In this document: piece after piece, positions 1-64,000 of the stretch
Layout: each line of letters opens with the position of its first letter
Position numbering within the stretch: position 1 is the first letter of the stretch
Source: an uncultured Verrucomicrobiae bacterium
GTDB lineage: Bacteria; Verrucomicrobiota; Verrucomicrobiia; Chthoniobacterales; Chthoniobacteraceae
DNA: 64,000 nt
Direction: 5' to 3'
Assembly: GCA_963769025.1 (NCBI GenBank)
Contig: CAVYKI010000003.1
Location: forward strand, 128,001 to 192,000
Made by a program: the position numbers and the translations under genes
The notes under the pieces: model-generated
What the model saw: only the letters and a program-made list of their open reading frames with translations
Database searches by the model: none
Told to the model about the DNA's origin: nothing

Positions 1-4509
<4,509 letters not shown>

Positions 4510-4528
4510 TCGCGCCAACGCCAACATT

Positions 4529-4568
4529 CAGCAAAAGGGCTGCCGCAACCCGGCAGCCCTTTTTGCTG
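4529..4568. terminator. Bidirectional Rho-independent terminator between rpoC and the convergent gspE-like gene
   Basis: AAAAGGGCTGCCG-caacc-CGGCAGCCCTTTTT; perfect stem with an A-tract on one side and a T-tract on the other. Confidence 0.9.
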
Positions 4569-4593
4569 CCCGCACCCCGCCCTTCCCTGAGGT

Positions 4594-5904
4594 TCAGGGA
4601 TCGGGATGAGGCTTCGCGGGCGCCGGATCGCGGGCGAAGAAGCCCATGCCGCCGACCGCCTGGAATTCCGCGATGCTGGTGATGCCGTCGGCGGCCTTTT
4701 GGAGATCGTCTTCGAGGAGTGAAAGCGCACCGAGCCTGCGCAGGTGGCGGCGCAGCGTGTGTTCGTCCGAATGCGCGAGAATGAGGTCGGCGTCCGCCTC
4801 GCGCAGACGGTGAATTTCGAAGATGCCAGTGCGTCCGCGATAGCCGCTCTCGCCGCACGCGGGGCAACCCACCGCGTGCCACGTCTGCTCCGGGACCTCG
4901 CTCCCGCAGAGCCGCAGCCATCGTGCTTCGTCGGGCGTGGGCGGCTCGAGCCGCCGACACGCGGCGCAAAGCCGCCGCACGAGACGCTGGGCCACGAGGA
5001 GATCGACGCTCGCGGCGATCTCGTGATCGGCGAGGCCGAAGTGCCGCAGCACCGAGATCGTGCCGGCGGCGTCGCGGGCGTGCAGGGTGCTGAGAAACAC
5101 GTGGCCGCTGTCCGAGGCATCCAGCGCGGCGCGGGCGGAGGGTGCGTCGCGCATTTCGCCGAGCACGATGACGTCCGGGTCGAGCCGGAGCAGGCCTTTC
5201 ACGCCCTCGGCATACGAGAGACCCTGCCGATCGTTGACTTGAAGCTGCGTCACGCCATCGAGCACGTACTCCACGGGGTCTTCAATGCTCACGATCGAGC
5301 GGCCGACGCGCGCGAGTTCGCGCACGAGAGCGTAAAGCGTGGTCGTCTTTCCCGAACCGGTCGGGCCGCTGACGAGGATCATCCCGCGCACGTCGTGCAG
5401 CGCGCGGGTGAGTGTCCCAAAGTCAACCGTGCTGAGGCCGAGCTGATCCAGCGGCGGCCGGGTGAGGGCGTGCGGGAGCAGGCGCAGCGCGAGTTTTTCA
5501 CCGCGGACGCCGGGGCCGGTGGCGACCCGGACGGACACCTTGCCGCCCGCAACCGTCAGCGCCGCGCGACCATCCTGCGGGCGCAGCTCGAATGCCGGAT
5601 CGAGGTCGGCGTGGGCCTTGAAGTAACGCACCAGATGCAGCCCGGCATCCGGCGGGAGCTGCAGGGTGTCCACGAGCGCGCCATCGACGCGGAAGCGCAC
5701 TTCGTAACCGTCAACGAGGGGATCAAGGTGGATGTCGGAAGCATTTTCGCGCACGGCATCTTCGAGCAGCGCCGCGGCGAGCGCGCCCATGCGCTCGCCG
5801 AGATCCTCCGCGGGCGGCTGCGCGAGCGCTTCGGCGAACCGCCGGGCGCGCGCCGGCTGGCGAGGTCGGCGCGCACCATCGGCATTGGAGGGGGGCGTGA
5901 TCAT
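4594..5904 (-). CDS. GspE/PulE/PilB family secretion ATPase, short N-terminus
   Basis: ASDIHLDP, RFRVDG, PQDGR, Walker A GPTGSGKTT, SIEDPVE, LRLDPDVIVLGEMRD, GHVFLSTLH, Zn-binding CAAC...CPAC, GYRGRTGIFE. Confidence 0.92.
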   Translation of the reverse strand: MITPPSNADGARRPRQPARARRFAEALAQPPAEDLGERMGALAAALLEDAVRENASDIHLDPLVDGYEVRFRVDGALVDTLQLPPDAGLHLVRYFKAHADLDPAFELRPQDGRAALTVAGGKVSVRVATGPGVRGEKLALRLLPHALTRPPLDQLGLSTVDFGTLTRALHDVRGMILVSGPTGSGKTTTLYALVRELARVGRSIVSIEDPVEYVLDGVTQLQVNDRQGLSYAEGVKGLLRLDPDVIVLGEMRDAPSARAALDASDSGHVFLSTLHARDAAGTISVLRHFGLADHEIAASVDLLVAQRLVRRLCAACRRLEPPTPDEARWLRLCGSEVPEQTWHAVGCPACGESGYRGRTGIFEIHRLREADADLILAHSDEHTLRRHLRRLGALSLLEDDLQKAADGITSIAEFQAVGGMGFFARDPAPAKPHPDP

Positions 5905-5913
5905 GGGAGCCGT

Positions 5914-6870
5914 TCACGTTGCTTTTGGCAGCGTCACGACCAACATGCCCTCCTTTTTTTCGACCTTCATCTTCTCGCTCTGCACCGGGCCGGGCAGCGT
6001 GAGCATCTGCGAATACGCCGCCTTGCGCGTGCTGTGCAAGGTCCCGGCCTTGTCTTCCTTCTTCGTGGTCTCCTGCTCCTTCGCCTCGATCCTCAGCGTC
6101 CGATCCTCGACGGTGACGTTGATTTCCTTCATGTCCCGGTCCGGCAGCCAGGCGCGCACCACGTAATGATCGCCTTCGTCCTTGAGGTCAAACGACGAGC
6201 CGAACCGTGGCTCGTCGAAGAAGCCCTTGTGCTCGGGCAATCCGCGGAACTCACGAAACGCGTCATCGAACGCGCGATCCATGTCGCGGCGCATCGCGTC
6301 CATGCGCGCGAAGACATCCGCCTCCCACGCCGAGAGCGGCGGAAACAGCGAGGGATCCGGGAGCGTGAGCGAAGGCGCCTTTCCGGCAATGCCAGACGCC
6401 TTTGGCACGGTAACGACGATCATGCTGTCCGCCTCCCGGCGCTCGACCTTCGGCTCCGCTTTCGAGGCGACATGAGCGAGCGCGAGCGTTTGCTCGTAAC
6501 GGGCAGCCTTTTCCTCCGCCGGCGCGACGATGCGCAATGTGTCGCCTTCCAGTTTGATCTCCACCTTCGCCAAGTCGCGGCCGGGCAAATTCAGCCGCAC
6601 CGTGTAGCGATCCCGATCTTCACGCAGATCGACAGATGCCGACGCGACGGACTTCTCCTTGCTCGCGCTCCGCATGCGCTTCCACGTGTCGCGGAATTTC
6701 TCCGACATCTTGTCCTGCCACTTTTCCATCTTCTCCAGGAACCCTTTCTGGTCCGCCTTCGCTTCCTCCGCAGCGGCCATCGGCAGCGGCCAGAACGTCA
6801 TGAGACACGTGCCCAACGCCAGCCCTGCAGTCAGCAGTCCGGCGCATTGTTTGATAGCTGGATTTTTCAT
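5914..6870 (-). CDS. Hsp20/alpha-crystallin protein with two tandem ACDs and an N-terminal signal-peptide-like segment
   Basis: Two ACD-like units (VDLREDRDRYTVRLNLPG...MIVVTVPK; FDLKDEGDHYVVRAWLP...GMLVVTLPK); hydrophobic N-terminus ending in AAA; AGGAG upstream. Confidence 0.8.
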   Translation of the reverse strand: MKNPAIKQCAGLLTAGLALGTCLMTFWPLPMAAAEEAKADQKGFLEKMEKWQDKMSEKFRDTWKRMRSASKEKSVASASVDLREDRDRYTVRLNLPGRDLAKVEIKLEGDTLRIVAPAEEKAARYEQTLALAHVASKAEPKVERREADSMIVVTVPKASGIAGKAPSLTLPDPSLFPPLSAWEADVFARMDAMRRDMDRAFDDAFREFRGLPEHKGFFDEPRFGSSFDLKDEGDHYVVRAWLPDRDMKEINVTVEDRTLRIEAKEQETTKKEDKAGTLHSTRKAAYSQMLTLPGPVQSEKMKVEKKEGMLVVTLPKAT

Positions 6871-6998
6871 TGCTGGTTTCTCCTTTCGGTTCGTTTGGGG
6901 TTTTTGAAATGGACGGGACCGGCGGTGTTTCCGCCGGCCCCAGTGCGTTTGCCGGGCAGAGGCCGCCTCGGCGGCACCGCCCGCGACGCGGGCCGGCG

Positions 6999-7451
6999 TT
7001 ACGCCGCCTTCACCTCGATCTGCTTCGGCCGGGAAGCTTCGCTCTTGGCCACGCGGACCCTGAGCATGCCGTCCTTGAACTCCGCGTTCACCTTCGCCGC
7101 ATCGCCATCATTCGGCAGCGTGAAGGAGCGCGCGAAAGTGCCATAGCTGCGCTCGACGCGATGATACTTCTTGTTCTTCTCCTCCTTCTCGAACTTCCGT
7201 TCGCCCGTGATGGTCAGCATCCCGTTCTCCAGGGTGACCTTCACGTCCTCCTTCTTCACCTCCGGCAATTCCGCGGTGATGAGGTATTCCTTGTCGTCCT
7301 CGGCGACATCCACCAGTGGTGACCATTCCGCCATGGACATCGCTTCCTGGCCATTGCCGTTGCCGCGCGCGGCCGGCTTGAATGCACTCAAAATGCGGTT
7401 CTGGAAGTCCTCCAGTTCCCGCAACGGGTTCCAACGAGTCAGTGTGTTCAT
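6999..7451 (-). CDS. Hsp20/alpha-crystallin small heat-shock protein
   Basis: MNTLTRWNPLRELE, WSPLVDVAE, ELPEVKKEDVKV, ERSYGTFARSFTLP, AEFKDGML, C-terminal IEV motif. Confidence 0.95.
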   Translation of the reverse strand: MNTLTRWNPLRELEDFQNRILSAFKPAARGNGNGQEAMSMAEWSPLVDVAEDDKEYLITAELPEVKKEDVKVTLENGMLTITGERKFEKEEKNKKYHRVERSYGTFARSFTLPNDGDAAKVNAEFKDGMLRVRVAKSEASRPKQIEVKAA

Positions 7452-7590
7452 AGGTTTGATTTTGGTGTCGGCGAATGAGTGGTGATTGCCCAATCGGCCC
7501 GGCCATCCGCCGTTCGCGACCAGTCCGAATGGAAGGCGCGTTTCTGGACCCGCTCACGAGAGCCAGGCCCGGCGCCCGGTTCCTTAAAAA

Positions 7591-7605
7591 TCAAAATGCG
7601 TACCA
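7591..7605 (-). promoter_or_regulatory. Possible sigma-54 -24/-12 element upstream of the hsp20 operon
   Basis: Minus strand TGGTACG-CATT-TTGA against consensus TGGCACG-N4-TTGC (two mismatches, one in the -12 GC). Confidence 0.3.
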
Positions 7606-7838
7606 GCAATTTCAGGCACGCTTTCCCTGAGATACACGCGTTCGCACGGTTCCAAATGTGCAAGGATGGCACACCGATTTCCGCCCGGTGTTTAAAATTG
7701 GCACACCGAGCACGCGCAAAACGTATTCCCCATCCCACTCCGCACCCCGCACAATTCCAAGCTCGGCACGGCAATCTTGGCGTGGGTTCCGGCATGAAAA
7801 TGATTCGTCTCCCCGCGCCGCGCACGTAGCTTCCCCGC

Positions 7839-8381
7839 ATGTCCATCGCGACCAAGACCGGCGACGGCGGCACGACCGCCCTGATGTTTAACCGACGCAT
7901 TTCCAAGACGGACATCCGCGTAGCGACGTATGGCGCGTGCGACGAACTGAACGTCGCCATCGGCATGGCGCGGGCTTGGAACGAGGATCCGTTCATCACG
8001 CAGCCGCTGGAGGAAATCCAAAAGGAACTCGTGACGCTGATGGGCGAACTCGCGGTCGCCGAGGAGGACCGCGCGCGCTACGTGGAAAAGGGCTACAAGC
8101 TCGTGGAGCCCGCGATGGCGGAGCGGCTCACGGCGCTGGTGGATGATTTGGAAAGGAACCACAAGATCAGCTACAAGCACTGGGCCACGCCGGGCGCGAC
8201 GAAGGGCAGCGCGATGCTCGACGGGATGCGCGTCGCCTGCCGCCGCGCCGAACGCGCCGTGTGCACGATGCGCGAGGCGGGCTTCCCCGTGAGCGATGCG
8301 ATCGTCCATTATCTCAACCGCCTCTCGGACCTCGCGTGGCTCTATGCGCGCTTCGTGGAGACGAAGGCCGGGGTCGCGTGA
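7839..8381 (+). CDS. ATP:cob(I)alamin adenosyltransferase, PduO type
   Basis: SIATKTGDGGTT, YGACDELN, RVACRRAER, YLNRLSD. Confidence 0.93.
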   Translation: MSIATKTGDGGTTALMFNRRISKTDIRVATYGACDELNVAIGMARAWNEDPFITQPLEEIQKELVTLMGELAVAEEDRARYVEKGYKLVEPAMAERLTALVDDLERNHKISYKHWATPGATKGSAMLDGMRVACRRAERAVCTMREAGFPVSDAIVHYLNRLSDLAWLYARFVETKAGVA

Positions 8382-8404
8382 GCACGGGAGCATCGAGCAA
8401 TATG

Positions 8405-8488
8405 AACGCAGAGACGCAGAGACGCGGAGGAGCAGGAAAAGCCACCGAAGTGCCGCTCGGATTCTCCGCGTCTCTGCGTCTCTGCGTT
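8405..8488. repeat. Perfect 25-bp inverted repeat (REP-like intergenic palindrome)
   Basis: AACGCAGAGACGCAGAGACGCGGAG (8405-8429) and its exact reverse complement (8464-8488), 34-nt spacer. Confidence 0.9.
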
Positions 8489-8560
8489 TAAAAAAATGAC
8501 TGACCGGAAAACCGAGACGCCAAGAGATTCTTCCCCGCCCCGTATTCCATTTTGCCAGAC

Positions 8561-11557
8561 ATGAAACTCCCCACATTCCTGCTCTGCCTCCTCGCCGCAG
8601 CGCGCATGCATGCCGCGGACGCGCCGGATTTCACGCGCGAGGTGCGGCCGATCCTCTCGCAGCACTGCTTCAAATGCCACGGTCCGGATGACAAGACGCG
8701 CAAGGGCGGCCTGCGGCTCGATGTGCGCGACTCGGCGCTCAAGGAGGCGAAGTCCGGCGGCATCGCACTCGTGCCGGGCAAGGCGGACGAGAGCGAACTC
8801 GTCGCGCGCATTTTCACGAGCGACGAGGATGAGCTGATGCCGCCGCCTTCCGCAAAGCGCCCGCTCACGGCGGCGCAAAAGGAGATCCTTCGCCGCTGGG
8901 TCGCCGCGGGCGCGGAGTATCAGGAGCACTGGGCTTTCGTGCGCCCAAACCCGGTCGAACCTCCCGCAGTGAAACGCGCCGACTGGCCGCGCAATGCGAT
9001 CGACCGCTTCATCCTCGCGCGCCTCGAAGCCGCCGGCCTCGCGCCTTCGCCCGATGGCGATCCCGCGACGCTGTGCCGCCGCCTTTACCTCGACCTCACC
9101 GGCCTCCCGCCGACTCGCGCGGAGCAGGATGCCTTCACGCAGGCCGCGAAAAAGGATCTGCAATCCGCGATCGAAATGCTCGCCGACAAACTCCTCGCTT
9201 CGCCCCGCTACGGCGAACGCTGGGCGCGGCGCTGGCTCGATCTTGCGCGCTACGCCGACACCAACGGCTACGAAAAGGATCGCCCGCGCAGCATCTGGCC
9301 GTATCGCGATTGGGTCATCAGCGCGCTCAACGCCGACAAGCCGTTCGACGAGTTCACCGTCGAACAAATCGCCGGCGACATGCTGCCCGGCGCGACGCTC
9401 GACCAGCGCATCGCCACCGGCTTTCACCGCAACACGATGCTGAACGAGGAAGGCGGCATCGATCCGAACGAGTTCCGCTTTCACGCCGTGACCGACCGCG
9501 TCGCCACGACGGGCGCGACGTGGCTCGGCCTGACGCTGGGCTGCGCGCAGTGTCACACGCACAAGTTCGACCCGCTCACGCACCGCGAGTATTTCCAGCT
9601 CATGGCGTTCCTGAACAACGCCGACGAACCCGACGTGGACATCCCGCCGCCGGACGCCGAAGAGCAGCGGAAAAAGAACGCGGCGCTCGCGGAGAAGCTC
9701 CTCGCGGAGCTGCCGGAGAAATGGGCAACGAAGCCCGCGCCGAAGCCCGACGCCGAGCCGGTGCAGAAGCCGACGCTCGACGAAAAATTTGCCGAATGGC
9801 TCGCACAAGAACGCGCACGCACGGTGCGGTGGAAACCGCTGCGGCCTGCGTCGGCGAAGTCGAATCTCCCACTGCTCGCCATCGAGGGCGACGCCTCCAT
9901 TTTCGCCAGCGGCGACATCTCGAAAGCCGACACTTACGAGTTGCACTTCCGCGACGTGCCGGCGGGCGTCACTGCCGTGCAGCTCGAAGCGCTGCCCGAC
10001 CTTCGACTGCCAGCGCACGGACCGGGCATGGCATTTTACGAGGGACCGAAGGGCGACTTTTTCATCGGCGAGTTCCAGCTCTCCGCAGACGGGCGGCCGG
10101 TGAAATTCGCGGGCGTGACCGAGAGCTACTCGAAGAACAACTTCGGGAAAAATCCGGCGAATGCCGCCCTCATGCTCGACGGCGATCCGCAGACTGGATG
10201 GAGCACCGCGGGCAGGATGGGCGAGCGGCACACGGCGGTATTCACGCTCCCTTCCCCCGCCCCAGCCGCGCGCGACTGGACGCTGAAGCTCGTGATGGGC
10301 CGCCACTACGCATGCAGCATCGGGCGGTTCCGCATCTCGGTGACCACCGATGCCGCGCCGGCCGCCGCGCGCGATCTGCCGGAGGATGCCGATGCGCTGC
10401 TCCTCCTCCCCGATGCAAAACTCACAGCAACGCAACGCACGCGACTCCGAGAGGAGTTCCTGATGTCGCTCCCGGCACTCAAGGATGAAGCCGCTCGCAT
10501 CCGCTCGCTGCGCAAACCGCCGCAGCCGCCCATCACACTCGGCTTCCGCGAGCGCCCGCCGGAAAATCCGCGTCCCACATTCATCCATAGCCGCGGCGAA
10601 TATCTCCAGCCCACAGACCCGGTGACGCCGGGCGTGCCCTCGTTCCTCCCGCCGCTGCCGGCTGGCGCAACCCGCGACCGGCTCACGTTCGCACGCTGGC
10701 TCGTGTCGCCGGAAAATCCGCTGACCGCGCGGGTGACCGTGAACCGCCAGTGGGCCGCGTTTTTCGGCCAGGGGCTCGTGAAGACGACGGAGGATTTCGG
10801 ATACCAGGGCGAAGCGCCGACACATCCCGAACTGCTCGACTGGCTCGCAGTGGAATTTGTGAAACAGGGCTGGTCGCTGAAAAGGCTGCACCGCCTCATC
10901 GTCACGAGCGCGACCTACCGGCAGTCATCGCAGGTGACACCGGCGCTGCTCGCGGCAGACCCCGAGGACCGGATGCTCTCGCGCTTCCCGCGCGTGCGGC
11001 TCGATGCGGAAATCATCCGCGACGCGGCGCTCACCGCGAGCGGGCTGCTCACCGACAAGGTCGGCGGCCCGAGCGTGTATCCGCCGCAGCCGGATGGCGT
11101 GACCGAAGCGGCATACGGTGGAGGGAAATGGACTGCGAGCACAGGCGCCGACCGGTACCGCCGCAGCCTCTACACATTCAGCAAACGCACCGCGCCATTC
11201 GCGCTCTATAACACGTTCGACGCCCCGACGGGCGAGGCGTGCATCGCGCGGCGCGACGTGTCGAACACCCCGCTCCAGGCGCTCTCGCTGCTGAACGACA
11301 TCGTCTTCACCGAGGCTGCTCAGGCATTGGGAAAAATACTCGCCGGACAAAAGGCGGGCGACAGCGAGCGTCTGGACGAGGCGTTTCGACGCATCGTCTG
11401 CCGTAATCCCTCGCCGGAGGAACGCACAACACTGCTCCGCTTCCTGGAGATGCAGCGCGAGCGGCTCGCAAGCGCGAAGCCCTCCGCCGAGACCGCCGCG
11501 TGGACCGCACTGGTGCGCGCGCTCCTCAGCCTCGATGAAGTCGTGACGAAGGGCTGA
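8561..11557 (+). CDS. Planctomycete cytochrome c / DUF1549 / DUF1553 (PSD1) protein
   Basis: Signal peptide, CFKCHGPD...GGLRLD, LMPP, HWAF, RRLYLDLTGLPP, YGERWARRWLDLARYAD, CAQCHTHKFDP, PTHPELLDWLA, NTPLQAL. Confidence 0.92.
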   Translation: MKLPTFLLCLLAAARMHAADAPDFTREVRPILSQHCFKCHGPDDKTRKGGLRLDVRDSALKEAKSGGIALVPGKADESELVARIFTSDEDELMPPPSAKRPLTAAQKEILRRWVAAGAEYQEHWAFVRPNPVEPPAVKRADWPRNAIDRFILARLEAAGLAPSPDGDPATLCRRLYLDLTGLPPTRAEQDAFTQAAKKDLQSAIEMLADKLLASPRYGERWARRWLDLARYADTNGYEKDRPRSIWPYRDWVISALNADKPFDEFTVEQIAGDMLPGATLDQRIATGFHRNTMLNEEGGIDPNEFRFHAVTDRVATTGATWLGLTLGCAQCHTHKFDPLTHREYFQLMAFLNNADEPDVDIPPPDAEEQRKKNAALAEKLLAELPEKWATKPAPKPDAEPVQKPTLDEKFAEWLAQERARTVRWKPLRPASAKSNLPLLAIEGDASIFASGDISKADTYELHFRDVPAGVTAVQLEALPDLRLPAHGPGMAFYEGPKGDFFIGEFQLSADGRPVKFAGVTESYSKNNFGKNPANAALMLDGDPQTGWSTAGRMGERHTAVFTLPSPAPAARDWTLKLVMGRHYACSIGRFRISVTTDAAPAAARDLPEDADALLLLPDAKLTATQRTRLREEFLMSLPALKDEAARIRSLRKPPQPPITLGFRERPPENPRPTFIHSRGEYLQPTDPVTPGVPSFLPPLPAGATRDRLTFARWLVSPENPLTARVTVNRQWAAFFGQGLVKTTEDFGYQGEAPTHPELLDWLAVEFVKQGWSLKRLHRLIVTSATYRQSSQVTPALLAADPEDRMLSRFPRVRLDAEIIRDAALTASGLLTDKVGGPSVYPPQPDGVTEAAYGGGKWTASTGADRYRRSLYTFSKRTAPFALYNTFDAPTGEACIARRDVSNTPLQALSLLNDIVFTEAAQALGKILAGQKAGDSERLDEAFRRIVCRNPSPEERTTLLRFLEMQRERLASAKPSAETAAWTALVRALLSLDEVVTKG

Positions 11558-11565
11558 GCGCCGCG

Positions 11566-12657
11566 CTAATCGCCGAACGAGATGCCGATCGCGCGGCAGG
11601 TCGCGACGATCTGGGAATCGGGCTGCACGAGCTTCTGCCGGCGCACTGCGCTCGCAATCGGAACGCTGAGCACCTGGCTGTTTTGGTAGCTCACCATCTG
11701 CCCGAATTTTTCCCCGACGATGAGGTCCACCGCCTTCACGCCGAAGCTCGTGCCGAGGATGCGATCCAGCGTCGTGGGATCGCCGCCGCGCTGAAGGTGG
11801 CCGAGCACACAGGTGCGGATTTCCTTCAGGAGCCGCGGGCGGTTCATGCGGTGATCGAGTTCATGCGCGACGCTCTCGCCGATGCCTCCCAGCCGGAACT
11901 GCCCGGGCTGGGTCGCGCGGTAATGTTCGCGTCCGCCCGTCGGCCGCGCGCCTTCCGCGACCACGATGATGGTGCTCGTATGACCGGCCCTCTCTCTCGC
12001 GCGCAACGCGTCCACGAGCCTGTCGTAGGTGAATGGGATCTCCGGAAGCAGGATGACATCCGCGCCGCCTGCGAGTCCGCCGTGCAGTGCGATCCAGCCG
12101 GCGTGCCGGCCCATGACTTCGATGATGATGACGCGCTTATGCGCCCGCGCGGTCGTGTGGAGCCGGTCGAGGGCATCCGTCACGCAGGCCACGGCGCTGT
12201 CGAAGCCGAAGGACGACTCGGTCGCCTCAAGGTCGTTGTCGATCGTCTTGGGCACGCCGATGACATTGATGCCCGCCTCGAAAAGCTGCTGCGAAGTAGC
12301 CAGCGAACCGTCGCCACCGATCGTCACGAGCGCGCTGATGCCCAACTTTGCGAGCGTCTCCTTCGTGCGCGCGATGATGTGCGGTTCGAGCCGCGCGCGT
12401 CCGCCCGGGCCGGACTTGCGCACGAAATGTCCGCGGTTCGTCGTGCCGAGAATCGTGCCGCCGCGCTGCATGATGCCCTCGGTGTTTTGCAGCGTCAGCT
12501 CCATGTGGCTGTCGTCGGCGAGCAAACCTTCATAGCCGTCGCGCAAGCCGATCACTTTCCAGTCCAGTTTCGCGGCCGTGCAGACGATGCCGCGCAGGAC
12601 CGCGTTGAGCCCGGGGCAATCTCCGCCGCTGGTGAGGACGCCGATGGTCCTGTTCAT
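11566..12657 (-). CDS. pfkA: 6-phosphofructokinase (PfkA family)
   Basis: IGVLTSGGDCPGLNAV, GGTILGT, IGGDGS, PKTIDND, EVMGRHAGWIA, LGHLQRGG. Confidence 0.93.
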   Translation of the reverse strand: MNRTIGVLTSGGDCPGLNAVLRGIVCTAAKLDWKVIGLRDGYEGLLADDSHMELTLQNTEGIMQRGGTILGTTNRGHFVRKSGPGGRARLEPHIIARTKETLAKLGISALVTIGGDGSLATSQQLFEAGINVIGVPKTIDNDLEATESSFGFDSAVACVTDALDRLHTTARAHKRVIIIEVMGRHAGWIALHGGLAGGADVILLPEIPFTYDRLVDALRARERAGHTSTIIVVAEGARPTGGREHYRATQPGQFRLGGIGESVAHELDHRMNRPRLLKEIRTCVLGHLQRGGDPTTLDRILGTSFGVKAVDLIVGEKFGQMVSYQNSQVLSVPIASAVRRQKLVQPDSQIVATCRAIGISFGD

Positions 12658-13643
12658 CGCGAAGCCGTCGGCCTCCAGCCCTTCATCGGGCGGCCCGCCT
12701 GCGCCCACTGGTCGAGCAGCGCCCAGCCGCGAGAGAGGAGCGATTTTGCAACCGCAAATCGCGACGGCGCGCCGAGCACCACGATCGTGAGCCGGCGCGG
12801 AACAATGATGTGCTGCTCGCCGACCTGCTTGCTGTCCGGGGGCTTGGCCGCGGAGACCACGACGCACGCACCGGCCTTGCGCGTCGTGCCGGTCTTTACG
12901 CCGTCCACACCATCGATGCCGAGCAGCTCGTTCGTGTTCTTGAGCAGGAATGCGGGCGACTCTCCGCCCGCGGTCTTCCACGAGATCTTGCGATCCTTTT
13001 GCGAGGTATAAAACGCAAACCCGGTCTGGTTCACGGCGTAGTTCGCAAGCAGCGCGACGTCGCCCGCGGTGGAATACGGCAGCTTCCTTTCGAGGTCATC
13101 GAGACCGTGCGGGTTCAGGAATCGCGTGTTGCGCATGCCGAGTTTGCGCGCGAGGGCATTCATCTGCGCCACAAAAAAATCGGAAGCCTCCCGATCGGTG
13201 CGCCCTTGGCCGATCTGCCGGCCGACGTGAACGGCGAGCGTCTCCGCCGCCTCGTTGTCGCTCTGCAGGAGCGCTGCATACAGCGCATCGCGCAGGCTGA
13301 TGGTGTCCCCCGGTCGGAGGCCGATGCTGTTCGGGCTGTTCAATGCGGTGACCGTCTCCGGTACCGTCGCCAACTGGCTCATGTCCTGACCCTGCGCCTT
13401 TGCCCAATCGAGCACCACCATCGCAGTCGCGACTTTCGTGATGCTGCCGATCTGCACCTCGCGTTTTGCATTGTGCGAGTCGAGGACGAAGCCCGTGGTG
13501 GAGTCGGCGATGACCCAGGCGGAGGCCGAGAGATTCCCCTCTTCCTCCGGTGCGCCGCTGCGAATCTGCGCGTGCGCGGGAGCTGGCGCCGCAAGGGCCG
13601 CGATGAAGGCGAAAAGTCCGAGGATGGTGTACAGGCGTTTCAT
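12654..13643 (-). CDS. D-alanyl-D-alanine carboxypeptidase (peptidase S11)
   Basis: Signal peptide; SxxK (SITK), SxN (SDN), FLNPHGL, KTG triad. Confidence 0.88.
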   Translation of the reverse strand: MKRLYTILGLFAFIAALAAPAPAHAQIRSGAPEEEGNLSASAWVIADSTTGFVLDSHNAKREVQIGSITKVATAMVVLDWAKAQGQDMSQLATVPETVTALNSPNSIGLRPGDTISLRDALYAALLQSDNEAAETLAVHVGRQIGQGRTDREASDFFVAQMNALARKLGMRNTRFLNPHGLDDLERKLPYSTAGDVALLANYAVNQTGFAFYTSQKDRKISWKTAGGESPAFLLKNTNELLGIDGVDGVKTGTTRKAGACVVVSAAKPPDSKQVGEQHIIVPRRLTIVVLGAPSRFAVAKSLLSRGWALLDQWAQAGRPMKGWRPTASR

Positions 13644-13702
13644 TGGCTGAAAAATGTCCGCCACAATACCGGTGCGTGAAGGCGAGGCAAGGGCTGGCGC
13701 GC

Positions 13703-16700
13703 TCACTCCGTGCGCAGCGCCGCGAGCTGGGAACGCCGCAGGGCGATGCGCGTGGCGAGCCAGGCCCAGAATGCTCCGAACAACGCCACGCCGAAAAGGA
13801 GCGTGAGGATTCCGCGCCACGGGAAATGCGCGGCCCGCGCGGCGAGGCGGGGCCACACGGCGGTGAGCGCGCTCACGGCTCCGATGCCGACCGCGCCGAT
13901 GATGAGCCAGCGGTGCTCGGCGAAGACGAGGCGTCGCAGCGTGCGCGGTGTGAAGCCGACGGCTTCAAGCAGGCCGAATTCGCGGCGGCGCTCGAAGACA
14001 TTCCGCGCGACGACGATGCCGAGTCCGGCGCTGCCGAGCAGCATTCCGAGCCCGCCGAGGACTTGGAAAATCGAGAGGTAGGTGTTCTCGACCTCGTTGA
14101 ATTCCGCGAGGCGTTTCACGGCGGGAGTGAGTTCGAGACCGCGGTCGCCGAGTTGCCGCGAGAGATGCTCGCGCACGGCGTCCATCTTTTCCCGCGGGCA
14201 ATCCACGAGGAAGAAACGGGTGCCGGCGATGTTTGGAAATTTCGCGACGAAGTCGCGCTCAGGAATGATGACGACGCCCTGCAGGACGCTGCCGTTGACC
14301 GTCGCCGCGAATTTCACGCGCACGGGCTCGCCGCGCTCGCCTGCGGATTCGAGCACGTCGCCGAGCTTTTTCTGCAACGCCCATTGCAGGGTGTTGGCAT
14401 CCACGACTCCGGGGATTGCGCCGTCCGCCTTCACGGCGGGCCAGTCGAGGCCGAAGGGCTTGTCGCCCAGTTGGGAAAAGTCCACGCCGAGGAGGCGCGG
14501 CTGCATCGCGCGGTTGAGGTTCAGGCAGCTTGCGTCGTCGCCGTCGCGCACGCGCATCTGCACGACGCGGACGCCCGTCATGAGTTTGTCATCGAGCGCG
14601 TAGGCGTCGCGGCCCTTGGCGGAGTTGAGGTCTTCGTAAATCGGCGCGCTGCTCTCGCCGATGAATGCGAAGCCGCCCGTGCCGGAGTCGCGGCGTGCGG
14701 AGTCCTCGGGCGCGCCTTTGCGGAAGGAATCCACGGCGATGACCATGAAGACGCCGCTCGCGAGCACGGCGATCGTCGCGAGGCTGCGTCCGCGTCGGCG
14801 CGAGATGTTGCGTGCGCCGAGTTGCGCGATGGATTCCGCGCCGGTGCCGGCGGCGACCTGGCGGAGCCGCGCCAACGCGAAGAGACATCCCGCGATGAGC
14901 AGCAGCGCGCCCGCGCCGAAGAATGCGCCGGAGTTTCCCTTCGCGAGCACCGCGAGCGCGATGGCACCGGCCACACACGCCGCCGCGATGATCGCGAGCT
15001 TTCCGCCGGAAGCATTTTGTTTATTTGGGGACTGATTTCGAGAGCCGGAGTTTTCGGCATCCACGCCGTTCAGGAGTTCGGCAGCCTCCATTTTGAAAAG
15101 CCGCTTGCTCGCGAGCCACATGGCGATGAGCGCGACGAAGACTCCGCTCACGACGCCGATGGCCATCGTGACTGCCGACGGCGCGAAGACGAAATGCGTG
15201 CCGCCCGTCGCGCCGCCCCACACTCCGGCGAGCGCGTGCAGCACGCCCTTCGTGTAGAGCGCGGCGAGCAATGCGCCGGCGAGCGATCCGATGAGCGCGA
15301 GCACGAAGCCCTCGCGCAGGAACAGGCGGCGCACCTTTTTCACCGGCCAGCCGGTGGCGAGCAGCAGCCCGGCCTCGGCGGCGCGCTGCTCGATGGTGAA
15401 CGTGAACAGCAGCCCCGTGAGCACCGCCGCCGCGGCGATGAGGAAGAAGCTGAAATAGACAAACAGCTCGCCGAAATCCACGGGCGCATTCGTCGCGGCG
15501 AGCGCCTGCTCGCGGAGGTTCACGGTGCGGAAGCCGAGCGCGGCGGGGTCTATGAATGCAGCGATGCGCTCGACCTGCTCGCGTTTCGTCCCGGCGGGAT
15601 AGCGGATGCTCGTGAGGTTGCCCCAACGGTTGCCCCACAGCTCCTGGCCGGTTTTCAGCGTCACGAATGCCTTCGGCGTGCCGCGGTATTTTTCCCAGTA
15701 GTCCTCGTCCTTCTTACGCACGCGCGTCGCGTCAAAGTCGAATCCGGGCTTCCATTTTCCGAAGCTCTTTTTGTCGGGGACGTTTGGAAAATCCGGCATC
15801 CACGAGTCCTTGCCGTCGGGATCCGTCTGGAGTTGCGGCGTGTCCATTTCGAGGATCGGTGCGGCGACGGTGAAAGTGCGCGCCTTCTCGAGGAGCTGAC
15901 GCCGCTCGCCCATGACGAAATACTTCAGCGCCACCTTCGCGCCCGGCGCGACGCCGAGGTCGTCCGCGAGCCAGCGCGTGATCTGGATTTCGTCGTCCGC
16001 CAGCTTCGGATTCACAAAGCCCGACGCCGCCGCATCAATCGCCGTGACCATCGAGTAGGGCGTGGCGTTCGCCTTCGCATCCAAGCCGTCGCCCGGGCGG
16101 ATGTCGTTGACGAAATAGGTGAGTGAATCGAGGCCGCGGGGAGGAGGCTGGAGTTGGGCCGCGTCCGACGAACCGCCGGCTTCATTTTTGCGCGCAGCTT
16201 CGACGAGGGATAGCTCCAGGAATATCCGGCTTGTCCGGACATCGAGCCCTGCGCCGTTCGGAAGCTCGCGGATCTCGACATCCGCCGTCGCTAGAAGCTG
16301 GCCGGCCTCTTGCGGCTCGAGGGAACCGCTTGGAGCCTGCTGCGCGGTACGGCTGCCGGCAGCGCTCTCCGCAGGGTGCACGCCGAGCAGGAGATTGGCC
16401 TTGTCCTTCAGTCCGCTTGTTTCCTGAAGCAATGAAACCGGCACGAACGCCGTGAACGGCGACACCTGGCCGCTCGTGAGCGCGAAACGCCCAAAGTCCG
16501 CATCGCCCACGACGCGCGCGACCCGGACGTTGAATGTGACCGCTGCGTCCTCTGCGCCCGAGAGCGGGGCGTCCTTGGAAATCGCGGACGGCTTTTCCAT
16601 CCGCAGACGGACTTCGTCGCCGACCTTCACGCCGAGCTGCGTGGCGAGGCGTTCGTTCAGCGCGACTTCATTCGCGGCGAGAGGGACGGGCTTCGCCGAA

Positions 16701-17080
16701 GGCGACAGTTTCCAAAACGCATCGTCCACGCCGACGATCTGGACTTTGTTTGCGCGCGCCTTTCCGTCGGAGCGCGCTGCGGTGCCCGAGAGCATCAGTA
16801 CGCCCGCGGCGTCCGGTCCCGGCACAAACGTGCGCGCCACGACTTGCGGACGCTTTGCCGCATCGCCCGGCCACGGGACGAAGCGCTCGCCGCAGAGCAG
16901 TGCCTCGCCGATTTTCCCCACGCGCGCCACGGCCTGCTCGCGGAGCGTGGCCTTCACGGAATCGCCGACCATGAGCGCGCCGGTGAGCACGAGCGCGGCG
17001 AGCGCGGAGCCTAGGATGACGCCGAGGTGCGTGCGCCAGTAGTGGCGGAGGCTGTCGAGCAGCAGGCGGCGCGTGGTCAT
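13703..17080 (-). CDS. ABC transporter permease, duplicated FtsX/MacB-like domains
   Basis: 1125 aa; ALMVGDSV, two permease modules (EQRAAEAGLLLATG; ERRREFGLLEAVGF); overlaps the ATPase gene by 4 bp. Confidence 0.88.
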   Translation of the reverse strand: MTTRRLLLDSLRHYWRTHLGVILGSALAALVLTGALMVGDSVKATLREQAVARVGKIGEALLCGERFVPWPGDAAKRPQVVARTFVPGPDAAGVLMLSGTAARSDGKARANKVQIVGVDDAFWKLSPSAKPVPLAANEVALNERLATQLGVKVGDEVRLRMEKPSAISKDAPLSGAEDAAVTFNVRVARVVGDADFGRFALTSGQVSPFTAFVPVSLLQETSGLKDKANLLLGVHPAESAAGSRTAQQAPSGSLEPQEAGQLLATADVEIRELPNGAGLDVRTSRIFLELSLVEAARKNEAGGSSDAAQLQPPPRGLDSLTYFVNDIRPGDGLDAKANATPYSMVTAIDAAASGFVNPKLADDEIQITRWLADDLGVAPGAKVALKYFVMGERRQLLEKARTFTVAAPILEMDTPQLQTDPDGKDSWMPDFPNVPDKKSFGKWKPGFDFDATRVRKKDEDYWEKYRGTPKAFVTLKTGQELWGNRWGNLTSIRYPAGTKREQVERIAAFIDPAALGFRTVNLREQALAATNAPVDFGELFVYFSFFLIAAAAVLTGLLFTFTIEQRAAEAGLLLATGWPVKKVRRLFLREGFVLALIGSLAGALLAALYTKGVLHALAGVWGGATGGTHFVFAPSAVTMAIGVVSGVFVALIAMWLASKRLFKMEAAELLNGVDAENSGSRNQSPNKQNASGGKLAIIAAACVAGAIALAVLAKGNSGAFFGAGALLLIAGCLFALARLRQVAAGTGAESIAQLGARNISRRRGRSLATIAVLASGVFMVIAVDSFRKGAPEDSARRDSGTGGFAFIGESSAPIYEDLNSAKGRDAYALDDKLMTGVRVVQMRVRDGDDASCLNLNRAMQPRLLGVDFSQLGDKPFGLDWPAVKADGAIPGVVDANTLQWALQKKLGDVLESAGERGEPVRVKFAATVNGSVLQGVVIIPERDFVAKFPNIAGTRFFLVDCPREKMDAVREHLSRQLGDRGLELTPAVKRLAEFNEVENTYLSIFQVLGGLGMLLGSAGLGIVVARNVFERRREFGLLEAVGFTPRTLRRLVFAEHRWLIIGAVGIGAVSALTAVWPRLAARAAHFPWRGILTLLFGVALFGAFWAWLATRIALRRSQLAALRTE

Positions 17081-17754
17081 TGCGCGGGGGCGAATTTTCC
17101 GTCGAGCAGCTCCAGCACGCGGCCCATTTTCTTCGCAAGTTCGGGGGCGTGCGTGACGAGGATGATGGTGATTTTCTCGCGCTCATGCACCTCGGCGAGG
17201 AGGTCGGCGAGGCGCGCGGCGCTGGCACGGTCGAGCGCGCCGGTGGGCTCGTCGGCGAGGAGGAGCTTTGGGCTGTTGATGAGCGCGCGGGCGATGGCTG
17301 CGCGCTGGCGTTCGCCGCCGGAGAGCTGGCCGGGGCGGTGGTCGAGGCGGTGGCTGAGGCCGACGGCTTCGAGGAGCTTCGCGGCGCGTTCACGCAACGC
17401 GGCGCGGCCGGCGTCCTTGCGGACGATGGAGGGGATGAGGACGTTTTCCAGCACGGTGCATTGCGGGAGCAGGTGGTGGAGCTGGAAGACGAAGCCGACG
17501 GTGGTGTTGCGGAATTCGGCGAGTTCGACAGGCGTGAGCTTGGTGAGGTCGCGGCCGGCGACGGTGATTTCGCCGGAATCGGCCTGGTCGAGCGCGCCGA
17601 TGAGATTGAGCAACGTGCTTTTCCCGCAGCCACTCGGGCCGGTGATGGCGACGGTCTCGCCTTCGGCGATGGAGAGGCTGATGCCGTTCAGCACGGGAAC
17701 CGCGACAGCGCCGGACTGGTAGGACTTGGTGACGTTCTGGAGTTCCGCGAGCAT
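17077..17754 (-). CDS. ABC transporter ATP-binding protein (LolD/MacB-like)
   Basis: GPSGCGKST, GFVFQLHHLL, LSGGERQR, LLADEPTGALD, LVTH. Confidence 0.93.
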   Translation of the reverse strand: MLAELQNVTKSYQSGAVAVPVLNGISLSIAEGETVAITGPSGCGKSTLLNLIGALDQADSGEITVAGRDLTKLTPVELAEFRNTTVGFVFQLHHLLPQCTVLENVLIPSIVRKDAGRAALRERAAKLLEAVGLSHRLDHRPGQLSGGERQRAAIARALINSPKLLLADEPTGALDRASAARLADLLAEVHEREKITIILVTHAPELAKKMGRVLELLDGKFAPAQ

Positions 17755-17843
17755 TCGCGGAGCATCGGTGATCTTCGCACCGAGTTCCAATGGCGAAGTT
17801 CATCACGATCTTGTCGCCCGACCAAAGCGGCGATGCGTTCCTG

Positions 17844-17884
17844 AAAAAAACTTACCCCGCCGTGGCGGTCAGCACGCGGCGGGG
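17844..17884 (-). terminator. Probable Rho-independent terminator downstream of the small-protein pair
   Basis: Minus strand CCCCGCCG(CG)TG...CACGGCGGGG followed by TAAGTTTTTTT. Confidence 0.7.
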
Positions 17885-17956
17885 CGTTTAAAATTGGCGA
17901 CTTCGACTTTATCCGCTGCTCAACCGCGCGAAGGAGGCGGATGAGGCAACTGGGCG

Positions 17957-18133
17957 TCAGATGATGCGAGCGCGCACCGAACGGCTGCCCGCCTGGAGGC
18001 GGACGCGGCCAGTCTCGAGCAGATCGGCGACGGCTGCGACGGTTTCGCGGCTGTTCCGGCTTTGATTGCTGACGGCGAGGATGAGGTCGCCGAGGGTCAG
18101 GTTGCGGTGGGCGATTTTGAGGGGCTTTTTCAT
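17957..18133 (-). CDS. Small hypothetical protein B, 58 aa (paralog of A; absent from the ORF track)
   Basis: Hand translation MKKPLKIAHRNLTLGDLILAVSNQSRNSRETVAAVADLLETGRVRLQAGSRSVRARII*; A/C-rich leader; clear similarity to its neighbour. Confidence 0.8.
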   Translation of the reverse strand: MKKPLKIAHRNLTLGDLILAVSNQSRNSRETVAAVADLLETGRVRLQAGSRSVRARII

Positions 18134-18169
18134 GGGATTGGGGAGTTTGTGTGTTGGTCTTGGGGCGGA

Positions 18170-18349
18170 CTACGCAACCCGAGCGCGGATGATACGTCCG
18201 TTGTTGGTGAGTCGGACGCGTCCGCTCTCCAGCAAGTCCGCGACCGCGGCGGCCGTTTCGTTGGAGTTCCGGCTGACGCTGCTGACGGCGACGACGAGGT
18301 CACCAAGGGTCAGGTTTTTGCGGGGGCTGGATTTGAAGGAGTTTTTCAT
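18170..18349 (-). CDS. Small hypothetical protein A, 59 aa (absent from the ORF track)
   Basis: Hand translation MKNSFKSSPRKNLTLGDLVVAVSSVSRNSNETAAAVADLLESGRVRLTNNGRIIRARVA*; lies just downstream of a sigma-54 promoter. Confidence 0.8.
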   Translation of the reverse strand: MKNSFKSSPRKNLTLGDLVVAVSSVSRNSNETAAAVADLLESGRVRLTNNGRIIRARVA

Positions 18350-18385
18350 GGTTGGTGTGAGCGTGGTTGGTTCGAGTTCTAGTTT

Positions 18386-18401
18386 AGCAACCTGCGTGCC
18401 A
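18386..18401 (-). promoter_or_regulatory. Sigma-54 (RpoN) -24/-12 promoter
   Basis: Minus strand TGGCACG-CAGG-TTGCT, exact match to consensus TGGCACG-N4-TTGCW; AT-rich tract upstream at 18452-18480. Confidence 0.85.
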
Positions 18402-18606
18402 AGCTCTGATCTGGCGTTGTTTTGTGAAAGGTAAGACGCAACATGCCGGGGTTTTGTTCAATTGATTAAATAAAAAAACTATCTAGTTCCGATTCGCGCA
18501 GCATCGTGTTGTACGGAAGCGAGTTCCAACGGTGGCGAGAAACATCCTCGCAGAGCGCTTTGCGACTCTTTTTGCGAGCCCGGCGGGCTCGGAAAACAAA
18601 TGGGGA

Positions 18607-19197
18607 CTATTTTCCGCAGCTCTTCTTTGTCACAGCGTCGGACCGGCCTATGGTGTCAACGCCCGGACACTTTTCGTCCAACAGTACCGACAGCAACACA
18701 TCGAACTCGACCCGCTGCAGGCGCAGGCACTCAGGGACCGCCTCGGTGTCGCCGAATTTCGCCTGCTCGCACAGGCCCGTGAGAAGGTAGGCGTCCCACG
18801 AACTCTGCTTGGCCATATTTGGGGACATCTGCGCCGCGGCAGCGTGCAACCGGTCGGAAATCAGCAGCCGCCCGGCGCGGCGAAACCAGTAGCGCGCGTT
18901 ATCGAAATCGCCCTCGCGCCGGTGAATCACCCCATGCCAGTAGCTCCCGAGATCGCTGGAGTCGTCCTGGAAAATGCGGTGCGCGGCATCAATGGCGTCC
19001 ACCGCGTTGAGCAGGGCGCCGCGGACGAGCGCGAACATTTTCGGGTCCACGATCTCCTTCCCGCCGCTGAGCGTCTCATCGCTGGCATCGCGGATCTTCC
19101 CGGGCGCCTCCCAATCGACCGGTTCCGTCGGTGTCAGCTTTTTCAGCAGATCGGGATTGCGCAGCAGTCGGTCGATGAAGTCGGAGTAGGCTTCCAT
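18607..19197 (-). CDS. Conserved hypothetical protein
   Basis: Coherent ORF with motif AHRIFQ...YWHGVIHRREGDFDNARYWF. Confidence 0.75.
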   Translation of the reverse strand: MEAYSDFIDRLLRNPDLLKKLTPTEPVDWEAPGKIRDASDETLSGGKEIVDPKMFALVRGALLNAVDAIDAAHRIFQDDSSDLGSYWHGVIHRREGDFDNARYWFRRAGRLLISDRLHAAAAQMSPNMAKQSSWDAYLLTGLCEQAKFGDTEAVPECLRLQRVEFDVLLSVLLDEKCPGVDTIGRSDAVTKKSCGK

Positions 19198-19245
19198 TTT
19201 CCGCGAGACTGCCCGCACGCCCCGTTGAATCAAGCCTTCGCGCGA

Positions 19246-21198
19246 CTACTGCTTGCCCTTCACCGTGGCGGGCGAGAGGAGGCGCTGCCTGAGCTGATCC
19301 GAGAGCGCCGGGGAACTGGCGATGAAATCGACCGCTCCCTGCTGATCCGTCCGCGACCAGTGGCGGTAGATGCGTTCCATGGCGTTGTCGCGCGCCGCGG
19401 GATCGTAAATCGTCCCCGCCCACGCTGCGGCGCCCGCGGGATCCTTTTCCGTCACCTGCCGCGCGAATTCTCCCACGGCCGCATCGCGCGAGACTCCGGA
19501 CGGAAGCTTTTCCAGCCACGCCACCGTCTTGGGAATGTCGCGCTCGGCCCATGTGGCCACGATGTTCCGCGTGGCTTTGCTTCGCGCGTCGCCCTCGGGA
19601 AGCGTGGTGGCCCATTGCGCGGCGGCGTTGGGGTCATTGACGGCCCAGCGTGCGGCGAGATTTCCCGTCGCATCCTCCTGAGAGCTGGCAGGCAGCGAGT
19701 TGATCATCTTCGCCGCGCCGCGCGGGTCGCTCTCCGCGATCGAGACGATCACCGTGGAGAGCGCGCGATCCTTCAGCTTTCCATCGGCCAGCGAATTTGC
19801 CCACGCGAGCGCCTCCGTGGAATCGCTCTGCGCCCAGTTGCGCAGCGCCTGGTTCACCATGAATCCATCCGTGCTCATCAGATCCTTCTTTGCGAAATAA
19901 TCGAATGCTGCCTTCGGATCCTGCTGGCTCCACGTGTAGGCGATTCCGGCAAAGGCGGATTTCTGCGTCTCCGCCGGGAGCGACTCGGCCCATGTGAGCG
20001 AGGCAGTCATGTCGGTGCGCGCAAACCGCATCGCCACATTGCTCACGCTCTCCCCTTTCCTCCGGTCCGCGGGCATCTGCGCGACCAATTCGGAAGCGGC
20101 CTTCGGGTCCACGGATGCCAGCGAATCGATGAGCACGCGGGTGGCATTTGTCCGCGCGCTGCCCTCCGGGAGTTCCGCCAGCAGCGCCTTGGCGCCGTCC
20201 GGATCCCGCCCGGCGGTCTGGCCGATCAAGGTGGAGATCGCGGTGTTCCGGAGATCTCCCTCGGCGAGGCCGAGCACCGCCGAGCGTGCGCCTTGCGGAT
20301 CGATCGACGCCCATTGGTTCAGGACGCCCTGAACGGCCTGCGCCTGCTGCGATTTTTCGGAAATGCCGTGCGCCCACGCGAACGCGTCCGCCGGGCTGTT
20401 CTCCGCCCAGCGCGACGCCACCGCGCGGAGCGCCCGGTCGCGGTTCGCACCCTTCGGGAGATCCATCGCCTTCTGCGCCGCGCCATGCCCGTCCGTCTGC
20501 GCCCATGCGCCGAAGACCGTGTCGTAACCGTAGCCGCCGCGCGAGTCATTCGGCATCTGCTGGAGCAGCGCGAGCGCCTGCTGCGGATCGCGCTTCGCGA
20601 GCGAAGCGATGAGGCTCTGCACGGCGTTCGTGCGATGATACCCCGGAGGCAGCGCCGTCACCCAGGCCTTCGCCGCATCCAGGTTTTGCTCCACGAACGC
20701 CGCCATCACGTAGCGCATCGCCTTGTCGCGCCCATTCTTGTCCGTGAGGGTCACGAGATAGTCGCCCGCCGCCTTCGGATCAAATTGCGCCCAGCGGGAA
20801 ATGGCGAACGGCATCAGCAGTTCGCGCGCATCGGGCGGCATGGCGCGGATGCGCGCGATGAGGCCCGGGATTTCCTCGAGTGAAAGTGCCGCCGCCGCCG
20901 CGACCAGATCGTGCGTGCGCTTCAAATCATCCGGCTCGCGGAACGCGCTGAAAAACCGGCTCTCCTTCTCCGTCGCACCGGAAAGGTTCGCAAACTGACC
21001 GGAAGCCCCCGCGCCGCTGCCGCCAGCCGACGAATCGCCCGATCGGACAGACGCTCCCGCGCCAGATGCCGAGGAGCCCGCTGCTTCGTGACCGGATCTT
21101 TCCGTCGTTCCGCCGCTCCCGCCCCCGACAAAATACCCCGCGGCAAAACCACCGGTGCCAATGCACGCGGCGAGGATCAGTTTCAGTTTGTCATTCAT
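19246..21198 (-). CDS. Membrane-anchored alpha-solenoid (HEAT-like) repeat protein
   Basis: N-terminal hydrophobic anchor, Ser/Gly linker, many W(A)xxDPxAAxxW...LP.G..R repeats. Confidence 0.78.
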   Translation of the reverse strand: MNDKLKLILAACIGTGGFAAGYFVGGGSGGTTERSGHEAAGSSASGAGASVRSGDSSAGGSGAGASGQFANLSGATEKESRFFSAFREPDDLKRTHDLVAAAAALSLEEIPGLIARIRAMPPDARELLMPFAISRWAQFDPKAAGDYLVTLTDKNGRDKAMRYVMAAFVEQNLDAAKAWVTALPPGYHRTNAVQSLIASLAKRDPQQALALLQQMPNDSRGGYGYDTVFGAWAQTDGHGAAQKAMDLPKGANRDRALRAVASRWAENSPADAFAWAHGISEKSQQAQAVQGVLNQWASIDPQGARSAVLGLAEGDLRNTAISTLIGQTAGRDPDGAKALLAELPEGSARTNATRVLIDSLASVDPKAASELVAQMPADRRKGESVSNVAMRFARTDMTASLTWAESLPAETQKSAFAGIAYTWSQQDPKAAFDYFAKKDLMSTDGFMVNQALRNWAQSDSTEALAWANSLADGKLKDRALSTVIVSIAESDPRGAAKMINSLPASSQEDATGNLAARWAVNDPNAAAQWATTLPEGDARSKATRNIVATWAERDIPKTVAWLEKLPSGVSRDAAVGEFARQVTEKDPAGAAAWAGTIYDPAARDNAMERIYRHWSRTDQQGAVDFIASSPALSDQLRQRLLSPATVKGKQ

Positions 21199-21344
21199 TC
21201 GGGGCGAAGACGGGGTGGCGTCCTCGGAGACTTAACCACATTCGCACCCGCCCCTTAGCACGCGTGATGGCGCGGCAGCCCGCTGCATTTGCAAATGCGC
21301 GAGCATGGCCACGATTCGCACGGACCCGCGCCCGGGAACCCTTG

Positions 21345-22778
21345 CTACGCGAGGAGCCCTTTCACCACCTTGCCATGCACATCCGTCAGCCGCCGGTTGA
21401 TGCCGTTGTGGTAAAAGGACAGGTGCTCGTGGTCGATGCCGAGCAGGTGCAGGATCGTCGCGTGAAAATCATAGACCGACACCGGATCCGTCACCGCCCG
21501 GTAGCCGACCTCGTCGGTTTCACCGTGGCGGATTCCGGGTTTCACCCCCGCGCCGGCGAGCCAGGATGTGAAGCCGTGCTGGTGATGATCGCGCCCGCGC
21601 CCGGTGCCCTGCGCAAATGGCGTGCGGCCGAATTCGCTCGACCAGACCACCAGCGTGTCTGCGAGCAGGCCGCGTTGCCTGAGGTCCTTCAGCAGCGCGG
21701 CGCACGGCTGGTCGAGCAGCGGGGCCTGGCGGTCGTGATTCTCCTTCACGTCCTCGTGTCCGTCCCAATTGATCCGCGGGGATCCCAGCGCGCCACCGTT
21801 GTACACCTGCACGAACCGCACGCCGCGCTCGATGAGCCGCCGGGCCATCAGGAAATTTTTTGCCGACGGCCCGACGACCGGATTGTCCAGCCCGTAGAGC
21901 CGCCGCGTCGCCTCGGATTCGCTGCGAAAATCGAGCGCCTCCGGGATGCTGGCCTGCATCCGCGCCGCGAGTTCGTAGGCTCGCAGGCGCGCGTGAAGCG
22001 ACGAGTCGCCGGGATTTTTCACGGCGTATTCGCCGTTGAGCTGTGCGAGCAATTGCATCCCCGCCTCGCGCGCAGCGGGCCGGATTTCCGGCGGCGTCGC
22101 GAGATTCGCCACGGGATCGGCGGCACCCATGTTGAAAGTCGTGCCCTGATGCTCGGCCGGCAGAAAGCCGTTGCTCCAGTTCGCCGTCCCGCCGTTCACC
22201 AGCCCGCGCGGGTCGGGCAGCACGACGAACGCGGGCAATTCATCGCTCTCCGAGCCGAGCCCGTACGACAGCCACGCGCCCATGCTCGGAAAGCCCGCGA
22301 GCGTGAATCCGGTGTTCATCTGGTAGCACGCCGGCTGGTGCGCCGGGCTCTTCGCGACCATCGAATGGACGAACGCGATGTCGTCCACGCAAGTCGCGAG
22401 ATGCGGAAAAAGATCGCTCACCCACGCGCCACACTGCCCTTGCCGGCGAAAGCCGTATGCGCTTTTCCGCAGCACGCCGGGCTTGCCGAAAAACGTGTCC
22501 AGTTCGCCCTTGCCCGACAACTGCTGCCCGTCACGCCGCTCCAACTCGGCCTTGAAATCAAACGTCTCCACGTGGCTCACACCGCCGGGCGAGAAAATGT
22601 GGATCACCCGTTTTGCCCGTGGCGGAAAATGCGGCCCGCGCGCGACCGCCGCCTGCGCCTGGTCGCGATTCAGAAGCCACGCAAACGCCGCCGCGCCGAG
22701 GCCCGTGGCCGTCTGGCCGAGAAATCTGCGCCGGTCGAGCAGCGCGTGCGCGCCGGAAGGCATGCCGTGCGTGTTCAT
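21345..22778 (-). CDS. DUF1501 domain protein with Tat-like signal
   Basis: DRRRFL, AKRVIHIFSPGGVSHVETFD, PSMGAWLSYGLG, YELAARMQ, RGVRFVQ, WDGH, SEFGRTP, GRDH; ATGA overlap with the upstream PSD1 gene. Confidence 0.92.
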   Translation of the reverse strand: MNTHGMPSGAHALLDRRRFLGQTATGLGAAAFAWLLNRDQAQAAVARGPHFPPRAKRVIHIFSPGGVSHVETFDFKAELERRDGQQLSGKGELDTFFGKPGVLRKSAYGFRRQGQCGAWVSDLFPHLATCVDDIAFVHSMVAKSPAHQPACYQMNTGFTLAGFPSMGAWLSYGLGSESDELPAFVVLPDPRGLVNGGTANWSNGFLPAEHQGTTFNMGAADPVANLATPPEIRPAAREAGMQLLAQLNGEYAVKNPGDSSLHARLRAYELAARMQASIPEALDFRSESEATRRLYGLDNPVVGPSAKNFLMARRLIERGVRFVQVYNGGALGSPRINWDGHEDVKENHDRQAPLLDQPCAALLKDLRQRGLLADTLVVWSSEFGRTPFAQGTGRGRDHHQHGFTSWLAGAGVKPGIRHGETDEVGYRAVTDPVSVYDFHATILHLLGIDHEHLSFYHNGINRRLTDVHGKVVKGLLA

Positions 22779-25109
22779 GGGAGGTAGAGGAATTCGCTGG
22801 AGTTGAGCAGCGCCCAGCAGACGGTCGCCAGCCCGTGTTCGCGCGCCACTTTTTCGCACGCGGCGGCCTCGCCCGGCTGCGGCGGACGGGAGAAGACGAC
22901 CTCAAACGCGCGGACGATCTGCGCTGCGACTTCGGGCGTTGCCGAGGCGATGCGGTTTGCGAGCTTCGCCGCCTGCCGCACGGCGAAGGTGTCATTCATC
23001 AGTGCCAGCGCCTGCAGCGGCGTGGTGGTCGCGCGACGGCTCGGCGTGTTCACGGCGGGCGACGGGCAATCGAGCGCGTCGAGGAACGGACTGCGCGCAG
23101 TCATCACGTGGATGCGGTAGATGCTCCGCCGGTTGAACTCCGGCTCGTCCTTGTCGAAGAGGTGGTAAAAATACGTGTTGAGCTGCGTGACGGTGAACGG
23201 TGCAAAGCTCGGGCCGCCCATCCGCGGATTCAGGTCGCCGCTCATCGCCAGCATCGCATCGCGCACGACCTCGCCCTCGAGTCGCCGCGAGGGAAAATGC
23301 CACAGCAGCCGGTTGTCGGAATCCATCGACGCCGGGCCGGACGCACGCCCATCGGTGCCCGCGCTCTGACGGTACGTGGCGCTCGTCACGATGAGCCGGT
23401 GCATGGCCTTCACGCTCCAGCCGCGCGCGACGAATTCCCCCGCGAGCCAGTCGAGCAGCCCGGGATGCGAAGGCCGGCCGCCGTTCACGCCGAAGTCGCT
23501 CGGCGTATCCACGAGCCCGGTACCAAAATGCTGCTGCCACAGGCGATTCACCATCACCCGTGCGGTAAACGGATTCTCCGGCCGCGTCACCCAGCGAGCG
23601 AAGCGGACCCGCCGCTCGCCCTCCGGCGCATCCGGCGCGAGGCCCCATTCCGGCTGCGGCTCGCGCACCGCGGACAGCGCGCCGGGAGCCACGACTTCAC
23701 CGGGCTGCCTGATGTCGCCACGGACGAAAATCACGGTCGGCTTTGGCTGCTCGCGATCTCCCGTGAATGCGAGTGTCACGGAAAATCTCGCATCCATCTC
23801 CCCCTTCGACTTGTCGCGCTCGGCCTCGATCTCCTTTCGCTCCGCCGCGAGCGCCGCTTTCACCTCGGGTTTGGCGTCGCTCGCCTTGATCTCCCTGTCC
23901 AGTTCCGCCATCCGCTTTTCACACGCCGCGATGGTTTCGCGAAGCGGCTTCGTCGCCGCCTGCCACTCCGCATCCTCACGCTCGCCGAGCATCCTGCGCA
24001 TGCCATGCTTCTTTGGCAAATGCCCGTGGTCCACGCCTTCGAGCACGGACTTCATGCGATAGTAATCCACCTGCGGAATCGGATCGAACTTGTGATCGTG
24101 GCATCGCGCGCATTGCACGGTGAGCCCGAGAAAGGTCTGGCCGACGGCCCCCACCATTTCCTCGAGCTGCTCCTCGCGCGACTGGAGGCGGCCCAGCTTG
24201 CTCGGCGTGACCCGCGCCAGCGCATCCCACGACCCGGCGACCAGAAAACCCGTCGCCGCGATCCCGCGCGGCGTCACCGGCTGCAGCACATCGCCCGCGA
24301 TCTGTTCGCGGACAAATTGATCGTAAGGCGTGTCGTCGTTGAACGCCTGGATGACGTAGTCGCGGTACGTCCACGCCTGCTTCCGCTGCATGTCCTCCTC
24401 AAAGCCATCGCTCTCGGAAAAGCGCGCAACGTCGAGCCAATGCCGCGCCTGCCGCTCGCCGTATTGCGGCGACGCGAGCAGCCGATCGACCAGCTTTTCA
24501 TAAGCGCGGGGATCGCTCTCTCCGACGAATCGCTCCACGTCCTCCGGCGACGGCGGCAGCCCGGTGAGATCGAGCGTCACACGCCGGATCAACGTGCGCC
24601 GGCCGGCCTCGGTGCCGGGCTTCGACCAAGCTTCGCGAGGCCGACGGCAATGAAATGATCGATCCCATTCACGCCGGCGGCACCTCGGGCCGGCGCACGG
24701 GCTGGAATGCCCAATGCGTCTTCGCAGGATCTTCGCGCTTCACGCCCACATGCCCAGGCCACTCCGCGCCCGCGGCCATCCACGCGCGCATGAGCGACAC
24801 CTGCTTCGGCGTGAGCCGTTCACCGGTCGGCGGCATCCTCTCGTCCTCGTCCGTGCTTTCGATCCGATCGAGCAGCGCGCTCTTCTCCGGCCTTCCCGCC
24901 GCGATGACGGCACCGTTTTCGCCACCGTGAAATGCGCTATCGCGCCCATCGAGCCGGAGCCCGCCCTTCTGCTTCTTCGCCCCATGGCACTCCACACACC
25001 GCTCGCGGAGCACCGGCCAGATTTCCTTTTCAAAGTCCACCGCCTCCGCCGGGCGGAGCAGCCCGGCGATCACAATCGCGGCAATGGATTTCCAAGAGGG
25101 GGGCACCAC
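22775..25109 (-). CDS. Planctomycete cytochrome c / DUF1549 / DUF1553 (PSD1) protein, frameshifted near 24600-24670
   Basis: N-terminal part CVECHG...GGLRLD...RMPP...HWAF (24669-25109) joins RRVTLDLTGLPP, CARCHDHKFDP, PSHPGLLDWLA, TTPLQAL (22775-24592). Confidence 0.88.
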
Positions 25110-25382
25110 GCGAGCACATCGTGATTTCGTCGCCTGCGCAAGCCGCTCCCGCCCGCTTCCGCACAGACACCGGCGGGCAAAGAATACTTGGCAACGCAGA
25201 CCGCGCGGACATGCTCAAGCACAACAAATCGCGCGCATGAAACTTTGCTCAGACCGACCTTTTTTCCGGGCACGCTGCCGGATGGAATCCAACGCGAACC
25301 CGCTCCCGGCGGTTTCACGTCCTTCGTGCGATGTTCACCGTGCAACACGGAGCGCCGTTGGCTGCGAGCTTAGGTCTTTCCC

Positions 25383-26961
25383 ATGCGCATCGGCATCGAT
25401 TTCGGAACCACCCACACGGTCGCAGCGCTCGTCGATCGCGGGAATTTTCCCGTGATCCCGCTCGGCGAACACGACGTCTGCCCTTCGCTCGTCGCCGCGC
25501 ATGCGGATGGCCGCATCGTTTACGGACGGGAAGCCGCTGCGGTCAGCGCGGCGCATGAGCCGGGCTGGCACTGCCTGCGCTCGCTGAAGCGCCTGCTCCA
25601 CGGCGCGGGACCGCTGACCACGGTGGAACTCGCCGGCCGCACTTTCCTGCTCAGCGAACTCCTCGCGGGCTTCCTCTCGCACGTCCGCGAAGTTATCTGC
25701 AGCCACGCCGGGCGCGCCGCGACAAAGGTGATCGAGGCCGCCATCAGCGTTCCGGCGAACTCGTCGAGCGGCCAGCGCCTGCTCACGGTCGATGCCTTCC
25801 GCGCCGCCGGCTTTGATGTGGTGCGCCTGCTGAACGAACCCTCGGCCGCCGCCTGCGAGTACGCGCATCGCCAAAAGCGCTCGCTCTCCGGCCAGCGCGA
25901 GCACGTGCTCGTTTACGATCTCGGGGGCGGAACGTTCGACGCGTCCGTGCTGCGGCTCGACGACCAAGGAGGGGAGGTCGTCGGCTCGGCCGGCATCTCG
26001 CGGCTGGGCGGCGACGATTTCGACAATGTGATTTACCAGCTGACGCTGGAGAAGGCGGGCATCATCGATGCGCAGATGTCGCCGCTATTCCGCGAAATCC
26101 TGCTCGAAGAGTGCCGGACGCAAAAGGAGGCCGTGAGCCCGAACACCCGCAAGCTCATGATCGACCTCGCACACGCCGTCGCTGCCGCGCCCGAACTCGG
26201 GGAGGGCGGCGGAATTCCCGAGACGGTGGTGCTCCAGGCGGAGGCGGTCTATGCCGAGTGCGGCCCGCTCATCCAGGCCAGCCTTGCCTCGATGGACGAT
26301 GCGCTGCAACGACGCCCACGACGGCGCCGGCGTGGACGAAGGCGATCTGGCCGGCATCTACGTGGTGGGCGGGCAGAGCAGCTTTCCGCCGGTGTACCGC
26401 ACGCTGCGCGAACGCTTCGGGCAGCATCGCGTCCACCGCTCGCCGCATCCGTTCGGGTCGATCGCCATCGGCCTCGCCATCCACCTTTCGGAAGGCGGCA
26501 CGCGGCGCATCAAGGAGAAGCTCACCCGCCACATCGGCGTCTTCCGCGAGATCGAGGCGGGGCGTGAAATCTCCTGCGACGTGCTGCTCGCGAAGGACAC
26601 TCCGCTGCCGCCCGCGGGCTCGCCGCCGCTGGAAGTGAAGCGCCGCTACACGCCGCGCCACAATGTCGGCCACTTCCGCTTTTTCGAATGCGCGCGAATC
26701 CAGGCCGGCCGGCCCGAGGGAAACCTCTCGCTCTGGGACGACCTCCGCTTTCCCTTCGACAAGCGCCTGCGCGACACCGAGGACCTCTCCGGCGTGGCCG
26801 TGGAGCGCGGTGGCGAGCAGCCCGAGGTGGAGGAAGTGATCCGCGCCTTTCCCGGCGGCGCGGTGGAAGTGGAGCTGCGCGTCCTCGAAGACGGCTTCTC
26901 GCGCAAGGCGAAGATCTCCCCGCGCGGAGCGCCAGCAGGCCGCGCCGCGGCGCGAAAGTAG
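25383..26961 (+). CDS. Hsp70-family ATPase (short, non-DnaK), frameshifted near 26310
   Basis: IGIDFGTT, ISVPA, LLNEPSAAA, VYDLGGGTFDAS, LGGDDFD, YVVGGQS. Confidence 0.85.
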
Positions 26962-27006
26962 GCGCACCGGCGTCCCCCGCGCGGAGTCGGGCCGCGATGC
27001 CCGCGC

Positions 27007-28268
27007 TCAGGGGAAAAGGCCGCGCTGCTTTTTCGCGTCGAAGACGCGCTTGATTCCGAGACTCAGCGCGGCGAACCGCATCGAGATGTTTTGCTTGCGG
27101 CTCATGTGCAGCGTGTGCGTGAACGCGCCTTCGAGGATGCGGAACAATTTGTCCGTCACCTCGGACTCGGACCAGAAGAAGCTCTGGAAATCCTGCACCC
27201 ATTCAAAGTAGGACGCCACGACGCCGCCCGCGTTGCAGAGGATGTCGGGGATGACGAAGATGTCGCCGCGCTGCTGGAGGATGACGTCGGCCTCGGGCGT
27301 GGTCGGGCCGTTCGCGCCCTCGGCGAGGATGCGGCATTTCAGCCGCGGCGCATTTTCCGCGGTGATCTGCCGCTCCAGCGCGCAGGGCGCGAGGATGTCG
27401 CACGGCAGTTCCAGCAGCGCCGCGTGGGGAATCTGCTCCGCGCCGGCGAAGCCCTTCACCGTGCGCGTCGTGGCGACGTGGTGTTCGAGCGCGGTGATGT
27501 CGAGCCCCCTGGCATTGAAAATCGCGCCGTGGACGTCGCTGATGGCGGTGACCTTCATGCCGTAGCGCGACGAGCGAGTGCGCGGCGACCGGAGCCGACA
27601 TTGCCAAATCCCTGCACGACCGCCGTGGCCTTCGTCGGGTCCATCTTCAGCACGTCCATCGCGCGATTGATGAGATAGCCCACGCCGCGGCCGGTGGCTT
27701 CGCGGCGGCCGAGCGAGCCGCCGAGGTTCACGGGTTTGCCGGTGACGACGCCCGGCACGCTGTGGCCGCAGCGTCATGCGAGTAGGTGTCCATCATCCAC
27801 GCCATCGTCTGCTCGTTGGTGCCCATGTCGGGCGCGGGGATGTCCGTCTGCGGGCCGATGAATGGCATGATTTCCTGCGTGTAGCGGCGCGTGATACGTT
27901 CGAGTTCCAGCTGGGTCAGGTTGCTGCGGATCGCAGGTGACGCCGCCTTTCGCGCCGCCGTAGGGCAGTCCCGCAGCGCGCACTTCCAGCTCATCCACAT
28001 CGCGAGCGCTGCGACTTCGCCGATGGTGACTTCCGGGTGGTAGCGCACGCCGCCCTTCGTCGGGCCGCAGCGCGAGATGGTGCTGCACGCGGTATCCGGT
28101 GAAGACCGCGGCGCTTCCGTCCTCGCGGTGGATGGGGATCGCCACGGCCAGCGCGCGCTTCGGGTACTTCAGCCGGTCGCGGAAGGCCTCCGGGATTTCC
28201 AAGTGATCCGCCACCAGATCGAACTGGTGGCACGCCATGTCGAAAACGGGATGCCGGTAGAGATCCAT
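27007..28268 (-). CDS. Glu/Leu/Phe/Val (glutamate) dehydrogenase, several frameshifts
   Basis: GYRVQH, RYHPEVT...[34 protein letters not shown]...[42 protein letters not shown]. Confidence 0.92.
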
Positions 28269-28414
28269 GCCGCACGATGGCCGCGCAGCGGCGGGAGGAC
28301 AAACGCAGATTCGCTTCGCGTCGAAAAACGCCCCGCAATTCGAGTTGTCCCCCCTTCGTTTTGCCGCAATGTTCGCCCCCTTTCCGCAGCCAACACACAT
28401 CCACACACATCACC

Positions 28415-29492
28415 ATGTCTGACAACAAACGATTCCGCGCCGGCGTTCTTTTCGGAGACGAAGTCAAGGAACTGCTCGATTACGCCAAGGCCACCGGATT
28501 CGCGCTGCCGGCGATCAACTGCATCGGCACCAACTCGGTCAACGCCACGCTGGCGGCCGCGCGTGAGGTGAAGTCGCCCACGATGATTCAGTTCTCGAAC
28601 GGCGGCGCGCAGTTTTTCATCGGCAAGACGGTCAAGGGCGACAACCAGCTCGGCCCGGTGCTCGGCGGCATCGCCGGCGCGCATTACGTGGATGCGGCGG
28701 CGAAGGCCTACGGCGTGCCCGGTGATTCTGAACACCGATCATTGCGCGAAGAAGCTGCTCCCGTGGGTGGACGGCCTGCTGGCGGCGAGCGAGGAGCAGT
28801 TCGCCAAGACCGGCAAGCCGCTCTACAGCTCGCACATGCTCGATCTTTCCGAGGAGCCGCTGCACGAGAACCTCGAGATCTGCGCCAAGTATCTCGAGCG
28901 CATGACGAAGATGGGCATGACGCTCGAGATCGAACTCGGCGTGACCGGCGGCGAAGAGGACGGCGTGGACAATTCCGGCGTCGAGGAATCCAGCCTCTAC
29001 ACGAAGCCCGAGGAAGTCGCCGAGGCCTACAAGACGCTGAGCAAGATCAGCCCGAATTTCACCGTCGCCGCCGCGTTCGGCAACGTGCATGGCGTTTACA
29101 AGCCGGGCAACGTGAAGCTCAAGCCGACGATCCTGCAAGACTCGCAGGAGTACATCGAGAAGACCCTCGGCACCGGGCCGAAGCCGGTGAACTTCGTCTT
29201 CCACGGCGGCTCGGGCTCGACCCGCGAGGAAATCCGCGAGGCGATCAGCTACGGCGCGATCAAGATGAACCTCGACACCGACGTGCAGTGGGCGTTCTGG
29301 GACGGCGTGCGCGCATACGAGGCGAAGAACCACGACTATCTCCAGGGCCAGATCGGCAATCCGAACGGTCCCGATGCGCCGAACAAAAAATACTACGACC
29401 CGCGCGTCTGGCTCGGCGCCGCGGAGGACTCCGCGACGAAGCGGCTGCTCACTTCGTTCGAGGATCTGAACTGCGTCAACCGCAACGCATAG
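28415..29492 (+). CDS. fbaA: Class II fructose-bisphosphate aldolase, frameshift near 28720
   Basis: FALPAIN, QFSNGGA, TDHCAKKLLPW, SSHMLDLSEE, EIELGVTGGEEDG, FGNVHGVYKPG, VFHGGSG, PNKKYYDPR. Confidence 0.95.
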
Positions 29493-29544
29493 GCGTCCCC
29501 TTCGCGGCAGAGAACGCCGGCGGTCACAAAACACGCCGGAGCGG

Positions 29545-30351
29545 CTACAGATAGCGCCGGAGCGGCTCGTCCCGCACGGCGACGCTCAGCTCGACGAAAT
29601 CGCGGATCGGTGACTGCGCCAGTTTTCCCATGAGGACTTCCTCCACTTGGAAAATGCCGGCGTAGTCGTCCATGCGCACATTGATGTGCACGCACCGCTC
29701 CTGACCCTTTTCGATGACGACTTCCCGGATCGCGTTCGCCGAATGGCGGTGCATGTCCCCGATGACCGGCTTCACCGAGAGGCCCCTCGCGAGCCGCGCG
29801 CGGCCCTGCGCCATGTCCGTCCCGTCCGCCACGAGCACGGTGCCGGCCTCGATGGAGTGGATTTTCTCGTGCCCCATGTGGCCGGCGATCCCCTCCTGCA
29901 CCATGGCCGTCATGGCGACCTGCTTCTCGAAATCGTCCGGGTAAAACTCCGCAAGATACCGCTCCACAAAGCGCATGCCGATGATGAGCGAATGCCACTC
30001 GTGCCGCTGCCGCGCCACCGCCATCCCGAGGTCGTGCAGCATCGCCGAGAGCAGCAGGATCACCTGCCCATCCTCGAAGGTGCCGAGCTTTTCAAAGGCG
30101 ATGCTCGGCTGGATGCCGCCGTCCCGCAGGAAGCCGAGGATCTTCAGCGAGTGAAGCGCGACGATCCGCATGTGGACCGGGCCGTGATCATTGTAGCCGA
30201 GCCGGAGGATCGAGACGTGGTTCGACTGATCCTGCCACGCCCGGATGAGCGGATCGTCCGCGAGCTTCCGGTAAAGCGCCTTCCCGCGCTCGCCCAGAAA
30301 ATCGAGGATCGCGTTGTCGAGTTCCTCCCGGATTGCAGCTCCTGCTTTCAT
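29545..30351 (-). CDS. HD-domain metal-dependent phosphohydrolase (start uncertain)
   Basis: RLGYNDHGPVH, AMLHDLG, IEAGTVLVADGTDM..GRAR, AGIFQVEEVL. Confidence 0.82.
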   Translation of the reverse strand: MKAGAAIREELDNAILDFLGERGKALYRKLADDPLIRAWQDQSNHVSILRLGYNDHGPVHMRIVALHSLKILGFLRDGGIQPSIAFEKLGTFEDGQVILLLSAMLHDLGMAVARQRHEWHSLIIGMRFVERYLAEFYPDDFEKQVAMTAMVQEGIAGHMGHEKIHSIEAGTVLVADGTDMAQGRARLARGLSVKPVIGDMHRHSANAIREVVIEKGQERCVHINVRMDDYAGIFQVEEVLMGKLAQSPIRDFVELSVAVRDEPLRRYL

Positions 30352-30602
30352 TTCGATGATTGGATGTGCACCTGCATCGCGTTCGCGATTTGCGTGACTC
30401 AACTTGAGCCCCCCGCCCTCGAAGGCAAGCGTCTCCTCCGCCCCGCCCGTCCCGCGCACTGCGACACTTCCAGCTTTGCCATTCTCCATCTGCTCTCCTC
30501 CATCGCCCCGCTCCCATAAACAGCTTCCACGCGTGGGGGGAAACTGAGAGCTTGGGTGCATCCGGCTCCTTGGATGCCCTGGGGCTGCACGCGTTTCATC
30601 CG

Positions 30603-33311
30603 ATGTCACACCCCACCGAAGAAACCAGGCTCCGACTTTCCGAGGACGGGAAGGAGGCGTGGATGCTTTTCGGGCCTTACCTGAGCGAGCGGGCTTGGGC
30701 GACGGTGCGCGAGGACTACAGTGCGGATGGCAATGCGTGGGGTTACTTTCCGCACGAGCATGCGCGGTACAAGGCCTACCGGTGGGGCGAGGATGGCATC
30801 GGGGGAATCAGCGATGACAAGCAGCGGCTTTGCTTCGCGCTGGCATTTTGGAACGGGAAGGATGCGATCCTGAAGGAGCGGATGTTCGGGCTGACGGGCG
30901 CGGAAGGGAATCACGGCGAGGACGTGAAGGAGGTGTACTTCTACCTCGATAGCACGCCGACGCACAGCTACCTGAAGATGAACTACAAGTATCCGCAGGC
31001 GGCGTTCCCCTACGCGGCGCTGATCGCGGAGAATGGCAGGCGGTCGCGCACTGATCCGGAGTTCGAGCTGTGGGACACGGGCGTCTTTGCCGAGGACCGG
31101 TATTTCGACATCGACATCGAATACGCGAAGGCGGCGCCGGACGACATCCTGTGCCGGATCACCGTGCGCAACATGGGGCCGGACGCGGCGGCGATCCATG
31201 TGCTGCCGACGCTGTGGTTCCGCAATACGTGGAGCTGGGGGCGGAATGCGGCGAAGCCGCGGATGAGCCTCGCGCACGAGGCGGGGCGCGCGTTTGTGAA
31301 GAGCTCGCATGAGGCGATCGGGGAATACGTTCTCCATGCGGATGGCGCGCAGGACTGGCTGTTTTGCGAAAACGAAACGAACAACCGCCACCTCTACGGA
31401 AGCGCGAACGCCTCGGAATACACGAAGGATGCGTTTCACCGGCGGATCATCCACAATGACGCCGGAGCGGTGAATCCCGCGCAGGCGGGGACGAAGGCGG
31501 CGGCGGTCTTTCACCACGTGCTCAAGCCGGGGGAGCAGTACGAAGTGCGCATCCGACTCACGGGACCAGACACGCAACGATCGGCGGATCCGTTTGGCGA
31601 TTTTGATGCCGTTTTCAAAACGCGCATCCGCGAGGCGGACGAGTTCTACGCGGCGGTGCAGTCGCCGCTGATGAGGCCGGATGAACGCCTCGTCCATCGT
31701 CAGGGGCTCGCGGGGATGATGTGGTCGAAGCAGTTCTTCCACTACATCGTCGAGGACTGGATGGAGGGAGATCCCGGATTGCCGAAACCACCGGAAAGCA
31801 GGCAGCGCGGGCGGAATTGGGAATGGCGGCACCTTTACAACGAGCGCGTGATGTCGATGCCGGACCCGTGGGAATATCCGTGGTACACGGCGTGGGATCT
31901 GGCGTTCCATTGCGTCCCCATCGCGCTCATCGATCCGGCATTTGCCAAGAGCCAGCTCGATCTGCTGACGCGCGAGTGGTACCAGCACCCGAACGGGCAG
32001 ATCCCGGCTTACGAATGGAATTTCAGCGACGTGAATCCGCCGGTCTTCGCGTGGGCGGCGTGGAAAGTTTACAAGATGGAGGAGGCGCGTCGGGGAAAGG
32101 GCGACATCGCCTTTCTGGAGACGGTCTTTCACAAGCTGATGCTGAACTTCACCTGGTGGGTGAACCGCAAGGACTCCGAGGGGAAGAACATCTTCCAGGG
32201 CGGCTTCCTCGGGCTGGACAACATCGGCGTCTTCGACCGCAGCGCGCCGCTCCCGACCGGGGGACACCTGGAGCAAAGCGACGGCACGAGCTGGATGGGG
32301 ATGTTCAGCGTGAACATGATGAAAATCGCGCTGGAGCTGGCGCGCAAAAATCCCGTGTACGAGAACATCGCGACGAAGTTCCTCGAGCATTTCCTGGGCA
32401 TCGCGCATGCGCTGAATTCGCTGCATCTGTGGAACGAGGAGGATGCCTTTTTCTACGACGTCCTGCACCTGCCGCACGGGGAAAGGCTGCCGCTCCGCCT
32501 GCGCTCGCTCGTGGGCCTCATGCCGCTGCTCGCGGTGGAGACGCTGGAGCCCGAGGAGCTCGACGAGTTGCCGGGATTCAAGGCGCGCCTGGAGTGGTAC
32601 CTGAACTACCGGCCCGACCTCACGAAGCTCGTGTCGCACTACGAAATCCCCGGCCTCGGCAACCGGCGGCTCATCGCGCTCGTGCGCGGGCAGCGCATGA
32701 AGCAACTGCTCACGCGCATGCTCGACCCGGGGGAATTCCTGAGCCCGTTCGGCATCCGGTCCGTGAGCAAATTCCACGCAGATCATCCGTACGAATTCAC
32801 CGTGCGCGGAACGACGTATCGCGTGGACTACGAGCCGGGCGAGGGGCGGACGTCGCTGTTCGGAGGAAACTCAAACTGGCGCGGCCCGGTGTGGTTTCCG
32901 CTCAATTACCTGTTCATCGAGTCGCTGCAAAAGTTTCACCATTACTACGGCGACGACTTCAAGGTGGAATGCCCGACCGGGAGTGGGAAGATGCTGACGC
33001 TGGGTGAAACCGCCGACTACCTCGCCAAGCGGTTGAATTCGCTGTTCCTCAAAGGCGACGACGGCAGCCGCGCTTTCCAAGGACGCGACCGGGGCCTGTT
33101 CCAAAAGCCCGGCTGGGCCGATCAGATTTGGTTCCACGAGTACTTTCATGCGGATGACGGATCGGGTCTCGGCGCTTGCCACCAGACCGGCTGGACCGGG
33201 CTCACGGCCGACCTTCTCGAGCAACACGCGGAGCGGCGGGCGCAGCGTGCGACCACCGGAACACCGCTCCTTGGCATTCCGCCGTCCAACCAGCCCGCGC
33301 AGCGCGAATGA
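30603..33311 (+). CDS. GH63-like (MGH1-like) glucosidase
   Basis: GPYLSERAWATVREDYS, YRWGEDG, GNHGEDVKE, SMPDPWEYPW, GGFLGLDNI, FGGNSNWRGPVW, GACHQTGWTGL. Confidence 0.88.
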   Translation: MSHPTEETRLRLSEDGKEAWMLFGPYLSERAWATVREDYSADGNAWGYFPHEHARYKAYRWGEDGIGGISDDKQRLCFALAFWNGKDAILKERMFGLTGAEGNHGEDVKEVYFYLDSTPTHSYLKMNYKYPQAAFPYAALIAENGRRSRTDPEFELWDTGVFAEDRYFDIDIEYAKAAPDDILCRITVRNMGPDAAAIHVLPTLWFRNTWSWGRNAAKPRMSLAHEAGRAFVKSSHEAIGEYVLHADGAQDWLFCENETNNRHLYGSANASEYTKDAFHRRIIHNDAGAVNPAQAGTKAAAVFHHVLKPGEQYEVRIRLTGPDTQRSADPFGDFDAVFKTRIREADEFYAAVQSPLMRPDERLVHRQGLAGMMWSKQFFHYIVEDWMEGDPGLPKPPESRQRGRNWEWRHLYNERVMSMPDPWEYPWYTAWDLAFHCVPIALIDPAFAKSQLDLLTREWYQHPNGQIPAYEWNFSDVNPPVFAWAAWKVYKMEEARRGKGDIAFLETVFHKLMLNFTWWVNRKDSEGKNIFQGGFLGLDNIGVFDRSAPLPTGGHLEQSDGTSWMGMFSVNMMKIALELARKNPVYENIATKFLEHFLGIAHALNSLHLWNEEDAFFYDVLHLPHGERLPLRLRSLVGLMPLLAVETLEPEELDELPGFKARLEWYLNYRPDLTKLVSHYEIPGLGNRRLIALVRGQRMKQLLTRMLDPGEFLSPFGIRSVSKFHADHPYEFTVRGTTYRVDYEPGEGRTSLFGGNSNWRGPVWFPLNYLFIESLQKFHHYYGDDFKVECPTGSGKMLTLGETADYLAKRLNSLFLKGDDGSRAFQGRDRGLFQKPGWADQIWFHEYFHADDGSGLGACHQTGWTGLTADLLEQHAERRAQRATTGTPLLGIPPSNQPAQRE

Positions 33312-34003
33312 AGAAGCTAGTCGCTGCATGTTGCGGGATCGCCGCGGCCGCCGTGTTGCTGAGTTTTCGGTTCGCGCGCGGCAGGCACGAGGCCGCGAGA
33401 AATCTCGTGCTGAAGGAGCCCCCACCGCAGGCTCAACCGAATCCGGAGCAAAGCCGCGCGCCTTTTGCCGATGACCTCGCGAAGGGCGGCACGCCTGCCA
33501 GCATTATTAAAAACCCACCCGGCGCTGAACCGGGCGTGACACTGAACGTGCAGGGGCTCGCACCGATCCCGCTCACCGGCCGGAACGGCGCACCATCGGA
33601 GAAGACCGTCGAAGCAGTGACCGGCCGCGCCGATCTCTCCGACACGACCAAGGCGCGAGCCTTGATCGAGTTGCTGCCCACCCTGCCACCCGAGGCGCTC
33701 GCACGCGCGGCGGAGGAGGCGGCCACCCGGCTGTCCGACACCGACTACACGGCCGCGCTCCGACCGACGCTGATTGCTCCGCAGACGCACGGGATGGCGA
33801 TGAGCGTGCTTTTCGCGGACCTCATGCAGCGCCCGGACTCCGTCTCGCTGCCGATCCTCGCCACGATCGCACAGGACCCGAAGCATCCGTATTCGCAAAA
33901 CGCGCGGGAGAATCTGCAGTTCCTGCTCGGTCAGGATTTCGGAAATGACTGGGCCAGATGGAACGAAGCGATCCGGAATCGCATCGGCTCACCGGAGAAG
34001 TGA
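33308..34003 (+). CDS. Hypothetical exported protein
   Basis: ATGA overlap with the glucosidase stop; N-terminal hydrophobic segment; helical C-terminal part. Confidence 0.65.
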   Translation: MKKLVAACCGIAAAAVLLSFRFARGRHEAARNLVLKEPPPQAQPNPEQSRAPFADDLAKGGTPASIIKNPPGAEPGVTLNVQGLAPIPLTGRNGAPSEKTVEAVTGRADLSDTTKARALIELLPTLPPEALARAAEEAATRLSDTDYTAALRPTLIAPQTHGMAMSVLFADLMQRPDSVSLPILATIAQDPKHPYSQNARENLQFLLGQDFGNDWARWNEAIRNRIGSPEK

Positions 34004-34012
34004 GCGGCGATC

Positions 34013-37000
34013 TCAGCGGAATGCCGGGCGAGCTTCGGCACGCGGCCCGGCAGGTCTGCGGGGCGGGGCGCCGATGTCGGTGGCGGTCACGGGATTCGGC
34101 GGCGCGGGAGCCTGTGGCGGTGGCTGCGGCTTGAGTTCGCGGCCGGATTTGGTGACGGGCTTGCCGTCCTTCGTGGAGACATCCTCGACGCGATAGAGCG
34201 ACCCGTCGGCGTGTCGCAGCAGGGGCCGCATTTCGTCGAGGCTCAACGGGCGCGCCCCGCGCCGGCCAAAGACGACCGTCTGCCCGCCGGTCTCGTCGGT
34301 GACGCGATCGCGGTCGAGTCCGCGGGAGACGGAGAGCGCACGATGCTTGGTGGGATACGAGGCGATGAGCCGCGGCGAAGGGCGCGGGCTGAATCCCGCG
34401 GCGCCCTCGACGGTGTCGGGCGAGATCAGCTGGACCACGCGCAGGCCGTTTTTCCCGTCGGCGACGAGCGCATACATGGATGCGGCGACGGAGCCGATCT
34501 GCACGGCCTGCGCGTCATTGATCTGGCCGCCGGCGGTGAACACCTGATCCAGCTTCGGCTTCTCGGGGTTTTCGATGTCGATGATGGCGAGTCCCTCCGG
34601 GCCGTTCGCGACGTAGGCGTAGGTGCGCGCGACGTAGAGCTTGCGCGCGTGGCGGAGCGGAACGCTGGCGCCGGGGATTGCGCGGGGACGTTCGGGGTCG
34701 GCGAGGCTGAGGACCTTCAACCCTTCGTCATCCGTGACGAATGCGTAGAGGAACTGCACGGCGATCGAGCGCGGGTTTTTCAGGAAGCTGCCGGTGAGTT
34801 CGCCGACGAGCCGCGGCTGATCCGGCTTTTTCACATCCACGACGGCGATGCCTCGCGGCGTGCAAATGTACACGCGATGCCCCGCACAGATCGCGTACTC
34901 CGCGCCGGTGAGCCGGCCGTCGGGATTGATATCCACGGCGGTCTTCTTGACGAAGTTGTTCTGCGGATTGCCGTCAAGCAGCGTGTTCACATCGCAGACG
35001 ACGAGCCCGAGCTTGCGGTCGGTGACGAATGCGTAGCCGTACCACGCGGGGATCGGCTGCTCCTCGTTTTCCGGGAGCTGGATGCGCATCGGGTCATTGA
35101 TGAGCGTGCTCGGCAGCGCGACCGACGTGGCGAACGGCGTGCGCACGTACGTCCGCTGCCCAAGCGGCGAGAACGGAGCGGTCACGATGCGTTCGCTGAA
35201 ATCCTTCTGATCAATGTTCGCCACGTCGTACACCTCGAAGCCGCTGGCCCCGTTCGCCGTGTAGAGGTATTCGCCGCGCAGTGTGAGGTCGTTGATTTCG
35301 CCCGAGTGGTGCTCGTGCGCCTCGGCGAGCTTACGGCCGCGCGCGAGGTGCTCGGCGTAGTTTCGCGGATAGGCGTTCTTGTGCATCGAACTGCCGATCA
35401 CCGACTGCGGTTCATCGGCCTCGGTCCAGATCACGGCGTGCAGATCCCCTTCCCCGCCGACGTATGCGTAGCGGCCGAAGAAATTCACCGTGCCCGTGCC
35501 GAAGCCGAGCAGTTGCGTCATCCACGCATTGTTGTCCTTCGCCTTCGCGAGATGGCAGTCGGTGCAGTTCTTCGTCGTGCCGACGCCGCTCGTCGTGTGC
35601 GGGAAATGCGGATTGAACGCCTGCCCGCTGTAGCCGTCGCCGCTCACCGTCTGCTGCTGCGAATAGACCCAGCCGCGGTTCTGCGTCTGCGAGCTCACCA
35701 GCACGGCGCTCGAGGATCGGATCACCGCGAGCCGGTTGTTTTTCACCGTGCCGTCGATGCCGAGCATGAAGACGTCGTCGCGCACCACCTGCGGATTGTA
35801 GGTCGTGAAATTGCGGCTGAGCGCGCCTTCGAATTTGTTCAACGGCACCTTCTGGTTTGCCTTCATGGAAAGGTGGCAGCCGAAGCAGCTCGTCGCCCAC
35901 GACGTGTGGCAGACCTGACAGTCCATGTTCTGGTTCGCGTGCGCGAGCGTGGACTTGCACTGCTTCTCGCCCGGCACTTCGCCCCAAGTCTCGCCGTCGC
36001 GCTGCACGGTCTTCGCGTGCGCGGCCTTCGCGTTGTACTTTTCCGAGACCGGATTGATGACGTCGATCGTCTGCGGGATTTCCCATCGCGCGTCCTTCGC
36101 CATCGTGGAGTTTTGGAAAAGGCGGCGCATCGGCTGGCCTTGCGAATCCTTGATCGGCTCGCCCGTGATTTTGTCCGTCACATCCTCCCACTCGAAGCGC
36201 GGCTTCCACGGCGTGATGCTCTTCGCGAGGTCCACGGGTGTGATTTTGCGCCGGTCCTTCGGGTCGGTCTGCCCCGCGGCGCCGCTCGTGATGAGCGTGG
36301 GCCGCGCGTTGATCGTGCCGTGGCAGTCCACGCACGTGATGGTCGTGGCGTTGCGCGCCTCGCCGTAAAGCAGGCCGTTTCCATGCACGTCCGTCTCGAA
36401 ATGGCAGTCCACGCACTGCATCCCCTTTTCGAGATGGATGTCCTTGAGATGCACGGCGCGCTTGAAATCGCGATGCGCGACGATGTTGTCATCGAGGTCG
36501 AGCCGGTTGCCCTTTTTGTCCTGCTTGAAGACGGCGCGAAAGATCCACCCGTGCCCGTGGTAGTCGGCGAACTGCGTGTGCTTCAGCTTCGGATTCAGCT
36601 CCGCGACCTTTTCCAGAAAATCGAGGTTGCCCCACAGCCCGCGCGCGGCGGCGGCCTCGGGATTTGAGACGGTTGCGCGGACGAGTTCGTCATCCGTCGG
36701 ATCGTGCTGTTCCTTCGGATACATAAATTCCGCATCCGTCTCCTGATCCCACCACGTGTATCCGAGGAACGGATTCACGAAGAGATTTCCCTGATGCATG
36801 TGGCAGTTCATGCACTGCGAGCTGGGGATGGAGCGCGTGAACTGATGGCTGATCGGATGCCCGCGCTCGCGTTTGGAAATCGTCGGGTCCTTCGAGAAGC
36901 TGAGCCCCTGATTTCCGAATTTGTGCCACCAGCCGGAGTTGCTCGGGGAGCGATCGTTCGCATAGACGACGTGGCAGGCGGTGCAGCCGCTCGAACGGTA

Positions 37001-38125
37001 GTCGCCGGGACGATCGTTCGAACCCATGAAGCCGAGCAGCGGATCGTGCAGGCGCGTCTTTTGTGCGCCGAGGAAAATGGGATCCGTGCGGTTCAGCGTG
37101 CCGAGTCCGCGCGGCGAGAGACGGCGCTCGGGCTTGCCGGGAGGCTCGTCGAACGCCGGCAGACCGGTCTGGAGCGGCTCGAAGCCGCCTTTTTCAAAAA
37201 TGCGGAGGATGTTTCCCGGCTGGCTGAGATTGAATCGCGGCAGCGGCACAAGCGACGGAAGGATGCCGAGCCGGCGCGTCTGCTCGGCGGTGGGCTTGAA
37301 CGGATTGTTCAGCTGGAGCGGAACGCCGTCCGCGCCGTAAGCCTGGCCGACGATTGCGTCCTTGCGGTTGATGGAGCCGTTGTTGTACGCGGCGGCGTTC
37401 CAGAGCATCGCGCCGTGGTTCATCATCGAGTGGCCGACGCGATCCACGATGTCGGCGTGGCAGAGCCCGCACGACTGCTTCGCCGCGCGGAGATCGCCGG
37501 GATTGATGAACCGGATGAACTCCGGCGATTCATGATTCAGCACGACGCTGGCGTTCACCGGATTCGCAGACGTCTGCCAGAACTCCGGATTCCGCGGCAG
37601 CACATGCGCCTTTTCGATGGCGAGCCCGCGCGCGGGATTCCCGCCGTGGCAGTCGGTGCAGCCGAGCACGACGTTCGGCGAAGTGTGCATCGTGTGCGTG
37701 TCCGTGGATGTGTGGCACTGGACGCAACCCACGCTCTTTCGGTTCGCCTCTTCCCAAGTCTGGTCGATGAGATTGCGCGGCGGACGCGACACTGAGACTT
37801 TTTCCGGACGCGCGGAGACCGGCGGGCCGAGACCCGCGCCCAGCAATTTTTCCGAAGTGGACTCCATGCCGGGGTGCTGACCTGCGCCCGGCAGTTGCGG
37901 GACCGGATAGGCGCCTGCCGATGTCGGCGGCCCGACGCCTGCGGCGGCGCCCGGAGGCGGCGGCAAAGCGGGAGGGACATCGCCCGGCGAGGGAAGAGGC
38001 GGAAGCTGCGTCCCGCCCGAAGCCGAGGTCGGCGGACCGAGACCGTCCTGCGCGTGCAGGAGCACGAGCGGCACCGCGACCACGAGGCTCGCGAACGCGA
38101 TCAAGAGTGGCGGAATGGGGCGCAT
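34013..38125 (-). CDS. Secreted decaheme c-type cytochrome with C-terminal LVIVD-type repeat propeller
   Basis: Signal peptide; 10 CxxCH (CVQCH, CTDCH, CGLCH, CTACH, CMNCH, CVDCH x2, CQVCH, CFGCH, CTDCH); repeats such as YAYVANGPEGLAIIDIENPEKP and YALVADGKNGLRVV. Confidence 0.88.
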   Translation of the reverse strand: MRPIPPLLIAFASLVVAVPLVLLHAQDGLGPPTSASGGTQLPPLPSPGDVPPALPPPPGAAAGVGPPTSAGAYPVPQLPGAGQHPGMESTSEKLLGAGLGPPVSARPEKVSVSRPPRNLIDQTWEEANRKSVGCVQCHTSTDTHTMHTSPNVVLGCTDCHGGNPARGLAIEKAHVLPRNPEFWQTSANPVNASVVLNHESPEFIRFINPGDLRAAKQSCGLCHADIVDRVGHSMMNHGAMLWNAAAYNNGSINRKDAIVGQAYGADGVPLQLNNPFKPTAEQTRRLGILPSLVPLPRFNLSQPGNILRIFEKGGFEPLQTGLPAFDEPPGKPERRLSPRGLGTLNRTDPIFLGAQKTRLHDPLLGFMGSNDRPGDYRSSGCTACHVVYANDRSPSNSGWWHKFGNQGLSFSKDPTISKRERGHPISHQFTRSIPSSQCMNCHMHQGNLFVNPFLGYTWWDQETDAEFMYPKEQHDPTDDELVRATVSNPEAAAARGLWGNLDFLEKVAELNPKLKHTQFADYHGHGWIFRAVFKQDKKGNRLDLDDNIVAHRDFKRAVHLKDIHLEKGMQCVDCHFETDVHGNGLLYGEARNATTITCVDCHGTINARPTLITSGAAGQTDPKDRRKITPVDLAKSITPWKPRFEWEDVTDKITGEPIKDSQGQPMRRLFQNSTMAKDARWEIPQTIDVINPVSEKYNAKAAHAKTVQRDGETWGEVPGEKQCKSTLAHANQNMDCQVCHTSWATSCFGCHLSMKANQKVPLNKFEGALSRNFTTYNPQVVRDDVFMLGIDGTVKNNRLAVIRSSSAVLVSSQTQNRGWVYSQQQTVSGDGYSGQAFNPHFPHTTSGVGTTKNCTDCHLAKAKDNNAWMTQLLGFGTGTVNFFGRYAYVGGEGDLHAVIWTEADEPQSVIGSSMHKNAYPRNYAEHLARGRKLAEAHEHHSGEINDLTLRGEYLYTANGASGFEVYDVANIDQKDFSERIVTAPFSPLGQRTYVRTPFATSVALPSTLINDPMRIQLPENEEQPIPAWYGYAFVTDRKLGLVVCDVNTLLDGNPQNNFVKKTAVDINPDGRLTGAEYAICAGHRVYICTPRGIAVVDVKKPDQPRLVGELTGSFLKNPRSIAVQFLYAFVTDDEGLKVLSLADPERPRAIPGASVPLRHARKLYVARTYAYVANGPEGLAIIDIENPEKPKLDQVFTAGGQINDAQAVQIGSVAASMYALVADGKNGLRVVQLISPDTVEGAAGFSPRPSPRLIASYPTKHRALSVSRGLDRDRVTDETGGQTVVFGRRGARPLSLDEMRPLLRHADGSLYRVEDVSTKDGKPVTKSGRELKPQPPPQAPAPPNPVTATDIGAPPRRPAGPRAEARPAFR

Positions 38126-40457
38126 CAATACTGGAGCGTGACGGTGAGGAAGCCGTTGTAGAGGAAGTCATCGGCCTTTCCCGCGTCTCTGCGAGCCGAA
38201 GCCATCGACGGTCACGGTATTGGCGCGGTAGATGTCGCGATAGCCGCCGCCGGGAACGAAGAATCCCATGCCGATGGAGATCACGATGTTGTCCGTGAGC
38301 AGCGGCCGGTACTTGAAGCCGAAGCTCGCATCGAGTCCGAGATCATTGCGGAGCCGATCGGTCTGGAGCGCCACCTTCACCGCCTCGGGCTCGGCCAGCC
38401 AGATGTAGTTCACATTGAGAAACGCCTTCAGCTTTGGCGTGACGTCGATGTCAGTGCCGACGCCGAGGATGATCGCACCGGGGTTCACGAAGTTCGACTG
38501 CCCCTCGGTCTTGCTCGTGCGCAGGTTCGGCACGAGCGAGTCGCGCTGTTTCAGATTCACGGCCGTGCCCGCGAGATTGATGCCCTCGTGCGTGTACCAA
38601 CTGAACGGACCGCCGATGAAACTCGGATTGTCGAGGATGCTGTCGAATCCGCTGGCCGTGCCGTTCGTCGGGTTCGGGTCACCGCTCGCGTAAAAGCGCG
38701 GAAAATTTGAGCCGGTACCAGTCGCGATCATAGCTCAGCTCGATCGCGGCCATCTGCGCGTTGATCGTGACCTCGCGGCCCGCGAGCGAGTTGTAGTCCT
38801 CCTTGCCGAGCACCTGGTAAAACGCGTGGGTGACATTCAGCCGGCCGATGTGCCCGTCGCCGGTCCAGCCGAGGTAATACGCATTCACCGAGTTCGAACT
38901 CGGGCGTCCCGCTGGCGGTGTCCCGGACGGTGCCGACATTCAGCGGGCGCGTGAGGAAGCCGTTCCGTCGTAGTGCGTGCCGCCGTCGTCGAAATTCATG
39001 TGGAGGCTGACCTGCGCGGTGTAGCCCTTCCACAGGAAGTCCTGCCGGAACATGTTCGCGATGACGACCTGCTGATGCCGCGAGTCGAACGTGTTCAGGC
39101 CCGAGTAGGTGTCCTTCTCGCGCATGTTGAAATACGCGAGGTTGTATTGCGTCCGGTTGTTGTCGCGCGTGCCGAAGATGCGCGCGCCGAGGTTCGTGTC
39201 GGAAAAGATGAAGCCGCGGAAATCCGAGATGAACGGCTGGTTGCCGAAGCGCGATGAGATCGAAGTCGTAGTTGTCCGACGTGTCGCGGACGTGGATCTC
39301 GGCGAACGCCTCCTGCAGCGCAAAGTGGTCCTTGAACCGCGTGGTGTAGCGGCTCCCGCTGAAGTCGTTGTTTCCGCCGCCGGTGGCCGTGTTGTTCGTC
39401 GTGACGGTCGTGGCGGTGGTCGTCGTGCCATTGATCGGCACGAGCGCCTGCGCATTTCCCAGCGGCTGGAGCTGCGAGGAGAGGTAGTTGAACGCCGTGG
39501 CGGGATTCACGTTCGACGTGAACAGCCCGGGATTTCCGGACTGCGGATTCGCGCTTCCCGCGACGCCGGGGACCGCGCCGATGGCGGAGGTGTTCGGCGC
39601 GAAAGTGGCGCCGCCGTCCGAGCCGCGCGGGTCGGGATTCAGGAGGTTGTTTTCCCGCACGCGCGTCCAGTTGTTGTTGTACACCGCGTTCACGCGGATG
39701 AGCCAGCGTCACCGGCTTGAAGGCCGTCTCGCCCTTGAAAAGGTCGAATGCGAACGACACGTCGTTGGAAAACATCATCTGCTCGCCGCGGCCGAAAAAC
39801 TCCGCGCTGTTCGGCGTCGCCGTGCTCACGCCGCTGGGCACGGGCAGCTTGCGGACCTCGTAAAGCGCGAAGTCCTTCGCGGTGAGGTTCAGGAAAATGT
39901 CCTGCCCGATGATCGGCAGATCGCCCTTCAGTTTGCTCTGGCGGTACGGGTGCCAGAGCCGCGGCGTGTCGTACGTGTACGGCGTCTCGGTCGAGGGATC
40001 GCGGTAGCGCTGCCAGTGCGGGAAATGGCAGCGTCCAGCGGTTCGGCACCGCCGTCGAATTTGGCAGCAGGCCGAGGCCCTCGCGGCCCATCGGATACGA
40101 GTTGTAGGTGAATGTCTTCTTCACCGGGTCATGGCCGAGGACCATGCCGCGCGGCAGCTTCAGCGAGCCGGGAAGAATCGGATCCTCCGGAAAAAGGAGC
40201 GGGTCGGTCGCGCCCGGCGAAAGGCCCGGCTCGTTCCAGACTCCGGGATCGGGATTGAACACCGCGGGGGACTTCGGCGGCTCCTCCTGGACATTCCCGG
40301 CGGTCGGGCGCAGCGCCGGCGTCCCTTTGCGAAAACGCGGCCGCGCGTCCTCGCCGTTCGCGTCGGCGGCGCCGGTCACGATCACCGCTGCGCAGACTAC
40401 GAGGCGGCGCGTGGATGCGCGCTGGGGACTGAGGCGGCGTTGGCCAAGTCTTGGCAC
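38125..40457 (-). CDS. Probable outer-membrane beta-barrel protein (several frameshifts)
   Basis: Six ORF fragments join into one protein with amphipathic strands (ALQEAFAEIH, QPFISDFRGFIFSD, YYLGWTGDGHIGRLNVTH, LGVGTDIDVTPKL); C-terminus NGFLTVTLQY* ends in an aromatic residue; stop overlaps the decaheme start (TGATG). Confidence 0.72.
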
Positions 40458-40582
40458 GCGCCGGTCATACGGTCCCTACGCGATGCGCGGCAATGCAAAA
40501 TGCCTATGCTACGCGAGATGAAAAGCTGCGTGAAAGTTTGACGCGCAAACGGCAGGGCGGTACTCGACAGCCTCCATCGTTC

Positions 40583-43176
40583 ATGAAGACGTCCATCTTC
40601 GCCACGGCTGCGCTCCTGTGCGCGATCCTCGTGCCGCAAAAGCTGCGGGCGCAGGACAGCGGGGAGCAGCTCACGGCGGCCGAGGTCACGCAGATCATCG
40701 CGCAGGCGGCGGCGGATGCGACGTGGAGAAACCCGGGAGCCATCATCGCCGTCACCGACCGCGAGGGATTCGTCCTCGGCGTCTGGGACATGCAGGGCCG
40801 CATTCCGAGTCCGCTGCCGGCATTCAGCCCTTTCCGATCTGGACAACAATCCCACGGCGGTCCGCACCTACGGCCTCTTCGCAGGCGCGATCACGCGCGC
40901 GGGCACGGCGGCATTCCTGAGCAGCGACCAGGAGGCGCTCACGACGCGCACCGCGGGATACATCATCCAGCAGCATTTCCCGCCGGGCGTCGCCAACACG
41001 CCTCCCGGCCCGCTCGTCGGCGTCGGTTTCTCGAGCCTGTTTTTTTCCGACATCAACCGGCTCAAACAGATCGCGAATCCGCTCTCAGCCGGTTCGCCAT
41101 TCGATCCGTCCGACCTCCGCGCTTCGCTCGCCCCCGGCGACACGGCCCGCATTTCGCCCGGCATCCGCGGCAACACGATCATCCCCGGCTCGCTGAACGA
41201 TTCCCCCGGCGGCGTGCCGCTCTACAAGAACGGGCATCTGGTCGGCGGCATCGGCGTCACCGGCGACGGCTACCCGACGAACCTCGCGCCGGCGGCGGCG
41301 ATTTTCCTGAACGAGACGAACACGACCTCCACCCCGGGCTTCGTGCCGAACGCGCTGAGCGACGCCGACGAGCAGGTCGCGCTCGCGGGCCAGCGCGGCT
41401 TCCGTCCCTCGCCGTACATCGTCGCGACGAATATCCTCATCAACGGAATCCGCATCCCGTACGTGTGGCAGGCCGTGCAGGACATCGTGGACGCCACGGG
41501 CTCCGTGCCGCTGACCAGTCTGCCGGGACGCATCGTGGACGGGTTTCCGATCCAGGCGCCGCCGCCGCCATTCCCGTATCCGGTCACGCAGCTCGGCGGC
41601 GTGACGGGCGAATTGCGCGGCCCTGTCGTGTTCGATTCGCCGGCGAATCCGTCCGGCACGATCCGTTTCATCGACGACCCGGTCTCCGCGATTCCGGGCA
41701 GGCAGCTCATCGGCGGCCAGAGCCGGCTGACCGCGGCGGAGGTCACGCAGATCATCACCAAGGCCGCGCAGCGCGCGAACATCACGCGGGCCGGCATCCG
41801 CCTGCCGCTCGGCACGTCGGCGAAGGTCTTCATCGTCGTGGTCAACAATCCCGACAAGGACCTCGAGGCCCCGGCTGTCCTCGGGACGTTCCGGGTCGGC
41901 GATGCGACCGTTTTCTCGTGGGATGTCGCGGTGCAAAAGGCGCGGACGTCCGTCTTCTTTTCAAACAGCCAGCTCGCGATGTCCACGCGCGCCGTCGGCT
42001 TCCTCGCGCAGAGCAATTTTCCGCCGGGCATCGACGGCAAGGCGTGGGGTCCGCTGTTCGGTTTTCAGGAAGCCGTGTCCTTGAAGCGCGCGCCGGTGAC
42101 GGGCGCGTTCCCGGGGAATCCGAACCTGCCGAATGGCATCACCATTTTCCCCGGCGGCTTTCCGCTCTACCGGAACGGCGTCGTCGTCGGCGCGATCGGC
42201 GTTTCCGGCGACGGCGTCGATCAGGACGACATCATCGCGGCGAGCGGATGCGCGGACTTTCTGGCGTATGACACGCATCCGCTCGGACACGTATTCGTAC
42301 GGCGGCGCGCGGCTGCCTTACGCGAAATTCCCGCGCAACCCGGTCGTCGCGGTGGACGCAGCCATCGACCCCGTCCCCGTCCCCGACGCGCCCGAGATGG
42401 ATTCCTCCGCGGTCGTCCGCTTTTCGCCAAAGGACGTCAGCGGTGACGGCGTCGCGGACCTGCTCTTCCAGAATTCCTCCGGCCAGGTCGCCGTCTGGTA
42501 TATGAACGGGAAAGGCTCCGCGTCGGGACTCGACACGCTCTACAGCGGCAACCTCGGCGACTGGAAAATCGTCGGCGCGGCGGACATCAACGGCGACGGC
42601 AACGCCGACATCCTCTTTCAAAACACGCTCGGCCAGATCGCCGTCTGGTACATGGACGGCAGCGGTGGACGCTCCGGCGTCGCCTACATCTACGGCGGCG
42701 GGCTCGGCGATTGGAAAGTCGCCGGCATCGCGGACATGAATGGCGACGGCAACGCCGACATCCTTTTCCAAAACACCACCGGGCAGATCGCCGCTTGGTA
42801 CACGGACGGCAAAGGCTCCATCTCCGGCACCGCCGACATCTCCAGCAGCGGGCTCGGCGACTGGAAAGTCACCGGCGTGGCGGACATGAACGGCGATGGG
42901 AATGCCGACATCCTCTTCCAGAATACCCTCGGCCAGATCGCCGTGTGGTACATGGATGGCAAAGGCGCGCGCTCCGGGAGCGCCTACATCCACGCTGGCG
43001 GCGTAGGCGACTGGCGGGTCGTCAACGTCGCGGACATGAATGGCGACGGCAATGCGGACATCGTCTTTCAGAACACCTCCGGCCAGGTCGCCGTCTGGTA
43101 TATGAATGGCAAGGGTTCCATCTCCAGCACCGCCTACATCTACAGCGGCGGCCTCGGCGACTGGCGCCTGCGCTGA
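40583..43176 (+). CDS. Secreted protein with two GlcG/HbpS-like heme-binding domains and C-terminal FG-GAP-like repeats (frameshifts near 40835 and 42270)
   Basis: Signal peptide; LTAAEVTQII twice; IAVTDREG; PGGVPLYKNGHLVGGIGVTGDG and PGGFPLYRNGVVVGAIGVSGDGVDQDD. Confidence 0.8.
42433..43173 (+). repeat. Five tandem 150-bp (50-aa) FG-GAP/VCBS-like repeats
   Basis: Unit DxNGDGNADILFQNxxGQIAVWYMxGxG...GLGDWK; first two units start at 42433 and 42583. Confidence 0.92.
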
Positions 43177-43257
43177 ACACGCATCGCGCATCGGGCGCAC
43201 GGGGATGCCACGCTGCGCAAACATTCAGGTGGCGAAACCGCGCCTCACCGCGCCGGC

Positions 43258-44397
43258 TCAGGACTGCGGGAGCTGCTTGAGGACCGCTTCCAATTCCTGC
43301 AACGCCGCGGCGAACTTCGACGGCTCGAAGTCCTCCTGTTCACGCGCCTGCCGGAAGACGGCATCAATCGACTTCTCGAATGCCGGCGCCTCCGTTCCGC
43401 CTTCCTTTTTCCACGCCGCCCACAGCCGGTTGATCGCCGGCGCGAGCACTTCCGCCCGCCTCCGATGTTCCGCCTTCCCGAGCTTCGCGTCGCCAAATTC
43501 CGAGTGGGCCGCGACGTAGGCCTTCAGCTGGGACATGAGCTGACTCCGCGTCCATTTCGTCCGCGACGCTTCGCGCGCGAGGCGATCCGCGGCGGATTTC
43601 ATCGCGGCGAAATCCTCCCCTCCCGTGAGTTCCTTTTTTCCGGAATCGGTCTTGCGCAGCAGCCACACGAGCGCGTTCCAACGCACGACCAGGTGCTCGT
43701 CCCGCTGTGTCCCGAGCTTCCAGCTCATCTCGCGAAGGGCGACCGCCTGGCCCGTCAGCCATGAACGCGGCCCGATCGACGGCCGCTCGTCCTTGTAGTG
43801 CGGAGGCTGCGCGACCGACTGCCCGTCGAGTTCAAAATAGAGTTCCGGGTGCCCCGCGCGCCGGATCGGCTCGTCGAGATTCAGGTGGCAGGCGACGCAC
43901 ACGTTGGCCCGGCCATGGATGTCGTTCATGTCGCGCAGCCCGAGGCCGACGATTTGATGATACGTGACGTCCGTCCTCGTGTGGAAACGCAGCCACGCCT
44001 CCGCCGGCCCGTGGCAAGCCTCGCAGCTCACTCCGCGATCCGCCTTCGGCAGCCCCTTCACCAGCCGCTCCGGCGCGACGGCCTCCATCGGCGAATGGCA
44101 CACGGTGCATTGCGCCGCCTTGCCGGGGTCGCCCGTGATGCCGAGCGCCTCGGCGATGCGCAGCGAGGTTCCTTTTGCCAGAATGCCAGCAGCCACCGCG
44201 TGCCGGTCCTTTCGCTCGAAAATGAGCGATTCATTGTGCCCCTTGCCGCCGCCGTGGCAGCTCGACGAGGCGCACGATTGCGCTCCCGTGAAATGCGCCT
44301 TCGCGATTGCCAGTTCATCCGCCGCGCACACCGGTGTCGGAAGGGCGCGCGAAAGGCTGGCGATGATGACGGCCGGGAGTATGCGTCGGAGTGCCAC
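43258..44397 (-). CDS. Secreted tetraheme cytochrome (c554-like)
   Basis: Signal peptide; FTGAQSCASSSCH (CX4CH), CTVCH, GVSCEACHGP, CVACH; AGHPELYFELD. Confidence 0.82.
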   Translation of the reverse strand: MALRRILPAVIIASLSRALPTPVCAADELAIAKAHFTGAQSCASSSCHGGGKGHNESLIFERKDRHAVAAGILAKGTSLRIAEALGITGDPGKAAQCTVCHSPMEAVAPERLVKGLPKADRGVSCEACHGPAEAWLRFHTRTDVTYHQIVGLGLRDMNDIHGRANVCVACHLNLDEPIRRAGHPELYFELDGQSVAQPPHYKDERPSIGPRSWLTGQAVALREMSWKLGTQRDEHLVVRWNALVWLLRKTDSGKKELTGGEDFAAMKSAADRLAREASRTKWTRSQLMSQLKAYVAAHSEFGDAKLGKAEHRRRAEVLAPAINRLWAAWKKEGGTEAPAFEKSIDAVFRQAREQEDFEPSKFAAALQELEAVLKQLPQS

Positions 44398-44657
44398 GGT
44401 GCGCGCTTCTACCAGTTCCCGCAGTGAAGTCGAACACGGAAAACCTCGGAGCGCGGGTGCATCGGTCGCTGCGCGCTGCGATTCCGCACTGGCACCGCAC
44501 TCGCGCGCCTGTTACGAAGCCCGGCGTCCGATTCCATGGCCAAGACTCCACAGAACCTCGCGAACGGAGAACCCTCGAACGGGGAGGAAGGGAAGCCCGC
44601 CGCGTCCATGCGATTGGAACGGATGCGGAATTCCGTCGTCCGCCACGCGACTGTGCC

Positions 44658-45596
44658 ATGAAAATCGACCGTTCTCACAGCCTCTGGATCCTCTTCGTCG
44701 TCCTCGCCACCTGCGGCGCGACTCTGCTGTACGTCGCGAACTTCTTCCCGCACCTCCTGCCGTTTCCGTTTCGGCTCCCCGCCATGCTCGGCAAGGCGCC
44801 GCCCTCGCACAACACCTACGGCGGCACGCCGCTCGGGTTGATTTTTGGCTCCGTCGCCTTCCTTATTTTTCTTTTCGCCTCCGCGCTCGGCATCCGGAAA
44901 AAGAAGCGCACGTGGCCCATCGGCAGCGTGCAGTTCTGGCTGAAAGGGCACATCTGGCTCACGATCCTCACCATCCCGCTCGTGCTCTTTCACTGCGGAT
45001 TCCACAGCGGCGGCATCCACACGAGCGCGCTCATGATCCTCTACGCCATCGTCATGGGCTCCGGATTTTTCGGCCTCGCGCTGCAGCAGTTCATGCCGCG
45101 CCTGATGCTGGAACGCCTGCCGCGCGAGGTGGTCTTCGAGCAGATCCCCTACCTCCGTAATCGCCTCCTCGAATCCGCGAACAAACTCCGCGACACCCTC
45201 GCGAAATCGCAACCCGTCACCGCAGCCGCGGGCTCGCAGCCGCAACCGCCTGCCGCCGTCGCGGACGATTCCTCCGTCCAGGTGCTCATCCGCTTTCTGG
45301 ATCGCGACTGTCTCCCTTACCTTTCCGCAAAACGCGGCACCCGCCATCCGCTCGGCGTCGAACAGATCGCGGCGAGCACGTTCAGCAGGCTGCGGATGAA
45401 TGTGGAGGAGCAATGGAAGCCGCGGGTGGACGCCATGCAAAACTGGTGCACCGACCGCCGGCTCATGGATCTCCAGACGAAACTCCAGCACTGGCTGCAC
45501 GGCTGGCTGCTCCTCCACGTGCCCACGTCGTTTGCGCTGCTCATCTTCACGGCATGGCACGCCGTCGTCGCCCTGCGTTTCATGCTGCCCGGGTAG
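44658..45596 (+). CDS. Integral membrane protein, ferric-reductase-like putative diheme cytochrome b
   Basis: About five hydrophobic helices; two H-x13-H pairs (HIWLTILTIPLVLFH, HVPTSFALLIFTAWH). Confidence 0.75.
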   Translation: MKIDRSHSLWILFVVLATCGATLLYVANFFPHLLPFPFRLPAMLGKAPPSHNTYGGTPLGLIFGSVAFLIFLFASALGIRKKKRTWPIGSVQFWLKGHIWLTILTIPLVLFHCGFHSGGIHTSALMILYAIVMGSGFFGLALQQFMPRLMLERLPREVVFEQIPYLRNRLLESANKLRDTLAKSQPVTAAAGSQPQPPAAVADDSSVQVLIRFLDRDCLPYLSAKRGTRHPLGVEQIAASTFSRLRMNVEEQWKPRVDAMQNWCTDRRLMDLQTKLQHWLHGWLLLHVPTSFALLIFTAWHAVVALRFMLPG

Positions 45597-45605
45597 TTCA
45601 CGCGC

Positions 45606-47216
45606 ATGGACGGCAACTCTCCAACGCCAAAGCAGTCCTCCCAAAAGTATTGGGGCAATCTCGGCTACTTCCGGAAATCGCACTACATGCGCCGGCTCCG
45701 CGGCTGGTGCTTCGCGATCACCGCCCTCTGCGCGATCGTCGCGGCCGCGACCTATCACTACTGGGGCACCGGCCGGATTTTCAGCAAAGGTCCCATCTCG
45801 CAAAACCACGCGAGCTTCGCGAACGACTGCCGCGCCTGCCACATCGACGCGGAGATCGACACGCTCAAGGCCGCGCTTTCCGAAAGGCCGAGCGGCGCTT
45901 CGCTGCAGACGATCCTCACCGCGGGCAGTTCGCGCGATGGCAAGTCCGCCCACTGGCCGGCCGAGCGCTCCCGCATGGATGAGGCCTGCCTGAAGTGCCA
46001 CGCAAATACCGCCCTGCACGCCCCGCAAACCGCCGCGCTCGCGCTCCGCAACGTTTCCACCGAGATGGCGCAGGTGCATGCCACGCAATGTTTCACCTGT
46101 CACCGCGAGCATGTCGGCCATGGTGCGATCGTCCCTCCGGACCGCCAGACCTGCACGTCGTGTCACAACAGCGCCGAGGAACTCCGGCTCGCGCGCACCT
46201 CACTCCCGCTCAAAGGCCAGCCCGTCGCCGCGACCGGCGAAAATCGCGACCTCGGCGACGGATTGATCCGCTTTCTCGCGCCAGCGGAAAAATCGCGCCC
46301 GGTGAAGCCCTTCGCCGACTACACCGGGCATCCGCCGTTCAGCTACGAAAAGGCCGGCCTCCGCGATCCGGCGGACCTGAAATACAACCACGCACGCCAC
46401 GAGCGCGACGATGTCACCGTCCTCGGGCCGAACAAAAAGCTCGCCTGCGCCGACTGCCACACGCCCGGCCCCGGCGGCGCATACTACCAGCCAGTGAGCT
46501 ACGCGAAGCACTGCCAGCAATGCCACTCGCTGCAGATTCTCCCGGATTTGCCAAACCTGCTCATCCCGCACGGCGACGCGCAAAAGGTCCGCTATTTCCT
46601 CGCGAGCATCCGGGTGGCGATCGAGAACGCGCTCCGCGCCGAAGGCACCACCGACGCGGCGGAACTCTCCAAACGGGCGGAGACCGAACAGCAAACCCTG
46701 CGCAACCGCGGACTCGATACGCTCGTCGAACTCGAACAGCGCGTCTTTTTCGACGGCGACCCGAAGGACAGCCCGAACGACCGCCGCATGCGCGCCGGCA
46801 ACCGGAAATTCCTCACCGAATGCGCCAAATGCCACACGGTCAACCCGGCCGAGCCCGGCAAATCCCCGCGCGTGAACCCGCCCAACATGGCCGAGCGCTG
46901 GGTGCAGCGCGGCCCGTTCACTCATCTGCCGCATACACACATGGAATGCGCGGACTGCCACGCCACCGCGCACACGAGCAAGCTGACAAGCGACATCCTC
47001 ATGCCGCCGCAAAAACTCTGCGCCGAATGCCACCGTCCCCCGGCCACCCCAAGCCCGCTCGCGGTGGCCAGCTTCAAATCCCCCACCCCATCGACAGCCG
47101 CCGAAGCACTCGCAGCCAAACAGCGCCACAGCGGCGGCATCAAATGGGACTGCCAGAGCTGCCACGCATTCCACGCCCCGGCCGCCCCCAGCCCATCGGC
47201 CCCGGCGAATCGCTGA
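45606..47216 (+). CDS. Membrane-anchored decaheme c-type cytochrome (c3-like)
   Basis: N-terminal TM helix, GPISQNHA, 10 CxxCH (CRACH, CLKCH, CFTCH, CTSCH, CADCH, CQQCH, CAKCH, CADCH, CAECH, CQSCH). Confidence 0.88.
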   Translation: MDGNSPTPKQSSQKYWGNLGYFRKSHYMRRLRGWCFAITALCAIVAAATYHYWGTGRIFSKGPISQNHASFANDCRACHIDAEIDTLKAALSERPSGASLQTILTAGSSRDGKSAHWPAERSRMDEACLKCHANTALHAPQTAALALRNVSTEMAQVHATQCFTCHREHVGHGAIVPPDRQTCTSCHNSAEELRLARTSLPLKGQPVAATGENRDLGDGLIRFLAPAEKSRPVKPFADYTGHPPFSYEKAGLRDPADLKYNHARHERDDVTVLGPNKKLACADCHTPGPGGAYYQPVSYAKHCQQCHSLQILPDLPNLLIPHGDAQKVRYFLASIRVAIENALRAEGTTDAAELSKRAETEQQTLRNRGLDTLVELEQRVFFDGDPKDSPNDRRMRAGNRKFLTECAKCHTVNPAEPGKSPRVNPPNMAERWVQRGPFTHLPHTHMECADCHATAHTSKLTSDILMPPQKLCAECHRPPATPSPLAVASFKSPTPSTAAEALAAKQRHSGGIKWDCQSCHAFHAPAAPSPSAPANR

Positions 47217-47238
47217 GACCGTTCAGCAAGGGGGCAAT

Positions 47239-49699
47239 TTACTTTTTCCCTGCCGCGCCTTCCATCACGCGGCGGAGCAGTTCCTCTCCGGTCATGCGTG
47301 AAGCGGCTTCGTGCGGGCAGGCGGAGACGCAGCGGGGTTCCGCCACTGCCAGCTTTCCCTCGGCGTCGCAGAGGTCGCAGGTGACGGCCTTTGGCTGCGC
47401 AAGCGAGAGCAGATGGTCGGGGTGATCGGGGTCCGGGAGTTCGACGCGGCGATGCTCGTTTGGCACCATCGTGATGTTGCCGTAGGGGCAGTTGTCCGCG
47501 CAGAGGCCGCAGCCGATGCAGTGATCCTCGATGACGATCTGGAGGTGTTTGCCGCGATGGATGGAATCGACGGGGCAGCCGATCATGCAGTGTGGGTCGG
47601 TGCAGGAGCGGCAGGCGGTGGCGACGGTGAAGCTCTCGAAGCGCACGCCGTCGCGGAGCATGCGCGTGACTGGGACGCCGTGCGAGTCTGTGCCGTGCTG
47701 CTGGACGCAGCCCTTCGTGCATTCGTCGCAACGCGTGCAGAGTTCCATGTCGAGCACGAGGAGCTTCCGCCCTTCGTAGAGGCCGTGCTCGACGTATTCG
47801 CGCAGCAGCGGGTGGCCCTCCACATTGCTGCGAAGCGCCGCGAGGGATTGCTCGACCAGGCGGCGCCGGAGGACGGGGAATTCGCGCACGAGCTGCAGGA
47901 AATCCGTGCGGCTGAGACGCGCCATTTCGAGCGGGCCGAGCGCCGAGCACGTGGCGTTGCGGAAGCCCGCGGGGACGGCATTGGCGAGGTCATCGCCTGC
48001 CGCATCGAGCGCGGCCGCGAGGGCGAGGTCCACTTCCTCGGCGGTCTTGCGGACATCCTGCGGAGAGATGGCGAGCAGGCTGATCTCGCCGAGGATGGCG
48101 CCGGGGCCGCGGGAAAGGACGCCGGTCTCCTTTCCAAAACGCCGGACGCCGACCCGCACGTGGCCGAGCCGGACGAGATACATGGCATTCGCGCGGTCGC
48201 CCTGCCGGAAAAGCGTCTGCCCGGGACTGACGCGCACGAAGGTGAGCCGCGGCCGGAGGAAATCGACGATGCTTTTGAACTCGTCCGCGCCGATGCCATC
48301 GAACAGATCGGCCCCCTGCAGCACGAGGTCGAGCGCGCGCTCGCGGTAGTCGGCCTCGAAGCGCTCGCGCTGGGACGGGAGCCGCATGAGGCGGTCGAGG
48401 ACGTTGCGCCGCACCTCCCACACTTCGGCGTCGCCGACCGCGTGCACGCTGGCCGTCCGCGGCGTCCCGCTCAGGCACGCCATCTCGCCGAAGATCATGT
48501 CTTCGGGGGTGAGCTGAAAATGCAGCGGCGACGCGTCCGGTTGCCGGACGGTGACCTCGAAGTTCCCGCTGCGGATGAGGAACGCGGTGTTGCCCGCGTC
48601 GCCCTGCCGGCACACGACCTGGCCCGCCTTCAGCCTGCGGCGAATGACGAGGCCCTGTTGCCAGAGGAGGAATTTCGGCGAGATGCCGGCGAAGGCCGGG
48701 TCGGAGATCAGTTCCGCGGGCGAGAGCACTTCCTTCGAATGATCGCCGGCGGGGATATTGATGCGCGCGCCGGTCTTGAACGTGATGGCGCTCGTCGGGC
48801 ACGAGACCATGCACTCGCCGCACTGCACGCAGCTCGAATTTCCCATCGGCTCGTTCAGGTCGAAGCTGATCCCGGCGGTCGCGCCCTTGCCGGTCCGGCC
48901 GATGACGTGATTCTCCTGCACCTCGTCGCACGCGCGCACGCAGCGGTCGCAGAGGATGCACGCCGAGTGATCCACGAGGAAGACGGGCGATGAGGCGTCC
49001 AGTGCGCGGCGTCCGACATTGGGCGCAGCGGCGGGCGGCGGATCCGAGAGGACATCGAGCGCGAGGCGCGACGGTTCCGCGCCGCAACGGTCGACCATCT
49101 GGCCGAGTTCGTTGAACGGCGCGAGTTCCTGATCCAGCGCGGGCGGCTCGAACGGCTTGAGATGATTCACCGCGAGCATTTCCGTCATCACTTTCACCGT
49201 CTGCCGCACGCGTTCGCCGTCCTTTCCCGGATCGTTCATCGTGAAGACTTCCATCCCCTCCTTCACCTGATGCTGGCACGCGGGGAGCAGCTTGCGCTCG
49301 GCGGCGCGCTTGCCGCGCTTTTGCCCGTAGATCTGCACGACGCACATGCGGCAGACCGCCACGGGCGTCATGTGCGGCAGATGGCACAGCGTCGGGATCG
49401 GGATCTTCGCCTCGTCGCCCGGCTGCTTCACGTAGAGCTTCACTCGCGGCGTCGTAGATGGTCGTGTAGCGCGGCGTCGTCCGCCCTTCGATGTCCAGCA
49501 CGATGTTGCCGTTCGCGTCCTTCAGCGGCTCGGCGAGCGGCACGGTCACGGACTGGCCGTCGATCTGGAGCGTGACGGTCTTGCCGTAGTCGCCCTCCGT
49601 CGGGGAATCGAGGCGGACGAGCTGGCCGTCGATGTCGCGGCTGAACAGCCCTTCGTCGTCATCGCGAATGAACAGGCCTTCCCCAAGTCCGGGAATCAT
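47239..49699 (-). CDS. Multidomain Fe-S protein: NuoG-like [2Fe-2S] + 2x[4Fe-4S], two cNMP-binding domains, C-terminal 4x[4Fe-4S] (frameshift near 49443)
   Basis: IPTLCH...CRMC...LPAC; CILCDRCVRAC and CVQCGECMVSCP; FGEMACLSGTPRTASV and LGEISLL...RNATC; CTRCDEC...C, CRSC...CMIGCP, CIGCGLCADNCP, CDLC...CVSACP. Confidence 0.85.
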
Positions 49700-51751
49700 G
49701 GCGTGCCCTCCGTGCGTGTTCCCGATGGCGACAGGTGGCTCGCGACGTCATCGGGGAAAAAGGTGAGCGCCGTGAGCAGCGGCATCGGCACCGAGCGGCC
49801 GAGCCCGCAGATGGAAGCCAGCTCGATCGCCTTGCCCATTTCCTTGATGAGCGGGACGAGTTCATCGTTCCAGCGATCGGCGCTGATTTTTCCCGCGAGG
49901 AGGTGCGCGCCGAGCGACGCGAACTTCTGCGACCCGATCCGGCACGGGACGCATTTCCCGCACGACTCGTTGCGGAAAAATTCGATGGAATTGACGGCCT
50001 GCTCCACCATGTCGCGGCCCTCGGCATAGACGACGAGCCCGGCGCCGAGCGCCTGCGTGGGGCTCAGGCGCGCGGAACAGGTTCAGCTCGAGTTCCAGAT
50101 CGAGGATGTCGAGTTCCGTCGCCGCGGGATCGAATCCGCGGCGAGCCGCAAGCGCCTGCCACGCCTTGTTGTTCACATGGTCGCGCGGCAGGCCGTCGGG
50201 CGCGGTCAGCTTCGCGGGCAGAAAGCCGCCGGACGGTCCCGACGGCGCGAAGCCCTTGAGCGCCCGATCACCCGCGATGCCCTGGCAGTACTGCTCGCCG
50301 TGGATGAGTTCGCGCAGGGTCATTCCCATCGGCACCTCGTACACGCCGGGCCGCTTCACGTCGCCGGAGACGGAGAAAAAGCGCCGGCCCTGCCAGCCGT
50401 TCACGCCGAGCGCGGCGTAGGTCTTGCCGCCGTTGATGACGATGTACGGCACCCACGCGAAGGTCTCGACGTTGCTCACGAGCGTCGGGAGATCGTGCAG
50501 GCCGTTGGTCTCGAGCTTCGGCGGCATGTTGCGCGGCTCGCCGCGGCGATCGGACATCGCCTCGATGAGCGCGCTCTGCTCGCCGCAGATGTAGCCGCCG
50601 GGGCTGACGAAGACCGAAATCGGAAAAGGCCGGCCAAGCACCGACGCATTCGGCCCGCAGAATCCGAGCTTCGCCGCGCGCTCGATCTCGGCACGGCATG
50701 CCTCGATCTGCTCGTCGTATTCGTGGCGGATGTAGATGAACCCCTGCGTCGCCTCGGTGATGAGCCCGGCGAGGATCACGCCCTCGACGATCATGTGCGG
50801 CGCGCGGAGCAGCAGCTCGCGGTCCTTGAAGGTGGCCGGCTCGCTCTCGTCGCCATTGACGACGATGAACGCGCGCTCGTCCGTCTCCCGCTGCCGCGCC
50901 TTCCGGACCGCATCGCGCACATCGCGCCACTTTTGCGTCGCCGGGATGCCCGCGCCGCCCATGCCGCGAAGATCCGCGTCCTTGAGTTCATCGAGCAATG
51001 CGTCCGCCCATCCGCCGAGCGCCGCGCCCTTCGCCCAATCCGTCTCCGTCTGCCAGCACAGCACCGCGCCGGCGACCTCGGGCTCCATCGGGAAATCAAC
51101 GCGCATCTGGCGGATGCATCCCTGGCGAAATTCCTCCACGCGCTCCGAGCCCCATCCGGATTGTGTCTTGAGAGCCTCCGCGGCCGCCGCGAGCGACGTG
51201 TCGCGCGCCGCGATCGCCTTTCGCACACCGAGATACTCCGGCGTCTTGCCGCCGTACGGATCGATCATCCAATCCTTCGCCGCATAACCTTGGTCCGCAT
51301 CGTGATCAGGCTCGAGCGGCTCATCCCGCACGCACGCCTCGACCACGCCTCGCAACTCATCAGCCGAACGGCCAAGATAGTACTGCTCATGTCCCGAACC
51401 CTGCACGCTGACGCAAGCCGCCGGCGCCCGATCGCACCGGCCCACGCACGAGACTCCCTCGACCGCGACATGCTCACCGACGAGCGATTGCAACTCGCGC
51501 AGCACCGCTCCCGAACCCGCAAGATGGCAGGTCGTGTCCCGGCAAACGCGCAGGACGACCTTCTTCGGCGGCGAAAGCTGAAAGTGAGGGAAGAAACTCG
51601 CCACCGCCTGCAGGCGATACTGCGGCACGCCCGACTCGTCCGAAAACTGTTCGAGTGCCTCTTTTTTCAAGAACCCGAACTCCTCCTGAATCCGCTGCAA
51701 CGCAGGGACCAGCGTCGCGCCGTAAAGATTGAGAGTCGTCCCGGAGCTCAT
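49696..51751 (-). CDS. NuoE-NuoF-like fusion (NAD(H)-binding flavoprotein with [2Fe-2S] and [4Fe-4S]), frameshift near 50060
   Basis: VASFFPHF, CRDTTC...SCVGRC; LRGMGGAG, NGDESEPATFKDR, YICGEQSAL, NVET, SGDVKRPGVYEVPMG, ESCGKCVPCRIG...SICGLG; ATGA overlap with the downstream gene. Confidence 0.88.
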
Positions 51752-51873
51752 CTTTTCACACTCACCGAACGGCGGTTCAGTGAAAAGAAAATGGTGCGGA
51801 AATCTTCACGGGATTCCGCCTTGGTCACCCCTTCGCACAATTTGAGTCTGCCGCGATCGCGGCGGAGGTCGCC

Positions 51874-54800
51874 TTACACGTTGAGCAGTTCGCGAGTTTC
51901 CCTCTCCGTCAACGGCGGCGGGCCGTCCGCGTCTTCCACCAGCTCCGCCTTGCCACGCTTCCTGCGCCACCACTGCGCGACGTCATCGAAGAACGAATAG
52001 AACACCGGCGTGGCCAGCAGCGTGAGCAGGAGCGAGAGCGTCTGGCCGCCGATGATCACGCCGGCGATGGTGGTGTTCATGCTCGCGCCGATGCCGCGCG
52101 CGAAGATCATCGGGATCATGCCGGCGACGAAGGCGGCCGTGGTCATGAGGATGGGGCGCAGGCGGTCTTTGTTCGCCTGGAGGATGGCGTCGAGCCGCGG
52201 CAGTCCGCGGGCGCGGAGCTGGTTGGTGTGGTCGATCTGCAGGATGCCGTTTTTCTTCACCATGCCGAAGAGCACGAGCACGCCGAGCATCGAGAAAATG
52301 TTCAGCGATTCGCCGAAGATGAGCAGCGAGAGCAGGGCGAAGGGCAGCGTGAGCGGCAGCGCGAGCAGGATGGTGAAGGGGTGAATCCACGACTCGAATT
52401 GCGCGGCGAGCACGAGATACATGAAGAGCGCGGACATGAGCATCGCGGTGACGAAGGCGTTCACGGTGCGCGCCATTTCCTTGGAGCGTCCGACGGCGCC
52501 GGTCTGGTAGTCGGCGGGGAGGTTTTGCTTTTTCACCACGGCGTCGATGGCGGCGAAGATGTCGCTCTCGCCGTAGCCGGGCGCGTTGTTGGCGGTGATG
52601 GTGATCTGGCGCGTGCGGTTGGCGCGATTGATCTGCGCGGGGCCGGTGCGGTGCTCGAAGCGGACGAGGTTCGCGAGCGAAACGGGCGCGCCTTTTTCCG
52701 AAGGCACGGTGAGCAGGCCGAGGGCTTCCTCGCGGTTGCGGTGGCGCTCATCGGCGCGCAGGTGGATGTCATACTGCTCGCCGTTTTCGCTGAAGCTGGA
52801 GACATCCGCGCCCCCGACGAGCAACCGCAGCGTGGAGGAAAGGTCGGCGATGTTCACGCCCATCTGGCCGGCCTTGCTGCGATCGACGATGGCGGTGAGT
52901 TCCGGTTTGCCGCTGATGTAGGTGCTGTCCACGTCGCGGATGCCGGGGATTTTCCGGATCTCGACGAGCGCCTCATCGGCCGCGGCGGTAAGCCGCCCGA
53001 GGTCGGGGCCGGCAATCATGTATTGGACGTTCGCGCTGGACTGGCCGGTCGCGAAGGCGGGCACGAGCGTGACGGTCATGCGGTAGTCGGCGGGATACTT
53101 CGGCACGATCTGCGTGCGCACGAGATCCATCACGGCTTCCTGCGTCTGCGGGCGCTGCGAGGGATCGACGAGACGCACGTAGATGCTCGCGAGGTTCGGC
53201 GTGCGCTGGTCGCTGTCGCCGATGGTCAGCAGCGTGTATTCGACGCCGGGCATCTGCCGGATGTCGCGCGCGACGCGCTCGGCGGCGAGGTCGGTGACGG
53301 CGAGGCTGGAGCCTTCCGGCGTGCGCAGCGAGACCTGGAACTGCGCCTCCTCGGTCGCGGGCAGCAGCGATTTTTGCACGCGATTCATCAGCATCGGGAC
53401 GCTCGCGAGCGCGCCGACGCAGGCGAGCACGACGACCCACCGATGCCGCATGGAGAAGCGCAGCATCGCCATGTAGATGCGCTTCCAGCGGGTGGTAGAA
53501 AACGTTCACGAGCTTCGCCATGCCGCGCTCCAGCCAGTTCGGACGGGTGATTTTCAGCATCCGCGCAGAGAGCATCGGCGCGAGCGTGAAGCTGACGAGC
53601 AGCGACACGGCGATGGCGAAGGACATCGTGAGCCCGAAGCTGCTCATGAAGCGCCCGACCATGCCGCTGAGAAACGCGACCGGCACAAACACGGCGAGCA
53701 GCGAGAGCGTGGTGGCCATGACCGCGAGGCCGATCTCGCGCGTGCCGTCGAGGGCGGCGTCGTGCGCGGACTTCTTCTTCTCCTCGAGGTGCCGGAAGAT
53801 GTTTTCGACCACGATGATGGCGTCATCAATGACGATGCCCACGGCGAGCGCGAGCGCCACGAGGCTGATCATGTTCAGCGTGAGATTCGCGATCCACATG
53901 ATGCCGAAGGCGGCGATGATGGACGTGGGAATCGCCAGCGCGGAGATGAGCGTGGCGCGGCCATTGCCGAGGAAAAACAGCACGACGAGCGCGGCGAGGA
54001 TCGAGCCGAGGACGAGGTGCTCCTTCACCGCGCCGACGCTGGTGCGGATGACGAGCGAGTTGTCGCGCACGACTTCGATCTTGTAGCCGGCGGGCAGCCG
54101 CGCACCGAGCTCGGCGAGCCGCTCCTTGATCGCGTCCACGACGGCGATGGTGTTTTCGCCGGACTGTTTGCGGATGGAAAGGACGACGGTCGGCACGCCA
54201 TTGCGGCGCGCGCTGCTTTGCTGATCCTCCTCGCCGTCCTCCACGCGCGCCACGTCGCCGAGCCGCACGAGTCCGCCCTCATGCTCGCGCACGACGAGGC
54301 GCGAAAGCCGCTCGACGGACAGCACGCGGCCTTCCACGCGCAGTCCCGTTTCCCGCGCCACGCCCTGCACGACGCCCGCGGGGATTTGCACATTCTGCCG
54401 CTGGAGCGCCTTCTCCACGTCGGGCGCGGTGAGGCTGAAGGCGCGCAGCCGCACCGGATCGAGCCACGACATTGATCTGCCGCTTGCGCCCGCCGAGCAG
54501 CGTCACCTGGCCGACGCCGGGGCTGCTCTCCAACTGCCGCCGCAGCACCTTGTCCGCATACTCGGTGATCTCGCGCACCGGGCGCTCGGCGATGAGCGCG
54601 ACATTGAGCACCGGCGCGGCGTCGGCATCGAGCCGCTCCACGCGCGGCGCGTCCGCGGCCTTCGGCAGATCGTTGAGGATGCGGTTCACGCGATCCCGCA
54701 CTTCCTGCGCGCCGACCGCTCCGTCCTTCTCCAGCAAGAAACGCGATGATGACCTGCGAGATGCCTTCGCTGGAGGTCGAGTGCAGCTCGTCAATGCCGC

Positions 54801-55027
54801 TGACGGTGTTGACCGCTTCCTCGATCTTGTTCGTGATCTCGGTCTCGATTTCCTGCGGCGAAGCGCCCGGCATCGAGGTCGTGATGACCACGGTGGGAAA
54901 ATCAATCTTCGGAAAAAGATCCACCGGCAGCCGCGTGTAGCCGAGCACGCCGACGACCACGAAAACGAGCACGAGCACCGTGGCGAACACGGGGCGTTTG
55001 ATCGGAGATTGCGGCGAGCCATTGCAT
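51874..55027 (-). CDS. RND efflux transporter permease (AcrB/AcrD/AcrF family), several frameshifts
   Basis: LPVDLFPKIDFP, IEEAVN, VGIVIDDAIIVVENI, LAAQFES, KNGIL, DRLRPILMTT. Confidence 0.92.
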
Positions 55028-55040
55028 CGTGAGTGGAGCG

Positions 55041-56127
55041 TTAGGGTTGTGCGATGAGCGCGACCTTCATCCCGTCGGTGGCAGCGGCTCCGGGCGTGAC
55101 GACCACGGCATCGCCCTTCAGCACGCCGCGGCGGATTTCCACCGCAGCGCCCTTCGTCTCGCCAATCTCGACGAGCCGCTCCTCGATGCGCCCGTCCTGC
55201 ACGACGAGCACCCTGTTCGAGCCGCCGTCGTTGCGCAGCGCGGTGGCAGGCACAGTCACCGCGCGTTCATCGGCAAGCGCCAGCTTCCCTTCGGCAAACA
55301 TGCCGGGCTTGAGCCGGCCATCCGCGTTGCCGACCTCGGCTTCGACGATGAGATCGCGCTCGGACTCACGCAGCGCCGCGCCGATGAATTTCACCGTGCC
55401 CGTGAACGTCGCTTCGGGAAAAGCCGGCACCGCAAACCTGACAATCTGTCCCTCCTGGATGCTGCCGACGGCTGTTTCCGGCACGTTGAGCAGGAGCCGG
55501 AGCTGGTCCGTCGCCACGAGCTTTGCGACACCCGTGGTGCTGCTCACATACTCGCCGACTTCCGCGAGCCGCTCCGCCACCGTGCCGGCGAAGGGCGCGC
55601 GCAGCACCGTGTCATCGAGCGACTTCTTCGCCTGATCGCGCCGCGCCGTCGCCGCCGCCAGCGCATGCCTCGGCCGTCGCACGGTTAATCTTTTGGCGCT
55701 CGAACTCCGCCGAAGAGATCAGCTTCGTCTTCGCCAGGGTTTCATTGCGGGTGAATTCGCTGCGCGCCCATTCGAGCTTCAGTTCCGCGTCCGCGACGCT
55801 CGCGTCCGCTTCGTGGAGGGCATGGGTCGCCGCGCGATCGTCGAGCTTCAAAATCACGTCGCCCGCTTTCACCACCGAGCCGCGCTCGATCGGCGCGGCG
55901 ACGACCTTGCCGGACGAATCCGGCGCGAGCATGGCCTGCTGGCTGCCCCTGAGTTCGCCCGTCACGCGCAGATACCGCGGCATCGGCTGCTCCTGAGCCG
56001 CGGTCGTCACGACCTTGATGGCCGGTGAATCGGGTGTCGAGGAAGGTGCCGAATTACTCGCCGTCGGACGCGAGCAGGCCGGCAGCAACAGGACGATGAG
56101 AAGAGACAGGCGGGAAAGTTTTTCCAT
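55041..56127 (-). CDS. RND efflux periplasmic adaptor (MFP), frameshift near 55660
   Basis: Lipobox-like LPAC, SGKVV...GSVVKAGD, LRAPFAGTV, LKPGMF. Confidence 0.88.
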
Positions 56128-56156
56128 GACGCGGCGGAGTTTCATTGCTTGCAAAA

Positions 56157-56774
56157 TCAGGCGGTGGGCGCGGCCAGTCCGGCGGTGAAGAGGCTCACGC
56201 ATGTGGCCACATATTCCTGCGCCGCGTAACCATCGACGCACTCGGCAGTGTCGCGGAGCATCCCGCCGAGGAGCATCCCGGTGAAAGCATCGGCGGCAAT
56301 CGCGAGATCCACGCCCCGCCGCACCTGACCGGCTTTGCGCGCTGCCTCCAGATTGGCGATAAAACGCGTCCGCTCCGGCTTCACCGCATCCATGATGATT
56401 TTTTTCGCCTGCTCGGGATACCGCCGCGCCTCGCCGATCATCGTGCGGATCAGCGGCTCATCCCGCACCAGCATGGCGTAAAAACTGTCCGCATAGCGCC
56501 GCAGATTCGTCTTCAGATTGCCGGACCACTCCGCCTCGTCGCCGACCGCCGCTGCGTGCTGCTCGTCCACGATGGACTCCATGACCTCGGCGAGCAGCCG
56601 GTCCTTGTTTTGAAAGAGACGGAAAAGCGTGACCTCATTCACGTCCGCCTCCTTCGCGATGGCCCGTGTGGTGGCCCCCGGCAAGCCGTCGCGGGCGAAT
56701 ACGATTCTGGCGGCGACAAGCAGCCGCTCGCGGGCGGTCGCAGCGGGGGTGGAAAGTGCGGATTTGGTGTTCAT
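56157..56774 (-). CDS. TetR/AcrR family transcriptional regulator
   Basis: RERLLVAARIVFARDG...ATTRAIAKEADVNEVTLFRLFQNKDRLL HTH; first gene of the efflux operon. Confidence 0.93.
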   Translation of the reverse strand: MNTKSALSTPAATARERLLVAARIVFARDGLPGATTRAIAKEADVNEVTLFRLFQNKDRLLAEVMESIVDEQHAAAVGDEAEWSGNLKTNLRRYADSFYAMLVRDEPLIRTMIGEARRYPEQAKKIIMDAVKPERTRFIANLEAARKAGQVRRGVDLAIAADAFTGMLLGGMLRDTAECVDGYAAQEYVATCVSLFTAGLAAPTA

Positions 56775-56815
56775 GCAAGTGTGTGCTTGCATGCGTAAAG
56801 CAAGTGCGCGCTTGC
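56772..56815. promoter_or_regulatory. Two tandem palindromic operators, probably TetR autoregulation
   Basis: CATGCAAG-tgtgtg-CTTGCATG (56772-56793, overlapping the start codon) and GCAAG-tgcgcg-CTTGC (56800-56815). Confidence 0.75.
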
Positions 56816-56893
56816 GTAAAGGGGTTTCTCTCCCGCCCTCATCCGGATTTTGCTCCCGGAAAACCTTCGCCTCGAAGCGGCATCGTTTTGGCC

Positions 56894-57382
56894 ATGCGTG
56901 CCCCATCACGCGAAAGACCATTGCGTGCCTCCTTGCCGCACTTCTGGCCTTCGGAGCTGTCCCTTGCGCCTTTCTCGCCAAATTGGTCGGGAGGATGCCG
57001 TTGCGGAGACCAAAATCCTGCCGGCTACGGGGGAAATTTTGCCGCCGTTCGGCCTGAGTTGGGGGCGGAGGGGCTCAAGGTGGAAGAAGCGGTGAAGGCG
57101 GCGGGCGGCCGCGTAGGAGAGCGGCAGCCGTGGGTCCCGAGCCAGGAGCGCTGGACGGTCGAGGGAATTACGCGGGATGGACTGGAGCGGGTGCTTTTCT
57201 CGTTCAGGGCGGCGAAACTCCCTGGAGTGGAGCTGCAGTATGGGACGGCGGACTGGGACACAAAGCCGTATGACAATTTCATGCTCGCGGTGCGCGGGTC
57301 GCTGGCGGCGGAGCACTGGGGGCAGCTTTTCGTGCAGGAGCGCAAGCGGGATGCAGGTGCGCTCAAGACAATGCTGGGCTAG
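56894..57382 (+). pseudogene. Degenerate hypothetical exported-protein gene
   Basis: Signal-like KTIACLLAALLAFGAVPC, ILPPFGLSWG and the body ERWTVEG...VELQYG lie in three different frames; stops about 100 bp from the tmRNA 3' end. Confidence 0.4.
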
Positions 57383-57479
57383 ACGTGGTCGGGTCATCAC
57401 CTCCAAGAACATCTTCAAACGTGTTCCCATCTCCGTTCCGGCCCAAGAGTCAGTCACAAGTCCCTGATAATCAGAGAGC

Positions 57480-57837
57480 TGGAGGCGAGGGGAGTTGAAC
57501 CCCTGTCCTGAGAACTTTTGACACAAACATCTACACGCTTAGCCGTGCCATTAATTTAAGCCTCACGCTGCGGGCGGGCGCGCCACGCGAGGCCGGTCGT
57601 CCACGGATGAAGTCTCGCTCCCCGGCGCGGTCGCTCCGCCGGAAAGCCAGCCTGCTAGTCGTCGTCCCCGAGGCCTAGCAGGCGTCGGCTCGGGAACGTC
57701 ACAGCACTTAGGCTGCGAGGGCCAGTTCTTCGGTTTTGGCTTTTGTGTTTGTTGCCCAGGATTGGTAACGCGGCCAACCAGGCTTCCGCGGCATGCCGTC
57801 TGCGCCTCGAATTTTCAGTCGAAACCAGTACGCCCCC
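57480..57837 (-). ncRNA. ssrA: tmRNA
   Basis: 5' GGGGGCGTACTGGTTTCGAC; 3' GGACAGGGGTTCAACTCCCCTCGCCTCCA; internal tag ORF AKTEELALAA* at 57708-57740; 358 nt. Confidence 0.95.
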
Positions 57838-57984
57838 GTTATTTTTTGGGAGGCGTAGAGATTAGCCGACGTCGGGCGGCTTGCAACCGGCCATTTCAAA
57901 AAAGCCGCCGCCCGCCGAGTCCATCAGCAAAATGCGGATGCGTTGCCCCCGAAAAAGCCGCGCTCACCTGCCTCGGGATGCGCG

Positions 57985-59034
57985 CTACAGGCCGAGCGAG
58001 GACCGTGCCGCGAGGCAGCGGCGGTTGTTCATCTCCTCGGCAGCAAGGACGGCGGCAAGCGGCTCGCCGCTCACGTTCGGTGGTGCAGCTTTCGGCGGAT
58101 TTTGTGCGACTCGCGCAAGTGCGGTTTCGACGAGTTCGGGTCGGCGTCCGCCGAAGGTGGCCCAATACCTTTCATCCCGGCACGGCACGAGGAGCGGATC
58201 GCGCGTGGCCATCTCGATATTGAACGCGATCTGCGGATTCGCCTTCCGGAGCGTCGCCACCATGCGCGGCAGGTCGAGGAACCCGCTGCCGAACGGAACC
58301 TCGCTCAGCAAAAAACCATCCGGATGCGGCTGAAGCGCCATGTCCTTGAGGTGCACGCTCAAGGCAAAAGGCGCAAGCGTCTCCACCACGTGATGCGGTT
58401 CCTCGAGCAGCGCGATGTTGTTCCCCGTGTCCACCAGCGCGCCGATCCATTCGCTGCCCACCTTGCGCAGCAGCGCGGCGAGTTCCTCGCTCGTGTGATC
58501 CTTGTGGTTCTCGATCGCCATCCGCAGCCGGTGCTTTTTCAAAATCGGCTCGGCGAGTGCCAGCGAGCGCTCCGACTCCGCCTGGAAACGACGGAACTCC
58601 TCCAGCGTCCGGAAAATCTCGTACCGCCGCCCGCCCGTGAACACCGCGCGCGCCACCGTCGCTCCCGCCTCGCGCGCAAGCCTCACTTCGATTTCAAATG
58701 CATCCCGATCGGCAGCGGTTTTCGGCAACCGCATGTCCGCCTCGTAATAGCCGCCGTCGCTTTCCACGAGCGTGCGCATCGCTCTCGCGAATTCCGCATC
58801 GGCGCTCCGCAGACCGGTCTGCACTCCATCGGCGCCCAGTTCCCGCCCGTAGCGGTAAAAGCTGGGCGCGTCGGAAAATTTCACGGCAGCATTTTTCGCC
58901 GCCACCGCCCTCCATTGCTGATGACACGAAAAGCTGCAGATTCCCAAACGCGCCTGCGAAAGCCCATCCGCAGCCAGCAGCGCACGGACCGCAGCAAATG
59001 CAGGCAGCGTGGCAATGAAGGCGCGGCGTTTCAT
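57985..59034 (-). CDS. Sugar phosphate isomerase/epimerase (xylose-isomerase-like TIM barrel) with Tat-like signal
   Basis: MKRRAFI, AIENHKD, DTGNN, SVHLKD, FNIEM. Confidence 0.85.
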   Translation of the reverse strand: MKRRAFIATLPAFAAVRALLAADGLSQARLGICSFSCHQQWRAVAAKNAAVKFSDAPSFYRYGRELGADGVQTGLRSADAEFARAMRTLVESDGGYYEADMRLPKTAADRDAFEIEVRLAREAGATVARAVFTGGRRYEIFRTLEEFRRFQAESERSLALAEPILKKHRLRMAIENHKDHTSEELAALLRKVGSEWIGALVDTGNNIALLEEPHHVVETLAPFALSVHLKDMALQPHPDGFLLSEVPFGSGFLDLPRMVATLRKANPQIAFNIEMATRDPLLVPCRDERYWATFGGRRPELVETALARVAQNPPKAAPPNVSGEPLAAVLAAEEMNNRRCLAARSSLGL

Positions 59035-59266
59035 GACGGCAGGACCGCGACCCGCGCATCTCCCCCCGCGCGACAATGACGCCACGATGGCGTTCGCACT
59101 TCGGGATGTAAGCACTGTCTCATGCGCGGACACGCTAGCGGCGGTCGCACGTCAATTCGATGAATATCGCCCCAGCCGAATCGCATTCGGCTTCGGCTGC
59201 ACGCCCCGCGGTGCGGCGGCGATTCAGCGTTTGGCATTTCTCCCCCGCCCTGCCTACGTTCCCCGC

Positions 59267-59428
59267 GTGAAACCAATCCTCCTCTGCCTCGCCATCATCG
59301 TCGGATCATTGCTCACCGGCTGCACGAGCGGGAAGGGCAAATCGCGTTACCGGAATTACGAGGGGGACAGCAGCCCCGGCATCCGGATGCTGGAGGAAAA
59401 GCCGGGCTATCCGCTGAACACGCGCTGA
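59267..59428 (+). CDS. Small lipoprotein, 53 aa
   Basis: GTG start, MKPILLCLAIIVGSLLTGC with lipobox LTGC; ends 9 bp before rrf2. Confidence 0.6.
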   Translation: MKPILLCLAIIVGSLLTGCTSGKGKSRYRNYEGDSSPGIRMLEEKPGYPLNTR

Positions 59429-59437
59429 GCGCAGACG

Positions 59438-59881
59438 ATGCGAATCTCAAAAAAAGCCGAGTACGCGCTGCGGGCGCTGGTGGCCATGGCCCGGCCGCCT
59501 GCGCGCTCCTGGTCCATCCACGAACTCGCCTCGGGCGAACGCATCCCGATCAAATTCCTCGAGCAGATCCTGCTCTCGCTTCGCCGCGCGGGAATCCTGA
59601 ACAGCAAGCGCGGTGTCGGTGGCGGCTACACGCTGGTGCGCGCACCGGAGGAAATCCCCCTCGGCGAAGTCATCGCCGTTTTCGACGGCCCGCTCGCGCC
59701 CGTGCCCTGTGCCGCGGAACGCCCGACCGAGCGCTGCTCGTGTCCCGACCCGCGCACGTGCCCGCTGCGTCTGATGATGACCGGCGTCCGCCGCGACCTC
59801 GCCGCAATGCTCGAGGAACGCACGCTCGACGACATGCTGAAGCTCTCGCCCGGCACGCAGTCGCTGGCATTCGACATCTGA
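59438..59881 (+). CDS. Rrf2 family transcriptional regulator
   Basis: ISKKAEYALRAL, FLEQILLSL, SKRGVGGGYTL, Cys cluster PC...CSC...TC. Confidence 0.92.
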   Translation: MRISKKAEYALRALVAMARPPARSWSIHELASGERIPIKFLEQILLSLRRAGILNSKRGVGGGYTLVRAPEEIPLGEVIAVFDGPLAPVPCAAERPTERCSCPDPRTCPLRLMMTGVRRDLAAMLEERTLDDMLKLSPGTQSLAFDI

Positions 59882-59890
59882 CCGCCCGCC

Positions 59891-61306
59891 GTGGCCGACC
59901 TTTTCGACACCTCGGAAAGCACTTCCGATGCGACCGCAGCCGCCGCGCCGCTCGCGGAGCGGATGCGGCCGCGCACGCTCGATGAATTCGCCGGTCAGCA
60001 GCACATCCTCGGGCCGGGGAAATTGCTGCGCCGCGCGATCGAGGCGGACCGCATCGCGAGCGTCATCCTCTTCGGTCCTCCGGGGACTGGAAAGACCACG
60101 CTGGCGCAAATCATCGCCAACGCGACGAAGAGCCGCTTCGAGCGTCTGAGCGGCGTCGAGAGCAACATCGCGGACCTGCGCAAGGTCGTCGCATCCGCTG
60201 CGAACCGCCTCGCAAATACAGGGCAGAAGACGATCCTTTTCGTGGACGAAATCCACCGCTGGAACAAGGCGCAGCAGGATGTGCTGCTGCCGGATGTGGA
60301 GCGCGGCACGGTGCGGCTCATCGGCGCGACGACGGAGAATCCGTTCTTCTACGTGAACAGCGCGCTCGTCTCGCGCTCGCAGGTCTTCCAGCTCGAGCCG
60401 CTCGCGCCGGCGGACATCGCGTCCGTGTTGCGCCGTGCTCTCGCAGACACGGAGCGCGGAGTCGCAGCCGCGCTGGTGAGAGCGCGGCCTGATCTTCCGG
60501 AAAAAGATGTCCGCACTTCGACCAGACCACCCACAGTGATCGCGGACGACGACGCGCTCGCATTCCTCTCCACCATCGCGGACGGGGACGCGCGCAAGGC
60601 GCTGAACGCCCTCGAAATCGCAGCGCTCACCACGCCGCCAGACGCGGACTGGATTGTCCGCGTTACGCACGCCATCGCCGAGGAGAGCATCCAGAAAAAG
60701 GCCGTCGTGTATGACGCCACCGGCGACGGGCACTACGACACGATCTCCGCATTCATCAAAAGCGTGCGCGGTTCGGACCCGGACGCCGCTCTCTATTGGC
60801 TCGCGAAGATGCTCTACGCCGGCGAGGACATCCGATTCATCGCGCGGAGGCTCGTCATCCTCGCAAGCGAAGACATCGGCATGGCCGATCCGCAGGGGCT
60901 GCCCATCGCCGTCGCCGCACAGCAGGCTGTGCAATTCATCGGCATGCCCGAGGCGCGCATCACGCTCGCGCACGCGACCGTCTATCTCGCCACTGCGCCG
61001 AAATCCAACCGCGCCTACCTCGGCGTGGACAAGGCGATGGAGGAGGTGAAAAACGGCGTCACGCTCGCCGTGCCGCGCCATCTCCGCAGCACCGGCAGCA
61101 AGCGCGCCGCAAAAACTTTGGGCCACACCGGCTACCAGTATTCGCACGAAGGCGAAGGCGCCTACATCCCGCAGGCGTATCTTCCCGAGGGCCGCCGCTA
61201 TTACGATCCTTCGGAAAATGGCTACGAGAAACGCGTGAAGGAACGCCTCGACTATTGGCGCGCGCTCTTCGATCAAGCGAAGGGCGGAGGCACGGCGCCG
61301 CCATAG
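59891..61306 (+). CDS. rarA: Replication-associated recombination protein A (AAA+ ATPase)
   Basis: PLAERMRP, GPPGTGKTT, VDEIHR, GATTENP, HYDTISAFIKSVRGSDPDAA, ASEDIG. Confidence 0.95.
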   Translation: MADLFDTSESTSDATAAAAPLAERMRPRTLDEFAGQQHILGPGKLLRRAIEADRIASVILFGPPGTGKTTLAQIIANATKSRFERLSGVESNIADLRKVVASAANRLANTGQKTILFVDEIHRWNKAQQDVLLPDVERGTVRLIGATTENPFFYVNSALVSRSQVFQLEPLAPADIASVLRRALADTERGVAAALVRARPDLPEKDVRTSTRPPTVIADDDALAFLSTIADGDARKALNALEIAALTTPPDADWIVRVTHAIAEESIQKKAVVYDATGDGHYDTISAFIKSVRGSDPDAALYWLAKMLYAGEDIRFIARRLVILASEDIGMADPQGLPIAVAAQQAVQFIGMPEARITLAHATVYLATAPKSNRAYLGVDKAMEEVKNGVTLAVPRHLRSTGSKRAAKTLGHTGYQYSHEGEGAYIPQAYLPEGRRYYDPSENGYEKRVKERLDYWRALFDQAKGGGTAPP

Positions 61307-61387
61307 CTGCAAAGCGCAGCGGCGGGTCGCATGCCGCCGAGGAGTTCCGCGCTTGAACGGATGCCATTCGTGACGCGCTTTGCGGCT

Positions 61388-62692
61388 TCAAGAAAGCCGT
61401 GGCCGTAATTTGCTCAGCAGCGTCGGCGACAGATTCAGGTAGTAGCCGAGCAGAATCAGCTGGTGACGGAAAAAGGTACGCAACACACCTCCGGTCTGCC
61501 AGCGGCGGGCCGAAGTCCGCGCAGCTTCCGGCGTGATGACGATGCGGCCCAGGCGGCGCAACTGACGCACGAAATGCAGGTCTTCGAGGATGGGCCAGTC
61601 GGGGAATCCGCCTTGCGCATTGAAAATGGAGCGGCGCAGGAACAGCCCCTGATCGCCATAGGGCGTCTGACGTGCGGCGCAGCGCAGGGCGACGAGCTTT
61701 TCGACGATTCGCCTGCCCGTGACATTTTCGCGCAGCGCAAAACGGAACGCTCCCGCTGCGACTCCGGCCCGGTCCAACAGGCCGGCGATGACCTGGCAGA
61801 AGTTCACCGGCGGGTCGGTGTCGGCGTGGAGAAAGAGCAGATGCTCGCCGCGCGCGGCCTTGGCCGCTGCATTCATCTGACGGGCGCGGCCCCGCTCGCA
61901 GGGGATGAGGTGCGCGCCGTGCGATTCCGCGACGCGCGCGGTGGTGTCCGCGCTGCCGCCGTCGGCGATGAGGATTTCGAGCGGCTGCGCGGCTTGGAGC
62001 ATGGGCAGCAGTCGCGTGAGATTGCCGGCCTCGTTCAGCGTCGGGACGATGACGGAAACGGCGCGCCCCTGCGACAGCGCTGCATCGGCATCTTGCAGAT
62101 CGATGGGCCGATCGACATCCGGCAAGACCGGCAGCAGCGCAGCGCTGACCTCGTGCTGGCGCGCGCGTTTGAGCGACTCGGCGAGGACTTCATCCGTGCT
62201 CCACGGCATCGTTTCAAACAGGGCAGGCATCGGCCGATCCAAGCCGACGAGGTAATAGCCGCCATCCTGCGCGGGACCGAAGACGACGGGTGATTGCTGC
62301 AACGTCCGGCGCGCCTCGCCGATGCGTGTTTCATCGAGTCGCGGACAGTCGGTGCCGATGACGATGACGTTGCGCGCGCCCGCGTCGAACTCGCGCTGGA
62401 TGCACCGGTTCATCCGCTGGCCGAGATCGCCGTCGCCTTGCGGCACGAAGTCGAGCGGGCCCAGCCACGCGCGCATGTCGGCTTCGCTGCCACCTTCGTA
62501 CGCGATGCGGAGGCGCAGCGATCTGTCGGACGCGGAGCACGCCCACGCGCGGCCCACCGTGTGCCGGGTCATGCGCCGCTGGAGCTCCGCCGCGCCCGCT
62601 TCGCCGAGCTGCGGGATGAGCCGCGTCTTCGCGTTGCCGGCGACTGGCAGGCGCGTGAAGACGATCAGGCTGTCGTGCGTCGCGAGACTCAC
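61388..62692 (-). CDS. Fusion of TIGR04282-type (DUF2064) and TIGR04283-type (GT2) glycosyltransferases
   Basis: N-half AKTRL, QGDGDLGQRM, IGTDCP, GPAQDGGYYLVG, DVDRPIDL; C-half SVIVPTLNEA, DGGSAD, GRARQMN, FLHAD, YGDQGLF, TSARRW. Confidence 0.85.
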   Translation of the reverse strand: MSLATHDSLIVFTRLPVAGNAKTRLIPQLGEAGAAELQRRMTRHTVGRAWACSASDRSLRLRIAYEGGSEADMRAWLGPLDFVPQGDGDLGQRMNRCIQREFDAGARNVIVIGTDCPRLDETRIGEARRTLQQSPVVFGPAQDGGYYLVGLDRPMPALFETMPWSTDEVLAESLKRARQHEVSAALLPVLPDVDRPIDLQDADAALSQGRAVSVIVPTLNEAGNLTRLLPMLQAAQPLEILIADGGSADTTARVAESHGAHLIPCERGRARQMNAAAKAARGEHLLFLHADTDPPVNFCQVIAGLLDRAGVAAGAFRFALRENVTGRRIVEKLVALRCAARQTPYGDQGLFLRRSIFNAQGGFPDWPILEDLHFVRQLRRLGRIVITPEAARTSARRWQTGGVLRTFFRHQLILLGYYLNLSPTLLSKLRPRLS

Positions 62693-63414
62693 GGCTTCGC
62701 ATCCTTCGCAGATGCATCGGGTGCGAGCCCCGCATCGGCAATCGCCTTTTTGGTCATGCGCGTGATGAAGACCGTCACGGCGATGGTGGCGAGCAGCCCC
62801 ACGCCATACAGCGTCCATTCCAGCGGCGTCTTCCCTTCTCCCTTCGCACCGGCGCGGGCCAGCGAGCCGAGATACACATACAACACGGTGGCCGGCAGCA
62901 TGGCGATCCACGAGGCGAGGACGTAGTGGAAAAATTTCACCCGCGTGAGTCCGAATGCGTAGTTCAGCAGCGTGAACGGGAAAGCCGGCGAGAGGCGGGC
63001 GAGCGCCACGAACTTCCAGCCGCTCTGACCCAAGGCGCGATCCAGCGCGGCGAATGAAGGCCGCCGGGCGATCCGCGCGGCGACGGCGTCACGCGCGATG
63101 AATCGGCCCACGAGAAAGGCCGCCGCAGCGCCTGCGGTCGAAGCGATGGAAACGATGGCCGTGCCCTTTGCCACGCCAAACAACGTCCCCGCCGCCAGCG
63201 TAAGGGCCGAGCCGGGGACCATCAGCACCGTGGCCACGATGTAGCACGCGATGAAGACCACCGGGCCCCACGGCCCGAGTCTCTCGACAATGCCGATCGC
63301 GCCGTTCAGCCACGCCTTGGGATCACCGAAGACGAATGCGGCGATGACGATCAGGATGAAGCCGACACCTATGGCGATCTTGCCGCGCACAGACGATGGA
63401 GGAGAGGCGGACAT
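62689..63414 (-). CDS. TVP38/TMEM64 (DedA/SNARE-associated) membrane protein
   Basis: PGSALTLAAGTLFG, RLSPAFPFTLLNYAFGLT; GTGA overlap with the glycosyltransferase. Confidence 0.9.
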   Translation of the reverse strand: MSASPPSSVRGKIAIGVGFILIVIAAFVFGDPKAWLNGAIGIVERLGPWGPVVFIACYIVATVLMVPGSALTLAAGTLFGVAKGTAIVSIASTAGAAAAFLVGRFIARDAVAARIARRPSFAALDRALGQSGWKFVALARLSPAFPFTLLNYAFGLTRVKFFHYVLASWIAMLPATVLYVYLGSLARAGAKGEGKTPLEWTLYGVGLLATIAVTVFITRMTKKAIADAGLAPDASAKDAKP

Positions 63415-63520
63415 GATCGCGAGGGTGAGTTACCGTTTGTTCAGCGACAAGTGATGGCAGGCGCAATCAACGTCCGGCCCATGGCATCAGCGGACGGCGC
63501 GAAAAGGCAACCGGGAGCGT

Positions 63521-64000
63521 TCATGATTTCGGATTCTTGAAAGGCGTGACTGTCATGCCCTTGAGGTCTTGATGCTGCGGAGCATCCCACTCATCGAGGC
63601 CGAACTGGATCCCGTGCGGCTCATGGCGGAGCCGGAAGCTGCGGAACAGCCGGTCCCAGATGGAAAGCAGCGAGGAGTAGTTGGAGTCAGTCTCCGGCTG
63701 CAGGCGCGAGTGGTGCACCTTGTGCATGAACGGCGTCACAATCACCGCGCGCAGCCAGCGGTCGATCCGTGGTGGGACGGCGATGTTCGCATGGTGGAAT
63801 TGCACGACGGCAAACATCAGCATTTCGTAGAGGGCCAGTTCCTCGAGGCGCATCCCGATGAGCGCGATCACCGGGATGCGCAGGATGGATGACATGACGA
63901 TCTCCCCCGGATGAAAGCGGTTCGCAGTGGTGACATCCATGTGCGGATCCGAGTGGTGCATGCGATGGAAGCGCCAGAGGAAGGGCATGCGATGGTTCAG
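63521..64000 (-). CDS. Sterol desaturase / fatty acid hydroxylase family protein (5' end outside window)
   Basis: His boxes LWRFHRMHHSD, FHHAN, HKVHH; DSNYSS, WDRLF. Confidence 0.88.
   Translation of the reverse strand: MNHRMPFLWRFHRMHHSDPHMDVTTANRFHPGEIVMSSILRIPVIALIGMRLEELALYEMLMFAVVQFHHANIAVPPRIDRWLRAVIVTPFMHKVHHSRLQPETDSNYSSLLSIWDRLFRSFRLRHEPHGIQFGLDEWDAPQHQDLKGMTVTPFKNPKS

Follow-up and report, generated by a model that had tools for sequence, protein, structure and literature searches.

The 64,000-nucleotide window, by which we mean the whole stretch of DNA analysed, comes from a soil/freshwater verrucomicrobium. Positions 34013 to 51751 hold eight genes, designated A to H (Table 1), and every gene listed by a first-pass annotation was recovered in its place with the expected content. 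That annotation's tally of 10+10+4 heme motifs also stands, with a total of 23 CxxCH and one CxxxxCH, as does its statement that hydrogenase, molybdopterin and further Nuo subunit genes are missing, since none was found in the cluster or its flanks.

Table 1. Genes of the cluster, with positions numbered from the first letter of the window.
Gene	Coordinates	Strand	Features
A	34013-38128	-	10 CxxCH + LVIVD repeat (Pfam E 4e-14)
B	38125-40457	-	outer-membrane beta-barrel candidate; no Pfam match
C	40583-43176	+	HbpS-like + FG-GAP domains
D	43258-44397	-	3 CxxCH + 1 CxxxxCH
E	44658-45596	+	membrane protein with two Hx13H pairs; no Pfam match
F	45606-47216	+	10 CxxCH, anchored decaheme
G	47239-49699	-	Fer2_4, 4Fe-4S, 2x cNMP_binding, 4Fe-4S (Pfam)
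H	49696-51751	-	2Fe-2S_thioredx + Complex1_51K (Pfam), NuoE-NuoF fusion

Five transcription units, namely H>G, E>F, D, C and B>A, alternate between the two strands, which rules out a single operon in the query genome. The earlier description of eight contiguous genes is thus correct in that all eight are present, but they form five units and the conserved core comprises only H-G-E-F plus D. The A-B-C set is an add-on that is frequent yet dispensable, and in a form called G', H and the N terminus of G can be absent. The stop codon of H overlaps the start of G (ATGA) and that of B overlaps the start of A (TGATG), which suggests translational coupling within each pair. About ten frame breaks interrupt B (approximately five to six), C (two, near 40830 and 42260), G (one, near 49443-49455) and H (one, near 50060-50067). 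Because rpoB and rpoC of the same assembly are also split, into 9 differently framed pieces and at least 3 pieces, respectively, we attribute these breaks to assembly indel errors and reject a pseudogene reading of the four genes.

The H protein consists of a NuoE-like [2Fe-2S] domain (2Fe-2S_thioredx, E 1.5e-21) fused to a NuoF-like FMN/NADH domain (Complex1_51K, E 4e-36) with an N3-type [4Fe-4S] site, and the NADH_4Fe-4S family (E 9e-19) is detected in the intact ortholog of genome G003. Its score of 286 bits against the NCBIfam model nuoF_fam lies under the cut-off of 559. Complex I and heme-copper oxidases are encoded elsewhere in genome G000, and H and G therefore appear to constitute an extra NADH module.

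The partner protein G is a predicted cytoplasmic Fe-S protein in which a HoxU/NuoG-N-like region with one [2Fe-2S] and two [4Fe-4S] sites is followed by tandem cNMP-binding domains and then by a DmsB/HydN-type module with four Cys groups. Matches to PDB sequences comprise NuoG-like N termini, the tandem CNB domains of the PKA R-subunit, and HycB/NrfC, while scores against the NCBIfam models HoxU (111 bits) and FeFe_hydrog_A6 (112 bits) are each under cut-off. Alignments reveal that the Cys groups and the residues of the cNMP phosphate-binding cassettes are conserved. In addition, a class III nucleotide cyclase gene adjoins the cluster in 15 of 160 loci, spread over both lineages, and at one of these (L156) the cyclase carries a CHASE2 sensor domain. 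The conserved cassette residues and the recurrent cyclase neighbour lend support to the cyclic-nucleotide sensing that had been proposed for this protein.

The E gene encodes a 312-residue inner-membrane protein with five predicted transmembrane (TM) helices and a helical insert on the cytoplasmic side. TM3 contains one Hx13H pair (H98/H112) and TM5 another (H287/H301), and together these may ligate two b hemes. Among 105 family representatives with 28-53% identity, these histidines are kept in 105, 105, 101 and 100 proteins, and an AF2 model (pLDDT 71) places all four in two helices. The family is large (2724 representatives at E<=1e-3), and E has no relative in Pfam or PDB, no Pfam similarity to NarI, NrfD or cytochrome b families, and only generic helix bundles as matches in fold searches. 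DUF4405 reaches only 16.9 bits, under its cut-off of 26.7. Given this lack of relatives, it is the near-invariance of the histidines that argues for the heme-b prediction made earlier, and E is apparently a new two-heme membrane protein. A predicted complex between E and the C-terminal part of G scored an ipSAE of 0.57 compared with 0.00 for the best control (partner pLDDT at least 78, contact agreement at least 96%, own alignments supplied). This value lies in the weak-support band of the tool, whose mark is reached by 116 of 157 solved complexes and 2 of 215 mismatched pairs, with scores of 0.60 or less covering only 18 of those solved complexes and both passing mismatches.

Starting 9 nucleotides past E, F encodes a decaheme c-type cytochrome with an N-terminal hydrophobic anchor and Pfam matches to Cytochrom_c3_2, Cytochrome_C7 and the MtrC/MtrF II-IV domain. 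In 76 of 80 Verrucomicrobiota loci it is the next gene downstream of E. Divergent from E-F is the gene for D, a secreted, c554-like tetraheme cytochrome whose C-terminal half (~200 residues) is helical; the D gene is close to E in 57 of these loci.

The A protein is secreted and 1371 residues long; its N-terminal region is Pro-rich, a sparse decaheme domain spans approximately 750 residues, and an LVIVD beta-propeller lies at the C terminus. The 10 CxxCH motifs are all kept in 12 of 12 orthologs, and identity between lineages is 50-55%. No A gene was found in genomes G015 (95% complete) and G008 (90% complete). Atlas clusters from several phyla are reported with the same LVIVD and cytochrome architecture, and we note these as leads only. 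A preprint notes that LVIVD propellers are generally regarded as surface proteins.

The B product (~780 residues) has no match in Pfam or among PDB sequences. Its C terminus, ...LYNGFLTVTLQY, resembles a beta-signal and is encoded in a different frame at 38125-38170 (ending ...LYNGFLTVTLQY*), and its orthologs terminate in a similarly beta-signal-like ...TLTY. An AF2 model of the G003 ortholog has about 18 long strands at a pLDDT of 44. On this low-confidence model, the top Foldseek matches are all outer-membrane barrels, which favours the barrel prediction; the best include AlgE (E 1e-8), OccD, chitoporin and TonB-dependent receptors, and MtrB is not among them. The product of C, which is transcribed divergently from B, is a secreted protein (signal peptide present) that combines two HbpS/GlcG-like domains with FG-GAP repeats. 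The gene is found in 17 of 80 Verrucomicrobiota loci, and at some metagenome loci (e.g. L113 and L120) it sits directly behind F in the operon.

Comparative genomics supports the view that the eight-gene set is a functional unit. Within Chthoniobacterales the set stays together across at least four rearrangements of order and orientation, with all eight genes inside +/-10 kb in 7 of 80 related loci. H/G is present in 11 of the 35 loci that have at least 8 kb on each side of E, and A, B or C accompanies it in 11/11 cases compared with 0/24 for the remaining loci without H/G, although related genomes among these loci are not independent samples. Some genomes (G012, G015 and G029) have D-E-F alone, with the H>G pair on another contig. 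More generally, 12 of the 35 well-flanked Verrucomicrobiota loci have E-F without an H/G or G' neighbour, which indicates that E-F can sit apart from its donor or use another.

The genes also occur together in a second, distant lineage, represented by metagenome loci, whose proteins have a median identity to the query of 34% for E and 25% for F. Here H-G-E-F form one tight operon: where testable, G is co-directional and directly upstream of E in 43/43 loci, H-G-E is seen in 27/30, and F directly follows E in 47/48, with median gaps of 3 nucleotides (G-E) and 11 nucleotides (E-F). At 18 of 23 testable loci D lies upstream in the divergent orientation, and the operon is followed by A in 8/25 and by B in 5/19. 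The co-occurrence that the first-pass annotation called for is therefore borne out by several gene orders and by two lineages. Distribution is patchy: an even draw of 301 Verrucomicrobiota genomes gave only 9 with the E family. A GH63-like gene, by appearance unrelated, is another recurrent neighbour of the cluster.

Sequence, structure and literature searches returned no characterised complex or publication that matches the eight-gene cluster, and this conserved set is apparently undescribed. It does share features with several known systems. As in MtrCAB of Shewanella and the OmaB-OmbB-OmcB/Pcc and Ext systems of Geobacter, a barrel gene and a decaheme cytochrome gene are directly coupled, other periplasmic multiheme cytochromes are encoded nearby, and the overall plan looks like that of a trans-envelope heme wire. 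However, no sequence relation to these conduits was found: B lacks a match to MtrB/PioB or any other Pfam family, D and F reach 23-25 bits for the DmsE decaheme model (cut-off 192), and A has a beta-propeller that MtrA and MtrC lack. Moreover, known conduits use quinol via CymA, ImcH or CbcL, whereas the inner-membrane entry here would be the NuoEF/Fe-S/di-heme-b set.

The membrane step recalls the NOX/ferric-reductase superfamily and MsrQ with its cytosolic reductase Fre, in which electrons pass from an NAD(P)H-flavin module in the cytoplasm to two stacked bis-His b hemes, the ligands being pairs of histidines on two parallel TM helices, and delivery to the other side is quinone-free, as proposed for E. 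Unlike NOX and ferric reductases, E has no Ferric_reduct match in Pfam, five predicted TM helices rather than six, Hx13H on both helices, and a separate multi-cluster Fe-S protein rather than a fused FAD domain as its putative donor. Its putative acceptor, a multiheme c chain, also differs from that of NOX/MsrQ. The donor side resembles HoxEFU, NuoEFG and FdsGBA, both in the NuoE and NuoF domains of H, including the N3 cluster region, and in the HoxU/NuoG-type [2Fe-2S] and two [4Fe-4S] sites at the N terminus of G. Here, however, NuoE and NuoF are fused, all scores fall under equivalog cut-offs, partners of the hydrogenase, formate dehydrogenase or complex I type are absent, and G extends into two cNMP-binding domains and a four-cluster ferredoxin. 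Finally, Hmc, Tmc and DsrMKJOP have the same three layers of periplasmic multiheme cytochrome c, integral cytochrome b and cytoplasmic Fe-S protein. Those complexes supply sulfite reduction with electrons moved inward and also interact with menaquinone; the A-H cluster, by contrast, appears NADH-linked, shares no homologous subunit with them, and contains neither a NarI/NrfD-type membrane protein nor an HdrD-like CCG protein.

A precedent from the same phylum and similar habitats comes from freshwater Verrucomicrobia, for which He et al. 2017 (PMC5615132), in a section on anaerobic respiration, describe putative clusters with a gene for a novel porin beside genes for multiheme cytochromes, and report homologs in 'Ca. 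Udaeobacter'. The periplasmic cytochromes there have eight conserved heme sites, compared with 10 conserved CxxCH in A, and the porins have at least 20 strands; this comparison is by description only. Their model leaves the inner-membrane step unknown, and that section does not mention a NuoEF, cNMP or b-type protein.

We favour, at a probability of roughly 0.55, a reading of the cluster as a modular chain for electron export that either bypasses the quinone pool or supplements it. The NuoEF-type flavoprotein H would oxidize NADH and pass electrons to the HoxU-like clusters at the N terminus of G, from where they would travel past the tandem cyclic-nucleotide-binding module to the four-cluster ferredoxin domain, presumably docked on the cytoplasmic face of E. 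Two bis-His b hemes in E would take the electrons across the inner membrane, and the membrane-anchored decaheme F and soluble tetraheme D would mediate periplasmic transfer. Where present, A, the outer-membrane barrel B and the accessory C may form a terminal module directed at an extracellular acceptor, with passage across the outer membrane, or at one that enters through the barrel. Gating of this wire by the cNMP domains, in response to cAMP or cGMP from a neighbouring or distant sensor cyclase, is probable. We favour the outward direction because electrons would then move downhill in redox potential and with the membrane potential, whereas NAD+ reduction from periplasmic cytochromes would be uphill on both counts. 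Direct export from cytoplasmic NADH would be expected to dissipate proton-motive force, which speaks against the export reading because no physiological gain is obvious.

The same core chain could instead serve a periplasmic reductase, with A as a multiheme/beta-propeller enzyme, B as the channel through which its soluble substrate enters, and C as an accessory or cofactor-handling protein. This alternative is possible, if doubtful. B is structurally closest to substrate channels and transporters rather than MtrB, A is heme-sparse and bears a propeller, and propellers occur with heme in enzymes such as cd1 nitrite reductase and hydrazine synthase. The identity of A between lineages also exceeds that of F and E, as for a catalytic subunit. 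Against this, A has no nameable catalytic site or substrate, the overlap of B with A is porin-cytochrome-like, and LVIVD propellers have mostly been placed at the surface in the source noted above. It is rather unlikely that E is a quinone-reactive cytochrome b and the cluster a quinol:cytochrome c or NADH:quinone oxidoreductase, in which case the pool would not be bypassed and H-G would be the cytoplasmic electron input or output of a Cbc/ImcH/CymA-type or Hmc/Tmc-type module. Di-heme b proteins with cytoplasmic Fe-S partners can be quinone-linked, as in HdrDE and DsrMK, and the known subunits of this kind are mostly quinone- or phenazine-linked. The E-F pairs without a G-type neighbour fit such a role, as do the weak matches of F to NrfH and DmsE-type quinol-linked cytochromes (19-23 bits, far under cut-off). 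However, the position of a G-type protein immediately upstream of E at every testable locus of the distant subfamily, the existence of G'-E-F operons, the dissimilarity of E to NarI, NrfD and cytochrome b families in Pfam, and the presence of H/G elsewhere in genomes that lack it locally all argue against this reading.

An inward chain, in which Fe(II), reduced humics, a cathode or another donor in the periplasm or outside the cell would supply electrons for the reduction of cytoplasmic NAD+, is improbable. The first-pass annotation allowed either direction of flow, NuoEF-type modules are reversible, as established for the Hox and Fds enzymes, and the related multiheme/barrel systems Mto and Pio run in the oxidizing direction. 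Yet electrons would have to move against the membrane potential, reduction of NAD+ at -320 mV would need a donor far more reducing than typical c-type hemes, and no energy-coupling subunit (ion pump or bifurcating partner) was found in any of the 160 loci. Least probable is a partly coincidental neighbourhood in which only E-F or H-G are true partners. The five strand-alternating units, the unlinked modules of some other genomes and the recurrence of the GH63-like gene, which makes island hitch-hiking possible, speak for this reading, but the synteny data largely refute it: the set is re-assorted yet clustered within one bacterial order, the clustering is repeated where E identity is only ~34%, and A, B or C keep company with H/G in the well-flanked loci.

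The region has a G+C content of 65%, as a result of which the real genes are overlapped by many spurious ORFs, and the eight genes of the cluster (named A to H by position in the window) were resolved by a combination of codon-position G+C, three-frame reading, and comparison with relatives. The first-pass annotation had described eight contiguous genes encoding 24 hemes. All eight genes were resolved and the heme count is borne out, but the set is not a single unit and instead comprises five alternating-strand units: H>G, E>F, D, C, and B>A. The stop codon of H overlaps the start codon of G (ATGA), and that of B overlaps the start of A (TGATG). As had been claimed, no hydrogenase, molybdoenzyme, or further Nuo subunit is present in the cluster or its flanks, which encode a GH63-like hydrolase, a small protein without a Pfam match, an RND efflux pump, and a TetR regulator.

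Positions and contents of the cluster genes and of other features discussed in the text. C3, C7, and C10 are contigs of the source genome; L numbers denote loci containing E.
Feature	Location	Strand	Content
A	window 34013-38128	-	1371 aa, 10 CxxCH, LVIVD repeat
B	window 38125-40457	-	no Pfam family at E ≤ 0.1
C	window 40583-43176	+	signal peptide, HbpS/GlcG-like domains, FG-GAP repeats
D	window 43258-44397	-	3 CxxCH and 1 CxxxxCH, c554-like
E	window 44658-45596	+	membrane protein, no Pfam match
F	window 45606-47216	+	10 CxxCH, N-terminal hydrophobic anchor
G	window 47239-49699	-	Fer2_4, 4Fe-4S, 2x cNMP_binding, 4Fe-4S
H	window 49696-51751	-	NuoE-like and NuoF-like
GH63/MGH1-like hydrolase	window 30552-33311	+	adjoins cluster
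275-aa ORF	window 33176-34003	+	no Pfam match
tmRNA gene	window 57480-57837	-	tag peptide AKTEELALAA
rpoB and rpoC	window 1-4440; C3:124523-132440		rpoB in nine differently framed pieces over 3.7 kb; rpoC with at least three breaks
A paralog	C7:67-4164		frameshifted
Eight-heme ORF	C3:494528-496936
Cyclase homolog	C10, ~468-469 kb		away from cluster
Insertion between F and G	L011+L012, joined coordinates 19632-27459		7.8 kb, closest relative
Disulfide oxidoreductase	L156:953-2356		just past D
Class III adenylate/guanylate cyclase	L156:10321-13591		beside cluster
Class III adenylate/guanylate cyclase	L128:16513-16917		beside cluster
Class III adenylate/guanylate cyclase	L086, L091, L095, L096, L098, L100		beside cluster
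NADH dehydrogenase-cNMP fusion	L119:10644-12257	+	directly after F

Approximately 10 frame breaks in total interrupt B, C, G, and H. These breaks are assembly errors, because rpoB and rpoC of the same assembly are equally broken, the latter with at least three breaks, and the possibility that the four genes are pseudogenes was ruled out on the same grounds. The break sites exhibit no obvious homopolymers, and the assembly receives a completeness score of 83% though it consists of just 13 contigs. Indel errors are pervasive, and therefore each gene call in this genome needs frame repair. Because the orthologs of the broken genes are intact in relatives, domain and structure analyses used the intact orthologs from one related genome (G003), which are 63-80% identical.

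Orthologs of F are found in 22 of 41 related genomes (the source genome included); of 24 other genomes in the same genus, 19 have one. The E family is patchy within Verrucomicrobiota as a whole (9 of 301 evenly drawn genomes). A search with an alignment of E, using one genome per species, yielded 185 relatives. The best 80 of these 185 loci were kept, all titled Verrucomicrobiota and mostly from Chthoniobacterales. Genes near E were then counted by tblastn with the eight proteins and with G', a version of G that lacks the HoxU-like N-terminus. Among the 80 loci, many of which end at contig ends, F is found near E in 76, D in 57, G' in 31, H in 21, G in 20, A in 18, C in 17, and B in 13. All eight genes are present in seven loci, and their order varies among carriers. 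In addition to the window type (A- B- C+ D- E+ F+ G- H-, with strands indicated), the arrangements A- B- C+ D- E+ F+ H+ G+, G- H- D- E+ F+ A- B- C+, and H+ G+ D- E+ F+ C- B+ A+ occur, and B and A remain adjacent in each arrangement that has both genes.

Thirty-five loci extend at least 8 kb on each side of E, although these come from related genomes and are not independent samples. H/G is present in 11 of them, and all 11 also carry A, B, or C. Another 12 carry G' and a further 12 carry neither H/G nor G'; A, B, or C is found in 0 of 12 in both groups. Three related genomes (G012, G015, and G029) have D-E-F alone, with an H>G pair on another contig. An A ortholog is present in G012, G018, and G029, and was not found in G015 or G008. 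Repeated re-ordering of genes without their dispersal is a signature of selection for proximity. In the closest relative, G001, an insertion separates F from G.

Linkage was also assessed in a distant lineage by aligning a distant E subfamily and scanning metagenome contigs, which recovered at least 466 relatives, of which 80 were kept. These contigs mostly have a G+C content of 57-60%, rising to ~70% in a subgroup, and the counts rest on the 75 of 80 loci in which an E ORF was called. All 43 of the loci testable for it encode a G-type protein directly upstream of E and in the same direction. H-G-E occurs in 27 of 30 testable loci, and F lies directly downstream of E in 47 of 48. The median gaps are 3 nt between G and E and 11 nt between E and F. 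D is upstream and divergent in 18 of 23 testable loci, with A downstream in 8 of 25 and B downstream in 5 of 19. Loci of the high-G+C subgroup have C after F in the operon and A-B upstream. The proteins are just 25-50% identical to those of the window, and one locus checked by Pfam has the same domain sets. Thus, H-G-E-F is a single operon in this lineage. No other result speaks as strongly for a joint function of the NADH module, the cNMP/Fe-S protein, E, and the decaheme cytochrome. The genes cluster in several orders in relatives and again in the distant lineage, which bears out the co-occurrence and synteny that the first-pass annotation had asked to be checked. A lead from the Atlas and a CarboxypepD_reg N-terminus on B hint that the distant lineage is Acidobacteriota. 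A pyridine-nucleotide-disulfide oxidoreductase gene (SthA-/dihydrolipoamide-dehydrogenase-like) is situated just past D in 9 of the 80 metagenome loci.

The membrane protein E belongs to a family without a Pfam model, for which a profile search of 1.84 billion representatives gave 2724 hits at E ≤ 1e-3 and 512 at E ≤ 1e-30. Its two Hx13H histidine pairs (H98/H112 and H287/H301) are unchanged in each of 11 orthologs. Among 105 near-full-length representatives that are 28-53% identical, H98 and H112 are each retained in 105, H287 in 101, and H301 in 100. An AF2 model of E (pLDDT 71) has five TM-length helices and places the pairs in helices 88-113 and 251-309. By the positive-inside rule, both of these helices probably run in-to-out, and therefore H98 and H287 would be on the cytoplasmic side and H112 and H301 on the periplasmic side, the layout of a two-heme relay across the membrane. 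Binding of heme b by E is a well-motivated prediction, but the only profile match (DUF4405) scores 16.9 bits against a cut-off of 26.7 and fold and PDB searches were uninformative. Specifically, Foldseek against the pdb set returned only generic helix bundles (best E 0.14), the wide VIA search returned chemoreceptor and TorS sensor bundles (Z ≤ 10.1), and a profile search of PDB sequences revealed no relative. Among 18 longer, fused members of the family, none carries an informative 'Rosetta stone' domain, with one DUF4405 match below the cut-off. E shares with the ferric-reductase superfamily (NOX/STEAP/MsrQ) histidine pairs on TM3 and TM5, which in E would form two bis-His heme sites. However, that superfamily is characterized by the Ferric_reduct profile and a six-helix core, whereas E has five predicted helices and no Ferric_reduct match. 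The fold-search listings for E, which were uninformative, do not include that superfamily.

H carries a NuoE-type [2Fe-2S] domain, a NuoF FMN/NADH domain, and an N3 [4Fe-4S] region. G consists of a HoxU/NuoG-N-type [2Fe-2S] domain with two [4Fe-4S] clusters, two cNMP-binding domains, and a DmsB/HydN-type module with four conserved Cys groups. The 2Fe-2S_thioredx, Complex1_51K, NADH_4Fe-4S, and Fer2_4 matches of these proteins all exceed their Pfam cut-offs, and the NCBIfam equivalogs fall below theirs (nuoF_fam, 286 versus 559 bits; HoxU, 111 versus 333 bits). H and G thereby share with HoxEFU/NuoEFG diaphorases the NuoE [2Fe-2S] domain, NuoF with N3, and the NuoG/HoxU-type N-terminal Fe-S domain. 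Those diaphorases have a hydrogenase, formate dehydrogenase, or complex I partner, whereas no such partner is encoded in the cluster, its flanks, or the scanned neighbours of related loci. Complex prediction gave an ipSAE of 0.57 for the C-terminal part of G with E, using our own alignments (best control 0.00; partner pLDDT ≥78; contact agreement ≥96%). In calibration, the mark was reached by 116 of 157 solved complexes and 2 of 215 mismatched pairs, and scores up to 0.60 comprise just 18 of the 157 solved complexes together with both mismatches that passed. The model therefore gives weak computational support for a G-E contact.

The cNMP_binding match of G (E 3e-34) covers two stretches, and these tandem domains align to those of PKA regulatory subunits. 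Every one of the 17 aligned G and G' proteins has G86/E87 and P95/R96 in domain 1 and a G-E-I ... R-x-A-T-C motif in domain 2, and domain 2 of G-type proteins contains an insert of ~33 aa. By sequence, G shares the CNB fold and phosphate-binding cassette (Gly-Glu ... Arg-Ser/Thr-Ala) of CAP/PKA-R type domains. Cyclase homologs lie beside the cluster in 15 of the 160 loci containing E (8 Verrucomicrobiota, 7 metagenome). In several metagenome loci, a class III nucleotide cyclase gene is convergent on F, and the cyclase in L156 has a CHASE2 domain and a FecR-like neighbour. In locus L119, a type-II NADH dehydrogenase (Pyr_redox_2 and NDH2_C) is fused to a cNMP-binding domain. Because a cyclase recurs beside the cluster and this fusion occurs in one locus, genuine second-messenger control seems more likely than a degenerate domain. 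The fusion is also a second case of an NADH-oxidizing enzyme with a cyclic-nucleotide sensor.

At the outer end of the proposed system, a model of B built from an 11-sequence alignment (pLDDT 44) contains approximately 18 long strands and has 40 Foldseek matches at E ≤ 0.001. AlgE is the best match (E 1e-8), followed by BamA, OccD, chitoporin, LptD, and TonB-dependent receptors, all matches listed being outer-membrane barrels. Even at this low pLDDT, these matches are consistent with the earlier suggestion that B is an outer-membrane barrel. Orthologs of B have a conserved C-terminal ...LYNGFxTVTLTY, an ending that the window carries out of frame. Searches with A, with F, and with a profile of B detected no relative among PDB sequences, and B has no sequence kinship to MtrB/PioB. 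Between lineages, A is 50-55% identical and retains all ten CxxCH motifs in 12 of 12 orthologs. A second A paralog, ~40-57% identical in pieces, is located at the very start of a contig of the source genome, whose end removes the upstream neighbours.

The overlapping B-A pair, with B as a candidate barrel, would match the MtrCAB and Pcc conduits in the adjacency of a barrel gene and a multiheme cytochrome gene. However, those conduits are defined by MtrB/PioB, MtrA/DmsE, and OmcA/MtrC homology, which the cluster lacks. D and F score 25 and 23 bits against DmsE (TIGR03508, cut-off 192), and the OmcA/MtrC family (TIGR03507) reaches 26 bits against a cut-off of 209. In MtrCAB and Pcc systems, the cytochrome sits within the barrel and passes electrons to the cell surface, and electrons enter through a quinol-oxidizing inner-membrane cytochrome (CymA/NapC/NirT, ImcH, or CbcL). 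There is no CymA-like gene in the cluster, and F scores 19 bits against NrfH (cut-off 134).

We propose that electrons would flow from NADH to H (FMN, Fe-S), to G (Fe-S), to the two b hemes of E, and then through F and D to A, B, and C. The cNMP domains, placed between the two Fe-S modules of G, would act as a gate. An outward direction is inferred from thermodynamics, because this flow would be favoured both by redox potential and by membrane potential, whereas reducing NAD+ by inward flow would have to run against both. Like NOX enzymes, such a wire would run down the proton-motive force, and this would provide a rationale for the gate. The benefit might lie in redox balancing when oxygen is limiting, in acquiring iron, or in the reduction of humics. 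The source genome encodes complex I and heme-copper oxidases elsewhere, and just 10 of its ORFs contain at least three CxxCH motifs. With so few other multiheme cytochromes, the organism is not a classical metal reducer.

In its most far-reaching form, the interpretation would be that H-G-E-F(-D) represents a new class of quinone-independent, cNMP-gated NADH:cytochrome c oxidoreductase, which together with A-B-C would be a two-membrane bacterial counterpart, in a diderm cell, of the NOX/ferric reductases of eukaryotes and serve as a regulated valve for discharging NADH electrons at the expense of proton-motive force. We consider this interpretation tentative, with a probability of roughly 0.3. 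Several observations weigh against an outward wire, in that E-F pairs also occur without a local donor, A-B-C is dispensable, and the B model is weak. E could instead be quinone-reactive rather than bypass quinone, a reading that accommodates E-F pairs lacking a local donor, although the H-G-E-F operon favours direct supply from the NADH module. Similarly, A and B could be a periplasmic enzyme and its substrate channel instead of a trans-outer-membrane wire. If the oxidoreductase interpretation holds, its base would be an unrecognized di-heme b family with ~2,700 cluster representatives. Common aerobic or facultative soil and freshwater heterotrophs, namely Chthoniobacterales and at least one other lineage, could then pass electrons from NADH to Fe(III), humics, or O2 outside the cell.

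The cluster is a real, conserved, and modular system that is apparently undescribed, and it is plausibly a kind of trans-envelope or transmembrane electron conduit with a second-messenger gate. Its outer end would work like a porin-cytochrome conduit and its inner-membrane part like NOX or MsrQ-Fre. The NADH module resembles HoxEFU, and the cluster shares a three-layer logic with Hmc/Tmc. However, homology-based tests place it in none of these as whole systems. Hmc/Tmc/Dsr complexes have a NarI/HdrE or NrfD-type membrane protein and an HdrD-like CCG Fe-S protein, whereas E and G lack the corresponding Pfam/NCBIfam matches, and DsrO and HmcA give weak local matches of 22-37 bits against cut-offs of 200-400. 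To our knowledge, all recognized diderm extracellular electron transfer routes start at the quinone pool, and how electrons leave the inner membrane in multiheme-bearing uncultured soil and lake lineages is largely obscure. The cluster offers a testable alternative entry in which a NuoEF/HoxU-type NADH module would be wired to a new putative two-heme membrane protein. With its built-in switch, an electron wire of respiration would be under direct cAMP/cGMP control, which would be rare. E, B, and A represent three protein families without a characterized member, and relatives of E occupy hundreds of public loci (185 genome and at least 466 metagenome). The carriers are abundant members of soil, peat, and lake communities. 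If active, the system matters for redox balancing, for the cycling of iron and humic substances, and for extracellular reductase activities of aerobic heterotrophs that have lacked an explanation.

Searches of the main text of open-access papers revealed no description of the H-G-E-F set. The nearest published claim found concerns putative porin-multiheme clusters of freshwater Verrucomicrobia with eight-heme periplasmic cytochromes, whose inner-membrane step is left unexplained (PMC5615132, PMC6344600); these were compared with B and A by their descriptions alone. An eight-heme ORF of the source genome was considered as a porin-cytochrome pair of the He et al. type and dropped, as no barrel-like ORF adjoins it. 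A Tenderiales preprint (LVIVD protein) and a Desulfatiglans paper (NuoEFG) are unrelated to the cluster.

Homologs of the GH63-like hydrolase lie beside the cluster in 14 of the 160 loci, usually just past D (L100 and L104 from Verrucomicrobiota and 12 metagenome loci), and this gene may either have hitch-hiked on a transferred island or be a ninth gene associated with the cluster. The 275-aa ORF between it and A was not found in the 160 other loci and is kept beside A in G001 (66% identity). Beyond the cluster, the window also contains a tmRNA gene.

Follow-up and report, generated by a model that had tools for sequence, protein, structure and literature searches.

Within a 64,000-nucleotide stretch of DNA from an uncultured, soil-type Verrucomicrobiae bacterium (GCA_963769025.1, CAVYKI010000003.1:128001-192000; hereafter the window), one gene (47239..49699, minus strand) encodes a protein of ~819 aa, once a sequencing error is discounted, that contains in order: a NuoG/HydA-type module; two cyclic-nucleotide-binding (cNMP) domains, A and B; and a 4x[4Fe-4S] ferredoxin. 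Judged by its sequence features, which the published description matches, this is a long form of PtdE from the PCC4/ptd porin-cytochrome cluster. Its architecture, the conservation of its residues and the co-occurrence of its gene with others are directly observed. Their most likely reading, which we put at even weight, is that electrons would pass from NADPH through the Fe-S chain to a haem conduit, with the position or access of the C-terminal ferredoxin set by cyclic nucleotide. The two parts of this reading differ in strength: a conduit with an NAD(P)H link is probable, and control of electron flux by cyclic nucleotide, as far as sequence can suggest it, is evenly balanced.

Gene structure and domain architecture

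The gene is divided in the assembly between an 85-codon piece (49445..49699, minus strand), which holds a conserved extension and the opening strands of the [2Fe-2S] domain, and, in another frame, a 734-aa ORF (49443-47239). Both parts occur in one chain in 113 of 119 close homologues (65-90% identical, from the best 120 of 1935 matches among 8000 scored candidates). An intact homologue aligns across both pieces, and intact relatives of ~820-850 aa are common. Short-read contigs, which come from relatives rather than from the same strain, have one base fewer at 49442/49444 in two unrelated runs of the four compared, and those of one run lack a base at 50070, in the upstream NuoE-NuoF gene. In the same window, rpoC is likewise broken into several frames. 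Taken together, the homologue chains, the short-read contigs and the fragmentation of rpoC identify the break near 49444 as one extra base, an assembly or sequencing error in an intact gene; the first two also rule out a pair of separate genes or a programmed frameshift. Single-base errors are numerous in this assembly (rpoC, AcrB, porin, GluDH and aldolase lie in several frames; 588-4682 and elsewhere), and split genes of this genome are therefore not to be read as pseudogenes.

Residues are numbered throughout on the 734-aa ORF. Pfam detects Fer2_4, two Fer4 regions and two cNMP_binding stretches, and the cysteines follow a 4 + 8 + 16 pattern: Cys20, 31, 34 and 56 of the [2Fe-2S] site; CxxCxxCxxxC at 162-172 and 205-215; and C-terminal cysteines at 569-709. 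Every NCBIfam match falls under its model cut-off. The parts described in the initial annotation ([2Fe-2S] plus 2x[4Fe-4S], tandem cNMP domains, a 16-Cys C-terminus) are all present by domain search and Cys pattern, and their fusion in one polypeptide is real in the homologues, its open frame being split here by the assembly error. That a NuoG-type module is followed by neither an H-cluster nor a molybdopterin catalytic domain is also borne out by Pfam. An AF2 model of P0002, an intact homologue (90% identical; 135-row alignment), has pLDDT 92.8 and pTM 0.89.

The N-terminal module

The [2Fe-2S] ligands (49276..49386, minus strand; Pfam Fer2_4) are kept in 47/47 close and 60-64 of 65 distant members, and a 2x[4Fe-4S] ferredoxin follows (Cys162-215; 48799..48960, minus strand). 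The degenerate His/Cys site of the N5/FS4C type (49105..49164, minus strand) keeps His94 and an E-L tail and has lost its cysteines: His94 is present, yet no Cys follows it before residue 120. The loss of the His/Cys-ligated cluster site proposed earlier thus holds, and extends across the family. The strict H-x3-C-x2-C-x5-C motif occurs in none of 65 full-length members (63 distant representatives and two close), and His94 is kept in 47/47 close and 50/65 distant members. The last Cys position of the site is still Cys in 15/65; these members have His and two Cys, by sequence a half-way state of the site. The genome's own formate dehydrogenase alpha subunit retains the full motif.

In complex I, electrons leave towards NuoI by way of the His/Cys-ligated cluster; in HydA and FdsA that cluster lies on a side branch. 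Since this cluster is lost while both ferredoxin-type clusters are retained, the sequence points to an electron wire directed down the branch that normally ends at a catalytic site. The module superposes on NfnA, Fdh1A, FdsA and NuoG (Z 18-22, rmsd 1.8-2.8, ~210 residues). VIA aligns it to 9bov_A (Z 21.6, rmsd 2.3, 218 aligned), and phmmer matches it to 7t2r_A at E 2e-21. HydA/FdsA-type matches are confined to this module (phmmer, NCBIfam); VIA also places C-terminal residues in the catalytic-domain region of FdsA/NuoG, too few to count.

The NuoE-NuoF partner

A NuoE-NuoF fusion (49696..51751, minus strand), itself split by a sequencing error near 50070, lies directly upstream. The same arrangement is found in all 67 loci with at least 400 bp of upstream sequence, out of 76 fetched, and in P0144 a single natural 1483-aa chain joins NuoE and NuoF to the entire Fe-S/cNMP protein. 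Counted from the start of the N3 motif, NuoF continues for another 79-114 residues, and this tail has 4-5 Cys in all 65 untruncated partner ORFs (one more, cut by the locus end, was left out), none of which has an extra C-terminal Fe-S domain. This rules out a bifurcating enzyme of the BfuABC/HydABC type. A replacement N-module for complex I is ruled out by the genome's own nuo operon, which lies separately on contig C9 and has a canonical NuoF.

Three positions bear on nicotinamide specificity, and the partner in the window has Gln (near 50578), Met and Lys there. Where NADH enzymes have C-G-E-E, the motif is Y-I-C-G-E-Q in each of the 67 NuoF partners. Aligned by offset, this Gln corresponds to E. 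coli NuoF 183, Thermus/Aquifex 185 and RcFdsB Glu259, the last through the offset of a close relative. The +17 position is Met or Leu in 67/67 and the +20 position Lys in 64/67; the complex I NuoF of the same genome keeps Glu/Lys/Tyr at the three sites. The E. coli residue (E183) is cited in PMC10671435, which reports that E259Q, K276A and L279R each confer NADP+ activity on the R. capsulatus formate dehydrogenase (RcFDH). E259Q alone still favours NAD+ (kcat/KM 451 vs 79; PMC10671435, Table 1). The HydABC of T. kivui reduces NADP+ and not NAD+ (PMC8578170); the first and third sites are Ser/Arg in T. kivui HydB and Glu/Phe in A. woodii HydB.

Because Gln/Met/Lys occupy the three sites whose mutation gives NADP+ use in RcFDH, we infer an NADPH-using or dual-specific diaphorase. 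NADPH is likely to be usable as donor, and the donor is probably NADPH rather than NADH. A natural NuoF of the NADP type would be material for cofactor engineering. The FdsB/FdsA-type formate dehydrogenase encoded elsewhere in the genome (L077:6951-11824; G000:C2) retains its His/Cys site intact and has Glu at the first of the specificity positions, with Arg/Phe downstream.

The C-terminal ferredoxin, its membrane partner and the cytochromes

The C-terminal domain (47317..47739, minus strand) is a 16-Cys, HycB/HydN/DmsB-like 4x[4Fe-4S] ferredoxin. Its candidate partner (44658..45596, plus strand) is a five-helix inner-membrane protein with two W-x3-H-x13-H motifs and SGxxG, the counterpart of the PCC4 IMP and of PtdF, and is predicted to bind two b haems. 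Complex prediction for the two gave a score of 0.59, with 0.00 for the best control, which counts as weak support by the tool's calibration, in which the mark was reached by 116/157 solved and 2/215 mismatched pairs, and 18 of the 157 solved pairs and both mismatches lay at 0.60 or under. At least 93% of contacts agree between runs, and the partner pLDDT is at least 80. These values are consistent with docking of the ferredoxin on the di-haem b protein.

The remaining genes of the cluster encode: a decahaem cytochrome c with an N-terminal membrane anchor and 10 CxxCH, resembling PtdG (45606..47216, plus strand); a c554-like cytochrome with three CxxCH and one Cx4CH, resembling the tetrahaem PtdD (43258..44397, minus strand); an HbpS/GlcG-like haem protein followed by FG-GAP repeats, in two overlapping frames that are probably one gene (40716..43176, plus strand); a porin-like outer-membrane protein in several frames (38168..40457, minus strand); and a large 10-haem cytochrome with C-terminal LVIVD repeats (34013..38128, minus strand). 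The porin label derives from position and sequence, and the two pieces scanned gave no Pfam match. In the window the cytochrome genes are convergent with the Fe-S/cNMP gene and are not co-transcribed with it. Of the 32 loci that span 20 kb or more, 21 have the membrane protein and 21 the decahaem cytochrome.

Several features lie to the side of this arrangement. The HbpS/GlcG-like protein is present in 23/76 loci; its repeat tails, C- or N-terminal, differ between loci (FG-GAP in the window), and it does not appear in the gene lists of the PCC4 and ptd publications in their available form. The LVIVD cytochrome weakly matches ExtM of the Geobacter selenite/tellurite operon (E 8e-19, far under the cut-off), and a second, frameshifted paralogue lies on contig C7 (G000:C7:361-4122). 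On the same strand as the NuoEF gene, TetR-regulated RND efflux genes (51874-56981) immediately precede it, with an Rrf2 regulator further on (59438-59881); neither is a conserved neighbour in the 76 loci.

The cNMP domains

The cNMP_binding stretches are recognized by Pfam with 117 bits (E 3e-34). Domain A (48382..48642, minus strand; Pfam, alignment) has the canonical cassette G319-E320-x8-R329. In domain B (47884..48231, minus strand; Pfam, alignment, AF2) the cassette runs G452-E453...R495, with a spacer of 41 residues against the canonical 8. Every one of the 47 close members has the canonical G-E-x8-R spacing at site A, as does each of the 58 distant members that keep both E and R. Across the 65 distant full-length members, both Gly are invariant, E320 is kept in 63, R329 in 58, E453 in 57 and R495 in 58, each Arg being missing in 7; mean column identity, at 15-25%, is far lower. 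The initial annotation had read both sites as phosphate-binding GE...R motifs. Both do keep Gly, Glu and Arg; the spacing in B departs from that motif, and could disable the site. In the AF2 model the insertion folds as ordered helices. The residue that follows the cassette Arg varies (T/S/A/N/M), so preference for cAMP or cGMP cannot be read from sequence. On balance, the two domains probably bind a cyclic nucleotide.

The cAMP-regulated acetyltransferase Pat matches the protein at E 4e-10. Foldseek ranks PKA regulatory subunits first for the pair (2qcs_B, E 8e-15), with an rmsd of ~16 A over both domains, so the packing of A against B differs from that in PKA. This difference suits an alternative in which the conduit is real and the cNMP folds exert no nucleotide control of flux, serving instead as a rigid scaffold, as binders of another ligand or, through Cys323, as a thiol redox sensor. 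Cys323, which lies within cassette A where PKA has Leu, is conserved in 47/47 close, 56/65 distant long and 17/18 shorter members; across the family the site-B spacer is anywhere from 8 to 43 residues long; and the single compact, confident model, with its high pTM, fits a rigid particle as much as a switch. Against it, Glu and Arg are retained in both cassettes to a degree well beyond the column mean, and near-canonical cassettes are present in both domains of 10/10 short forms read. We regard this alternative as rather unlikely, and favour a nucleotide-responsive role for the two domains.

Long and short forms of the protein

Among 61 genomes (this one and 60 relatives), 12 encode the full-length long form and 18 match its C-terminal part only; none has both at E 1e-30. 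The ten short loci read, out of 18, all encode cNMP-cNMP-ferredoxin, directly before the membrane protein and the decahaem cytochrome in nine; in the tenth, the contig ends. A NuoEF orthologue accompanies the long form in 12/12 genomes and the short form in 0/18, and is found in one other, fragmented genome. The membrane protein occurs in 29/30 genomes with either form and 2/31 others, and the tetrahaem cytochrome in 30/30 and 3/31, counts that show pattern rather than significance, the genomes being kin and some of them incomplete. No NAD(P)H or donor module stands beside the short form in the ten loci read (from ORF lists filtered by codon bias), nor an NAD(P)H module beside the tetrahaem gene in the ten short-form loci listed; neighbouring genes do not account for the electron input of the short form. 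In short forms of the same genus or order (L087-L096), a long Pro/Ala/Lys-rich insertion often interrupts the ferredoxin domain, and the C-terminus has a conserved ...R-T-T-H tail.

Other N-termini are also found: 22 of 150 representatives scanned carry FHA or additional cNMP domains there. One representative, P0223, is 3779 aa long and has at least 12 tandem cNMP domains. The genes that accompany the two forms, together with these alternative N-termini, define a constant unit of cNMP-cNMP-ferredoxin, membrane protein and cytochromes, to which the NuoG-type relay is an optional front end. Because 18/61 relatives carry the cNMP domains and the distal ferredoxin without the upstream relay, the cNMP pair goes with the C-terminal ferredoxin and can do without that relay.

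This bears on the suggestion, made from the sequence of the window, that cNMP binding sets the distance between two relays. The conserved pocket Gly, Glu and Arg and the electron-transfer setting of the cluster agree with it; a short form with no second relay does not. The distribution argues that the pair did not evolve solely to set an inter-relay gap, which it may nevertheless do in the long form, and ferredoxin docking or access is no less likely a target of gating than that gap. The description of the cNMP domains as "inserted" gains no support from the tree: a quick midpoint-rooted tree of 68 rows (42 long and 26 short, from the 150 representatives and six loci) needs two label changes, and gives no order of long and short form, or of fusion and loss. 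Chthoniobacterales of soil and freshwater widely carry the cluster, which is also present in Acidobacteriota and Planctomycetota, where atlas clusters of the same architecture carry automatic names.

Messenger supply and the possibility of a signalling device

The genome has three class III cyclase matches, none of them beside the gene: the nearest found is ~130 kb away, and the best is on another contig, C10. On that contig (L078:4762-11157; G000:C10), a cNMP-histidine kinase, a beta-barrel gene, two FecR-like genes and a CHASE2-type class III cyclase lie together; a similar cyclase/FecR/barrel unit adjoins the Fe-S gene in L033, L035, L039, L041, L042 and L044. A class III cyclase is found within 10 kb of the gene in 18/76 loci and 13/32 full-length loci, more often than the 1-17 matches per genome would suggest, in what are probably few independent events, the linked loci being kin. 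Co-occurrence at the genome level was set aside as support, since it does not discriminate (30/30 genomes with the protein, 24/31 without).

The recurrence of CHASE2 cyclase, FecR-like and beta-barrel genes beside the cluster raises the question of whether the system serves mainly for signalling rather than for bulk electron transfer, reading envelope redox state through haems and Fe-S clusters and coupling it to binding or release of cyclic nucleotide, with NADPH merely poising or resetting it. Such a device would accommodate the members in which FHA or additional cNMP domains replace the NuoG module, as well as the short forms with no visible donor module. The protein itself has no output domain by Pfam (kinase, DNA-binding or cyclase), the long form has a full diaphorase, and ~24 c-type haems with a porin-like gene would be a large investment for sensing. 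We consider a primarily signalling role improbable, and retain the nucleotide-controlled conduit as the working model.

Proposed mechanism

From these observations we infer the cofactors, the NADPH preference, the docking and the direction of flow. The protein would be the cytoplasmic connector of a trans-envelope electron conduit, in which the reaction likely involves: reduction of the FMN of the NuoE-NuoF partner by NADPH; transfer through N3 to the [2Fe-2S] cluster and the pair of [4Fe-4S] clusters, following the branch that in HydA/FdsA feeds the catalytic site; transfer to the C-terminal 4x[4Fe-4S] domain, which would take the place of the catalytic domain and dock on the di-haem b membrane protein; and passage from the di-haem b protein into the multihaem cytochromes (decahaem, tetrahaem, 10-haem) and the porin. 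On binding a cyclic nucleotide, for which cAMP is the likeliest candidate, the two cNMP domains would control where the C-terminal ferredoxin sits or how accessible it is, making flux dependent on the second messenger.

Flow in the opposite direction, an extension of the PCC4 uptake model in which periplasmic or extracellular electrons entering through porin, cytochromes and membrane protein reduce NADP+, is the least probable alternative: PCC4 has been proposed for Fe(II) oxidisers with inward flow (PMC5566968) and an NADP-type site would suit the supply of biosynthetic reductant, but electrons at c-type haem potentials would have to run uphill to reduce NADP+, the system has neither a proton-pumping nor a bifurcating part, and the membrane protein resembles the outward-running ferric reductase/NOX domain.

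A more specific form of the outward model is tentative, and may well not hold: a cAMP-gated, NADPH-driven trans-envelope wire, the multihaem analogue of NADPH oxidase/ferric reductase. Here, a sensor-ferredoxin core would take swappable N-modules (NuoG-type wire, FHA or none), and Cys323 may provide an extra redox input. Second messengers usually control respiration through gene expression; if the model is true, one acting inside an Fe-S subunit would open and close flow from NADPH to periplasmic or extracellular acceptors. The literature searched yielded no case of direct allosteric control of an Fe-S wire by a second messenger, and describes neither the long form nor its NuoEF input nor any cNMP control. 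The NADPH-type sites of the NuoF partner and the helical insertion in the second cNMP pocket are new here. PCC4/ptd has been without an assigned function since 2017, and the long form points to a likely electron donor for PCC4-type systems. The long form would be an easy entry, as two soluble proteins suit an NAD(P)H-in, Fe-S-out assay.

Comparison with known systems

The closest known system is PCC4/ptd. PCC4 subgroup II has an Fe-S gene of unknown function (He et al. 2017, PMC5566968), and the cNMP/4Fe-4S gene of the ptdABCDEFG cluster was named PtdE, again with function unknown (bioRxiv 10.1101/2023.11.21.568154). As far as the available text of these papers goes, they share with the system described here: cNMP domain(s) joined to a 4Fe-4S ferredoxin (Pfam); a ferric-reductase-like membrane protein with W-x3-H-x13-H twice, SGxxG and five helices; and decahaem, tetrahaem and porin-like genes in the cluster. 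The same text holds no mention of cNMP control or of NuoEFG-type input, and the supplements may show long forms. Against that description, the N-terminal [2Fe-2S] plus 2x[4Fe-4S] module and the NuoE-NuoF partner are additional here, and the large cytochrome has 10 haems and LVIVD repeats where ptd has the pentahaem PtdA. No FAD/NAD(P) oxidoreductase of the PtdC type is seen in the cluster, the adjoining flavoprotein being NuoE-NuoF. A 2026 peat preprint (10.64898/2026.05.27.727921) reports porin-cytochrome clusters in other Verrucomicrobiota orders; its available text contains none of the terms "cyclic", "NADH" or "Nuo".

The NuoE/NuoF folds and the HoxU/HydA-like N-terminus are common to HoxEFU, FdsGB with the FdsA N-terminus, NuoEFG and HydABC/NfnABC (Bfu). 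In contrast to those modules, the protein has no H-cluster, NiFe or molybdopterin domain and has lost the His-ligated cluster, and its NuoF, unlike that of bifurcating diaphorases, has no C-terminal ferredoxin domains and is thus not bifurcating. The genome also encodes its own complex I and FdsBA. Identity with complex I NuoG was rejected, as the N5 His/Cys site, the molybdopterin-like C-terminal domain and the nuo operon context are all missing.

Tandem cNMP folds with GE..R cassettes are likewise found in PKA-R/PKG and in Pat. Unlike in PKA-R, the pair is here fused between Fe-S domains and has a different A/B geometry (TM 0.38 on target, rmsd 16 A); unlike in PKA-R/PKG, it has Cys at the cassette Leu position and a long helical insertion in site B. 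The C-terminal 16-Cys pattern is that of the ferredoxin subunits HycB, HydN, DmsB and ArrB (HycB4, E 1e-11; HydN, E 2e-15). Members of this family form the link between a cytoplasmic module and a membrane anchor. Here the ferredoxin is no free subunit, and its predicted anchor is a ferric-reductase-like cytochrome b rather than NrfD/PsrC.
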